DNA of 64,000 nucleotides from Botryllus schlosseri (lineage: Eukaryota), in assembly GCA_051294905.1 (NCBI GenBank), contig CM119372.1:32986001-33050000 (forward strand), read 5' to 3'. Numbering within the stretch: position 1 is the first letter of the stretch; each line of letters starts with the position of its first letter. A program made the position numbers and the translations under genes. The notes under the pieces were generated by a model. The model did no database searches. It was not told where the DNA came from and saw nothing but the letters and a program-made list of their open reading frames with translations. Positions 1 to 64,000 of this stretch are shown here, piece after piece.

Positions 1-3000
1 CCGCAACAACACAACAAGTATTATTTTGTATCGGGTGTTTGTGCTTTAGGAATAGCGAAGTGTGTGATATTTTGGATATCTGTGTTTGGCTGAAACTAGG
101 GTTGTCCTTGGGTCTTGTATTGGGTAAATCAGAACTATGTCTAGAATTCAAACACATCCAAGTAAGTTCTTTAGCGACTATGATTACATCTACTTTGACG
201 AGAGGAAATGGAAAAATTCAAATGGATACTACTGACGAACACAAAGTACAAAATGGTTTTATCAGATTTAGGTGTAGGATATCTTTTCGATTTCTTTACC
301 AGAGTGTGTTTTACAAATAATTCCAGTACACCTAACTATAGGATACATTTGGCAAACATCGTGTAAATTGTTTCTTTGTGATGGTAACGACTTTCGGCGG
401 CTTAGTTTCATGTCGGGAATTATTATTTGAGGGTTCAAAAACAATCAATACTACAAATGAACAACAATACAAAACACGTTTAGCGAATTATATTGTAGCA
501 AGTACTTTTTCGATATTACGAGTGTTGGGCACTAGACACTTCTAGTTGAATTGGATGCATCTAACAAACATATCACAATTTACTTTTGCAATAATCAAAG
601 TCTTTAAGTGTATAACCTCGCGATATTTCACATTTAGCGCGCACAACGGGGAGTTACTGAAATGATTAAGAATTGATCGCTAGCTTCGAACGGTACTCGA
701 TACTCAAAGTGATATTTTCACACTCTGTAAAGTGCATATGTTTCAATTCTCTGTCACAAATTCCGACCATAAATCGTTGGATTCAATAGTAACGATATTT
801 TGATATACTGATTCTACACTTAGTCGTTTCAATTACCCGTTGGGAATCGGGATAATAAAGCATTTTGTATCGAATGTTCAATGTATGAATACTGGAATTA
901 TTACATCTTTAGTGCTGTTTATCGCAAACGATAGATTTTAATAATTGTACTGATTGTTGAATGTAATAATACCGATATTGTCGTTTCATCTTTAGTCTTG
1001 GTTACTGGAAATATTTTCTGATATCCGCGATACGCAGAGTGATTTTTACCAAGGTGGAGTAATTTTCCTATCAAGAACATTTCAGACACACATAGTTTTA
1101 CAGCTTAATATGTTAATAACATTGGTACTGAAAAGTTTGTTGCTGTCATAACATTTACCACAACGCCGGGTCTAATTAACGCGAATAATTTAATAATAAA
1201 GTAATGATCAACTATTACAAAATCTCATATGTCAAATCAATGTGTCAATCCTTATGTTCACAGCATGATAACTTTGAATATAACACCATCGTTCGATTGT
1301 AAGAAATGAATTCTCAACTACGTTGGTCGGACTTTCAAATCTCGTATACTCAAACATATTATGTTAATCTCAAGTCGCCGACCCTGAGAAGTAATTACTT
1401 TTGTCTTGCAGAATATACCGCGTAGTAATTCATCTATCTTACAGAATAGTAACGACTTTTCAAGTTGAATAAAAAAAGGTGTGTAGGGATATGAATACAA
1501 CCAAGCTTGTTATGGATTTTAGGTTTTAGTGATTGTGTGGATTCGTGTATGTTTGGCTGTTTTTCATACTGATACTGTTTGAGTTGGTCGGGTAAGTTAC
1601 AAACGGATTTACTTGACAATGTTTTCGTGGTTGACTCTTTGAATATGGTAAGATGGTGAGATGTCGAGACGTAATACTATTACAACAAAACATAACCCGC
1701 ATTCAAATAAGCCGTAAGCTACAAGTGGATTTAAAACTTGATGCTGTTTTGTGGTTAACTCAAGTCAGTGGTTATGTTTGCGTTGATTTCAGGAATGATC
1801 ATGACGAGTTGGTCGGGTAAATTAGGTAATACGGTAGTAACTATGACCTTACCGAGTTGCTGACATTCCAATATCTTTTCGCTGTGATATACGGATTTAA
1901 TTGTGATAAATTATTTCTCAGTTATTGTTCAGACATTCAAATCTCGTATACTCAAAATATAATATGTTCAAGTAAAATCGTATATGCACCGATTAGTAAA
2001 TACTTTCTCTTCAGAATAGTAACGACCTTTACAATCGAATAAAAAAAGACCGATCATACGAGTACAACCAAGATGAATTTATTCAAATTTATGAGTTGTA
2101 GTGATATAATCAAGTAAGTGAAAACTAGATTTTTAACAATTGTTAATGTTGTGAATAATTCTTTTGAGTATGGTAAGATGTTGAAATATCTCTTTGACAA
2201 ACGGAAAGCAGGATCGTGAATAGAGTTGTAAGTTTCAAAGTATGATCTTGAAATGTGACTGGATCAAAGTTGGTAGTCATGTTTGTCAATATATTTCAAT
2301 TCAGATTATGTCAAAGTCCAAATATGTCATTTTGGATTATCTGGATTTACCTTTAGTACATCCCGCGAATGGATTCCGACACCGCGGTATAACATTTTTG
2401 ATAATAAGGACTCGAGGCTTTTCATGATAGAGTTGACGAGTGATAAGATGTGTGTTTTTGTTAAGAGTTTGATTTCGTGTTGATAAAGACAATAACTGTA
2501 TAATGCACATACTTGTGATTCTTGATTCTTGTAGAATTATAGTTGGTATTGATTCTATAAGTGTGAAAACAGCAGCGTGGAATGTGCGAATAATTCAATG
2601 TGGCTGATAGTCGGCGTCAGTAATATTCGGGTTATGGTCGAATCAAAAGATCACGAAAAGATTTCTCAAAATAATTAGAATTGTACCGAATTAACACATT
2701 CAGATACGAATCAACTTGAGCTGTGTAGTAAGTTTCATTTCAAGTTGACAAATTGACACATTACTTGTATTTTTGCATGATTCTTATCATACAACTAAAG
2801 TCAACCGCGTTCCGCAGTGTCAAACATATAGCGACCACCAGAAAGTGTCAAATTGTTGGTTTACGAATCACCGTCTGCGCCGGCTCTGTGACAAACTTAC
2901 TGCGGAAATATTACCTTGTGAGCGATCGGTATGTCTGTAACACCAAGTCGCTAAAGATGGTTATGTTCGAGACATTATCTTGTCAGCGATCGCAGGGTTT

Positions 3001-3832
3001 TACAAATATTTCACACCTTTTTGAATAAGCGTCAACTTCACAGAGGATTAGGGTTGGGTCAGAAATAAGTGAAAATTTGTCGGTATTCGAATCACCGGCT
3101 ACGCCGGCTCTGTGGTAAACTAATTACTAAAGTAACACCATGCGACTGATTCCTAGATTTAGCGAACTATTTCACACTGACTGATCTAGTGTAATAATCG
3201 ATAGTAGCACACGACTGCACGGAAACAATTCAGCGCGCAGGTCATTCGAAATATAGGTCGCACGCACTGCTTAATCCTCTTGCAAGCCAAGTTTCCGTTT
3301 GTGCGGTTATTGTTGGTGACTATTCAACACCGCACGAGAGATGCCTGAAAGTACGATTCACGACCGCACCCATAAGAACACATGGCGACTCATCACTGAG
3401 CCCGTAAGAATACATGACAGACACATTTATCGTCGTTAGCATGTCGCCGCACCCATAAGACACAGTGGCACCATGCGACCGCAGCCTATAGTTATAAGGG
3501 TCACCATGCCACCACGAGTTTCACGGTACCATACCGCCGCAGCCTATACCCGAAAAGGTAACCATGCCACCCCCGCCATAAGACACAATGGCACCATGCC
3601 ACCCCCGCCATAAGACGAAATAGCCGCATGCCACCCCCGGTTTCTCGGCACCATGCCGCCGCAGCCTATACCCGAAAAGGTAACCATGCCACCCCCGCCA
3701 TAAGACACAATGGCACCATGCCACCCCCGCCATAAGACATAAGGGTCACCATGCCACCCCCGGTTTCACGGCACCATGCCACCCCGCCCATAAGAAACCC
3801 ATTGCGTCATGCGAGCGATCGACTATACTACT
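1..3832. mobile_element. End of a large element with an ACTACT-3' terminus and a subterminal GC-rich minisatellite; possible Polinton/Maverick end
   Basis: 2450-3832 is homologous in reverse complement to 59315-61009 plus 63687-64000. Both copies stop at the same AGTAGT terminus. No Polinton core gene is recognisable in the window. Confidence 0.5.
3360..3800. repeat. Subterminal minisatellite of about 32-bp units (GCCACCCCCGCCATAAGACACAATGGCACCAT-like) with higher-order repeats
   Basis: Repeated units are directly visible; an inverted relative lies at 59340-60435. Confidence 0.9.
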
Positions 3833-6800
3833 TGCGATGGAGACTTCGGTCAAACGGGGAGCGAGAAATTTTTCTACTTCTAAACGACTATTTAGAGGCA
3901 CTGGATCTGACGTGATTAGGTCCGATTCATTTGTAGTTTGGATGATTGAAACTCCACGAAACGACTTTGAAGGAGGTTGGAGATATTTTCCGACGGAAAT
4001 ATTTGGTGGGTAGTGTCTTCTTCGTTTTTTCCATATTTCTACCTCCTCCGCATTGCTCTCTGATGGAATTCTACGAATTTTTGGATTTTTTTTTGCTTCT
4101 TGAAGGTATCATATAATTGTCGTGAAATTCACGAATCAGACCAAGGTGAAGATTATCATAAAGTATCGCCAATTCATCCAACCTAGAAACTCTACGACCC
4201 TCTAACCTTGTGCTTTTCAATTCTTGGTTAGATTTTTCCATGATCCCGTTTGTACGGCAATTGCTAGTCAAATTTTGAAATTTTGATCGTTTCAATGACA
4301 TAAAAAAACGTATTATAGTTCTCGTAGGCTTCACTAGTGCCAAAACGCGACAAATTGCCCGATAGCAGACTGGTGAAGAGGGGAATTCTTGGAAGAAAAT
4401 TCTTCGTGAAGCTATCAAACATTTCAGGGCAGAAGAACCGGTTTTCTCCATGTTTTGCTGCAGCGTCTACTTCGCTCATTGCGGATGCAATTGTGTGGTT
4501 TAATTCCACGATGAACGGATCTTGATCATTGATTGCCGCGGAGTTGATTGTAAAGTCGTTCGATGTTTCGTCGTCATCGTCGTCTTGACTTTCCTCAATA
4601 CTGGATACCATTTCATTTAATCCGATGTCACTCTCGATGACTTGACTGAAGAAATAGTGCGATCGTTGTGACAACGTCTCATTGGAAGAATTCAGAAGGA
4701 TCGTCAAGTGGTGAATTTGGAGCTTGATGAATTTCCAATTTGATGACCTCACCAACAAGCCGAATATAAACATCATTTCACTGTACCTGCGGGAGTTCTT
4801 TTTGCACAAGGTTTTAAAATTCTTCATGATGTGACTAGCACATAACCGTAGGAATGGCTTGTTCAAGTCACAAAATGAGGCATTTCCTGAAATGACGCGA
4901 TGGCACCGAGCGATGTATACTGGTACCTGCTCTTCCATGAATACGTGAAGTATTGATTTTATTAGGACAATGCTTCCGTCGCAAATGAAAAGTCTAGCCG
5001 GCTTTTTATTGGTATTACTTCTATTTGCATCACGACTGAAATAGAGCAGAAATGTCTCGATCTCAGCGACGTTGTGTCGACTGGTGAGGAATGAGGCCAA
5101 TGCTATCGGAGCCTTCCTAGAGACAGGGTGTCTCGCTATACATGTAGTATGTTCCATCTGCTCCACGGAGGATACTACCAGTTGCATCTATATAAATAAC
5201 GTCGATTCGCGATAAGTGGTGGAAAATGCGTATGGTTTCTGAGGACCAAAACATAATACCGGGTGGCTCAAAGTTCACCCGCTGCAGCGTTCCACGCACG
5301 AATCTTTTGTCTTTATCTTTACAGCGCTGTCGATCAATTATGAGGCGCAAAGATTTCCAGAGATCCTTGTGGGGAACGGGTATACGGTTAGCCTCTTGGC
5401 TGACTTTGTTCAAAACAGATTGTGAAGGAGTAAAGTCTCGATTTCCAGAAGACCAAACGTCCTGTGGTAAATTACTCAAACACCTGATTGCTGTAATTCG
5501 AGGTTTGTTGTTCTTCATGATTTTTCTAAATTTAGCCCTTCGCTGCCCGGAAAGTTTGGTCGATTTCAATCCCATGTGACGCATATCCCCGGAGAAATTT
5601 GCACACATCACTCTGGGTCTAGTTCGATGGCAAGACACCTTTACTATGCAGCTGCAAGTTTTGAATGTGCATCGTCCGTAACACACGAAAACTGTTTTTG
5701 ATTTTAACCCATTGAAGTTATGGCCTTTGAATGCAAAACTGCAGTAAGGATTGAATTTTTTCAATCCCTTCCGAATGACGTCCGTCCAACCAACCATTAA
5801 ATTGCACAGTTCGTTCTCGAACTGAGTTAACAATCCGAGACCAATTATGCATGATAACACGAAAATTACCGTTTTCCGGTCTTTTTGTAGGTCTCCAGAC
5901 GCGTTCATCCGGTAACGAATGCGGTGCTGTCTCCGTGCAGCCAGGGGACAGATCGCAGGAAGGCTGGCAAGCTTCTGAAGAGGCGTGCTGATGTGAATCT
6001 TCCACCTCTGAGACTGCATCACAGGAAGAGCTTTGAGACACCGAATCACAGAACGGTAGTTCTTCATGGGAGGGACTGTGACTCGCCAAACTTTCCTGAG
6101 GCTCGACACCATCAGACGAGGTGTCATCGAAATTCAAATTTTTTAGTGGCTGTTTCGACAAGCAAACACCATTTACGAACTGTTGATTCGATTCCACAGC
6201 TTGACACGATGAAGAATTCGATTTCTCAGATGTGTGGTTGTAACCGGGGTTGAGATATGCATGGGATATTGATGCGTCTCCGTTCAAGCACGCTTCGTAT
6301 GACGGGACATCATCAGGGGGAGGATGCTTGGCCTCAGACTGTATAGCGGCCCGTTCCAACTGGTCCGATAAGTGGTTGAAACCAGGAATAACATCTTCTT
6401 TGAGAATTGATCCTTCTCCGTTCAAGCACGCTTCGTATGACGGGACATCATCAGGGGGAGGATGCTTGGCCTCAGACTGTATAGCGGCCCGTTCCAACTG
6501 GTCCGATAAGTGGTTGAAACCAGGAATAACATCTTCTTTGAGAATTGATCCTTCTCCGTGCAAGCACGCTTCGTATGACTGGACATCATCAGGGGGAGGA
6601 TGCTTGGCCTCGGATTGTATAGCGGCCCGTTCCAACTGCTCCGATAAGTGGTTAAAATCAGGATTAAAATATTCTTTGGCAATTAATCCTTCTCCGTTCA
6701 CGTACACTTCGTATGACGGGACATCATCAGGAGGAGGATCCTGGGCCTCAGACAGCATAGCCGCTCTTTTCGATAATATAGCAACTTTGTGCCTAGCATA

Positions 6801-6977
6801 TCGGCTTCGTAGCAGCTTGATGTACCGTTTCAAATTGTCGTTACCGCGACGACATTTTCCAATGAAATTTTGCGCTACGAGTTTCCACGTAGGTGTGACC
6901 CCGATGTCTGCTATGCAGAAATCAACCAAAGCAGCAGCTATCTGGTCATCCGTCACAAACGTGTTGCGTGATGCCAT
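3833..6977 (-). pseudogene. Frameshifted Mutator-like (NOF/Foldback-type) DDE transposase
   Basis: Overlapping ORFs 5718-6977, 5117-6127, 4264-5187 and 4071-4451 join into one protein with YIDATGS, FICDGS, LCASH (CxxH) and RTNGIMEK motifs. At least four frameshifts. The reading frame is cut at 3833 by the AGTAGT element. Confidence 0.75.
6275..6752 (-). repeat. In-frame 138-bp (46-aa) tandem repeat, about 3.5 copies, in the transposase N-terminal region
   Basis: The GAC(G/T)GGACATCATCAGG motif recurs at 6301, 6439, 6577 and 6715; peptide EAKHPPPDDVPSYEACLNGEG... Confidence 0.95.
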
Positions 6978-7253
6978 AATTTTGAAAACACGTTATAATA
7001 AGCAGATTGCATAAAGGACGTTTTTGTAGCGCAGTCGCAGTAAGCAATGAATGACTATTTGTAAAAATCGAAAGTTTTTATACTGAATGCCACCCAATGT
7101 CCGTCTCTGTGCAACTACTCGCGTCAGTTGAATTGTCTCATTTTATGTGTATTCGACATGACTGGCGCCAGCTGCGCGCAGAATCCACCTGCAGCATGAC
7201 TCTCTGGGCGTGTTCTGCAGGTGCGATAGGGCTTTGAAAAGCCGCGGTGCATC

Positions 7254-7310
7254 TGTTGTTGTTGTTGTTGTTCTTGTTATTCTGGTTTGTTGTTGATGCT
7301 GTTGTTGCTT
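7254..7310. repeat. Imperfect (TGT)n/(AAC)n microsatellite, possibly the tail of a minus-strand SINE
   Basis: TGTTGTTGT runs; a reverse B-box-like GGACTCGAACTC lies near 7513. Confidence 0.6.
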
Positions 7311-7696
7311 GTCCTTGGTATTCATGGTGTTTGTCGACCACAATGATGATATATACTAGGCCGATATGCTTTATTTTGTTTCCGTAGCTTCCGACCTGTA
7401 GCACGGGCCACTGCTAGGCTTTTTAAGACACCGCGTACGCCAATGAGATGGTGAGAAGGATCCTAGATAAACATCCAATAAATCGGTAGGAATTCTGGAG
7501 TCAACTTCGGTCGGACTCGAACTCGCACCTCATTGGTGCCACATAATGTACGTTTGTAACCAAGTCACAAGTCAATCTAACTTCAATAGTTTTACCCAGA
7601 GTCATATTCAATTCACGACGAAGTCAAGTGCTTGCCTACGTCAAACAATTACGAGGGCTACTTGGATATCGCAATTTCTCATGGTACCTACATTGA

Positions 7697-8730
7697 AATC
7701 TCTGAAAATTGGTGTGATGCTAGGCTTGACTGTAAGTTATACGTATTTGAAAGCCATTCCTTGACACAGTGAATAGATTGAAAAATTTAGAATATTTTTC
7801 GTGAATAAATTTGAATTTCAATGACTGTGCAGCCGAGCGTATCGGGCCCGTTGGACACCTTGCGCCACTTGGATGTCTCTGAAAATTGGTGTGATGCTAG
7901 GCTTAACTAAAGGCTATACGTATTTGAAAGCCATTCCTTGACACAGTGAATAGATTGAAAAATTTAGAATATTTTTCGTGAATAAATTTGAATTTCAATG
8001 ACTGTGCAGCCGAGCGTATCGGGCCCGTTGGACACCTTGCGCCACTTAGATATCTCTGAAAATTGGTGTGATGCTAGGCTTAACTAAAGGCTATACGTAT
8101 TTGAAAGCCATTCCTTGACACAGGTTATAGTTTGAAAATTTTCGAATACTTTTCGTGAATAAATTTGAATTTCAATGACCGTGCAGCCGAGCGTATCGGG
8201 CCCGTTGGACACCTTGCGCCACTTGGATATCTCTGAAAATTGGTGTGATGCTAGGCTTGACTGTAAGCTATACGTATTTGAAAGCCATTCCTTGACACAG
8301 TGAATAGATTGAAAAATTTAGAATATTTTTCGTGAATAAATTTGAATTTCAATGACTGTGCAGCCGAGCGTATCGGGCCCGTTGGACACCTTGCGCCACT
8401 TGGATATCTCTGAAAATTGGTGTGATGCTAGGCTTAACTAAAGGCTATACGTATTTGAAAGCCATTCCTTGACACAGGTTATAGTTTGAAAATTCTCGAA
8501 TACTTTTCGTGAATAAATTTGAATTTCAATGACCGTGCAGCCGAGCGTATCGGGCCCGTTGGACACCTTGCGCCACTTGGATATCTCTGAAAATTGGTGT
8601 GATGCTAGGCTTAACTAAAGGCTATACGTATTTGAAAGCCATTCCTTGACACAGTGAATAGATTGAAAAATTTAGAATATTTTTCGTGAATAACTTTTAA
8701 TGTTCTTGACTGTATAGTTGAGCGTATCGT
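7697..8730. repeat. 177-bp tandem array, about 5.7 copies
   Basis: CTCTGAAAATTGGTGTG at 7700, 7877, 8054, 8231, 8408 and 8585. Confidence 0.97.
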
Positions 8731-9897
8731 ATAGTTTTGAGATTTCTTCAAGATGAGTTGCACACACTTGTTTACAGTTTAGCAACATATAGGACTGTCC
8801 TATTACTTTCTAAAATAACTGTTTGATCAAGAGAGACATCAAGATTTTGAGGTACGGTGTTTCAGGTGTCGGAACACTATTTGTTTTGTCCAATCCAGAT
8901 TTTGTTGTCTAGAAATGCATTTTTCGATATTTTGTTTGCAGCAGAGCGACAACTATCAGCTGTGAAGATTTCGCGACGGCGATAGTGTTTCGCGAGATAG
9001 CTCTGTTCAGGTGCCAGTCGAGCTTATATTCTTTGTTAGTTGTTTCACAAATGACGTGATGCGATGAAATCAGCTGGTAATTTGTATGCTGATTGATTTA
9101 TAATTACTTTAATTCGTATTTCAACGCGGCCAACGTCGAAACATCATATGTGGCCGATTGCTGCCACGCGCCATGGCCGGAAGAGTGATCCTGGTGATAC
9201 ATTCGATACCTGCGTTGTTGTACATAGTAGTTCTGAAATTTTTTCTTGATGGCTAGAATTTGATGGCCAACTTCCCCCCCGGTCCTGTATAAGTATGAGG
9301 CAAGGGATTTCGATGACCGAATATAATAATAGCGCAAGTAGGTGTAACTTGGCATCGGCATACCTCGCGTCAGCAACGATAGGTCGTTGATGTTTCAGTA
9401 AACGTGGTATTTCAGCTACACTAGGCCGATACCAGTATGGAATCGGTGCCCTGTGCCCACACTGCGTTTTTTTTATTTATTTTTTATTAAATTACGTTAA
9501 CTTGGAAAATCATCGCTGCTCACCTGATATATCAGGCAAAACGTACCGAGATTCCAATGGGGAGCCGATATCCTTCAATGTGATTCTTGAGCTGTCGACT
9601 ACACGACTATGAATCTATGACCCATGTGTAGCGTGCTGCTGGGGTGCTGCATATGTTGATGTTTTATTAACCTAAAAAGGCCATAAGCACAAACATCGTT
9701 TGTGTGAACAATACCATAAACAAAACTTTATGTCGATGTTAGGGGGGCGTTCGGTACCTGAATTATTGCCCAAGGAAGCGTTGTGTAAAAATGTTTTGGA
9801 AACACTGATTAATACATAGCTCGTGATGTTCTGCACAAGGTGTTATCATATATATATATAGCCTACTAGTGACTTGATGTGACGCTTAGGTCGAAGA

Positions 9898-11871
9898 ATG
9901 ACCGACCTCAACTTGAATGAGGCCGCGATTTGTTGTGATTGTATTCTACGCCTCCAACCGTCATCTCTGCGAATCGCCTTCAGCCAATTGTGCGAATATC
10001 TCAACGCAACAGTATGGGCCATCCTCTGCAAGCATTTCCTCCAGATAAAGTTCCTCTGCGATGGCGACATGGAAGCGATATCCCGAGCTTCGCGGCTACA
10101 CAGTGCTTCGCAATCGCAAGAAATGTTACTCCGGCTAGAGAAACGGAAAAATATGACAATCGGGATGTTGTTACGGCATGTGCGATGTGCTTTTGATGAC
10201 TCTCAATTTAAGTGCGTCGTGTCCTTATTCAGTCCGTTGCACACGAAAACGTGCGCCGTCTATTCCCTGACAGCTCAATATTTCGATCCAATCTCGCTGC
10301 AGCCTACACCTGCTACTTCTGCAAATTTGAACCATTTACGACAGTGTAATTCACTACCAGCACCAGTCAGGCAAACACAACATCAGGGTCACGTTCATGG
10401 TAATAGTTACTGCCCAAGCATTGCGCACAATGGCAACGTGTCTTCAAATTTTAATTCATTACAACTCGAAAGCATGAATAACCTTTCCGACCCTTTCAAG
10501 CCGTATTTGGTGATAACACAACACCCCAAAAGCGTATCTCTTCCGGGAGGTGACGATATAATGCTAAAATGCACTGCAGAAAGCGATGCGCCGGTTAAAT
10601 ACTCTTGGAAAAAGAATGGCAAATTATTAACCGGCTGTACCGGGAAGCTGTTGATGATACCCGATGTTCGACATGATGACAGCGGTGTGTATTTGTGTGT
10701 AGCGAAAACGGATACTTTGGAAGTTGTTTCGGACTCCGCCAATGTGACGATTGATGATGCGAACGCCTCCCATGTTGCAATTATGCAAAATTTTGAAACG
10801 CCGGGGTATTTCGCAACAAAAAAGGTGGCTTTACTTATCGCGAACGAACAATACAAGTACAACCCAGTATTGTCGTCAGCATCGAATGATGTTCTAGCCA
10901 TCGCCCGGACTTTGAGAGAGCTCGGGTTCAAAACAATGACTCTCGTCAATCTGAAATTGGATGAAATGGTGACGGCGGTGGAGTTGTTTTGCAAAAGTTT
11001 GATAGACGGGGCCTACTGTGTAACGTACTTGGCCGGTCATGGTTTCGAAAATGACGGCCAAAGCTTCATCGTGCCAGTTAATGCCCCTGTGAATTACACC
11101 ATGGAGCATTGTTTTTCAATTAAACAAATGATCGAAAATATCCAGTCAGCACGAGACTTGAATCTCGCCGTGTTTTTACTTGACGTGTGTCGGAAGAGAT
11201 TGAAACGTAGCGACGGATCTGTGAGACCGATGCCTTCATACAAGAAATCCGGCAATTTCGTGATCAGTTACGCAACAATGGAGCATGGAATGGCGTACGA
11301 AGTTAAAGGGCATGAACTTGGCGTTTACGCTTCAAGTTTAGTGAATCATCTCAAAAAAGACAAACGAGTCACGAGAGTAGTTGAATTGGTACACAGCGAT
11401 ATCTATAGGAATAGTGTTACGAACGGTAACCAGCGGCCTGAATTTAATTCCAATATGTTTGAGGACAGGAAATTAACCGATCCGTTACATTCGCCCTGCG
11501 GACAAAACGAAGAAATTTTGGAAAACAAAAAGTGGAATCTAATTCACGTTGGCCAGAAACCAAATCTTTATATCTTCGAATGCGGAGTCGACGTCGTATT
11601 GCATAAGACTTCTCCGTTTTCAAATCAGTTCCTGCTAGAGGCCGCGTTCGAATCTGGCAACACTCCACCTCTCAACGTTTTCAACGTCTGCATAACTCTA
11701 AAAGGACACAGTAATGCCGCCCGTCAAAAGATATTGATCGAAAACATTCAACGTTTAAGCAACAGAGAAGTGACCATTGAAATACAGTTGCGATCTTCCG
11801 ACGCTAATGTCATCGATCGTTATGAAGACTCGATTTACATTCCGTTTGTGGATTGGTGGAAACAGTCCTGA
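9898..11871 (+). CDS. MALT1: MALT1-like paracaspase (death-domain-like N-terminus, Ig domain, caspase-like C14 domain), single-exon CDS
   Basis: 657-aa ORF. Ig domain (ITQHPKS...LKC...YSWKKNG...DSGVYLC), ATKKVALLIANEQY, catalytic YLAGHG (H381) and LDVCRK (C431). Confidence 0.93.
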   Translation: MTDLNLNEAAICCDCILRLQPSSLRIAFSQLCEYLNATVWAILCKHFLQIKFLCDGDMEAISRASRLHSASQSQEMLLRLEKRKNMTIGMLLRHVRCAFDDSQFKCVVSLFSPLHTKTCAVYSLTAQYFDPISLQPTPATSANLNHLRQCNSLPAPVRQTQHQGHVHGNSYCPSIAHNGNVSSNFNSLQLESMNNLSDPFKPYLVITQHPKSVSLPGGDDIMLKCTAESDAPVKYSWKKNGKLLTGCTGKLLMIPDVRHDDSGVYLCVAKTDTLEVVSDSANVTIDDANASHVAIMQNFETPGYFATKKVALLIANEQYKYNPVLSSASNDVLAIARTLRELGFKTMTLVNLKLDEMVTAVELFCKSLIDGAYCVTYLAGHGFENDGQSFIVPVNAPVNYTMEHCFSIKQMIENIQSARDLNLAVFLLDVCRKRLKRSDGSVRPMPSYKKSGNFVISYATMEHGMAYEVKGHELGVYASSLVNHLKKDKRVTRVVELVHSDIYRNSVTNGNQRPEFNSNMFEDRKLTDPLHSPCGQNEEILENKKWNLIHVGQKPNLYIFECGVDVVLHKTSPFSNQFLLEAAFESGNTPPLNVFNVCITLKGHSNAARQKILIENIQRLSNREVTIEIQLRSSDANVIDRYEDSIYIPFVDWWKQS

Positions 11872-12873
11872 CGTCGGCTTTTGGTCGATTGTGGCACTGT
11901 CTCATGCTTCACCACTGTGACGCGTTTATTTGCCAGGCATTACCGGAGGTGGTCACTGGGTCAGTTTTAAATACTTGTACCTAGCCTACTCTTAATGGAT
12001 AATCACTTAGCTTTTGTGTGCTTGCAGACTGCTTCCGCTGAACGGTTTCAAAACTTCATACTTTTCACACTTTAGATTTTGTTTAGTGTAAAGTAGTTTA
12101 AGGCTATGTTTGTGTCACAGCGACTGAATATATATTTGAAATTGTGGCTATTCGTAGTGTTTTTTTGTCGCAAAGATGCACCAGCCATTTCAAAAGCAAC
12201 CACCTCGGATTACATGCTGAAAGTAATTGACCCCTTGATCAAATCTACATTTTCGAGCTGCCTAGTTGAGTACTATTAAAGCCTTTATTTTGTACTTCGA
12301 TTTGAAGTAGTTTGGACATGTCTTTGAAATCATTACTTCTTTTTGTAATTGAGCAGGAATTTCCAGTTTTACTTCTACTCCAATTCTTACTACTTTATGT
12401 TGACCACCTCTGGGCTTCACATACAATCTTTCGATGACTATCAACTGTCCTCGAATTTATCTTGTTTACCGTGCTGCTACCTCTTTGTCTCGGGTGCTAT
12501 GGGGAACGTATTGCATCATTTACTATTTCTACATGGGCTTTATGACCTTTGACGGCTGAGTGAGTCGATTATGTGTCAAGCGTTGGTTGCTTAATCGGGC
12601 ATCATTCCTAGGTAACTTCACGGGTGGACACATATTTGTTAATTTTCCGCTGTCTGAAACTATAGCCTATTATGCATTTTGCAACTTTGGGAAATATTGG
12701 CATGGCAATGGGTGTACTTTTACGGTACCGTAGTTGCTGTTTTTAGGCTGCAGTTGACTCGACAATTTCGTATCCTTTCACAGCAGCCCTGTTATCATTA
12801 TTTCTCGTATTTGTGATTTATTTATTATGAACCAAACTAACTTGGTGCCATTAACTTTCAACAAGAGACACTT

Positions 12874-14604
12874 GGGTAATTTCCTGCCAAATCAACAAGG
12901 GGGTTGCACCAAGGTTGGAGAATTTATATGAGATTTGGCACACTGGCTGATGTAGCTTTAGACAGGCCAAATCCAAATTTTTTTTTGAAAAATTCTGAAA
13001 AAGTACCAAGTGATGATGCTTCAAAGTTTGCACATTTTCCTTGTCACACTTCATTGAACACTGTCAATAATTTTTTCAATGTCATAATTTTAAAGGTAAA
13101 AAGCCGTCAGCGTGGCTGAAATTTGGGGACATGATGCTACTGCTATCCAAGAATTCTTAAATTGATGGCCCAAACATTTCAGAGTATGTTATCATAGAAA
13201 ATAATGTCACCAAAGACTCCTACTGCATGTTTTGGTACCGAAAGTTTACACTCCCATAAATAAAAAGGGGAAAAATTTTAGAAGCCTAAATTCTGGAAAA
13301 ATAATCTTGAATATATTGTCTTTCATTTAATATTGATTCAATTCATTAATTTCCAACTACACCAGTAAAAAACTTCAAATTAATAATTGGATTAGATAAA
13401 CAATGAACTAAAACTTTCAAGGCATTGTTCACTGTGATGTCACAATGCATGGACTGTTAAAGGAGGCTGAATGGAGTAAACTGGCCATGGGAATTAAAGT
13501 AAAGTTGTGGCTGAGTAACTAGTCCAATTTTAGTGATTGAGTGACTTTATTGTCTTAATTTCAACAGGTAAATAACTCATTTGAATGCATAGTTAGAAAG
13601 GTGATGTCTCAGCTTGAAAATTGCAGTATTGGAAGAAACTTGGAAGAAATTTGCCACAAATTACATTTTACCGCAAAAACCGGGTTGATAACTGTGCCAA
13701 GCTTATTTCATTGGCCAGCAAGAGAAGATATCTGCTATGTCCCATTTTCTCATATACTTCTTTGCATTGACATGCCTTCAACTTTAGTGGCAGGCAGTAC
13801 AAAGTACATGAAGACAATATCCAAAAAATACAGAACATTTTCCATGGATTGGGCAATTGAGATGCTTTTGTACAAGTATGCTACGAGATCAATTTCATTT
13901 TTTTTTAGTTATGTGGTATATGATTAGAGAAACTGTTGATTCCAGAGCAATTAGCATGGGAAATTTGGATTGAATTACATGTATTCATTTACAGTAGGCC
14001 TATACAACCATTTTATGTGAATTTCGTTTGTTAAGCTTGTTTGGTTTGTGACGTCATAATTGGAAATGCTAAAAATTCACAGTAATCAGAAATTGTCCAA
14101 TTTCCACCTGATAATGTGGAAATTAATTGTTCATTTTTTGTAGCAAGGTAGAATGCTCATTGAAAACCATTAATTCATGAAAATGACCTTAAATTTTTTT
14201 TCCCCTTTTCAGATATACCACATTCCATTCAAGCTGTAGGAAAATGAGAAGCTGCTATTCACAAGCCTCACTAACATGATATAGACTTCAAATGGTTCAT
14301 TCAGCTCACTTTATATGTTAGTCAGGCTCTTGAGGAGATTTCCACCAAATTTTAGGGTTATCAAACTATCATAGTAAGATATATTGCTGTTTCACTGCAG
14401 ATTTGATGAAAATCACTGAAGCGTGACATGCAAAAAGCATGATTTTGTGAGGAGTGTAACTCGGTCATCAGATTGAATTTGAGAAAAAAATTTTGGATTC
14501 CCTCATGATAATGACAAAAGAATCAATGTGCCAAATTTCATAGCCATCCATTAACCTTGGTGCTCATCTGAAAATAAATTTGCTCATTTGGCAGGAAATT
14601 ACCC
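12874..14604 (+). mobile_element. Internally deleted Sola2-like DNA transposon
   Basis: TIR GGGTAATTTCCTGCCAAAT at both ends with further subterminal inverted similarity; 4-bp TSD ACTT; transposase-like remnant FHWPAREDICYVPFSHIL at about 13705-13760. Confidence 0.7.
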
Positions 14605-16535
14605 ACTTGGAAGTTCAGAATGTCTTCTTGCAATAGATGTTGAGATGAAATCAATCTTAATTGATTGGAGGGAGTAAAGAATCAATTTTCAGTGCCTTGC
14701 TTGATGATTACAATCGATACTTGAACTACCCGGCTCTAGTAATAATGCACTTTTTCCGTGTCTTGTCGTTTCTATCGCCATTTATCCCTATGTTGATTCA
14801 CTGTTTAGTACACACCCCACTGACGCAGTTGCAAGCAATGACCCGACTGCAGTATTACATTGCTTTTGACATCTTCGCCATACTGATGGCTCGCTGTAGT
14901 TCTGTGGAGTGTGTTCAGCTATTATCGCTTTCTCTCAAATGAGCCATTGTAAGTATTAGTGTCTGTGTCGTAAAATATGCGAGGTACTTATTTGTTATTG
15001 CCACAAATTTTCAGTTTAAGTATTCTTATCCTTATTTAAGAGCTTCGAATTGAATAGCCTGCTTTCTTCAATTGGTCGTACAATGTTTCATTGTGGTCAA
15101 TCTAAACGCCTTATTTGAATATTATCTAATCTTGACCAATTCACATCTGCTGTTATAATGTTGCATCTTGCCGGAATAGATCTGTGTCCTACATGTATGG
15201 TTTGATTATCTTTCGAGAATGATACGGTACGACATTGAGATAGCCCGAAACTAATCAGACTAAATTACAATTTTGCCTCAGGATACTCAGAAAACTATTT
15301 AATATTAGAATATGAGTGCACGGTGGCTACTGTTTCATTCTGATGTGATATTTGCTTGCTACAATATAGGAGAGTGGTATCAGCACTGTTACTCTCTAGA
15401 CATCCTATTCCAAGAATGTGACAACCATACTGATCATTAAACTGCATAATATGAAACCTCACAGTGACAGGAAACTAGATCGAAGTCGTTCAAACCTCCC
15501 ATTCGCATGCTAACACCATTTCTTATTTGAGCAAGCCAACTCTCAAACGTACCAAATGCACAGAAGCTCTCGCTTTCTTTATTTCCCCATATGATGCTTG
15601 GGAATACAATCCATTATAATAAATACGAATGCAATTACAGGCGTGGTGAGGATCGTAAAACAAATGCATGATTGCTGTAAAGGGACAAAATGTTGTCAAG
15701 ATGAGCTACACAATCTGTCCCGGCTATGTTTGTTCATTTTGTATTACATTCTTACGACAATTCAAGTTAAATTTAGGTCATGCGTTAAGACTTCTTTAGT
15801 AGTATGCATCGCTATGACATAGTCACTTCATGACATAATGAGATACGGTATAGAACAGTTGGTATCAATCTTATGTATGGTTTTCGCGGGCCCCTTCTGG
15901 ACAGTCATGTCACACGGACCCCCAAAGTTTTAGTTGAAGTATTTTGCAACCATCATCTATCTGTCTTGTTTCAACAAAACATCTCTAAACGACATGTTTG
16001 TATCAGTAGGCTATTGGCAATTTTGCAATTAAAATGAGTTCGCTCAGTAGGATATTTCGCCTCAGAAGGTCATTCTGTTGATGAGAGTCCTGACGGCCTG
16101 CCTCATGATTTCTCTAATTTAAAGAAACACAAATTAGGTCATCAACCAGTTTGCAAATTTAGAGATTTCGCGGACCCCCGGTTGAGAAGGATATCCCTGG
16201 GGTATGAAAGCATCCGAGGAGAGCGCGAAGCCGCCTGTCAGAAATGATGTTTCGGCAATAATACTAGTTACATTTTGATTTTAAATGTCATAATTACATC
16301 GTAACATCCGTACACCGATGCTAGATTTACATCCAGCTCAAAATTATTGCTAAACGTGTAGTCTGGATTTCATATTGAGGAGTTACTTGATCAATGGTCA
16401 TAACTAGGGCAAGTGTTTGCAACTTTTTTGTACAGCTTCCTAGATACTCAGATTCTATGTACTATGATGTTTTAAGCTGTTTGGAGGGATTTTTTACTGG
16501 AATGTAAAGGACTTGAGTTAAAACATGCTATAGAT

Positions 16536-17733
16536 CAGGGGTTCTCAACCCGCGGGCCGCATGCGGCCCACAGACGATTCTTTTGCGGCCCGCGACATCT
16601 TTCAATATAATCACTACTGGCCCCGTATTGTTATGGAAGACCGATGTGTCACATTTGTCGAAGAACAGTTGTTGTAACAAAGCCTAGAAGCTTGAAATGA
16701 TAGCACGATAGTTTCATCTGGAGTTATACATATCAAACGTTGCTAGCTTGGTTTCAAGCCCAGCAATCCATATTTCGAATCATTTTTAAAATTGCCGACG
16801 ACGTGACAGGCGCATTGTTCAAAATTGCTTGGAATATCGCTAAACCCAAGAATCTGCTAAAGAAGGTATGACTTCAATAAAACTTTAACGTACTGTGCGA
16901 ATATTCGCTGTTTCCGGAACTTAAGCAGCAAGTCTTACATCACCTGACAAATTTCGAAGCTACAGTTGTCTGATTCAACAGTCACCAGACGAGTAACAAC
17001 GATATCAGTCGATCTTTTATCGCATGTTCTGTAACACGTTGCCACGTAGACTACTTTAGCCTATAGCATTGGCCCTGTCCATCGATGCAAAAAGTGCACA
17101 CACATTGCATAGCTAATTATCCAGGGGCTTTTTATCAGAGTGAGCATGGGCATATTTCCAGAGGAAATGCTGACGGGGCGAACGTGGAAAGGGGACCAGG
17201 ACATCAATTTGACAAAGCTGACTTCTGCAACTATTGGTGTAGGGTTCCAGCCATGGAAGGAAAGGAGGAGAGTTGATTGATTTGCTCAGAAATGACCCCC
17301 CAACGTCTTAATTCTTCTCATATCACTGAGAGCTCAAAGTGATAATGACCTCAGTAACGAAAAAGTCACCGTAATTTTATACTTGCTCGCTCACGCATTG
17401 AAACAGAGAGTTCGGTTCTCTTGTGGTGGAAGGGTTTGAAGGGTGCATATACTATACCGACATGGCAACGAATGGAATGTACGCTCCATGAAGGGATTTA
17501 CTTGCGCCACTTGAAGATCGATATTCTCACAAAAAACAGCAACTGCAAACTTACGAACGCTCTCCATTAATGCTTTAGAATGCATAAAAACGTACTAAAT
17601 GCCCGAATATGACTGCTAAATAGGCCTAAATTTAATAGTAGCCCACAAGTACATGGTGATAATGTTCTGCGGCCCGCAGCGTCTTTTAGTGTGAAAATGC
17701 GGCCCGTTATACGAGGGAAGTTGAGAACCCCTG
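16536..17733 (+). mobile_element. hAT (Charlie/Buster-like) deletion derivative
   Basis: TIR CAGGGGTTCTCAAC / GTTGAGAACCCCTG; TSD CTATAGAT/CTATAGAC; GCGGCCC subterminal motifs; decayed transposase-like fragments inside. Confidence 0.85.
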
Positions 17734-18025
17734 CTATAGACTATTTGTAGTATGATTCTATTCTATTCTGCAAGCAGGAATTTCAACTACCCCTGCCAAG
17801 CACGACCGTGGCAAGAACAATAAGGTATATAGATCGCTTTATTAATTCTGTCGTTAAATTTTGAGATAGTTTCCCATTTCATGAACGCCCAGACGACACC
17901 GCCAAAAAATGCATTTTCACTGGGTCGCCTTTTTTAGACACTGGGTCGCCAAGAGTGAGTTCTTCTGCAATGCCTTGTGTCAAGTTATACAAAGGAACCT
18001 TGCGAGTATCTCATACACTAATAAC

Positions 18026-18989
18026 CAGTGTTGGGATCAAGTCACTACCTTCGAGTCACGAGTCATCTCCAGTCATTGCACATTTGATTCGAGTCAAGTC
18101 AATCGATTTTCAAGAGTGACTCGAGTCAAGTCAAGTCACTCGTTTTTTGGAGAGTCAAGTCAAGTCACGAGTCAAGTCACAATCCAAGTCAAATTGAATT
18201 TTTGAAGTATACGAGTGATGATTGAAAGTCATTTACATTTTGCTAGCTGTGTGAAAGACGGATTAATTGATCATTCATCTTGATTCAAATAACGAATATA
18301 GTTATAAATATACATGCAAAAAGACGCTGTATCCCTCACGCACACGTAGCACTGCTAATAAGATAAGGAAGTAACTGTACAGCTACATGATACAGTCAGT
18401 TATTATCATCCAAAATATAGGACCTAATGCGAAGCTTCGAGATTGATATGGTACAATAGCCTACACTACCCGTTTACACATCCGTGAGAATATAAATGCA
18501 CTTGCACAAACTATATTTGTTCGATTTAAATCATACAAGAGCAGGGTTGGTTAATATTAGCACTGCGCAACGTAAGCATCGAGCCGTCTAAGAAACGGAG
18601 ACACATTGCTATTTAGATTAATCTTCTACTATTATTTCGACAACGTAAGCTGTGATCGTTTAGTTGCGGTCAATGTATATGTGATGTAACAATGGAGGAT
18701 CAGTGTAACGTAGAATCGGTGAATGACTGGTATCTCTCACAAGTGACACCGGCGTATCTCGAACAATCCGGACATATATAAGATACAGTGATTTATTCGA
18801 CAGCGTTTACTTGATGACTTGAAATTAACTCGTAAATTTTACTACGAGTCACGAGTCAATGCCCATTTTTGAAGCTCCGAGTCAAGTCAAATCATTTTTC
18901 CAAAGTGACTCGAGTCAAGTCAATTCCTACGAAAAAGTTGACTCGAGTCTGACTCGAGTCAAGTCATGACTCCAGTCATCCAAACACTG
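18026..18989 (+). mobile_element. Non-autonomous hAT element, GACTCGAGTCAAGTCAA family, copy 1
   Basis: Termini CAGTGTTGG...AAACACTG; TSD CTAATAAC/CTAATGAT; homologous to 19144-20903 and 26623-27590. Confidence 0.85.
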
Positions 18990-19314
18990 CTAATGATGCA
19001 ACAAAAATTATAAATGCAACTTTTGTTCAAATTAAGTGCAAATTTCTCGCAATTTTAGTGCAACAAAAACGTGCCCTAGTCATAACCTTCCATTCCATCA
19101 AACTATACGTTGGGATCGCAAACATTCTGGTTGCTCTTTCTAACAGTGTTGGGATCAAGTCACTACCTTCGAGTCACGAGTCATCTCGAGTCATTGCACA
19201 TTTTGACTCGAGTCAAGTCAAGTCAATCGATTTTCAAAGATGACTCGAGTCAAGTCAAGTCACTCGTTTTTTGGAGGTGACTCGAGTCAAGTCAAGTCAA
19301 GTCAAGTCACGAGT

Positions 19315-19710
19315 CATCATCATTGGTTTATTAGCAATTTTATCAGTTCAATACACCACAAAAAATGCGATACAATGAAAAGACAGGAAGATGTCGAAGC
19401 GACAAGGAGTAGTCTATGGAATCTGACACCCACCTTGGCCTAGGCGATGTAAAGAGGAGGCATGCACACTGAATGAAAGTAAAGAAGATAGTATAGAAAA
19501 AGAATGCGACAAGAAATAGGGCGGCATGTCATGGGAAGCGAGATCGATAGGTCAGTCGTGGTCCGGTAATCTTGAGGATGGATTGTATTTATTTAGTAGT
19601 AATTGCTTGTATTTCGACTTGAATGTGGACATGCTCGTCGACTGTCGGATGGCCGGCGGGATACTGTTCCACACATCAGGTCCGGCATATTTGATGGAGC
19701 GATGATCTTT
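19315..19710 (-). mobile_element. 5'-truncated CR1/L2-group LINE 3' end
   Basis: Minus strand reads HRSIKYAGPDVWNSIPPAIRQSTSMSTFKSKYKQLLL, a typical ORF2 C-terminus, then AATAAA and a (TGA)n tail. Confidence 0.75.
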
Positions 19711-19924
19711 TCAAGTCACAATTCAAGTCATATTGAATTTTCGAAGTATGAGTGATCATTCAAATTCATTATCTTTTAATAGCTGTGTTAAAGAGATCAA
19801 TTGGTCATTAATCTTGAATTAAATAACGAATTTAAAGTTAAATATACATGCAAAAATGCGTTGTATCGCTCATACGCACACGTAGAACTGCTAATAAAAT
19901 ATGTCAGTAACTGTATAGCTACGA

Positions 19925-20312
19925 CTCGGTGTCAAACATACGACTCGCCAAATGATTTCATTCAGCCCGCGAAAGACATTCTGAGTAGGCTATATGTTGA
20001 AAATTGCGTGATTTTATCCAACACATTTCTCGAATTTCTAGTAAGAAATACTACTAATAAATATTCCTTCAAGATAGCAAATGTCGAGTATATTCATAGG
20101 CCACATTACAACCACCCGACAGCGGCGTTGTGATTGTAGTCATCGTCAGGAGAAAATCGCTGACATTGACACCCAATTCCGAGAATGCGAAAAAGTGCAT
20201 ATATTGAGTTAAGAGTTATAGTAATATTGTGGAATCATTTGACTGGTGCGGCCCGCGAGTGATCTGAATATTTGAATTCGACCCGCGACGTCAATTGAGT
20301 TTGACAACTCTG
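19925..20312. mobile_element. Degenerate hAT-Charlie-like MITE nested in copy 2
   Basis: GTGTCAAAC...GTTTGACA ends, GCGGCCCGCG motifs, AGCTAC duplicated on both flanks. Confidence 0.6.
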
Positions 20313-21702
20313 AGCTACATGCTACATTCTCTTATTATCAGCCAAAATAGAGGATCGAATACGAAGCCTCGAGAAGATGGAAGAAATTGATATTGTACAA
20401 TACACTGGCCATCTATACACACCCGTGTGGATATGAATGCATAAAATGTATTTGTTCGATTTAAACCATACAAGAGGGTTGGTAAAGGTGAGCACCGTGC
20501 AATGTAAGAACAGAGCCGTCCAATAAACAGCGTTGCTATCAGATTAATCTGCTACTACGACAACGCAAGCTGTGATCATTTCGTTTGCGGTCAATGTATT
20601 TGTGAAGTAACAATGTAGGATCAGTGAAACGTACAACCAGTGCATGACTGGTTGCTCTCACAAGTCACAACGGCGTACCGTGAATGATCCGGACATGCAG
20701 AAATACATTGATTTAGTCGACACCGTTTACTTGATGACTTGAAATTGACTCGTAAATTTTGCTCCGAGTCACGAGTCAATCCACAGTTTTGAAGCGCCGA
20801 GTCAAGTCAAGTCAAGTCATTTTTGCAAAGTGACTCGAGTCAAGTCAAGTCATTCGAAAAAGTTGACTCGAGTCAAGTCATGACTCGAGTCATCCCAACA
20901 CTGCTTTCTAATATTTTTTGATTTTACGATTAAAGGGGACGCGAAAGTATTCCTTATCTTCAAGGGGGGCGTGTCTATAAAGTTCGAGAACCACTGCTCT
21001 ATATGGTCCATGAAACAGCAGGAGCAGGAGTCGATTTGAGTCACAATTAGGAATCGTTAGCTGGGTGAGGAGGTGAGACTCCTCAGTCCTGTACCGGGGA
21101 TCGGTTCTTAACCCTACGTTAGTAGCCTGGGGTGTTTCAACACCCCAGTAAAATATATTTGCTTGTAACTTTTTTTTGGAAGAGCTTGCATCATTGTTCT
21201 TTTCAGTACCTTCCTAAATATTACTGCTTGGTAATCCCTGAAAATTTCACGGTCCTGGGCCTATTTCTTCCCATCGTTTTTGAGGAACTGTTTATTACCC
21301 CTAAGATACTCAAATTGGTGGTAGAAAATACTAACATGATTATTCATAAGTAAAAAGATATAAAACTATACCCTAAAAAGAAAAAAAAGCCTAGTGATGA
21401 TATAGAAGTGCAAGCGCTCGTTGTCAAATACTTTTAGCTGGTAACTTTCACTAGAACAGAATAAAACTTGATGTTTTATGGAAAAGTCTTGAAACTGATA
21501 GAGACATTTATTGACTCCCAATGTCACTGTGCGGTTTCTGATTTTACTGCGTTACAAACGGTTTGTTGACAAACCATACGTACCTCCAAGAAGGTTATTA
21601 GATAAGCCTGCCCGAATAACAGACATTGTATATATATATATCGACTTTTCAATTAGATAAAATAAAAAGGGCAGAAGAAAACAGGAAACAAGACAACATC
21701 GA

Positions 21703-22995
21703 AATAATCAGTTTTGGGCTCGTGTTAAGCGTCTCCAACGTAGGTGGTCGTGGGCGTCTTCAAGCGACAGCCCGAGTTGCGCTAGATCAGTCTCCATTGT
21801 CGAGCGCCATGTTTTCCGATTCCAGCCACCTCTGCGCCATGGCTCCGTGGGAATGTGATTGATGATGGCGGCGACTGGTTGCTCGTCTTGATGCCGCACT
21901 ATAGATGGCCGATTAGGAGGAAGCGTCGTTCAGCTGCCAGTAGCCGGCATGGGACCGTTCCTGTGAGTTCTCGCAATGCATTCGTGGATATAAGCTCCGG
22001 ATGGTGAATGCCGAGTGCATAGCGGAGGAGTGCGTCGTAGTTAGCGTTGAGATTCTTAGCCAGCTTCTCTGTCAGCGTGAGTGCCTCTATTCCGTAGAGA
22101 AGAACCTGCTCGACAGTGGCACGGAAGATACGGGTCTTGAGCTGGGTTGAGGCACTTGAATGGAAGAGGCTATATGTAGCCGTCTTGCCGCGCCCCAGGC
22201 CTTTGCTCGCCTCGCCTTGGGCGCTTTTCCAGAGTCAGCGACGTCAATACCGAGGTATACAAAACTCGTTACATACTTGAGATCGATTTCTCCCAGTTGA
22301 ATTGGTGTCGCGTTCTCCGGTAGAGCTGGTACGGCCAGAACCTCAGTCTTCTTGGCGTTGATCTGGAGGCCAACAAGAGCGGCGGCCGCCTCTAGCTGGT
22401 TAATGAGGCGCTGTGCCGATGCGGTGTTCGGGGCAAGCAAGGCTAGGTCGTCTGCGTAGGCAAGAATACCTACGTGGATTGCCTCGCGAGTCGTACGCTT
22501 GCGCGTTCCTTGCCGTGGCCGCCATTCAAAGATTCAAAGAAGCTCGTATTATCCGGAAAGGCCGTTCGTAGCACGAAGTCAAGGATGACCACGAACAAGA
22601 ATGGTGCCAGGGTGTCACCTTGAAGCACACCAGCCGAAGTGTTGAAATCTCCGCTTGGGCCGTCATCTGTTCGGACTCGCGCTCGTGTGTCAGTGTAGAG
22701 GCCCATAATGGCGTACGTTATCACCTCAGGAATTCCATTGAATCTGAAGATCTCCGCCATGGCTGGGCGCGAGACCGAGTCGAAGGCTTTCGCGAAATCA
22801 ACGAAGACGGCCACAACATTCTTTTTGTGTGAGCGGCAGGTGTCAATGATTGTGCGCAGTGTCAAGATGTGCTCTGTTGTACCGCGAGATGATCGAAATC
22901 CATTCTGAGCATTCAGGAGCTTGGTAGAGAGTTGCTCACGTATGCGAAGGAACAGTACTCGGTCGAACAGCTTGGCAGCGGTCTGCATCAATGAG
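21703..22995 (-). mobile_element. 5'-truncated RTE-clade LINE reverse transcriptase remnant
   Basis: QNGFR, FVDFAKAFDSV, GVLQGDTLAPFLF, YADDLALL, GLQINAKKT and FVYLG motifs, with frameshifts. Confidence 0.88.
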
Positions 22996-23803
22996 CATTG
23001 TGGAGTATTTCGAACGATTATTTACGATCGTAGTTTGTAACAATTGATGACACAGTTATTGTCTTCGAGGGCAAATCAGACAATAAATGACTACAAAAAA
23101 CTAGCTGAGTATGGAATAAAGATGCAGCAATTAGCCGATGCTAATCCCTATTATATTTGCAAAATTAACATTTATGCAGGAAAACAATCTGAGTTCAAGT
23201 CGTCAAAAGTCAAAATCAAAAATTCCGCCTTTGTAGAACGCAGCATATTTGTGTCCTTGATTTTGTGCGGCACATATACCGACTCACGATACACATACAC
23301 ACGATCTGTATATATGCATACCAGAAGTTCATGATGTGCTTAGGCATATGCCGCTAGAGAAGGAAGGCGCAAATATAGCCCTTGTAAGGCTTTCCAAGTC
23401 TGTTACCACCCCTCTCGGTTTAGAACCCCTAACCTATACTCAAATTAGTGATAGAAAATACTAACATGATTATTTATAAGTCAAAAGATATAACTATACT
23501 CTAAAAAGAAAACAAGGGCATGGTGATAATGTAGAAATGGAAGCGATCATTGTTTAATACTTCTAGCTAGTAACTATCACTAAAACAGAATTAAACTCGA
23601 GGATTTATGGGAAAGTGATGAAACTGGTATGGCATATTTTTGTCCTTGATATTTGTGCAGCACATACACCGACTCGCGATACACATACACACGATCTGTG
23701 CATTTGCATACAATGAATGCATGATGAGCTTCGGCATATGCCGCTGGAGAAAGAAGGTGCAAATATAGCACTGTAAAAGGCTTTCCAAGTCTGGTACCAC
23801 CCC

Positions 23804-23950
23804 TCCATGCTATCAAGGTAATGCTGAGCGCCAAGCGGGGAAGCCATAAATACCAGTGTCACTAATCAGGTCTCCATGGTCTGACCCGGCCCGGGATTGA
23901 ACCCACGACCTACCGATCAAGAAACTGGACGCTTCACCATAACGCTAACT
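23804..23950 (-). mobile_element. tRNA-derived SINE with a Meta-domain-like core, 3'-truncated
   Basis: Minus strand has A box TAGCGTTATGG, B box GGTTCAATCC and core ...GCTTGGCGCTCAGCA...GATAGCATGGA; homologous to 35604-35869. Confidence 0.75.
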
Positions 23951-24262
23951 TGTCGTTATCAGTATCTCATCCACCATTCGCTATATTTGATGTAGTTAGT
24001 AGACTTTATTTAAGAATCTCAGGATCAGGAAGAAATTATACATCTGAAAATAACTGGTGTACCTTTAGCCCAATTTTCTTCAGCTTTGATATTTCTTCAG
24101 AGCTTTGAGCTTGTTTGCAAGATGTGTCATTGTATTCCGACATTCGTCATACAATTTTTGATGGCCAAAATGCAATTTCTGGTAATAAATAACCGATTTT
24201 GTGATGGGGTGTCAAAACACCCCACGGTACTAACGGTGTTTACAATTTGCCAGGGTACTAAC

Positions 24263-25596
24263 CAGGGCTTTGGAGCAGCCGTAAATGTTAACTGCTCCAG
24301 CTCCGGCTCCGGAGCTTTCTTCTATCATACATTAGCTCCGGCTCCAGCTCCGGAGCCGCATTATCACCACTGCTCCGGCTCCAGCTCCGGCTCCGGCTCT
24401 GAAAGTTACCGAATGGGTCTGTCTATATCAGGGGTGGCCAACCCGCAGGCCAAATGTGGCCAAATGTGGCCCGCGAGAGGGATTTGAGTGGCCCGCGAGA
24501 TAATTTCGTATTATATTATCGAAATCCTGTTATATTATCGAAAATGATTTGCTCAGATTATAAACTTGCAAGGCCAACCAAACATTACAAGTCTGGCTGC
24601 GACATTCGGGATGTTGATGACTAAATATCAGTTCCGACGCATTGGCAGATCCAGGGTCCAGTCACATTTTTAGTAAATCGTCGTACATTACAATAATCTG
24701 AAATAGTAGTGAAATTTTTATTTACGCTTCGCGCGTTTAATTGTCACACGATTTCTTTCTCGATTTTTTGCTTGGTAGCCTACCCCTTCCTAAAAATGAA
24801 AAAAGCGCCCAATTTACCCGATTGAGTCTAACTGTATTCGCAATTACGGGAGAAAGTCTTTTCGCGTTTGCGCTCGCAGAAAGATCGTCGACGATGAAAT
24901 GTAAGCACAAAATGATCGTCGCATATTACCGGAAACCTTCGATATCGATGTGTCCAGACACCGAATAGTCGTGTCCTTGCAAACTGCGCCCAGCGGGCGG
25001 TATACAGTAGACCCGCAATATACTCAAGTAATAATATTATTGACCTCGTTCATTTACCAACTTTGAAAGTTTTACCCGCTTGGCGCGGCTATTGGACCGC
25101 GCACTCGTTTGTCAATTGCATGTGCCCCTTCAGCCGAAAAGGTTGGCCATCCTTGGTCTATATAGATTACTAATCTACCCATAGGTTAGTTATCTATAGT
25201 AATCTAGAGTCTGTCAGCCGTCAGTAACATCGGATGCAGCAACGAAGACATAGGTGCCGCCGTGCCGGCTTGTGACCTCATAATAAATACTTGTTAATTG
25301 TCGATAACATCATAGTTGCACTAGAATGCACTTTACTCCATGTCATTGCTGTGTACAGCATTAAACTTCACGCCTGCTGCTAAATTATGTGGAATCAGCA
25401 GATATAGTTATTGCATGTATAATAGCATCTTATGAAATACGTCGGAGCCGGAGCAACTCCTCAAATAACGGGCTCCAGCTCCGGCTCCGGCTCCAGCTGA
25501 ATTTTATGTGGAGCTCCGGCTCCGGCTCCAGCTCCGGTGAAAATGCACGGCTCCGGGGCTCCGGCTCCTTGCTCCGGCTCCGGCTCCAAAGCCCTG
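24263..25596. mobile_element. Non-autonomous hAT element with (GGCTCC)n subterminal repeats, inserted in the piggyBac right end
   Basis: TIR CAGGGCTTTGGAGC/GCTCCAAAGCCCTG; TSD GTACTAAC/G-ACTAAC. Confidence 0.85.
24429..25155. mobile_element. hAT-Charlie-like MITE
   Basis: CAGGGGTGGCCAACC / GGTTGGCCATCCTTG; exact TSD GTCTATAT. Confidence 0.85.
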
Positions 25597-26622
25597 GACT
25601 AACGTAGGGTTAAGCATCACATTGCTACCGCACAGCAGATAACGGGTTTCAGTATTTTGATATATACTGTTCCAATTTTAAAATCAAATCGAAGTTCAGA
25701 ATTCATTTTGTGTCATGTCCGAGTCACGTAGCTACTGGCTGATGTTGTCTCATATGCTGTGTGAAAATGAAAAATTTCATGCATGAATCCAGCTTTGAAG
25801 CAGTCGTAAATCCGAATTCTGCACTGGGTACCTTTTCATATCTTACAATTTTCATGCCATCATAATATCTTTGGGTTGAAATTTATTGCATTTCAACTGC
25901 GGGCCGCTCTATGCATGGCGCTGACAGCATGAAAATCAACACTAAACTAGGGTGGCCAATGGCCATACGTCCGGAAATTCCCGGACATGTCCGGAATTTC
26001 ACTGTAAAAACTGCGTCCGGGAGGAATTTCTAAAATATTCCTAAATGTCCGGAATTTTGAAGGCTTGAAGTAGGCCCGATTTTTTTCCGTAAATCAACAT
26101 AAACAATATTTATTTTGAAGCAGATAAATGCTATTTGAAATTTTTTTCGCGCTGGGCGCGATTTAGTGCAACGTATGTTGATGTTAGTAGACCACGCACC
26201 GCCCTCGCAAAAATGCGAGCAAAAATAAATGAAAATAATCATCATTTACTTAAATACTTTTAATTGTAATCGCAATTATAAGATAACGGTATATTTCTAG
26301 AGTTGTTAAGGCCGTTTGGATGCTTTAGTCAAAGACATATAGGTTCTAAACCTGGGGGTCGTTTGCCTTTATTCTGGGGATCGCGAATATGTTGGACGTT
26401 ATCAGCTTCAGTAAGTCGTGAGCAAGCCGTGAGTAAGTCTGGGCAAGCTGACCTTTTTTAGTAATCAGCCTAGCCGGATCGTGGAACATTTGAGGTCGCA
26501 ACCATAAAAAGTTGGAAACCACCGGATGTGCAACCTGCTGGAGCATTTTATAGTAATATATGGAAGAAACCAATATTATTGACAAAATTTATTCAGAAAA
26601 TGTTACAACCAGATGCATATAG

Positions 26623-27590
26623 CAGTGTTGGTATCAAGTCACTACCTTCGAGTCACGAGTCATTTCGAGTCATTGCAGATTTTGACTCGAGTCAAGTCAA
26701 GTCAATCGATTTTCGAAGGTGACTCGAGTCAAGTCAAGTCATGTCACTCTATTTTTGGCGGTGACTCGAGTCAAGTCAAGTCACGAGTCAAAGTCACAAT
26801 TCAAGTCAAGTTTCCTTTTCGAAGTATGAGGCATGCTTGCGTCATTGCATTTTGCTAGCTGTCTGAAGTACAGATTGAGTGGGCATTGATTCTGAACCGA
26901 TGATCGAATATAGAGTTAAATGTACACGCAAGAAGCCGTTGTATCGCTCACATAGGCCTATACGTAGAAATGCTAAACTACGTAAGTAATTACATAGCCT
27001 CAGTTTGTAGTTACCAGCCAAAATAGAGAATAGAGATCGAAACGAATTGACAAGATGCAATATATTATCCATTTACAAATTGATATGATACAATTCGAGC
27101 CTGCGCCAACGGTTGAGGACTATACAAACTATATTTGAATTCAATTTCAATAAAATAAGAGGTTTGGTTTTAAGGTGAGAACAGAGAACAGAAATATACA
27201 TTTTGCTATTAAATTATACTCTACTATACTAGTTTACGACAGCGTAAGCTGTAAGCTTCGATCACTTCGTTCGCGGTCAATTCATTTGTGAGAGAACAAT
27301 GGAGGCTCAGTAAAATGCACGATTATTGAATGATTGGTCGCTTTCACGGGTTACACCAGCATTTCGCGAACAATCCGACCATATGCAAGATACAGTGATT
27401 TTATCGACATCGATTGCTTGATGACTTGAAATTGACTCGTGAATTTTGCTCCGAGTCACGAGTCAATCCTCATTTCTGATACGCCGAGTCAAGTCAAGTC
27501 AAGTCAATTTAGCAAAGTGACTCGAGTCAAGTCAAGTCATTCGAAACAGTTGACTCGAGTCAAGTGATGACACGAGTCATCCCAACACTG
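26623..27590 (+). mobile_element. Non-autonomous hAT element, GACTCGAGTC family, copy 3
   Basis: CAGTGTTGG/CCAACACTG ends; exact TSD GCATATAG. Confidence 0.9.
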
Positions 27591-28335
27591 GCATATAGTA
27601 GGCCTAAGCCCCGGAGAAGCTAGATCGATTTCCCTATGGTGCGCACAAGATCTGCAGTGCTTTTTTTGGGCGGAATTGAACTGTTAAACGCACGACCGGC
27701 CGACCGGATACGGTCCGCCAGCAAGGGCGTAGCCAGAAAAAATATTTGGGGTGGGGCGAAAAATTCGATGACGTAAATCAGCCAATCCCCCTTAAAGATA
27801 AGGAAAAATAGTTTAAAAACGGTGGTCTTGGCCCCTTATTGGATGATTAACACAACATCTTGGGCTAATATTCCACTCATACATAAAGTGATGTGATAAT
27901 ATAATGATTGTTGAAAACTCGGGGGTGAAGACTTTCGCGCGAAGCGCGAAAATTTTGTTATAGTTAATGAATGAAATGGGTTCAATATATTGTTACTTGC
28001 ATATTGCAAATACGTTTACCGGTAGAGCTGATAAAAGTGGTGTCATCGAACATTCAGGGGACCCGCTTGAACTATGCTCATACCATACGGCAAGACCATT
28101 TAGAGCAGTGGTTCTTAACCGGGAGTCCGCAAATCATAATTGCCAATAGCCTACTCATACTAACATATTGCTGTTCAGGGATGTTTTGTTGGGGTTTTGG
28201 AAAAAATTGTTAGCAGATATCCATTTTCTTCTATGATATGCACGACCGCTATTCCAGAATAACTTCACGATGAGCTGTTCGATAGAAATGACTAGGCTGG
28301 AGGTTATATTGGTCCGTGTATGTTGCCATCATATC

Positions 28336-30316
28336 TAGGGTTACCATATTTTTGAGAAGCAAATTCCGGACGCTTTTCAGCGCCCACTAGCGGATTTTAA
28401 AATGAGGTGTTACACATTGACCGTCAATATGACGTCACACTAGCAAAGCATTGGCCATCGACTGTATACACCAGTGGTCGGGAACCTTTTTCGTCTGAAG
28501 AGCCATGTTAGCCCTATATTTTCTATTTCAACTCAAAGAGCCATACATATCAATTAATTGTTACGTCACGATTGAAAATTCGTGACGTCCTGACAGCACA
28601 AATTCGAACTCACTACGTGGGATTAGTCGTGGGGCCATATTTTCTCTGTAAAAACTGGTAGGCTACTAATCATCATGTGATGGCGCAATCCATCGTAAAT
28701 AGCTCAGAATATATGATAATTGATATTAAGCGAACATAACTGTAGCACTGATTCCGTAAATCTCAATATTGATCGACTTCTCAATTAGGAGGTAACATAA
28801 ACGTTGCACTACGCATACATTTTACGGCAGTACTAGAAAGCTACTTATAATTGAAGAACGTGTATAACGAAGCGTTGTTTGTAATTTGGATTTGTAATTG
28901 GAATGTCACTTCCAAGGCAGTTCATTTCTCGACGTAGATCAGGAAGACAATGTGTATTTGTGTGTCTGCTATTCTCTTTGATCAACCAACGCATGGTGCA
29001 ATCCAAGCTTACACTGCGCGCGATGCCTGGTAGCCTACATCGAATTCGCTAGGGATTGTGATCGCTGGCGCAACAGCAACTTCAATTTGAGGATTTTGTA
29101 AAGTAATCCGAGTCCTTAACCCTGGATACGCCACTGTCTTGACCTCTCAAATACATGTTTATGCTACCACAAGAATCATTATTCCGGCCGTTAAGAAAAT
29201 TTACCAACAAGTTGCTGCAATATCGATAAAATTAGGTACAAAATTTAAAAATGTCAAAGAGCCATATCTTATATCCAAAAGAGCCATATATGGCTCGCGA
29301 GCCATAGGTTCCCGACCACTGGTATACACTATGCAGGAATGAAGTGGAACATAGGTCATGAATTGGGCTATCTGTCATGTGAGCTCACGTGATTGCTACT
29401 TGCTAGGGTTTGCAATAGATTCCTCCACGGGCCGGAAGAAATCATCTGGCGGGCCGTGTCTGGCCTGTCAGGATTGTGTTTGACAGCCCTGCTATGCAGT
29501 TAGGTCGGTGCGGCTATCTGTTTATGTGTTTTAATCAGATTCGAAACAACATTTTTTCTCCCCCTTTCCGCCAAAAAAAGCACTGATCTTGGGCCCATCA
29601 TAGGGTAGTCGATGTATCTTGTTGGGCACTTACTATATGCATTTTGGCTGTTAAATTTTATGTATGAATTCTGTCAGTAATATTGATTCTTCGATATATT
29701 AGGCTACTATAAAATGCACCAGCAGGTTGCACATCCGGTGATTTCCAACCTTTTATGGCCGCGACCTCATTTCCCACTTGAAATATTCCGCGGCAAAGCT
29801 CAAAACTTGATAAGCTGGTTACTAAAACAATTCAGCTTGCCCACACTTACTCACGGCCCAGGAAGCTGATTACGTCCAACATCATCACGATCCCCAGATA
29901 AAGGCGGACGACCCCAAGATTTCGAACCACAGTCTGTGATTGAAGCATCCAATCGGCCTTAACCAACTCTAGGAATAGACCGTTAGCTTATAATTGCGAT
30001 TACAATCAGACTTATTTCAGTAAATGATGGTTATTTATATTTATTTTGATTGCGTTTTTGGCGAGGGGTGCCTGGTGCCCATACTAATATCATTATACGT
30101 TGCATGAACTCGCGCGCGGCGCGAAGGACAATTTTGAATAGCATAAATCTGCTTGAAAATAATATTGTTTATGTTGATTTACGAAAAACTTTTGAGCCTG
30201 CTTCCAGCCTTCAAAATTCCGGACATTTAGGCATATTTCAGAAATTCCTCCCGGACGCAGATTTTTCAGTGAAATTCCGGACATGTCCGGGAAATTCCGG
30301 ACGTATGGCAACCCTA
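28336..30316. mobile_element. Element B: second copy of family A, in opposite orientation
   Basis: TAGGGTTACCATA / TATGGCAACCCTA ends. 29634-30316 is the reverse complement of 25948-26622, and 28336-28470 matches A's right end. TSD imperfect (TCATATC/TCATAGC). Confidence 0.85.
28472..29321. mobile_element. hAT-Charlie-like MITE E
   Basis: TIR CAGTGGTCGGGAACCT/AGGTTCCCGACCACTG; exact TSD GTATACAC. Confidence 0.9.
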
Positions 30317-31397
30317 TCATAGCCGCAAAGGTGTCGTCGGAAGCGTTACATTCGCCACCTCCTATCTTTGTGGAAATGGATTTTCGGCACTCGTTCATAT
30401 CAAATCGCTGACATTAAGTGATGAACAATCAGTGTGAATTTTGGACCTATAGTCGCGCGGAGCGTCAAATGTTTTTGGATAAATGAACGAATTTGATGAA
30501 TAATATTCGTGCGTGAGCAAGTGGATTCCGGTCTTATTAATTACTTCGTTGAAGCACGGTTATTTAGCAACCTCTGGTAAAGATTGACGCTATACGTTAA
30601 AGATTGGAATTGCTGATACATACCAGACCAAATTAAAAAACTCCTTTGATCAGACTTTTTAACGGTATGTGTGCCAGTCGCATTTATGTCGGAGGGGTCT
30701 GCTGATTGCAGGGGCAGGATCAATAGGCGCCAGCCATTTAAGCACCCGAAAATCTATATCGAAGGCTTCGGAATACATGCGTCGGTTTTATAGTTGTCAA
30801 TCATTTTGAGAGCGGACTTTGCGGAGTCTCATGTAGCCTACTTTAAATGTCTTCGTGTGTCCCGGTACGGCAATTGCTGGAACTCACAGTCACCAACCCC
30901 CTTACTGAACTGACACCCCTAGACTCAATCAACTCAACGACCTCGGGCTACTCTCGTGTATGTACTGGTACTGTTGTATTCTCATGAGAATGCAGCTAAA
31001 TTCAATTATGGGTAGGCTATTTGTAGAATAATTTTTTTTTTCGGGATTCCGATAATAAAAACAAGACGTGTATATGGATACTAAATCGCGCGAAGCGTGA
31101 AGAAATTTTTTAGGTTGCATTCGTCTGCCCCAAAATACTGTTATATTTATTGATTTTAGTAAAAGTTTTCAAAAATTTGGGGAGAGCGATTGCCCGTTTC
31201 GCCCCTCTCTGGCTACTCCAGTGTCCGCCAGGCGATTTCATCCGGCCCGTGAAGAAATCTGTTGCAGACCCTAGCAATCACCAGAGCTCACATAAGAGAT
31301 GGCCCAATTCAGAACCTATGTTCCACTCCACTCCTGTATACAGTCGATAATCGAAGCTTTGCTAGTGTGACGTCATATTGACTGACAATGTGTTCAT

Positions 31398-34300
31398 TAG
31401 GGTTGTTCAAAATTTGGAAAATGTTTGGAATTCTGCGTGTCCATCGCTTATTCTTTAGATTATTGTTAAAAAACAATAATGGGCTTGAAAGAAGCTCCCA
31501 GGAAAGCCGCTAACATTTGTCTAAATGCGTTTGAAAGTCGTTGTTGAAGAGTGGGCGGGCAACCGACAGCAGAGGCGGGCAATCACGAAACCACGGTTCT
31601 TGATTCGGTAATCGGCTAAGCTTCACTGATTACTGCAACAGCTGACTCGGATTCGGGAGCTTCGCTGAATTGAAAGTCTGTTTTGCTGAGGTAGAGTCTG
31701 TTAGTAGCGGTTGTGGTTCTGTACAAGCGCGTTGTGTGTTGATGAGTCATTAGTAGTACTGTAACACGTGTTCTTTGAATGCATCACAGTCGATAGCAGT
31801 AGTTTATGCTTTGGAGCAACAATAGTGCAGTCATGGCAGAGGCAAAACGGCGAAAGATTGCACACATGCCGCAGCGAAGAACAAGATCCAAATCTGAGCA
31901 GTACTTGGTCGGATATACTTGCGATTACATCTGTGGCTCGAGATTACCTACTATACGAGAAGTAATGAGTTACTTGCTGCATCTGAAAGAGCATTGTCCT
32001 CAGTCAACCCCTACTCATGAACTATGTACTGTGGTGGTGGATGATGTAATGACAGTGTGGAAAATGGCGAGAATTGCGACAATGCAGAAATCACATGTGG
32101 TGCGATCACATGAAAACCTGCACGAAAGATGGCGTGATCTGAAGAAGAATACGAAACAGGAAAGTGATTCCAAAGGTAAGAGGAGAAAATTCACTGATGA
32201 TTTGGACAAGCTGTGGGATATTGGAAGTAGAGATGCCATACCAACAATAAAAAATGACATTTATCTATCACATGAAAGAAAGCTTGAAGACATTGCAATT
32301 TATGAAGATCAACGGCAATCTCGCCAGTCAATAATGTTGGGAAGAGACAAAATTCTGGCTAAAGACCTCAAAAAGAAAACAGCAGCCATTGCAGATCAAA
32401 CTGTTGAAAACGTTTCACACGACTCAAGTTGTGACTATGTTGTTTTAGCATCATCGTCATCTTCAAAAGAGGGTGACAGTTTGAGTTCAAGTTCTGACTA
32501 TGATGCTGATGTTGGACTTGGCACCTCGACCCAATCCATTAAACTGATGGCACCTAAAAATATTATGAAAAATATGCATGTTTCCCAAGCTCTGGATCGA
32601 TTGCAAGTAACTGACAACGATGCAACGATGCTGATGGGAGCATTTATTAAGGCTTGTGGAGGAGATATAGCCATGTTCTCCCTGTCAAGATCTTCAACGA
32701 AGAGAGCCAGGGAAACAAATCGCCTGGAAATATCTCAGGACATTTTGGAAAAATTTGCCGAAAATAGACCACAGCATGTTGCCATTCATTGGGATGGAAA
32801 GCTCACAGAGGATAGATTAGGAAATCGATATGAAGCTTTGTCAATTGTTCTATCTTGTCAACCTCAATACTCGGAAGGAAAACTACTTGGAATTCAGAAG
32901 ATACAAAATGCGGCAGGTCAGACACAAGCTGAAACTACTTTCGACATAATTAAAAAGTGGGATATACAAGATGCTGTAACAGCTTTGATTTTTGACACCA
33001 CAGCAAGCAACAGCGGCTGGAAGAAGGGTGCAGCGAAGATCCTTGAGGACCTCCTAGGAAAGAAGGTTTTTTACCATGCGTGTCGGCACCATGTGTATGA
33101 GCTAGTAGTCAAAGACGTCTGGAAATGTTTATTTGGAAAAGCAACAACCGGACCAAAGAACACATGGTTTGCCCACCTTAAGAAGAGCTGGAGCAGTCTT
33201 GACAGAAAACAGCAATTCAAGACTCTGACTATTCCTATATGCTTTAAAGAACGAGCAGCAATGACAGTTGAGAACTTCAAGCTACTACTCGCCAGAAGAT
33301 TTCTTCACACGGGATGACTACAAACAATGTGTGACTAATGCTCTTGCTCTTCTCGGTGCAGATGGAGATATACATCATCACAAACCTGGTGCAACACACC
33401 ATGCAAGGTGGATGGGCACAATTCTGTATGCTCAGAAGATGTTCATGTGGGCTGATCAGTTACATTACAAATCTGAAGAAGTGGAACTGCTGCATCGCTT
33501 CAATTTATTTTTAGTTCTCTTCTATATCCCTGCCTGGGTTGCTTCCAGCATCGGTCGTGATGCAGCCGGTAATGACTTGAGATTCATCCAGGACATGTTG
33601 AGTTACAAGGAACATGATGAACAAGTTTCCAAAGCTGCTTCACAAAAGCTTTTAAAGCATGACTGGTATATCGTGGAGGAAACCGCTGTATATGCCTTGT
33701 TTTCGCCGAGTGAAAGCAATGAAACCCGAGAAAATATGGCAAAGACGCTCCTACAGGTAGAGCGAACTTCAAGTTTCAGGAGAGGCCCGCCCTCGTTGAA
33801 TGCAACTGTACGCATCAACAAGGACACTACTTTGTCTGATTTTATTGGGCCACAGTCGTGGTACATATTTGATGTTTTTGAATGCTCTGGGGCGTGGCTA
33901 GCTCAACCGGTTGATGTTTGGCACTTATCAGATTCCTACACCAGAATGAGCTCCTACATCAGTTCTGTCAAAGTCGTTAATGATGCCGCAGAACGAGGTG
34001 TAAAGCTAAGCACAGACTATGCTGCAATCTTGACTGACAATGAACAACAAAGAGACAGTCTGCTTCAAGCTGTGGAACAGCATAGGAAGACAGTTGGAGA
34101 CAGCAGGAAGTCAACTCTAATCAAAAGCCTGTAATCTGCAACTTGTGCCTGACAATGCAACGCTAATCTGCAACGTACTTTTTTAATGTCTTTTGTAAAT
34201 GGTGCTTTTCGCCTTCATTCAATTGTGAATAAAAAGTGTAATATGCGTTTGTTTATGGGTGAGACGTCGACCAGTCATAACAAGTACTACTGAGATGTTG

Positions 34301-34830
34301 ACTCCTGGTGGTAAATTTTTGAGTTTCACTCACTGTCAGTAACTTTTGGAAAGGTAGCAATATGCATGCATCTAGTTTATTCGTATCTCAACTAGCGAGA
34401 GCACCTGTGCAATACATAGCACTTTCTGCAGGTAGATATTAACTTAGGCGGTTGCGATGTTGTACTATGGACTCTTGGTGACAACATTAACAAAGGCAAT
34501 ATATCATGTCTGTAATGCCACCAACAGAAACGACTGCACAACAGCACGCAAAAATCGTTACCAGCAGTGTTCACAAAGTCGGTCTTTCAGCCAATCATTA
34601 GCTTATTATTACCGGCTTCAACCAATCAGGATTAATGGCTTCTCTTTGCCCGCCCACTTCATCGATTCCCCGCCCACTCGCCGACGGCTACTTTCAAACG
34701 CATTTAGACAAATGTTAGCGGCTTTCCTGCGCGCTTCTTTCAAGCCCATTATTGTTTTTTAACAATAATCTACAGAATAAGCGATGAACACGCAGAATTC
34801 CAAACATTTTCCAAATTTTGAACAACCCTA
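31398..34830 (+). mobile_element. Full-length hAT-superfamily (hATm-like) transposon with long TIRs
   Basis: About 140 bp of near-identical TIR (TAGGGTTGTTCAAAATTTGG...); exact 8-bp TSD GTGTTCAT. Confidence 0.92.
31806..34134 (+). pseudogene. hATm-like transposase split by one frameshift near 33290
   Basis: HWDGK, FDTTASNSG and ACRHH in ORF 31806-33317; RDDYK, PGATHHARWM and VVNDAAERGVKL in ORF 33268-34134. Confidence 0.85.
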
Positions 34831-35603
34831 GTGTTCATAATTCATTGTAAAACCCGCTAGTAGGCGCTAAGGACCGTCCGGAATTTGAGCCACAAAAATA
34901 TGGTAACCCTACACTAAACGAGCATGCACCTTGACAATCTCAATAATTTTACCTGCTTTGTTACAAAAGTTTGCTCGAAATATCCAGCTTTCTGTTTGTG
35001 AAAAATCAGTGACTCTCTGCTGTGAGCTTGACCCGCAATCACACAACATCAAGAGCGAAATACGCTACATGTAGGTAAGCGAATGATGCTTATTCAACCA
35101 ATCAATGATATTGATATCGTTGTCTGATGTAAAAAAAATCTAGCAAGCGTAGGGGGTCCATTTCGATTTCATCTTTATTGTATCATAAAGACCAAATCCG
35201 TGCGTACTGCTGTATAACTTGTTAATGGGGTAAAACCCGTTTTACACTCTCCTCGACATCAACATAGCAGCACTCAGACGCCGAATACATTGCCCGGTCT
35301 AGCCTAGACCGTTAAGCCGTAAGCTTATATTCCTTGGAAAGTCCTCGTCGCAACTGTTGTCAAAGCGAAGTAAGATATTGATTTTATGGGATCATATCAT
35401 TTGATTGCTCCAGTTGATACATTTGGCGACGTTTAAAAGTCAGTATGTACTTCAACATTGTGGCATTATGCGGCCCGAGTCGTCGCTAGGTATCGTGTAC
35501 TTTAATATATATCACTTCACTGAAATGCAGGGTTGGTATTAGCAAAATGATGTTCGCGTTCACACATAACCTATCAAAAAGTTTCCCGTTCACACGAACC
35601 TGA

Positions 35604-35869
35604 ACCGAGCGAGATAGTGTAATGGTTATGCGTCCGGCTTCTCGAGCGGTAGGTCGTGGGTTCGATCCCCGGCCGGGTCATACCAAAGACTCGAAAAATG
35701 GTATCCGCAGCTATCCTGCTAGGCGCTCAGCAATCACGGATAGCATGGAGGAGAAAAAAAAAACGGGGGCGCAGACTAGATGACCTCATGGGGTCGTATC
35801 GCAACTCCGTCGCCAAAGCATCTCGATGGTGCAGGTGAGAAAGAATATCATATCTCTCTCTCTCTCTCT
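35604..35869 (+). mobile_element. Full-length tRNA-derived SINE with a Meta-domain-like core, LINE-like 3' stem-loop and (TC)n tail
   Basis: A box TAGTGTAATGG, B box GGTTCGATCC, core GGTCATACCAAAGACT...AAAAATGGTA...GGCGCTCAGCA, tail GACTAGATGACCT...GGTC followed by (TC)n. Confidence 0.85.
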
Positions 35870-36134
35870 GCTCAACAGTTCAAGTAAAATCGAGGTGATT
35901 TCCCAAGTTTGTTCAGTGAAATGTTCACGCCATCTAGTGTCGCACATTCACACCGTACCAGGTCTTCGACTTCAAAAAATGTATTTATTTCACATATCAC
36001 GAATCATAAGTGACGCAGATCCATCTTATATTATGGTCCAAAAATATGGAATGCCATTCCGTTAGCCTGTAAGGAATTGTCATTTTCTGCATTTTGTCGC
36101 GAATACAGAACTCATTTACTTATACCGTAGTTAG

Positions 36135-38224
36135 CAGACATGGGGTGATTACGTCATGAATGTAATCGATTGCGATAACGATTACTTCTGAATGACGCGA
36201 TTACGATTACGATTACAGCAAAATCAGGAAGTAGTTGATTACGATTACATTGGAAAAGTAATCACGATTACATTTAGTTTGCATCTTAGAATTTATATTG
36301 GAAGACAATATGTGGATTGCGCTGAAAAGGCCTAATGAGATAACAAACTTCCTTTAAAAAAGATGCGTCATTTGCTTGTTACGTCATAATGTAGCCTACC
36401 TATTGCCCATTTTTATAGAGCACGATTTATCGCACCCAACGATTTGCATTCTTGCCAGGTCCATGACTGCCGCAGTGCCGCAGCCCAAATTTCTCAATAG
36501 GGTGAGGAGCGAGCCCGAAGGGGACTCAAAGTATTTCGTGGACCAACATAAATTATAGAGTATTTTTGAGAGATTAAATTGACTTGAAAATTCTCTCTAG
36601 ATAAGCTTGATTTTGAAATGCGTACGTCTTCCCCTCAACAAAAAAAAGCATACATAATTTAAAGTAGGGCTGCATTTAAAACAAATGGTCGTTTAAAACA
36701 CTTTGTTTAAAACATGTTTTGAACAAAGACTTTAAAAAACAAAATTATGTTTTTTTAAGTTGTAAAATTATGCCATAATTGTGTAAATACTTTTCAAAAA
36801 ACATGTTGTATGAGCCTACAGACAATAACCACTCGATTTAGCCGACGTAGAGGCTACTTTATGCTCAATGTGATCGATAATTACATTTCTTCTGAAATAT
36901 TATCCGCACAGGTATGTAAATAGTATAAATGTGCGGATAATGTTTCAGAAGAAATGTAATTATCAATCACATTGAGCATAAAGTACGTTGCATCATGATT
37001 GCTTGTAAGTTCTCGTCACTCAGGGAATGAGGTATAGTTGGAGTAGCCAACATTACCAATTATTGCGTCACATGATAGACTATGCTCGGATACGTCGTGT
37101 CTAGACTCAATAGAATATCGGATCAACATTACAGTTATCATTATTACATCACAAAATCATGCCATTCCAAGTGCTCCTAAAACCGTTGCACAAGCGTGTA
37201 TTTTATCCTGCACAGCGTTCAATAGTTCACGTTCACACATAACAAAAGTGATCGTATTCCGTGAACAGCGAACAACGTACGCTTCATGGAGCTTGCATAG
37301 ATCACGATAAAATGTATAAAACACCAAAGTATGGAAGCATGGAAATGTCGTTCCATACCATAGATTAAAATCTTCCATTCCATATCATACTTGCATTGCT
37401 CCATATTCCATACCAAAATATCGATCCATACCATACCATGCCCTGCATATGAGAATAAGATGCAGAGAACATAAAATTCTGCCTTCAACTTGATAGAGAT
37501 AATGTACTGCAAGCTGCCGTTACGAGAAACGGCAATACGGCTCGATTATGATATATATCAGCAGCTGTTGATTTTCAATGCTTCGTTGTGGAAACCGTAA
37601 TGTATTATTTGACGAGTACAAAATTTCAAATCTTTGTCCGATGTACGTATACGTACTACATAGGCCTACTGCTCGCCAAGCAGCATCGGTCAAACTGCGT
37701 TTAAATAAGCATAACCAAAAATCAATACACAAGTTACTATTTTAAACTAGGCAGAGTGGTGATTAATTATCCTGCTGCGAGGTACTGGCGTGTGGAACAT
37801 TGTGATAACCTGATATACAGCACAGCGGGTGTTCTTACAATCAGACTAATGTTCGATTGTACGTACATCGAATATCTATTCTATTTGCTGTTGATGTGGA
37901 TACTTCTTACGCAATGACTAGCAAAGCTAATAGGCAACTTCTGACGTAATAATGAGCAATGGCATTTGAAAATCAGACGTTTGTGCTATCACGAGCCTGG
38001 TATAATATCTCTTCCTTGTTCACGAATGTTCAGTTTATGTCATAGTCCTTGTACAAATAAAAAGTAATCGTTCTTTCACAAAGAAATCGATTAGATATGG
38101 GAAGTAGTCGATTACGATTACTTCGGATTTTTTTCGAATGTAATCGATTGCGATTACGATTACTTGAAATTGCTGTGATCGTCGTAATCGATTACGATTA
38201 CTAATCGCGATTACCCCATGTCTG
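36135..38224. mobile_element. Non-autonomous hAT element with (CGATTA)n subterminal repeats
   Basis: CAGACATGGGGT/ACCCCATGTCTG ends; exact TSD GTAGTTAG. Confidence 0.88.
36855..36985. repeat. Long hairpin with arms of about 56 bp and a 19-nt loop
   Basis: TACTTTATGCTCAATGTGAT...CCGCACA / TGTGCGG...ATCACATTGAGCATAAAGTA. Confidence 0.95.
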
Positions 38225-38313
38225 GTAGTTAGTTGCTTTACATTGTAATTGCCGTTCACCCTATTTATTTCCTGTTTCGGTTGAATTTAGTCCTTTAGTA
38301 TTTTGCCTGTTAC

Positions 38314-39600
38314 CAGAGGTGGTCAAAGTAGCCAAGAAAGCTACTCAAGTAGAAGTAGAAGTAGCGACGAATAAATCTACTCAAGTACGAGTAGAAGTAC
38401 TTCTTCAATGAGCCACCTAAAACTACTTGAAGTAGAAGTAGAATTGGCCGACTTTAAATCTACTCAAGTAAGTAAGTAGTTTTGAAAACAGTCTTAATTC
38501 GTTCGCATGGACTGTCAAAAGCTGCGAATTGAGCTATGCGGCAGGTGCAGAGAGCTTGATTCGCATTGATGCATACAAAGAGGTATCAATATTCGACTGA
38601 ATATGCATTGTTTCGCATCATGGGATGCAAATTATAGTATTGATATGAAAGTGCGATACTAACCATTTGTTTACTAGAATACCCCGTTTTTAGAGAATAT
38701 CATGGCATGGCGCCCTACCCCATATTATAAGGCGCCAAGTTTAGGCGAAGAGCAATACGTTGAAGTTGTATCGGATATGGTTTCATCACTTTGCGCGATT
38801 AGTATACGTTAATAACAAATATTGATGATCTTAAAAGTTATATTTATTAGTGTAGCTTTATTTTCGGAAAATAGAGGCATTACTACACTATCTTTTGTGC
38901 TTCAACATGTATGTCCTGTAGACAAAAGAACTGAAAGTAATTACTACTCAAAGTATGATACTCGCAATTGAAAGTGAAATACAAATACCACTTCTAAAAA
39001 GTGGAAAATATACTCCATGTCTTTTGTCCATAAAGCTTCAAGTTTATCTGCTAAAATAGGTGTAACGTTGAAAAAAAGCTGGATTTTCCATATTAGCAAG
39101 ACACGTAATGGCCTGCTAGATTACGATATGATAGGTAATTGCTAGATTGCGAAACGGTAGTTTCAAACGTTATGGCGGGCCATATTTACTGTGATGAAAT
39201 ATTTGATATGGGCGACAATGCGGTGTGAGAGGAATCAAGCAATCCGGTGCCTAAATATTATTCCCTGATACTTTCTTGAAAACATATTTGTCAGTCCATT
39301 ACTACTATGCGCGAGGCGCAACAAAATTTCTGGGCTTCACTTGACTTTCATGAATATTAAATGTTGGTACTACATGAAAACAGCCCCGAAATTCCTCAGG
39401 CTATCTTTCGTATTGGGGGATTAAACTACTTCTACTTGACAAACTGAAAATAGCGAAAAGTAAGTAAGTAGATCACAAAATTTTATGAAGTAGAAGTAGA
39501 AGTAGAGAAAATCAGATCTACTTGAGTAAGTACCACAAGTAGAGGAAAACTACTTGAGTACTTCCAAAAAGTAGAAGTACTTCGTTACTGACCACCTCTG
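38314..39600. mobile_element. Non-autonomous hAT element with AGTAGA/CTACT subterminal repeats
   Basis: CAGAGGTGGTCA/TGACCACCTCTG ends; exact TSD CCTGTTAC. A decayed relative lies at about 40300-40725. Confidence 0.9.
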
Positions 39601-40797
39601 CCTGTTACTCATTTGATGTTCCAACATACCACTATTCGGCCTGCTTACATTTTTTTAATATTTATTTATGACGCGAGACTCGAATTGAACAATGCTTAAT
39701 TAGTACTCCATCAATGCAGCTATGATCCGCGGGACTCCCAAAGGATCGTATCGCTGCAGCATGTATTATATTTTTTTGCAATTTTGTTCAATAAAACTGT
39801 ATATCTGTCTATAGGCACCCTGCGGCCTGCATTCGCATTGCATGAATAGAATGTGCGTAAATGCCGATTATACAAGTTTTTCGTGTTGACAAACTTGCGC
39901 GATAAATTAGCGAGGATCGCTGCAATCAATCACCGAATTTCCCTCGAGTACAAACGGCAAACCAAGGCAGCAGGAGATCCGTGCTGTTGTGCAGTGCAGA
40001 CGACTCTCGCTAATTGGCAGCGTGCAACACTGATAATACGAATTGCTGGGCACGATGGCTGAATGTGATACACGATTGAAAACAAACCTGAGAAAGGTGT
40101 GATTTCAAGTTTTATTTCGAGGGAGATTTTTTTCAATACTTGTCCCCATGCATAATGAGCATCCCCGATTTTAGGACAAAAAATCGGTAAAATTTTGCGC
40201 ATTATGCATGGAAAATTATGGTAGAGATCAGAAAAAAATCTCAGGTTATTGAATAAATTTTGTCGAAAACATCTAAAATGTCCAAACTCAGCTGCCATTC
40301 ATAAAGCCTACTTGACCTAGATTGGATTAAAAATCAATTTGCTACTCCTACGCCATTCAGAATAGACTCTTATTCGCGATTTTATAGTAGGAGTGGCTGT
40401 TCCCAAGACAGGTCAAACTACTTCAAGTGGCAGTAGAAAAGAAAGATCTGTAAAGTACTAAAGTACTTGACCCACAGCATCTAATAACAAATAAGTGTAA
40501 TTCTCAAAAATATATTCAGTTGTAGACGAACAAGACACTCGTATAGGGGCTTTTTCGTCCAAAACTATTTTCTACTTTACAAATTTCAAAGCGTAAAAAG
40601 TTAGTGTTGCATAAAAAACTGTCGAAGTGGAAGTAGCAAAAAAACACAACCAGTCAAGTAGTGCAAGTAGCGAACCTACTCGAGCATTCAGCAGAAGTAG
40701 AAGCACTCAGTCACTGACCAATACTTAACAAACTTCACCAGAGTTTTATAGCATTTCAGTGGATTTTACAGTGTAATATGCAGGACATCAATTGCGA

Positions 40798-41451
40798 TTA
40801 TTGTCCAGAATAAAAAAGGCTCAGCTGCCTGTGATTGTCGGGGTTTCTGCGAGCGATCTTAAACCTGAGCAGCAGCTCTACGTATTCCGATTTATACGAC
40901 TTGTCCAAATCGAGGTAAGCGTCCGGCTTCAGTCGCAATAACTCCGCGATAATATCCGAGAGAGGCCGTGACGCATCATCTGGCGGCGGAAAATGGCGTT
41001 TCACGAAACTGCTCAGTCCCTTTTCCAACTTTTTACATCGAGCCGTGTTGTTACTAGCACCCGGTGAAAAGTTCTTTCCTTTGCATTGCGCAATATCCGT
41101 CGTCAAGACATCTTGCTCCCGTAGAAACAACGTCTTATCGTCAACGTCCGTCCGTAACTTTTCGACGTACTGCTCGCAATAGTCCAAGTATTTTGTGGCG
41201 GAAGATATCTCATCTTCGAGTCTTTTCGACAGAATATCGGCGTTGACGATCGGGTGATCGAGCGGTTGCGTGGGTTCGATACGCTCGAGCATTTTAGTCT
41301 CGTATTTGAGCAGAACAAGGTGACGTTCTCTAACATCGCCAGCGGCCCCTACTCGGTTGGCATCGCGTGTCGGTGACATCGCGTCTAACTCTTCGGCGAG
41401 AGAGATGCATTCCTCCTTCAAATCATTTTCGACTGCTTCCAAGTCAGACAT
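40798..41451 (-). CDS. CENPK: Centromere protein K (CENP-K), single-exon CDS
   Basis: Coiled-coil N-terminus; C-terminus LSSFVKRHFPPP...PDAYL...YVELLLRFKIARRNPDN matches the CENP-K pattern FL..HFPLP...DPYV...YVELLLR.GIA.RHP. Likely start is MSDLE at 41451; the ORF extends to 41499. Confidence 0.85.
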   Translation of the reverse strand: MSDLEAVENDLKEECISLAEELDAMSPTRDANRVGAAGDVRERHLVLLKYETKMLERIEPTQPLDHPIVNADILSKRLEDEISSATKYLDYCEQYVEKLRTDVDDKTLFLREQDVLTTDIAQCKGKNFSPGASNNTARCKKLEKGLSSFVKRHFPPPDDASRPLSDIIAELLRLKPDAYLDLDKSYKSEYVELLLRFKIARRNPDNHRQLSLFYSGQ

Positions 41452-41848
41452 CTTCGGCGACCTGCATGAATCAGTCGGTGAATGAGCGAGGATTTGCATT
41501 CGTTTTCAAAAGATGACAGATCAGAACAGTGGTTCTCAACCTTTTTCGACTGATCGCCCCCTTGACAACCTCGACACAAATTTTCGATATCGCTTGAGAA
41601 ACTGGGTGGCGAAAATAACAAAGGTAGCAATTGGGGGCAAAAATGCTAGAACCTTCATTCAGATATATTTAATTACCCGGCAACTGGATACCGGCAAAAA
41701 GCAGAAATGAAAAACGTGTTTTTCTGGAATTGCCGCGAAAGTTGACTAAAAGGAAGGTAAACTCGCCACAAACTATCCTCAGATACCAAGATTTTCAGGG
41801 TTCGCCGCGAAAAGTTGCACAATCATGTTGGAAACATATCTCTTAGAG

Positions 41849-42318
41849 CAGGGGCGGCCAACGTTTTTGGCCAAAGGGCCACACGAGATTTACGATCCAT
41901 TGGCCGGGCCACTTGAATGTTGATGTTCCGTTTTTAGTCGTCCGATAGTAGCGAACTGGATTAGATAACGGTGAAAACAGAACGCATCAAAATCGATACC
42001 AATTATGTCATTAAAAGTCAGCGTGTATTCATGCCATAACCGCGTGAAGCGCGAAAAATTTTCAAAGTTAATGAACGAATTCGTTCAATAATAATGTCAC
42101 TTGCATATATTGCGGGTCACCTCTCGGCTCATTTGGCACTGATAATTTAGTCATTAACATCCCAAATTTCACTGTCAGGCTAATCAAATTTTTTGTTGGT
42201 CATACAAGTTCACAATGAATTACCCCGGCAATTTTTTTATATAATATAACTTATTTCCAGAATTACCTTGTGGGCAGCTCAAAACCATCTCGCGGGCAAC
42301 GGGGGTTGGCCGCCCCTG
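41849..42318. mobile_element. hAT-Charlie-like MITE
   Basis: CAGGGGCGGCCAAC/GTTGGCCGCCCCTG; TSD TCTTAGAG/TCTTAGTG. Confidence 0.85.
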
Positions 42319-44952
42319 TCTTAGTGACAAGCGGCATATAATTTCAATCGACTCGAAAACATCGTCTGTCACTGCAAGTACCCAAATCATTGTGCCCAGA
42401 TCTACTAATTACCCACCCTATTCTTTACAGTTTATGTCATTCTCGATGAGCAATAATCAAGTAGGTAAGTCCCATACCTTCAAGCCAAAAGAAATCAACA
42501 AATATGATTTGCGTGAGCTGAATTGTCCCGATGGAAGGGCAATCGAAAGTCGTTACGAAGCCATTTATCGGGCATCAATTGACGTAGAACCAGTGTAAAT
42601 CGGGTTTGCTACAGACCGTGCTAGCTACTGATAAACAGAACTCCGGTAAGGATAATGCCAACATTTTTTTAAAACATGGTTTTCTACCTAGATTGTACTG
42701 TTGGCAAGGCTTCGAGATTGCTAGCATCTATTACCGGTTTGCGACGTCGAGTCTCATGCATGATGGCCCCACACATCGGTGATTGAGTACTGAGTCTATA
42801 ACATTTTCAAGTCCAAATCATGTTCCACAGTATTTAAGATTCAAATTTCAATGATATATGACTGAAATTTTTCGGAACATCGCTTGAAATTCAAAACCAT
42901 GGAGAATTGCTTGTCCAAATCTAGTTAGGCCTAAGTAAACGAGGTAACATATAAATCCACTTTTATTGTTGATAGACTTTGAGGGAACATTTTGCTTACC
43001 ATTAAATTGTAGAGGAATTCTTGTTTGCGTGCGATCAGCAGCGAAGATACATCTCGATAATTAAAAGTAAGCCTAATTCCACTACAACATAATACAACCA
43101 TCATCGATAACACCAAAACATGTCAGGTGATAAAATAGCAACAGCAGTAACCAGATTGAAGCCTATGATATCCCATTATAAATGTCGCGCAGTAAACAGC
43201 AAATAGGAAGAACGGACAAATGAAGTATACATGCTACAAGGTACTATTCTAATATAACACAGTCAATAAAGCGGATCACATAACCTACATCAATCCCTGC
43301 TACATAATAATATAGGCATATACAATTATACATACACGTCAATAACTAGGCCATTGAGCTTTCCAGAAGAATATATGACATCAAACACTGCTCAGGTGAT
43401 ACAAGGGCACAAGTTAAGTGTTCATGGGTTTGTTGCAACCTCATTAATTTTATAAATGATCAAATAACTTCTTTAAATATATTGTTACACAATATACAAC
43501 CACACAGGTATTCATGTTTTAGGCTGCTTGTGTTGCAATCTCGAAATCCAAAACACTGCAAAGCTGAACATGCTTGCATTTACTCAAACTCAGTTCCAGT
43601 TACGTTGTGACTTGGCAAATAAAAACCAAACCCACATCACAAGGTCCAGAAATCAATTCTATTCAGAAGATCGCTGAAAAGACCGACATCACAGGCCTTC
43701 TATATCCAAGGCTTATGAGAACTACGATTTACGAATCCTACCACATTCAAATCAGTCACCGTCTTCAAGACATTCATGAATGATATAACATAGTTCCCAA
43801 AAAGTCGCAAACATTCGTGAGATGAAGCTGAACTAGGCATTTGGCTACTATCCGCAAATTTTACAACGAACTTCGAATGCTGGGCTACAGAAATGCATGA
43901 CTAAACCATGATAATATATTCTAAGAATGAGATACAAAAAAACTGTAGATGAATATAGAAAATAACGAATGAATTGTCACGTCAACTACTAATAACGGGC
44001 TCGAAAATCAGAACCCAACGATGTTTACATGAGAATAAAATTTTTACACAACACAGCAATTACTCTTTATGCGATCCAATCTAACTAGGGAAGATTGCTC
44101 TAAATTACTGCCTGTAACACCTCTAAACAATATTGACCAACACCAAAGCTATACTTTCATTGGACTAATTTGTTTAGCTATGCAAATCGTACAAGTGATT
44201 TGAATTGTCGCAGACTTGCAGTACATTAGTTCAAGTTTTGTTTCATTCAAATGCTGAATAGACGACATTATGGCTTGGAGATGTTATTTTCCTTAGGGCA
44301 CATCGATTGATTTTCAATTACGCATAGTTGCGTGGAAAGAGTTGCACATCATTGGGCAACTAAGTCCATTTACATTTCCCCAGAAAGGCATGTAGCAACA
44401 GTCTATCAATCAATTCATATCTCCATGGTGTACTTGTACAGTGTGAGTAGATACCGGTACGGCCATATTATGGGCTACAAACAAGTACAACAGTTGCAAC
44501 TTACAAGACCAATTATTTTGAAGCAGTTATCGTCACCATAACTTGGAAGTCATATGACCCCATTTGCAGTCAAATACACGAACAAAACCTATTTATAATG
44601 TAAAGTTTTGTCGCCAAAATGTCAACGAGTTAACTCAAGTTGAACCACACCCTGCTGCATGGTAAATCACATTACCATACTGGTATCAGCAAGTCCCAAT
44701 AAAACTTACAGGGAAGACCTCGAAATAACGGAAAAGGAAATGACCTCGCTACAAGGTGGGTTTTTGCGGAAGGGAAAGGTAATTGCTAAGGACAACTGTT
44801 AATAGAGTTATGGTTCCTTATTAGGGGCAGAGTAAGAGTCTGCCATAGAACATGAGTTGATTGTTAGCAGTTTTGCCTTAAATAGATAAATTCATCTTTC
44901 AGTTCGCAAATATTCAAAATCTAAAAGATACCGTGTAACCAACACTCCAGAG

Positions 44953-45147
44953 CAATGTTCCCTCCAATTTTTGACGAGTCTGCGCACACTCACCAACTCA
45001 CTGCGTAGACACTTGGACAACAGTGCGTAACGACTAAATATAAAGGTCATCACTCCGGATTTTTTGCGCGCAACTTAGATTTTCTGTGCGCAGAGACCCT
45101 GTCGGCACTGCGCTTTTGCGCACGTGCGCAGCTTAGAGGGAACATTG
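44953..45147. mobile_element. Short hAT MITE downstream of endophilin B
   Basis: CAATGTTCCCTC/GAGGGAACATTG; exact TSD CTCCAGAG. Confidence 0.9.
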
Positions 45148-45970
45148 CTCCAGAGTATGTCAATATAACGAGCATGTCCATATACAGAAAGACAAACGTC
45201 TTGTGAACGAAATTATGGCTGACCCTGCCGTTTTAAAACAAGGGGCTAAAGACGCACATAAACGACCGAGTACCCTGACTTGCTGACTAATGAGCCAAGA
45301 ATTGGGAGAAAATTTCTGACTTCAAGTGCAAAATACCAATCCCGTCTCTTAGCAATGATTATAGAAGTGAAACACCGTGGACAGGAGGACACGAAAACGC
45401 CAAAATCCACAATCACATCCCCTTGCGGACAAGTTCTGGCCATATTAAACACGCTTTTTTTAATGTAATGTCCGGTGATATCAACAGGCTGTAGGCCTAC
45501 ATCCAACTCATTTTTTCTATAATATGCTTATGCCGCGTACTCTATAGCCACGAAGTGAACGAGCATGACAGACCGTACGATTCAATATAGTGAATATAAT
45601 ATACAACCCTTCATATATCCAATAATAGCATCAGGCATATGTATATGCCTTAACTACAAAAAAAAAACGGGTTTTGTTTCAGATTTTAAAATCTACCGAT
45701 CTATGCCAATTCCACTTAAAACCTCATTTACCAAGTCTTTTCATACAATCGAAGCAATCTACACCGAGAAGCAAACTTGGGTTAATTAACACAGTTGAAA
45801 CCTCCACACATATCACCTACAAATAACGACACAGATTTAAAATCCCCCGCTGGCTGGCAGTGTCGGGGTACAATAACAACGACAGCCCCCGTAATTTGTT
45901 GGACAATAGTATACTTTTTGAAGTCAGTACGCACGAAAAGACGAAGAAATTCTGTCTAGGACAAAATCGA

Positions 45971-47017
45971 TTACAAGATTTCGATATAGTTCAACGGCAC
46001 TTTCCCTTTCAAAGAACGCCGTTCTCCCATCACAAAATCTTTATGCATATCAGGAACCGCAGTAACTGTTATGACTTCATCGGCAAGCAATGATAACTCT
46101 GTGGTGTCGGCAGCATCGTAGTCATACAGCACTCGGGCTTTGCGCACTCCTGTGAACGGCAGGCCGTCATTTCTGGGAATGATTGCATTCAAATCAATCG
46201 GGGACACGTCAGAGCCGCTGTATATTGAAGATGTGTCACCGACACTGTTCAATTCTCGTTTCAACTCTTGCATAACCTGATCGCAAGTGGCATGGTATCT
46301 GCTTTGCGCGTCAATGAATTCTTTCAGGCTTCGTAAGTGATGAGAGTGCGTGCTGCTTACGCCGTGAAGGAGTAATTTCGTGATTTCCTGCTGCCGATCA
46401 AATTCAGTTTGGGCCACGTGCAGGTCGCTTTCAGTCGCGGATTTCGCTTCATCGGATTTGGCTTTACGCGCACGGTTCTTGCAGGCATCCAAATCCAATC
46501 TTTTTGATTCCAGAGTTTTTCGTTCCTTCTGTATCGTCTTGCAGTCTCCTTCCAAAAAACTCGCCAATGGCTTTAGAAAATTCAAGGCTGCCGTATGCAC
46601 TAACGCCTTTTCCGCCTCGCCAAGCTTATTCTGTGCATGACCACAATTGATCAACGCTTTTCCATACGAGGTACCAGGCCCAAAGCCTTCGCCAGCTTCA
46701 ATCATGGTCGCGCCCAATATTTGTTGATTCGTGGGACCCTCAGACTGTCTACGGTCTAGCTTGTTGTAAACAAAATCCTTCATTCGTAAATTAGGATTAG
46801 GCTGCAGCGCTATTTCCGTTTGCGCTTTCATTTTCTCGACCCATTGCTTGGTGTTGTCGAAACGCTCCAGTAAGTGTTCAAAATTAGCGTCATATTCCGT
46901 TTTTTCAGCACTACCCAATTTCTCTTCGGTGTATTGCAGTGCACGGCTTAACAATGTCGACGCATCGGACGTGATTTGTCTCACTCCAGAAACGGAAAAC
47001 TTGGATCGCAAGTCCAT
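45971..47017 (-). CDS. SH3GLB: Endophilin B (N-BAR plus SH3), single-exon CDS
   Basis: 348 aa. SRALQYTEEKLGSAEKTEYD, LQPNP, FGPGTSYGKAL, KRLDLDACK, FDRQQEITKLLL and SH3 RKARVLYDYDA...ELSLLADEVI...GKVPLNYIEIL. Confidence 0.96.
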   Translation of the reverse strand: MDLRSKFSVSGVRQITSDASTLLSRALQYTEEKLGSAEKTEYDANFEHLLERFDNTKQWVEKMKAQTEIALQPNPNLRMKDFVYNKLDRRQSEGPTNQQILGATMIEAGEGFGPGTSYGKALINCGHAQNKLGEAEKALVHTAALNFLKPLASFLEGDCKTIQKERKTLESKRLDLDACKNRARKAKSDEAKSATESDLHVAQTEFDRQQEITKLLLHGVSSTHSHHLRSLKEFIDAQSRYHATCDQVMQELKRELNSVGDTSSIYSGSDVSPIDLNAIIPRNDGLPFTGVRKARVLYDYDAADTTELSLLADEVITVTAVPDMHKDFVMGERRSLKGKVPLNYIEIL

Positions 47018-50000
47018 AGCAAAGAAGATATCTCGAATCCGAAAGAAGTTATAATACCATATCAGAGCAAATACTAAACAAAATAGAGACTAGAATACAA
47101 TCAACACAATTATGAGAAAATGGGTTGATGCCTCCGACGGAACGCAATAGTATCAATATAGTATTTATGGTGACTGGGCTGAGCTGTGATGAATATCATA
47201 TAAAAATCTTTTCCTCAAGTCAGTCAATATATATATATATTATTCCAAATATATTTACTCGAAGTCATTACTATTTATTTAGCTTCGACCAACACATACC
47301 GTAGTTGAGTTTTGACGTATAGATTAAATTTATGCTTCTCACGAAATTTGACTCATCCTTTGTAGCACACAATTGAAATGTCATATTCACTATAATATTA
47401 TTTTTCACTGTATCTTCAATTTACACAATATAGAATCAATCACTCCAACTGCTGAAGTATCGTAGACTTTATATGATTACCAGATCACTACGCTGCAGGT
47501 TTATCTCGCAATTACTGTAACTAAATCATATACTTGGCTGGCATATCTATTTGTGCATAGACCGAACATGGAAAAATATTATGCCTTTGAATTTTCAAAT
47601 TGCTCGACACCTAAACTTCATGGGAATCAGATTTCCATCTAGTTTGGCAGAAAATATGTAACACTATCAATACGAGTAAAATCTCTCATATACTATACAT
47701 GGTTACTGCAAACAACCTCAGTAGGGTACCTTACTAAATGTGTTAACCCATCTTAGTATCGTTATGCAAGCTACAGAACATTCTAAATGAAGCATGTCGA
47801 GCCTGCTAAATTAGTGAAAATTTACACCTTTATTTTCCTTTCGGGGTTCTTTTTATAATTTCTGGTACCGTAAAATCTATAGCGTATTCAATCTATCTAT
47901 GATTTGAGAGCGAAGCACAACTTCGGCAGACGCCAACGGACGGCCAACTCATATTTCCTAGTTTTAGGTTGCCAAGCACATCACTGAAAGCGTTCATTCC
48001 AACCACCAGTATAGTAAGCAAAATGGCAAATTATAGATAAACCTGGCTTGCCAGATAAGTTCTATCAAAAAGTCAAGAGCAGAATTGATGGCAACGTCAC
48101 CAGCAACCTGTAGAACCAGAGTGGAACTGGTGGCAACATCAAGCAGAACTTTCTGTTTAATTACTTAATTATTCTATGCAGAAAAGCTCTCATCACGCAG
48201 GATTTATTTCAAAAAATGAACCGGGATTTCATAGGGGTTGTGGAAAAGCGAGAACAACCACTGTTACCAGTCTGACCGAAAAGGGCCTGACATGCTGACA
48301 ACGTCTTTTTCTAGAATAATCTATAGCGTAGCATACATAAATGGGAGCTTGTGCACGATCTGCCCTAAGTCAACGGTGTTTCGTCCCGGCGCTCAGGCAA
48401 AATCCGCCGTATCATAAACGGAAAATTATTAATGGGCACACTGCTTTTTACCGGGTGGAAATTACATTAACCTGTCTGCTTTTAAGGCAGAAATGGGAAA
48501 TAAAGGTGTTAATACTACTTTAGTAGTTCTATAAAATCGAGCCCCGTAAATTTATGTTATTTATTACAAATACCGATGTAATTTATCACAAATACCGATA
48601 TAAAATATGTAAATGTGTTTGCAGGCGAACTATAAGGTGGCGAAAGTAGAATAAAGACTGACATACAACGAGTCGGTATAGAAGCGGGAAAAACCGTGGA
48701 ATCACAGTTATGATAACCAAAAGATCCACAATTGGGGACCCGTAATTCTAGGATTTAGTTACGCTGATGAATGCATAGCAACTATGGCTAACTGGCGCTA
48801 TCTAAAATTCGGACCGTTGTGTATGTTTTGAGATATCACGGATTATTATCAAAATCTACGGATTGTAACAATGCAACACAAAAGGTTTATATGAATCTTT
48901 TTATTTGTTGAAACCCAAATTGAAATTAAATTGAGGTTGATGACATCATAAACTAGAAAATACATCACTAAGTTAAATGCCCGAGTGATGCGTTGAGGAA
49001 GTTGGCTGAATTTAAATACCGGAAGCTTGAAAATATGGCCAGATGTTGATCGTCACACATTAGATATAGGATAATACGTTAGTCGCCGTCATTATTGTAT
49101 TAGCGCGGATCTGAACAGGACGGTGATTCCAGACCTTTTTGGATTCGAGAAATAGGATAGTGTTAGCGGATATCAGAAGTATATAGTCGGATCTTAAAAT
49201 GCAAATGTAATGATAACAAATGAACCGTATTTTGCCAGTAGAAGCATCATGCGAGCAAGATTAGTTGTATTAATTGTAAAGATGTTGTTGACTAGTGTCA
49301 GAATGTTCGTATTTCTTGACTTATTTATTTTGCACTCCAAAGATTAAATTGGAGATGAGGCACGGTAATTTAAGTGTATGGCGTAATTTTATGTTTGAAC
49401 TGTTAATGCTTGTATGCTTTACTGCAATAATTGAATATCCGTAATATACCAATATAGGAACATGCATGTCTTTAAAAATGAGGATGACATATATCTGTTG
49501 GCGATAGCCGTATAGATTATGGATTGGTGTTTGTGTATACTATACAGCTTTCGTTGAAGTTGAAACTAACTACCACGGCGGCCCATAAGAAGCCTTTAAG
49601 CACACGTGTGTTGTTGCTAAACAACAGAGGTGTGATTGCCCCCCTTATAAGAAAACATTATCTAATGTTTTCTGGGAATAATGTCAGTATTGTAGCCCAG
49701 AAAATAATTACGACGGAGTACATAGGGCCTTAGGCAGATAACTTTTTGAAGAAGGTCATTAACAAAATTAGGTGATCGTTTTGGTCAACTAACTACCGAT
49801 AGGTAGGTGCTTAGTGAAAACCACCTTACATACAACCCAAAGCTGACACACTTGTTATGCGTAACAAATGTGTCTGAAGCGAATGCGAAGGATTAGCCTA
49901 TAGTGGCTAATCCCGGTTTGTCTGTAATTGTTATGTACACTACATGCAAATATTAAGTTGCTTTATAATGATGGCTCTGCCATTTTCGGTGTCTGCGAAC

Positions 50001-50978
50001 TTTTACAGTGAAAAGGCGTTACGGTGAATTGACTGTGTGTATTATATATTGTGCGTCATATTATATCCACATATTGCGTCACCCTAGAAAAACGGTTAAT
50101 AAAGTCAAGCCCAATCCTATAGAAGTAAAGTGATTACATATATATGTGTAAGTATTTATTGCATTTTTGGGATCAATGTATATTGAAAATTGTGTGATTT
50201 TGTGTGAATTATTTAGTATGCGTCATAACTAGTCCACGCCCCAGCGACTAGAACCCCTACACTTGAGTGAGGTTGGACGGTTATAAAACCAAGACAAGTT
50301 GCTTGAGAGAACTGTCATAAAATTAGATAAGTAACACCCTAGTGTATTCGAGATTATACAAATACACAAAAAACCTTGATCAGCCTTAAACGATAATATG
50401 AAGATGTAACAAGCCCTTCACCAGAATGCTTTGGCCCTGGGTCAATTGAATACATGAAATAGAGTATAGGATACGTGGAATTGCTGTTGAAATATGGTCT
50501 TAATCGCATATGTGTTGAATTGCACGATTTTAGAAAACTTTAGTAACAGTTGGATGGATTTTGTGAATGTATTGTTGCTATGGTAACATCGCTATTTGAG
50601 TGTAAATTCTAATATTGGAGTATTTGGTTGTATTAAGGTATGCATCCCGCTGGGGAGGAATCAGGCCTAAATATGTACAAATATGCAATCTAAGGCTGGA
50701 CCCTAAGGTCATTGAAAGCTCAAGACACTTCGAAGGCTACTCTACCTGCAACAGTGATTTACCAAATTGAATTACAAGCAAAAGAACCCAGGCTCAAACA
50801 ATATCTTCCTACTAACAAGATTGAAGGCAAGATATTTCTACAAACACATATGGAGGCACCCGACGGAATTGTAATTCAAGGCGCCTGGTAATCATTGTTG
50901 CTTCTGGAATATTCGTCTTCAGAAGAGAGTGGACTTTCACATATTTCTGAAGAGTGGGGAGGTGAGCGGTAATCAATC

Positions 50979-53033
50979 ATGAAGTTATTTTGGCTACGAA
51001 AAAGTAAAGAGGACACTCGCACCCTTCGCAAAAACACCCAACTGATGAAGACCACTCAACAACGGCAGCTAACGACTCGGGCTAATGAAGGTCAGCTGAC
51101 AGCACGTGTCCAGCATCAAACAAAATTCGTGAAAAAGGTGACGTCCATTCTACATAAGACGGCAAAACTATTCAAAAAAGCCAGAAAAGACGTCAAACAA
51201 GCGACAACTTATTTGACTACCGTCCGGAAAGTGAGTACCAAAAATATTGCCGATTCGCTTGAACCAATCTTAAGGAGCCAACCAAAATCTGGAGTGGCCA
51301 GGAGTGAAATCATACACCGGGTTGCAAATCTGTTAGAAATGCCGACGCCGGCAAAAGTCAAACCAGTAACACCTCTTCCGAAGTGTGGGTCCCGTCAGTC
51401 GTCGCCCGAAGTCACAGAAGATATGAAGTTGGGATCTGGAAATCACCCAACACCACGGTCAATGACAGAAAGAGTGTCACTCAATGCGAACGCAAATCCT
51501 CACATTGTACAGGGGACTTTCTGTACGCCCCTCGATCGAGAGAAGGTGCCACAGGTAGTATTACCTTCTCAGCGTCCAAAAATGATCGATAAAAAACAAT
51601 TTATTACTGCGGAAGAAACAATATTGATATCACCCAGTAATAGGCTGATTATTTGGTGCATGATAGCTGTTTTCCGATATATGTTACATGTGGATACAGT
51701 AGCTGATAGTATTTTAGAAAATGTCGTAGGCCTACATTGTCCACTGCTGATTCCCATGAAGTCGAGATAAAAAAGAATTATACTTTTCAATTCTATTTAG
51801 AATGTTTGGGGAAATCAAAGATTCTGATGAATGTAATTTCGCAAAGCTTTTTGGGGGTGAATTGATGTACCTAGTCGATATGAATACTAATGTAAATTTT
51901 TTAGCAGATACAGGAAGCGTGCCAAATTTGATGATGTCGTCAACGGCGAAATTGGTTTATCCCTATAGTTGGCGAAGGCGGTGTTCATTGCGTATGAATT
52001 TACAAGGTATAGGTGGGTCGTCACAGGTTGAGTCATTGATATATATAGAAATTGATGGGGTTTCAATTCCTTTTGCGTGTGGTAATGTCCCGTTAAATAT
52101 TATTGGATATCATTGGATAGACAAGGTTATACCGCTGCCTTCAATTGATACGGTGTTAAAGAGCTGGCTCAGTCCGAAATAGGTGTTCCGTGTTCATTGT
52201 CGACACATGCCGTAATAGAATATGATGGTGAAGGGTGGGAAATAAAAACTTTGGCCAAACAAGGAAATAACGTGAAAAACAGCAATCGCGAGGCTGTTTC
52301 GAATGTTAGGTCGTTAGAAATTGGAAAGTCGCACCCGTGCCAATTTAATAGTGACAGCGCCGTTAGGATATGCGCTGAAAATATTGGTGAAATGCAGGCA
52401 CGAAATTTGGTCACATTCGGTGTAAAATGTGAGTGCGACGGGTTGAAAAGTTTTAGGGCGCAAGATCTTTTCAATCCAATAGGCCCCGAAGTGGATGTTG
52501 ACGTAAGCGTACCGAAGCATCAAAAATCTCATAGTGGAGAGTTATTTGCCTCGTTTCTAACGACAAATAAAAGGCCAAAATATTTCCCGCGAAAGGTATT
52601 CGATGGTCCAATAACGGAATATGTGTTGCAAAATGAATCGGATATAGAGGTTAGATTGGAATTGGAAGAGCTTCGTAAGCAATCCGTATTGCTGTCAAAA
52701 GCGCCATTCCAACAGCCCGATCTTAATGACGACGCCAATACTATTATAGACGAAAAAACATGGAGAGCGGTGTATGAGCCGTTTGCCACAGAATTGGAAG
52801 ATCTTGTCGGGCATTTGCGGGGGAAACAAGCCATGAAGTATCCATGTAAAATAGAACTAAAAGATGAATCGATCCCTCCATTCGTGTGTTCACCTTATAA
52901 TTTGAGAGGGATAGAACAACTGAATGCAGCGATGAAGCCAATAACCAGAGTTTCACAGTTAAAAAAAATGCGTGGTGTATTAGGGAATTATATAAAACAA
53001 CCTACCCTTTTAAAAAAAGTGGGGGGAGAGTGA
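50979..53033 (+). mobile_element. Internally deleted Gypsy-like LTR retrotransposon: gag-like ORF, aspartic protease, start of RT region, polypurine tract
   Basis: Protease FLADTGS...LQGIGG...NIIG (51802-52182); pre-RT motif CKIELKDESIPPFVCSPYNL; PPT AAAAAAAGTGGGGGGAGAG at 53012-53030 followed by TG. Confidence 0.7.
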
Positions 53034-54123
53034 TGGCCGTCTAGGTATGGTCATGCGATAGGAAAAACATCTGAATAGGATTGCTACAAACGTAATGAGA
53101 TTCTATATAAAATGATTTGACTCGCAAATGTTCTATACGTCCAGACCGAAGGGTAAATTGATAGGAATGTATCATCGACATATTTAGTTCACTACTAAAC
53201 GTGAAGACAAAACTGGAAATCGACCGAAGGCCTTACATTTGAAATCGCAATAAGAAATGCTCGAATTGGGATTATATAGTCAATTCCCGATCCATACCTC
53301 ATTTTAGGCTAGGACTCAATCACAGTGCATTGTTAAAATTGATGGAATGAAGTGATTTATTGTATGGTTATATAGTACCGTATATATATGTATATAGTAT
53401 ATAGCGAATAACGCAAAATAGAGTTTCTGAGTGTCCTATTGTTGTACATAATGGTAAATATGAATGGACTATCTGAGTAGCATAATGCCGCAACCTTTTA
53501 GTGTATAATTTAGATCTGCAAAGCGAAAATTGGTACAATTCTGATGCCCTGGAGATTGGCTAATATTCGGTGGATTGTTAATTTAAAATGAGGGAAGCTC
53601 TTGTGAAAAAATATCCATATGCTCGGTGATTAACTGTCGGAAATATGAATCATATGAAGCTGCGATCATGCATGAGATCATGCGATCATTTGTATGACAC
53701 TGTCGTCATAGGCTATAGTGTGCACCGTGACAACAGATATGCGGGCGGAAAATGCACATGCTCCTATATCCTTGGCCTTGCATTTCTACGAGTCACGTTG
53801 CATCGTGCATCAGCCCCCATAAATGATTACTGCGTGGCTCCAGCAATGCTCAGAAGTGTATAAAGTAATACCATTCTTACTGAATCATATACCACTACAT
53901 ACCAATTAGTGAGTAGACGAAAATGTGATTTTGAAAATGTAAATAGCAAATATTAGGTTACACTTCAGTATTATAATTCAAGTAGTGCAGCTAACAGAAC
54001 CACAACGGTATCTAGATATCCCTGGACATGCCAATTACTGTCTGTATTCCTTGACCAAACGTGTTGATATTGGCATTCACCGTTCGTCCAGTTAAATCGG
54101 GTTTGCACGTTTACACCATATCA
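53031..54123 (+). repeat. Possible 3' LTR of the deleted Gypsy-like element
   Basis: Starts with TGATGG directly after the PPT. The right boundary is a guess, and no 5' LTR partner was found. Confidence 0.3.
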
Positions 54124-54530
54124 GCTAATCTAATCAGCAAGACAGGAGAGAGCCGACTCAAGCTCGGCGATAAATGGGCAACAAACAGCTAACACTAAAC
54201 GACGAACCACTTGTAATACTAAACGGCGGCCCGAGAGGAACCACCGAGGCCCCGACGACGAGGAGGACAAACAAAGGCACAATCGCTAAAATTGACATGG
54301 CAGAAAGAGCGACCCGCGGGCGTAACAGGCGGAACTCGCAACACTAAACGTCAGACCAAGAGTCAGGTGAGAGTGGAGTAGAAAAAATTTCCGCAAATCT
54401 AACGACAGACCGCAGACGGCAGAACTGGCGCAACTATCGCAACTCCTATTCCTCAAACGGTTTTTCTCTTGGACCACTTTTTGAAGTTCTTACTTCATTA
54501 CAATATTTTGTCACTTAAAATATAATTTTG
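54124..54530 (-). mobile_element. Possible BEL/Pao LTR-end and leader fragment
   Basis: Minus strand ...AACTTCA AAAAG TGGTCC resembles an LTR end plus PBS, followed by a GC-richer leader. Confidence 0.3.
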
Positions 54531-54547
54531 TGAAGTAATGTAATTAT

Positions 54548-56799
54548 TAGGGCAATTTTTATATGACCCTAAAAAATCAATAATATAACTTTATTTTTTG
54601 GAAAATATGACTTTATATGACTTTATATGACTTTATGTGAAAATCGTGTATTTTTACATGCGAGCAACGTCACTCACGGAAGTAAAGAGTAAAACATATG
54701 CAACATAACAGTAATGCACATCCCATGTTATTTTAAACCAGTGGTTCCCAACCTTTTTCGACTCATCGCCCCCTTTTCAAGCTCCGCTCCGATCATCGCC
54801 CCCCAAATATTGGGAGCCGAAAAATAGGCATACAAACTGTAATCGCCGACGATTTGACCTAAAAAAGGTCATTTCTCCGACTTGACTCAAAAGGACCGTA
54901 ACAGCAATTCGTCAGCCCCCAAAACGTGTGTCTTTGGGCCCCGATATGGTGATAAACCAAACGTCTGGGGGGCTTTGCCCCTCAGACTCCCTCCCCCGAT
55001 ACCTCTTTACCGCTACTTCTCAGCAAAAACTATTGGACTCTTTAGTTAGTTAGTCGGCTTAATTCGCGTGAAACGCGACAAATTTCTATCATCCATGATT
55101 GGATCGGTCAATATGTTGGGGAATTGCATATATATTGCTGTCAATTTTTTATCCTCTCTCTGCTCATGTATTCAGATTTACCGGTAGAGCTGAGTGAGGT
55201 GTCTTGGAAAATGTAGGATCCGTAATTATTAATTAAAAATATTCTGGCGGACATGTGGGTATAAAGACTTCGTTAGGTGATGGCATTTCGTGGCATGTCT
55301 GCTATGTCAAAAGATATTCAAATCGCCCATACGTACTGAACTAAGAGACGAACACGATTTAGAATTGTTATTTCTGCACTCACAATTGATTTTTCTCTGC
55401 GGGATGGCATTTGTCTTGTGGGATTCTGATTGCCAGGACAGGAACATTTGGCGCCAGCGATTTAGGGGCCTATGGACAATTACACATATATGTGTATCAT
55501 ATATGGTACATATATCGAAGTCGGTCAGCATAAAGACAGTGCTTTTCCGCCAAGGTTTTCTCGTTCTGGCACACTTCTCGAAGTCGCATGTTACATGGCC
55601 TGAAATTTCATATGCCTTGCTGCGTCATGGCGTGGTAATGGCTGAGCGATGCCTTTTTCTATATCTCATGCGTATTATTTCTTGGGTGACGGTTATCCAA
55701 TAAGCAAGAAATGTGACATCGCTAAATCGCGCGCAGCGCGAAAATATTTTAAAAAAGTTGCATAAATTTCCCAACTATTACTCTAATTCATGTTAATTCA
55801 TGAACAAATTTTGGGACCCTTCGAGCTCGGGCCTCCCATCCCAATTGGGGGTTTGGGGTGCGGTAATTGCGGTCCTAGACTCCAATATAGCGGTTTCAAC
55901 GCGCCATCGCCCCCTATCGCCCCCTTCGTCCGTTTTCGCCCCCCTATCGCCCCCTTCGCTATTTTCGCCCCCCTGGACCGCCAAATCGCCCCCTGGGGGG
56001 CGATATCGCCCACGTTGGGAACCACTGTTTTAAACCATTGTTGTAGTACAGTTTCATGTAGTGTGGAATGTTAGAGTCTTTGAAGTTGGACGTAAAATGA
56101 CTTTAGTAAGGAAAATGAGCGCTCCACAGACGCTGATGTGGGTTGACACTTCTGCAGTTTTGCATTAAGCGCTGGTGAAATGTCTTGTCTTTGTAGCTCC
56201 ATAATTTGTTTCACATCGTTTTTGTCCAATCGCTTCTTAGTGTAATTTTTGAGCTAAGCGGATCTTTTCCGATATCAAGGTCATTTAGATCAGCATGGGT
56301 CTCTTTGATGGTGTACGTCGGTACAACTTTCCATTTTGAGTAATAAACTTGAAATATTGTGATAGTGGAGGTATATTTCTGTTAACTGATTAGTCAACTT
56401 TGGATCGTTGACTGAATTTTTGACTCTAATAAGTCCTTCACTTTCCTATGCATTGACTATTTCTTTCACTTGTGGAAGTCTCTCGGCATAATATTGAGCA
56501 GTATTCAACCAGCTACCCCAACGACTAACTACCTTAGTTTCTTATAGTGCTTAATTTCTTCACCGCCTAAATTGCTACTTTTTATTTAAAGTATTCAACG
56601 ATATGACTTTATAACTCAAAAATATGACTATATAACTTAATAAGCTGATTTATGATCTAACCAGCAAAATATGACTTTATATGACTTCATAACTTTTTTA
56701 ATATAGGCTACATACATCATAGGGATGCGGTTCTACCGTTAAAATTGATTTCACGAATTACTGGTGCATAAAAAATATGACTATGACTTTATGGCCCTA
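54548..56799. mobile_element. Non-autonomous hAT element with ATATGACTTT subterminal repeats
   Basis: TAGGGC...GCCCTA ends; TSD GTAATTAT/GTAATTAA. Confidence 0.8.
54739..56027. mobile_element. hAT-Charlie-like MITE with ATCGCCCC repeats, nested in the previous element
   Basis: CAGTGGTTCCCAAC/GTTGGGAACCACTG; exact TSD TTTTAAAC. Confidence 0.9.
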
Positions 56800-56905
56800 G
56801 TAATTAATTATGCAACGTCTAGTCCCGATTTAATTTCAAATCTTTCAACCCTGAAATAGTATTGATCTACTGAAAAAAATATCGCCTTAAATTGACTACA
56901 GGTAT

Positions 56906-57243
56906 AGGGTTACCATACGTCCTCCTTCAAAATGATTTGTCTTCCTTTTTGAGGTTTCTGAAAATGTACTCCGAGTAGCCTATGCCTAAATGTCCTCCTT
57001 TTTGACAATTCGTCCTCCTTTACAGCTTTTGGAGCTAAGATGAGAGATAGATTCGAGTGAAAATGGGTATATCTAAACATAAATCTAAGCATAAATGACG
57101 CTAAACAGGAAACGTAAGTGACGACCTTTTTTAGCCAACCAACCACAACTTCGTGGTAAATTGTTTTCCAGATTTTACTCCAGTATTGTAAGTCTGAAAA
57201 TTTTGAAAAAGTGTCCTCCTTTCCCAATTCCAAAGTATGGTAT
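56906..57243. mobile_element. hAT-Blackjack-like MITE or fragment with GTCCTCC repeats
   Basis: Left end TAGGGTTACCATAC; partial right end GTATGGTA. Confidence 0.55.
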
Positions 57244-57249
57244 GTGGGG

Positions 57250-58820
57250 TTAGTCGATATACTTCAAAATAATCCGAGTAGTGATCAACTGTAATCAAAT
57301 AATGTTGCCCTTCAAATTCACTTAAATCGCTAACGATTATTTGCCAAGGACGACCTGGTACCAGATGTGAAATCAAACTTTCCTTTTGTTGTTTGGGTTG
57401 GTGCAATAGCCACATGTGGGACAGCTTGATACGAAGTCCGTGATATCGTTAACCATGTCGGGCCAGTACAAACATTCACGAGCCCGGCGTACACAACCTT
57501 GAATTCCAACATGACTGGCATGAAGTCGCTTGAGAATATAGTGCCTTTTATGGACGACGGTACGACAATACGATGACCCTTCAGGACGATTTGGTCCTGA
57601 AATGTCAATTCCTCTTTAAAACAGTAGAAATTTCGAGTTGATTGGGGTACCAGCTTGGCTTCATTCGGCCATTCGGATTGATTGATCATTCGGCCACCCA
57701 TGCTTTATAAAAGAGATTAACGTGTTCACTGTTCATGACAGAATCAGAGATTGTTGCCTGGCTGACCATGCCGAGTGTGGAGCTTGATAACGGTATATCA
57801 TTTAACATGTCGATATGTTCAATCTGTTGAAAGATATCAAACACATCAGCAGTTTCAGTGTCTTTGGGTGATTTCGGAATGTACGCACGACTCAACGTAT
57901 CCGCCACAAATCCAGGCTTGTATTTCACCTCGAAGTCATACTTTTGGAGCTGAAGTAACATGCGCTGTAGCCTAACCATTTTGGTGCATTAACCAGACTT
58001 TTTTTGGTGGTCACTTCCAGAGATTTGTGATCGCTTTCTGCTGTTACAAATCTGCCATAGACATATAGGCTAACTCAAATTTTTCCATGGCAAAGAGAAT
58101 AGCAGCAATTCTTTTTCGATTTGCGCATAGTTGCACTCCGTTTTTGTCAACGCAAGTGAAGCATACGCAACAGGGTGAAAGTTTTGCAATGCACAGCATC
58201 CTAGCCCTTTTGAACTGGCATCACATTGCAGTAACATAGGCGCGTTTTTGTTGAAGTATTGTAAAACTGGCGCGCTGATCAAGGTTTGTTTTATTTTCTC
58301 AAAGCATGCCCCATGGAGGATTGGATCCCATAAGAAAGCGTTGACGTTTTTAGCAGTTCGCGGATGGGAGCGGTTATATCTGAAAGCCTAGGGGCAAAAC
58401 GCTGCAGAAAGTTTGTCATCGCTAGAATTCTCTGGACGCCCTGCTTATCTGTTGGAGGGGCATTTTTATGATGCCTTCAATCTTGCTCGATGAGGGTTTT
58501 AGTCCATCTTTTGAGATGGTATGGCTTAAGTAGGGCACTTCAGTCTGCAGATAGCGTAGTTTCGCTTTATTCATTTTAATACCTGTTTCTTGACAGCGTT
58601 ATAACTGTTCAAAGAAGTTTTTCATATTGTCCAGTCGCCTCTTCAACAATGTCGCCCACACCATAAATCAAGATGTCATCCGCCACGGGTGTGATTCCTT
58701 TCAGGCCTACCAGCGCTATCTTCAGTCTTCTCATAAACTTCTCTGGTGCTGGGCTGATTCCGAAAGGAAGTCGGAGCCATCTGTAACGACCATATGGAGT
58801 ACCGAATGTAGTTAGTGTGA
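57250..58820 (-). pseudogene. Decayed Ty3/Gypsy pol (RT, RNase H, integrase)
   Basis: TPYGRYRWLRLPFGISPAPE, VADDILI, LQCDASSKGLG, NYAQIEKELL, RLQRMLLQLQKYDFEVKYKPG and PWQII..D...YLITVDHYS in RT-RH-IN order, with many frameshifts. Confidence 0.92.
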
Positions 58821-61800
58821 CAAGCCGGGGTTTCCATAATGTTCTGTATTTTCCGTTTAGAAATTATCTGGCGCGTGGTAGGGCTGGTAACCGCGTGCGG
58901 ATTGAGTTGATCAGAGATGCCACTTCTGGGTTTTTCAACCCAGATCTGGGTTTTTTGAGCATCACCTGGGTTTCTGGGTTTTTATCCTTGAAATCTGGGT
59001 TTATTTTCAACATCCAGTTCGCCAGGTCAGTTTTACGCTCAAAATTAATTATCGGATTAGTATGGTCGCATTATCGTAAAATGCACGCACTTCAGTTCGC
59101 CATTGTTAATGGATTTTGCTGTTATTGTAACGACAGAGCGCTGATAATCTATTTCACTACTAAAATTTGAGTCTTCGGCTTGATGCGATGGCGCTTCATT
59201 CAATGGTAACTTCCAGATCGCAGAAAGTCATGTTCATGTAGGACGATTGCCAGTTGCGAACTCGGCACTTGATGAACTTGGTGAACAATTCGGCATGTAT
59301 CGATAAATATCATGAGTAGTATGTATGATCGGTCGCGAACTAGCGTGGGGCTCTTATGGGTGCGGTGGCGAGCGGCTGGGAAACCGGGGGTGGCGAGCGG
59401 CTCTTATTTCTTATGGGCGCGGTGGCGAGCGGCTATTGCGTCTTATGGCGGGGGTGGTGAGCGGCTCTTATGTCTTATGGCGGGGGTGGCGAGCGGCTAT
59501 TGTGTCTTATGACGGGGGTGGCAAGCGGTTCTTAGGTCTTATGGCGGGGGTCGCAAGCGGCTCTTATGTCTTGTGGTGGCACGGTAAACCTTTTCAGTAT
59601 AGTAATCGGTCGCATGCTAACGTTGTGGGTATAGGCTGCGGCGGTGACTCGTATGGAAAACTCGTGGTCGTGATTCGCCTTTTTTGCTATAGGCCGCGGT
59701 GATGATGTGCCTGTCATGTATTCTTACGGGATCTGTGATGAGTCGCCATGTGTTCTTATGGGTGCGGTGATGATGGTACCCTTTCAGATATAGGCTGCGG
59801 TGGTGGTGTGCCTGAAAACTCGTCCTGAACCGGTGACCCTTTCAGACCCCCCTTCCACCGACCGGTGCCTTATGAGTATAGGGATCTCTCGACCGGTGCC
59901 TCGAAACTCGTCTTGAACCGGTGACCCTTTTCGGTATAGGGATCACTCAACCGGTGCTAGTATAGCCATCTCTCGACCGGTAACCCTTTTCGGTATAGGG
60001 ATCACTCGACCGGTGCCGCGAAAACTCGTCTTGAACCCGTGACCCTTTTCGGTATATGCATCACTCAACCTGTGCTAGTATAGCCATCTCTCGACCGGTG
60101 TTGAATATGTATCAAGTAAATAGTCATGTGAATGAATCTTTGTTAATGTGTATATCGTGAAAACTCGTGGTCGTGACTCGCCTTTTTTACTATAGGCGGT
60201 GACGGTGATTCGCCTGCCGTGTATTCTTACGGGATCTGTGGTGACTCGCCATGTGTTCTTATGGGTGCGGTCGCATGCGGCTATTGCGTCTTATGGCGGG
60301 GATGGCGAGCGGTTATTGATGCTAACACGAAACCCGGGGTGGCGAGCGGCGATGATGTGGCTGTCGTGTATTCTTACTGAGTCTCTGGTGATTCGCCTTG
60401 TGTTCTTATGGGTGCGGTCGTGAATCGTACTTTCGGATATAGGAATCTCTCGCATGGTGTTGAATATGTATCAAGTAAATAGTCACGAGTATCGCTAAAC
60501 AGGAAATTCACTAAACCGCAGTGCAATGCGCGATTTTGAAAAGGATTATCGCGACCGCGTTTTGATATTTGTGACCCACTAAATACATCCGTTTTGGAAA
60601 CGCGACCTGATGTGGGGATTTCGAGCGCGCACTATCGTATCGATTATTACACTAATCCAGTCAGTACTATCACATTCAGGAGTATTCAGTATTCAGCAGT
60701 GACACAAAAGCGAGCAACAAATAACCGCGCTCGTAAATTAACACTTCAAAAAGTGTAAAATAGATTGCAAATCCCGCGATCGCTAACAAGATAATGTCTC
60801 GGACATAACCATTTTTAGCGACTTGGTGTTAAAGACATACCGATCACTCACAAGGCAATATTTCGGTAATTAGTTTGTCACAGAGCCGTCGCAGACGGTG
60901 ATTCGAAAACCAACAATTTGACACTTTCTGGTGGTCGCTATATGTTTTGACACTTCGAACAGTGGCTGACTTTAGTTGCGCGATAAGAATTATGAGAATA
61001 TTCAATCAAAGCCTATTCACATGAGTCTCGACTTTATCACGACAAAGTCAAATGAAGCGAAGCGGCTGACCTACTCTCACGCTTCAGTAGTAAAAGTCCC
61101 GGGATCTGCCGAGTGATTTGCAACTTGGATTTTCACATGACGCATTGGCAGCCGCTATCATCGTAGCACGATTTTCATATAAACGGAAGTAAAAATTGAT
61201 CCACCATGAACATAACAATGCAAAATGTGATAAATATAGAATAGAAGTACTAATATAAGTGTTTCTCTACTAGGATATACAATTAAATAGTATATTCATA
61301 TTGAAATGAACCCGAATATTTTCGGCTGACACTCGTCAGGGGTAATCGTCAGCAACTAGTAGGATATAGCTACTAGGATATAGCTTACAAAATTAGCAGT
61401 CTATCGCTTTAAGTCAATAGAAACCACATTCACCTCGAAAAAGTCATGTATGAATTGCGCTGAGGACTAGCGCGTCTACACCTTTTTCAAATTTCAACTA
61501 ATGTCATACAGGACCGTTTCCCGAGGACCACTCTGATTGTAATAAACTTATCTAAGATTCTATACCGTGAGATAAAAGCAAATTTAAATCTTTCTAGGTC
61601 CGACACGATGTCCAACTATCACTTTGAAATTGGCCATCAATACGCGTATATTGCGATTACCAGCCGCGCGTATGTACCGTTTTCAAAGTTAATTTAACGT
61701 CACCCAGAACAGTTTCCCGATGACCACTCTGATTTTAATTCACTCATCTGATTCTATACTGGGAAATAAAAGTAAATTAAAATCTTGCTAGGTTAGACAC

Positions 61801-62249
61801 GATGTCCAACTATCACTTTGAAATTGGCTTATCATTACGCGTAAATTGCGATTACCAGCAGCGCGTGTGTACCATTTTCAAAGTTAATTTAGTGTCACCC
61901 AGAACAGTTTCTCGAGGACCAATCTCGTTTTAATATACTCCAATGAACGTATACTGTGATATAAAAGTAAATTAAGACACTCCTAGGTCCGACACGATGT
62001 CCAACTATCACTTTGAAATTGGCCTATCAATACGCGTATATTGCGATTACCAGCCGCGCGTATGTACCATTTTCAAAGTTAATTTAACGTCACCCAGAAC
62101 AGTCTACTATGAGATGCCTACTATAGCCTACTGTGAGATGAAAGTAAATTAAAATCTTGTTAGGTTAGACACGATGTCCAACTATCACTTTTAAATTGCC
62201 GTATCATTACGCGTAAATTGCGATTACCAGCAGCGCGTATGTACCATTT

Positions 62250-62405
62250 TGAATTTGAAGTGAACCGATCATTAAATGACTTGGATTGTCGGCTAACCAT
62301 GAGCGGTAAATCGCTGTCCAAACACAGGATTTATCATGATTGCATTTACCGCTCATGTTTAGCCGACAATCCAAGTCATCAAATGATCGGTTCACTTCAA
62401 ATTCA
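62250..62405. repeat. Long hairpin with arms of about 60 bp
   Basis: TGAATTTGAAGTGAACCGATCATT...GCGGTAAAT / ATTTACCGC...AATGATCGGTTCACTTCAAATTCA. Confidence 0.95.
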
Positions 62406-62470
62406 TGTTTCAACATCGTGCCGGGCCTAGAATTGTCTAGAGTAGTCATCGGGAAACGGTTCTGGGTGAC

Positions 62471-62974
62471 TTTTTCATACCTGCTAAACATGTCCATTCC
62501 CATTACACGAGATCTTCGTCTAAAGGAAACGTCTACTTACCCCAACCCAATAGCAACCTAACTAAGAGATCTATCGACTACTCGGGACCTATCATCTGGA
62601 ATGCATTGCCATCACATATCCGTGAATTGCCTTATAATAGATTCAAAAAAGCCCTACTTGATCTCCTCTTGTCGTTACACTAACACTGTTGCCCTACCTC
62701 GCCCAGACATTGCTTCATTGATCATTTGCTACCATTTTTTAATTTTTTTTCTATTTTCCTTTCCTAACTAAACACTTTTTTACAGCCAGACTGTTCTGAG
62801 TCAAGTGTACCTGTTTGATGCTGGTGTGATTAGACTAGATGACCTTCACGGTCTTATCGATCATTCCTATCTAATACCGAATACTGTGTACGCATATTTT
62901 CTGTACCACCATCACTGCCGTTTGTTATGTATTTTGGTTCGATGAAAAATAAAGACTCTCTCTCTCTCTCTCTC
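62471..62974 (+). mobile_element. 5'-truncated CR1/L2-group LINE 3' end with a (TC)n tail
   Basis: VHSHYTRSS...YLP, then after a frameshift KRSIDYSGPIIWNALPSHIR...FKKAL*; 3' UTR, AATAAA and (TC)n. It interrupts a repeat unit between GTGAC and ACTAAA. Confidence 0.85.
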
Positions 62975-64000
62975 ACACTAAATTAATTTTGAAAATGGTA
63001 CATATACGCGCTGCTGGTAATCGCAATTTAGCGTAGAATAATGATACGACAATTTCAAAGTGATTGTTGGACCATAGCAATTTACTGCGTAAATTGCTAT
63101 GGTTGGACAATGGACATCGTGTCGGACCTAGAAATGTCCTAATTTATTTTTATCTCAAAGTATATGATCATTTGAGTATATTAAAACTAGATTGGTCCTC
63201 GGGAAACAATCGAGGGTGTTGCTAAACAAACTTTAAAAATGGTACATACGCGCTGCTGGTATTCGTAATTTACGCGTAATGATAAGGCAATTTCAAGGTG
63301 ATAGTTGGACGTCGTTTCGGACCTACAAATGTTTTAATTTACATCTATATAAACGTATATGATCATTGGAGTATATTAAAACCAGATTGGTCCTGCAAAG
63401 TAAGCATATATTGCGTCAAATTCTTGAAAATTCGCCGATCAATTGAAATATATTATAGTTGCTATCATTTCCGGGCCAGCGATCTTCCCTACTTCACACG
63501 ACAAAGCAGGAAATACCCTGCTCCAAAGACGAGTGACTACACTCACGCCAAAACGCATGACAAAATCTCTAGCCATGACGACGGGCTCAGTATTCTCTCG
63601 AATCTGTCACACATAACCGATCAACTGGAAATCTCATGACGCGTTCATGTGTGTCGTGATACCAAATTGCTTCATGTGAAAAGGCTTAATGTATCAATTT
63701 GCCAACTCGAAATGAAACTTACTACACAAACCAAGTTGATTCGTATCTGAATGTGTTAATTCGGTACAATTCTAATTATTTTGAGAAATCTTTTCGTGAT
63801 CTTTTGATTCGACCATAACCCGAATATTACTGACGCCGACTTTCAGCCACATTGAATTATTCGCACATTCCACGCCGCTGTTTTCACACTTATAGAATCA
63901 ATACCAACTATAATTCTACAAGAATCAAGAATCACAAGTATATGCATTATACAGTTATTGTCTTTATCAACACGAAATCAAACTCTTAACAAAAACACGC

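Follow-up and report, generated by a model that had tools for sequence, protein, structure and literature searches.

Three conserved genes lying within a 64,000-nucleotide stretch of an ascidian genome (hereinafter, the window) have coding regions contained in one open frame each, and we consider it about an even chance that they are the sole working copies of these genes, whose coding introns were removed via an mRNA intermediate and whose intron-bearing parents have since been lost. The genes encode a MALT1-like paracaspase, CENP-K, and endophilin B; the vertebrate orthologues of all three are multi-exon, as those of other outgroups presumably are. Each was indeed found as an uninterrupted ORF where the original prediction had placed it. 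Intron-free coding regions occur in about one-third of the core genes sampled; in this ascidian they characterize a large minority of the essential genes, not the genome overall. Intron-free genes have already been described for Ciona, and those of the window are not a new discovery. The features discussed below are collected in Table 1.

Table 1. Features of the window, with their positions and the evidence on which they are placed.
Feature	Positions	Strand	Basis
Acceptor-like context gcttag/gtcgaaga, 8 bases short of the MALT1 start codon; splice use putative	9873..9897	+	Read from the sequence
MALT1-like type-1 paracaspase, predicted CDS of 657 aa in a single open frame	9898..11871	+	Pfam, PDB match, homologue alignment
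Reverse transcriptase fragments	22090..23021	-	Pfam RVT_1
High-copy transposon gene, disrupted copy (503 + 240 aa)	31806..34134	+	Genome matches; no Pfam match
CENP-K 3′ UTR, minimum extent	40189..40797	-	Contig X1 record 1 reaches down to 40189
CENP-K CDS, start corrected, 217 aa, one exon	40798..41451	-	Contig junction, upstream TAA, homologue length
CENP-K 5′ UTR intron, 1,538 bases, canonical GT..AG (GTAAGC...TGCAG)	41462..42999	-	Contig junction
Upstream CENP-K exon, non-coding	43000..43996	-	Joined to the CDS in contig X1 record 1
Endophilin B 3′ UTR, minimum extent, entering a high-copy repeat	45116..45970	-	Contig X1 record 4
Endophilin B CDS, 348 aa in a single open frame	45971..47017	-	Pfam BAR + SH3, homologues, RNA-like contig
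Endophilin B short 5′ leader	47018..47027	-	X1 record 4 and X8 record 23 (two studies), both ending at 47027
LTR-retroelement pol fragments (integrase zinc finger, RNase H)	57376..58387	-	Pfam PF17921, PF17919

In the MALT1-like protein, Pfam recognizes Ig and Peptidase_C14 domains (E 1.4e-26), and solved MALT1 caspase-Ig3 structures match it at E 1e-46 in a PDB search. By the Pfam and PDB alignments, it has a caspase-like domain with a His/Cys dyad and flanking Ig domains, the combination that defines a paracaspase of the MALT1 type. The catalytic residues H381 and C431 are invariant across the protein and its four aligned homologues. No death domain was found by Pfam within residues 1-200. 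From M1 to the C-terminus, the ORF is collinear with all four homologues (648-688 aa), conservation against full-length homologues being 61-63%, and this collinearity suggests that the MALT1 coding region is free of introns.

Endophilin B carries a BAR domain recognized at E 3.7e-66 along with SH3, and the order of N-BAR and C-terminal SH3, together with the closest similarity to named endophilin B proteins, assigns it to this class. Among its 4,419 homologues, the best named one is from Styela clava (74% identity), which places the host among the stolidobranch ascidians, and the alignment spans 100% of the Ciona proteins (354-358 aa); conservation against full-length homologues is 84-87% for both endophilin B and CENP-K. 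The RNA-like contig X1 record 4 spans positions 45116-47027 without a joint. Upstream of the gene, a pyrimidine-rich tract precedes the AG at 47033-47032, which may serve as an acceptor. In Styela clava, isoform X2 of endophilin B departs exactly after residue 315 (ADEV), in a manner resembling a splice junction, an indirect hint of a multi-exon orthologue.

The third protein is divergent. Its ORF (40798-41499) matches PF11802 at E 3.9e-5 with 23.8 bits, which is below the curated cut-off of 27.2. Three of its distant matches, P0127-P0129 (E 2e-8 to 8e-5), themselves score as CENP-K members in Pfam (E 4e-27 to 2e-59), and the solved CENP-K C-terminus matches the window protein at E 0.0015, so that the assignment of the 217-aa product to CENP-K is probable and supported indirectly. 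The start codon originally proposed, ATG 41499, proved to be wrong, as it sits within the 5′ UTR intron (41462-42999), the true start being at 41451. The RNA-like contig X1 record 1 joins 42998-43996 straight to 40189-41459, and by its junction, the coding exon begins at 41461; the DNA-like contig X15 record 9 is unbroken over 41459-41558, and raw-read depth falls within the intron. An in-frame TAA is located directly upstream of the splice junction, and the corrected length is exactly that of the closest homologue, P0126, which is 84% identical. The upstream exon is covered by X23 raw reads at a depth of 3-6 across 43010-43811 and contains neither a frame of at least 70 aa nor a Pfam match (43000-43996); an AG at 44001-44000 suggests a candidate further intron upstream of it. 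Thus, the statement that CENP-K lacks introns holds for the CDS, which is one exon, and fails for the gene, which carries an intron in its 5′ UTR. For annotation, this means that start codons chosen from ORFs can fall in 5′ UTR introns.

The setting is rich in transposons, as had been supposed: reverse transcriptase and LTR-retroelement fragments are present along with a high-copy element, the family of the ORF at 31806, for which at least 92 matches, many of them with an intact frame of 776 aa, are listed among 1,306 candidates. To search the window for other genes, 150 of the 162 stop-free frames of at least 70 aa were scanned with Pfam, the 12 overlapping the three genes being dropped, as were 395 of the 412 frames of 45-69 aa, with 17 lying wholly inside the three genes dropped. 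These scans recognized only the three genes and retroelement fragments, the 395 shorter frames giving no match, at low sensitivity for short exons. The idea that the three are all the host genes of the window is therefore upheld for the scanned frames, in a weak test that short exons mostly escape. The original impression that poly(A) remnants are not obvious was confirmed by scanning for A-tracts 3 kb downstream of the stops: no A-rich window (at least 15 A in 20) follows MALT1 or endophilin B within this distance, and the CENP-K scan gave one AT-rich site, past the transcript end.

A genome search of the 495-Mb assembly, in which 2-9 candidates were scored per query, returned a single match for each of the MALT1-like, CENP-K, and endophilin B proteins and no second copy, in agreement with the absence of intron-bearing parents. 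RNA coverage speaks for two of the three genes, as the endophilin B and CENP-K coding sequences run unbroken through RNA-like contigs; the X1 contigs are read as spliced RNA because that run also skips a GT..AG intron cleanly ahead of the CENP-K CDS. In a small, selected sample, the displayed coding variants are mostly silent and comprise four synonymous and two non-synonymous ones in CENP-K and one synonymous in endophilin B. The host is expected to trans-splice its mRNAs, and retrocopies could therefore carry a relic of the leader. No relic of the 16-base motif of the Ciona spliced leader, which may differ from the host's own leader, was found near the three genes; with three mismatches allowed, the window holds one match, where 1.78 would be expected by chance, and it lies away from them.

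How widespread such genes are was estimated by genome-wide scans of six core families, in which the whole domain is found in one open frame at 16 of 47 loci (34%). The other 31 loci comprise split pieces, partial matches, or lone fragments, many of them in 2-7 pieces, and clear intermediate states are few. All six of the single-frame loci that were rechecked are complete multi-domain proteins, and the long examples include a class I tRNA synthetase (1,264 aa), the second-largest subunit of RNA polymerase (1,144 aa), and MCM6 (821 aa). The original prediction took three intron-free genes out of three as a sign of lineage-wide loss of coding introns or of wholesale gene replacement by retrocopies. 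The first of these proposals is contradicted by the 31 loci lacking a whole domain in one frame; of the second, it stands that the pattern extends well beyond the window, with the same 31 loci limiting its reach. The argument from three of three was itself inflated, largely by ascertainment, since a reader without tools recognizes only uninterrupted ORFs, and ORF-based annotation over-samples the intron-free class. If about one gene in three is of this class, three such genes in a row would be met with a chance of about 4%. For stolidobranch ascidians, literature searches gave no published figure for the number of intron-free genes, and term searches of the papers on the genomes of Botryllus (PMC12448946) and Styela plicata (PMC12627437) gave nothing on single-exon genes or exon counts.

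The origin that we favor would begin with reverse transcription of a spliced mRNA in the germ line, after which the cDNA copy would be inserted at another site and would gain either a promoter or a non-coding exon upstream; with the later loss of the parent, which still had its introns, it would become what is termed an orphan retrogene, or retrogene replacement. It is favored by the intact conserved ORFs, their full-length collinearity with homologues, the single copies, the two transcribed unbroken coding sequences, and the spliced 5′ UTR of CENP-K, and sources of reverse transcriptase are present within the window itself. Moreover, the many loci at one extreme or the other in the family scans, with a domain either whole in one frame or split into many pieces, argue for mRNA-mediated conversion of whole genes over the gradual loss of single introns. 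Against it stands the absence of a direct hallmark of retrocopies, an A-rich tract, within 3 kb downstream, and so does the lack, near all three genes, of a relic of the Ciona leader motif. Erosion of poly(A) is expected in old retrocopies, and the copies would be judged old because no such tract survives.

A possible, though less probable, alternative is that the introns were lost in place, a cDNA having recombined with the original gene and erased its coding introns with neither relocation nor a duplicate stage. The 5′ UTR intron of CENP-K is predicted equally by such recombination, and its retention at the extreme 5′ end (41462-42999) suits conversion by a cDNA primed at the 3′ end and incomplete at the 5′ end; in addition, a parental remnant was found nowhere in the assembly, nor did the scan 3 kb downstream detect a poly(A) tract or another insertion scar. 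However, retrogenes can also gain 5′ UTR introns, and loss in place has to account for clearance of the whole CDS at 16 of 47 loci, in genes of up to 1,264 aa and with few clear intermediates. The title of Kim et al. 2014 also concludes in favor of retroduplication with parental loss in ascidians.

It is improbable that endophilin B and CENP-K form an operon of the Ciona type, that is, a single-exon 5′-most gene followed, with hardly any DNA between the cistrons, by a trans-spliced downstream gene. The two share a strand, endophilin B being the upstream gene, the gap between them is nearly filled by transcribed sequence (X1 records at 45116-47027, 43986-44982, and 42998-43996), and in Ciona the single-exon gene is reported to be the 5′-most one in 60% of operons (PMC2760879). 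Yet the endophilin B stop lies 4.5 kb from the CENP-K start, and endophilin B, together with its proximal 3′ UTR, has a raw-read depth of 0.2-1.5 versus 3-8 on the CENP-K exons; this 5-10-fold deeper coverage indicates that CENP-K has its own start. The operon was rejected on account of the gap and the unequal coverage.

It is very improbable that the search overlooked working parents with introns and that the three genes are merely their dead or redundant retrocopies. An exon-by-exon search may miss diverged parents, the more so with so few candidates scored per query, but the frames are intact and conserved against full-length homologues to the extent given above, two of the three genes are transcribed and one of these is spliced, and the catalytic residues of the paracaspase are invariant. 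Finally, organism-wide loss of most coding introns, which the three of three recognizable window genes and the very long single-frame core genes elsewhere might suggest, is the least credible reading and was rejected by the six-family scans, with 31 of 47 loci not whole in one frame and many in 2-7 pieces, and by the canonical intron spliced inside the window in CENP-K.

The retrogene reading can be extended, in a tentative and rather doubtful form, to the lineage. In a styelid-like lineage, intron-free copies derived from mRNA would have taken the place of about one-third of the core housekeeping genes, among them the RNA polymerase second-largest subunit, MCM6, a class I tRNA synthetase, ATP synthase beta, CCT, and proteasome subunits. 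This share would exceed the 15-20% of single-exon genes reported for Ciona, and in a transposon-rich, non-compact genome; acceptor-like AG sites 8-14 bases before start codons may let promoter-less copies splice onto upstream exons or onto a spliced leader. If true, this acceptor route could explain the frequent success of replacement in tunicates; if the share is truly larger than in Ciona, this genome would be well suited to dating and explaining retrogene replacement.

Among known systems, the closest is that of the Ciona orphan retrogenes, for which Kim et al. 2014 (Dev Genes Evol 224:255), judging by the title, reportedly inferred retroduplication plus parental loss. This study, known from its title and from citations in PMC5803294 and PMC5408686, concerns conserved, single-copy, parentless ascidian genes with a single coding exon, as are those described here; the present host differs in belonging to another ascidian order and in having a transposon-rich genome about 3-4 times larger. 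Retroduplication with parental loss is described as a major mechanism for tunicate intronless genes in PMC5408686. For Ciona intestinalis, Satou et al. 2008 (PMC2760879) give the share of single-exon genes as 15% outside operons and 38% among operon genes. As in that population, the intron-free class here appears to be a sizeable minority of real, expressed genes; the share of single-frame loci differs (34%), in samples that are not comparable, core families here versus all gene models there, and the endophilin B/CENP-K pair, unlike Ciona operons, does not qualify as one. In amphioxus, a SYCP1 retrogene with a single coding exon is reported to have replaced its multi-exon ancestor (Garstang and Ferrier 2018, PMC5803294). 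Its relocation was shown there by synteny, whereas for the window genes it is presumed; the parent was lost, as would be so in the present case, and SYCP1, by the same account, acquired a 5′ UTR structure and local regulatory input.

The three uninterrupted ORFs of the original prediction are real, once the CENP-K gene model is corrected. Three of the 12 ATG-started ORFs of at least 150 aa in the window (standard code) bear host-gene domains according to Pfam. Among the 4,419 homologues of endophilin B, the best named match is the endophilin-B1-like protein of Styela clava (74% identity); proteins from Ciona, Clavelina, and Phallusia follow (56-60%). The MALT1-like paracaspase matches solved MALT1 caspase-Ig3 structures (E 1e-46) and its alignment with four homologues is collinear from M1 through the C-terminus. 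Three of these have 648-657 aa (63% identity), and the fourth is the MALT1-like protein of Styela clava (688 aa, 45%); catalytic His381 and Cys431 are unchanged across them. The third ORF falls below the curated threshold of Pfam CENP-K (E 3.9e-5, 23.8 bits; cut-off 27.2). An exhaustive HMMER search with its 217-aa form returned four proteins: the closest (84% identity) is exactly 217 aa long, and the three distant ones (249-282 aa, E 2e-8 to 8e-5) all match Pfam CENP-K strongly (E 4e-27 to 2e-59). A further match, to solved CENP-K, lies at the C-terminus (E 0.0015). Judged by these matches, the ORF is a divergent CENP-K that misses the Pfam cut-off on its own.

Host-gene features of the window
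Feature	Position	Strand	Description
MALT1-like paracaspase ORF	9898-11871	+	657 aa; Ig domain and Peptidase_C14 (Pfam)
CENP-K ORF as first called	40798-41499	-	233 aa; weak Pfam CENP-K match
CENP-K intron	41462-42999	-	1,538 bases, GTAAGC...TGCAG; contig junction and sequence reading
Endophilin B ORF	45971-47017	-	348 aa; BAR (E 3.7e-66) and SH3 (Pfam)

Intron-containing parents were sought by a six-frame search of each protein against the whole assembly (495.5 Mb, 219 contigs). Each protein has exactly one match, the gene itself, and no intron-bearing parent of any of the three is detectable there.

The transcript analysis covers 39000-51000 and uses four data sets: X23, the raw reads of an RNA run; X1 and X8, RNA-like contigs from separate studies; and X15, which is DNA-like. 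Two features show that X1 behaves like RNA: its depth is zero at 47421-47821, where that of X15 is ~82, and one of its contigs skips 1,538 bases. RNA-like contigs cross both the endophilin B and CENP-K coding regions unbroken. X1 record 4 runs from 45116 to 47027 with no joint and takes in the endophilin B CDS and at least 855 bases of 3′ UTR; the X1 and X8 contigs both end at 47027, 10 bases upstream of the ATG and close to an AG (47033-47032) that follows a pyrimidine-rich tract. In X1 record 1, 42998-43996 is fused directly to 40189-41459 of CENP-K. The ATG at 41499, initially taken as the CENP-K start, thus lies inside a spliced intron, and after splicing a TAA stands in frame two codons ahead of the junction; translation must therefore begin at 41451. 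The resulting protein has 217 aa, exactly as long as the closest homologue. CENP-K has a one-exon CDS, yet it is a gene with at least one intron; 25 letters at the contig end that have no place in the window, and an AG at 44001-44000, hint at a further one upstream. X23 raw reads cover the CENP-K exon to a depth of 5-8 and the upstream exon to 3-6, compared with 0.2-1.5 for endophilin B.

The sequence before the MALT1 ATG (9873-9897) includes gcttag/gtcgaaga, a putative acceptor context. This gcttag/gtcgaagaATG resembles the proven CENP-K acceptor at 41452-41470, tgcag/gtcgccgaagATG (also given as tgcag/gtcgccgaag), the common element being AG and then GTCG…GAAGA, 8-10 bases ahead of the ATG. 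The likeness may be due to chance or to a shared 5′-end signal.

The genome as a whole is a mosaic in coding introns and is not intron-poor, so that the lineage-wide loss originally proposed is wrong. When the assembly was scanned with six core Pfam families, 16 of 47 loci (34%) had the whole domain in a single frame. All six single-frame loci that were fetched and rechecked encode complete multi-domain proteins in one ORF. The three longest are MCM6, whose 821 aa include N, OB, P-loop, lid, and winged-helix domains; an RNA polymerase second-largest subunit that has domains 1-7 in 1,144 aa; and a class I tRNA synthetase of 1,264 aa with GST_C, catalytic, and anticodon domains. The others are a CCT subunit of 538 aa, an ATP synthase alpha/beta-family subunit of 514 aa, and a proteasome subunit of 257 aa.

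Core-family loci in the assembly, grouped by our own procedure (some fragments may be pseudogenes; one lone Cpn60_TCP1 fragment and a PIKfyve-like partial domain left out)
Family	Whole domain in one frame	Other loci
Cpn60_TCP1	4/9 chaperonin genes	4 in 5-7 pieces; 1 with two matches inside one 775-aa frame
Proteasome	4/~17	1 spans profile positions 3-153; rest in 1-3 pieces
MCM	4/8, frames 789-972 aa	4 in 3-4 pieces
tRNA-synt_1	2/~6	3 in several pieces; 1 lone fragment
RNA_pol_Rpb2_6	1/3	2 in several pieces
ATP-synt_ab	1/4	3 in 3 pieces each

Several of these loci have features of their own. Two chaperonin-family genes, both seemingly unsplit, lie on opposite strands at most 5 kb apart (G000:C9:21387851-21392987), and the 775-aa frame there suggests an in-frame insertion of ~200 residues. 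At G000:C6:26575532-26578284 (-), a single-frame proteasome subunit gene lies ~1 kb upstream of a multi-piece one on the same strand, possibly an operon-like pair of the Ciona type with the single-exon gene 5′-most. The chaperonin-like partial domain at G000:C13:2940718-2941341 (-) sits within a 2,156-aa open frame, probably a very long exon of a PIKfyve-type lipid kinase.

At a background of about one-third, three intron-free genes in a row have a probability of ~4%. Without tools, long ORFs alone are recognisable to a reader, who would miss any multi-exon genes in the window. Pfam scans of 150 of the 162 stop-free frames of at least 70 aa (the 12 overlapping the three genes were dropped) and of 395 frames of 45-69 aa, which are insensitive to short exons, revealed no further host genes; besides the three genes, only reverse-transcriptase and LTR-retroelement fragments matched.

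The window is repeat-rich by X15 word depth and transposon matches. The word depth, ~80 on unique sequence, reaches 1e5 to 8e5 at 39401-39801 and 44614-45415; these stretches, short but of extreme copy number, flank the CENP-K transcription unit, and all contigs break there. A transposon gene present in very many copies is represented at 31806-34134 (+) by a broken one (503 + 240 aa), whose ORF at 31806-33317 has at least 92 matches among those listed, from 1,306 candidates. The family looks recently active, because dozens of listed loci have intact 776-aa frames at ~81% identity. It has no Pfam family; the nearest protein-atlas clusters consist of arthropod proteins without names, and FAM200/ZBED5-like domains are a weak lead. 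At 50614-50646 (+), the loose letters of 435 X23 reads immediately ahead of 50614 resemble a template-switch oligo, and 384 reads run off beyond 50646; this looks like the capped start and 33-base first exon of a transcript of a moderately repeated element (DNA word depth ~3,000). No Pfam family matches the three overlapping long ORFs at 4264-6977 (-), which measure 307, 336, and 419 aa; the longest bears 3-4 tandem copies of a ~45-residue unit (…AAIQSEAKHPPPDDV.SYEACL.GEGSILKEDVIPGFNHLSDQLER…).

The loss of all coding introns from whole genes with absent parents, the clear split of many loci into two classes across the families, and the reverse-transcriptase sources in the genome point to an mRNA-mediated origin of the intron-free coding regions. 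Under the favoured reading, to which we give an even chance, the genes would have been retroposed via mRNA, and their intron-bearing parental copies would have been lost afterwards. Recombination of cDNA with the original gene, without relocation or a duplicate stage, is a tentative alternative of clearly lower probability; it predicts a surviving 5′-most intron, as in CENP-K. The downstream scan of the three genes for an A-rich tract as a retrocopy scar was negative, in agreement with the absence of poly(A) tails noted earlier, and no relic of the Ciona leader motif was found at them. Evidence for selection on the three ORFs is thin: it comprises the identity to full-length homologues (84-87% for CENP-K and endophilin B, 61-63% for the paracaspase), the invariant catalytic residues, and five silent versus two replacement variants among those displayed in the CDSs. 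The Styela clava endophilin-B1-like isoform X2 agrees with endophilin B through ...LSLLADEV and breaks exactly after residue 315 (ADEV), continuing with 24 unrelated residues and losing most of the SH3 domain. From the alignment, this suggests a splice junction where the Botryllus schlosseri DNA runs continuous, so that Styela clava may keep a coding intron missing here, which is an indirect hint about timing.

Kim et al. (2014) reportedly concluded that intron-free genes of Ciona arose by retroposition and parental loss. The wholesale replacement by retrocopies envisaged originally narrows to replacement or conversion by mRNA-derived copies in many genes (about one-third of the sampled loci), a phenomenon already known for ascidians. 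Excerpts of the published work describe retrogene replacement as seemingly relatively common in Ciona (Garstang and Ferrier 2018, PMC5803294, citing Kim et al. 2014) and retroduplication with parental loss as a major mechanism behind tunicate intronless genes (Kubiak and Makalowska 2017, PMC5408686); they put the number of intronless genes in the annotation of Ciona at 1,448 (Zou et al. 2011, PMC3155783) and record 110 retrocopies and 96 retrogenes for that genus (Casola and Betran 2017, PMC5470649). According to Satou et al. (2008, PMC2760879), single-exon genes account for 15% of Ciona genes outside operons and 38% of those within them, and hold the 5′-most place in 60% of operons. Literature searches and term look-ups in styelid genome papers gave no published figure for intron-free genes in stolidobranch ascidians. 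The mildly interesting point is the scale: about one-third of sampled core genes here versus 15-20% of all gene models in Ciona, figures that are not directly comparable.
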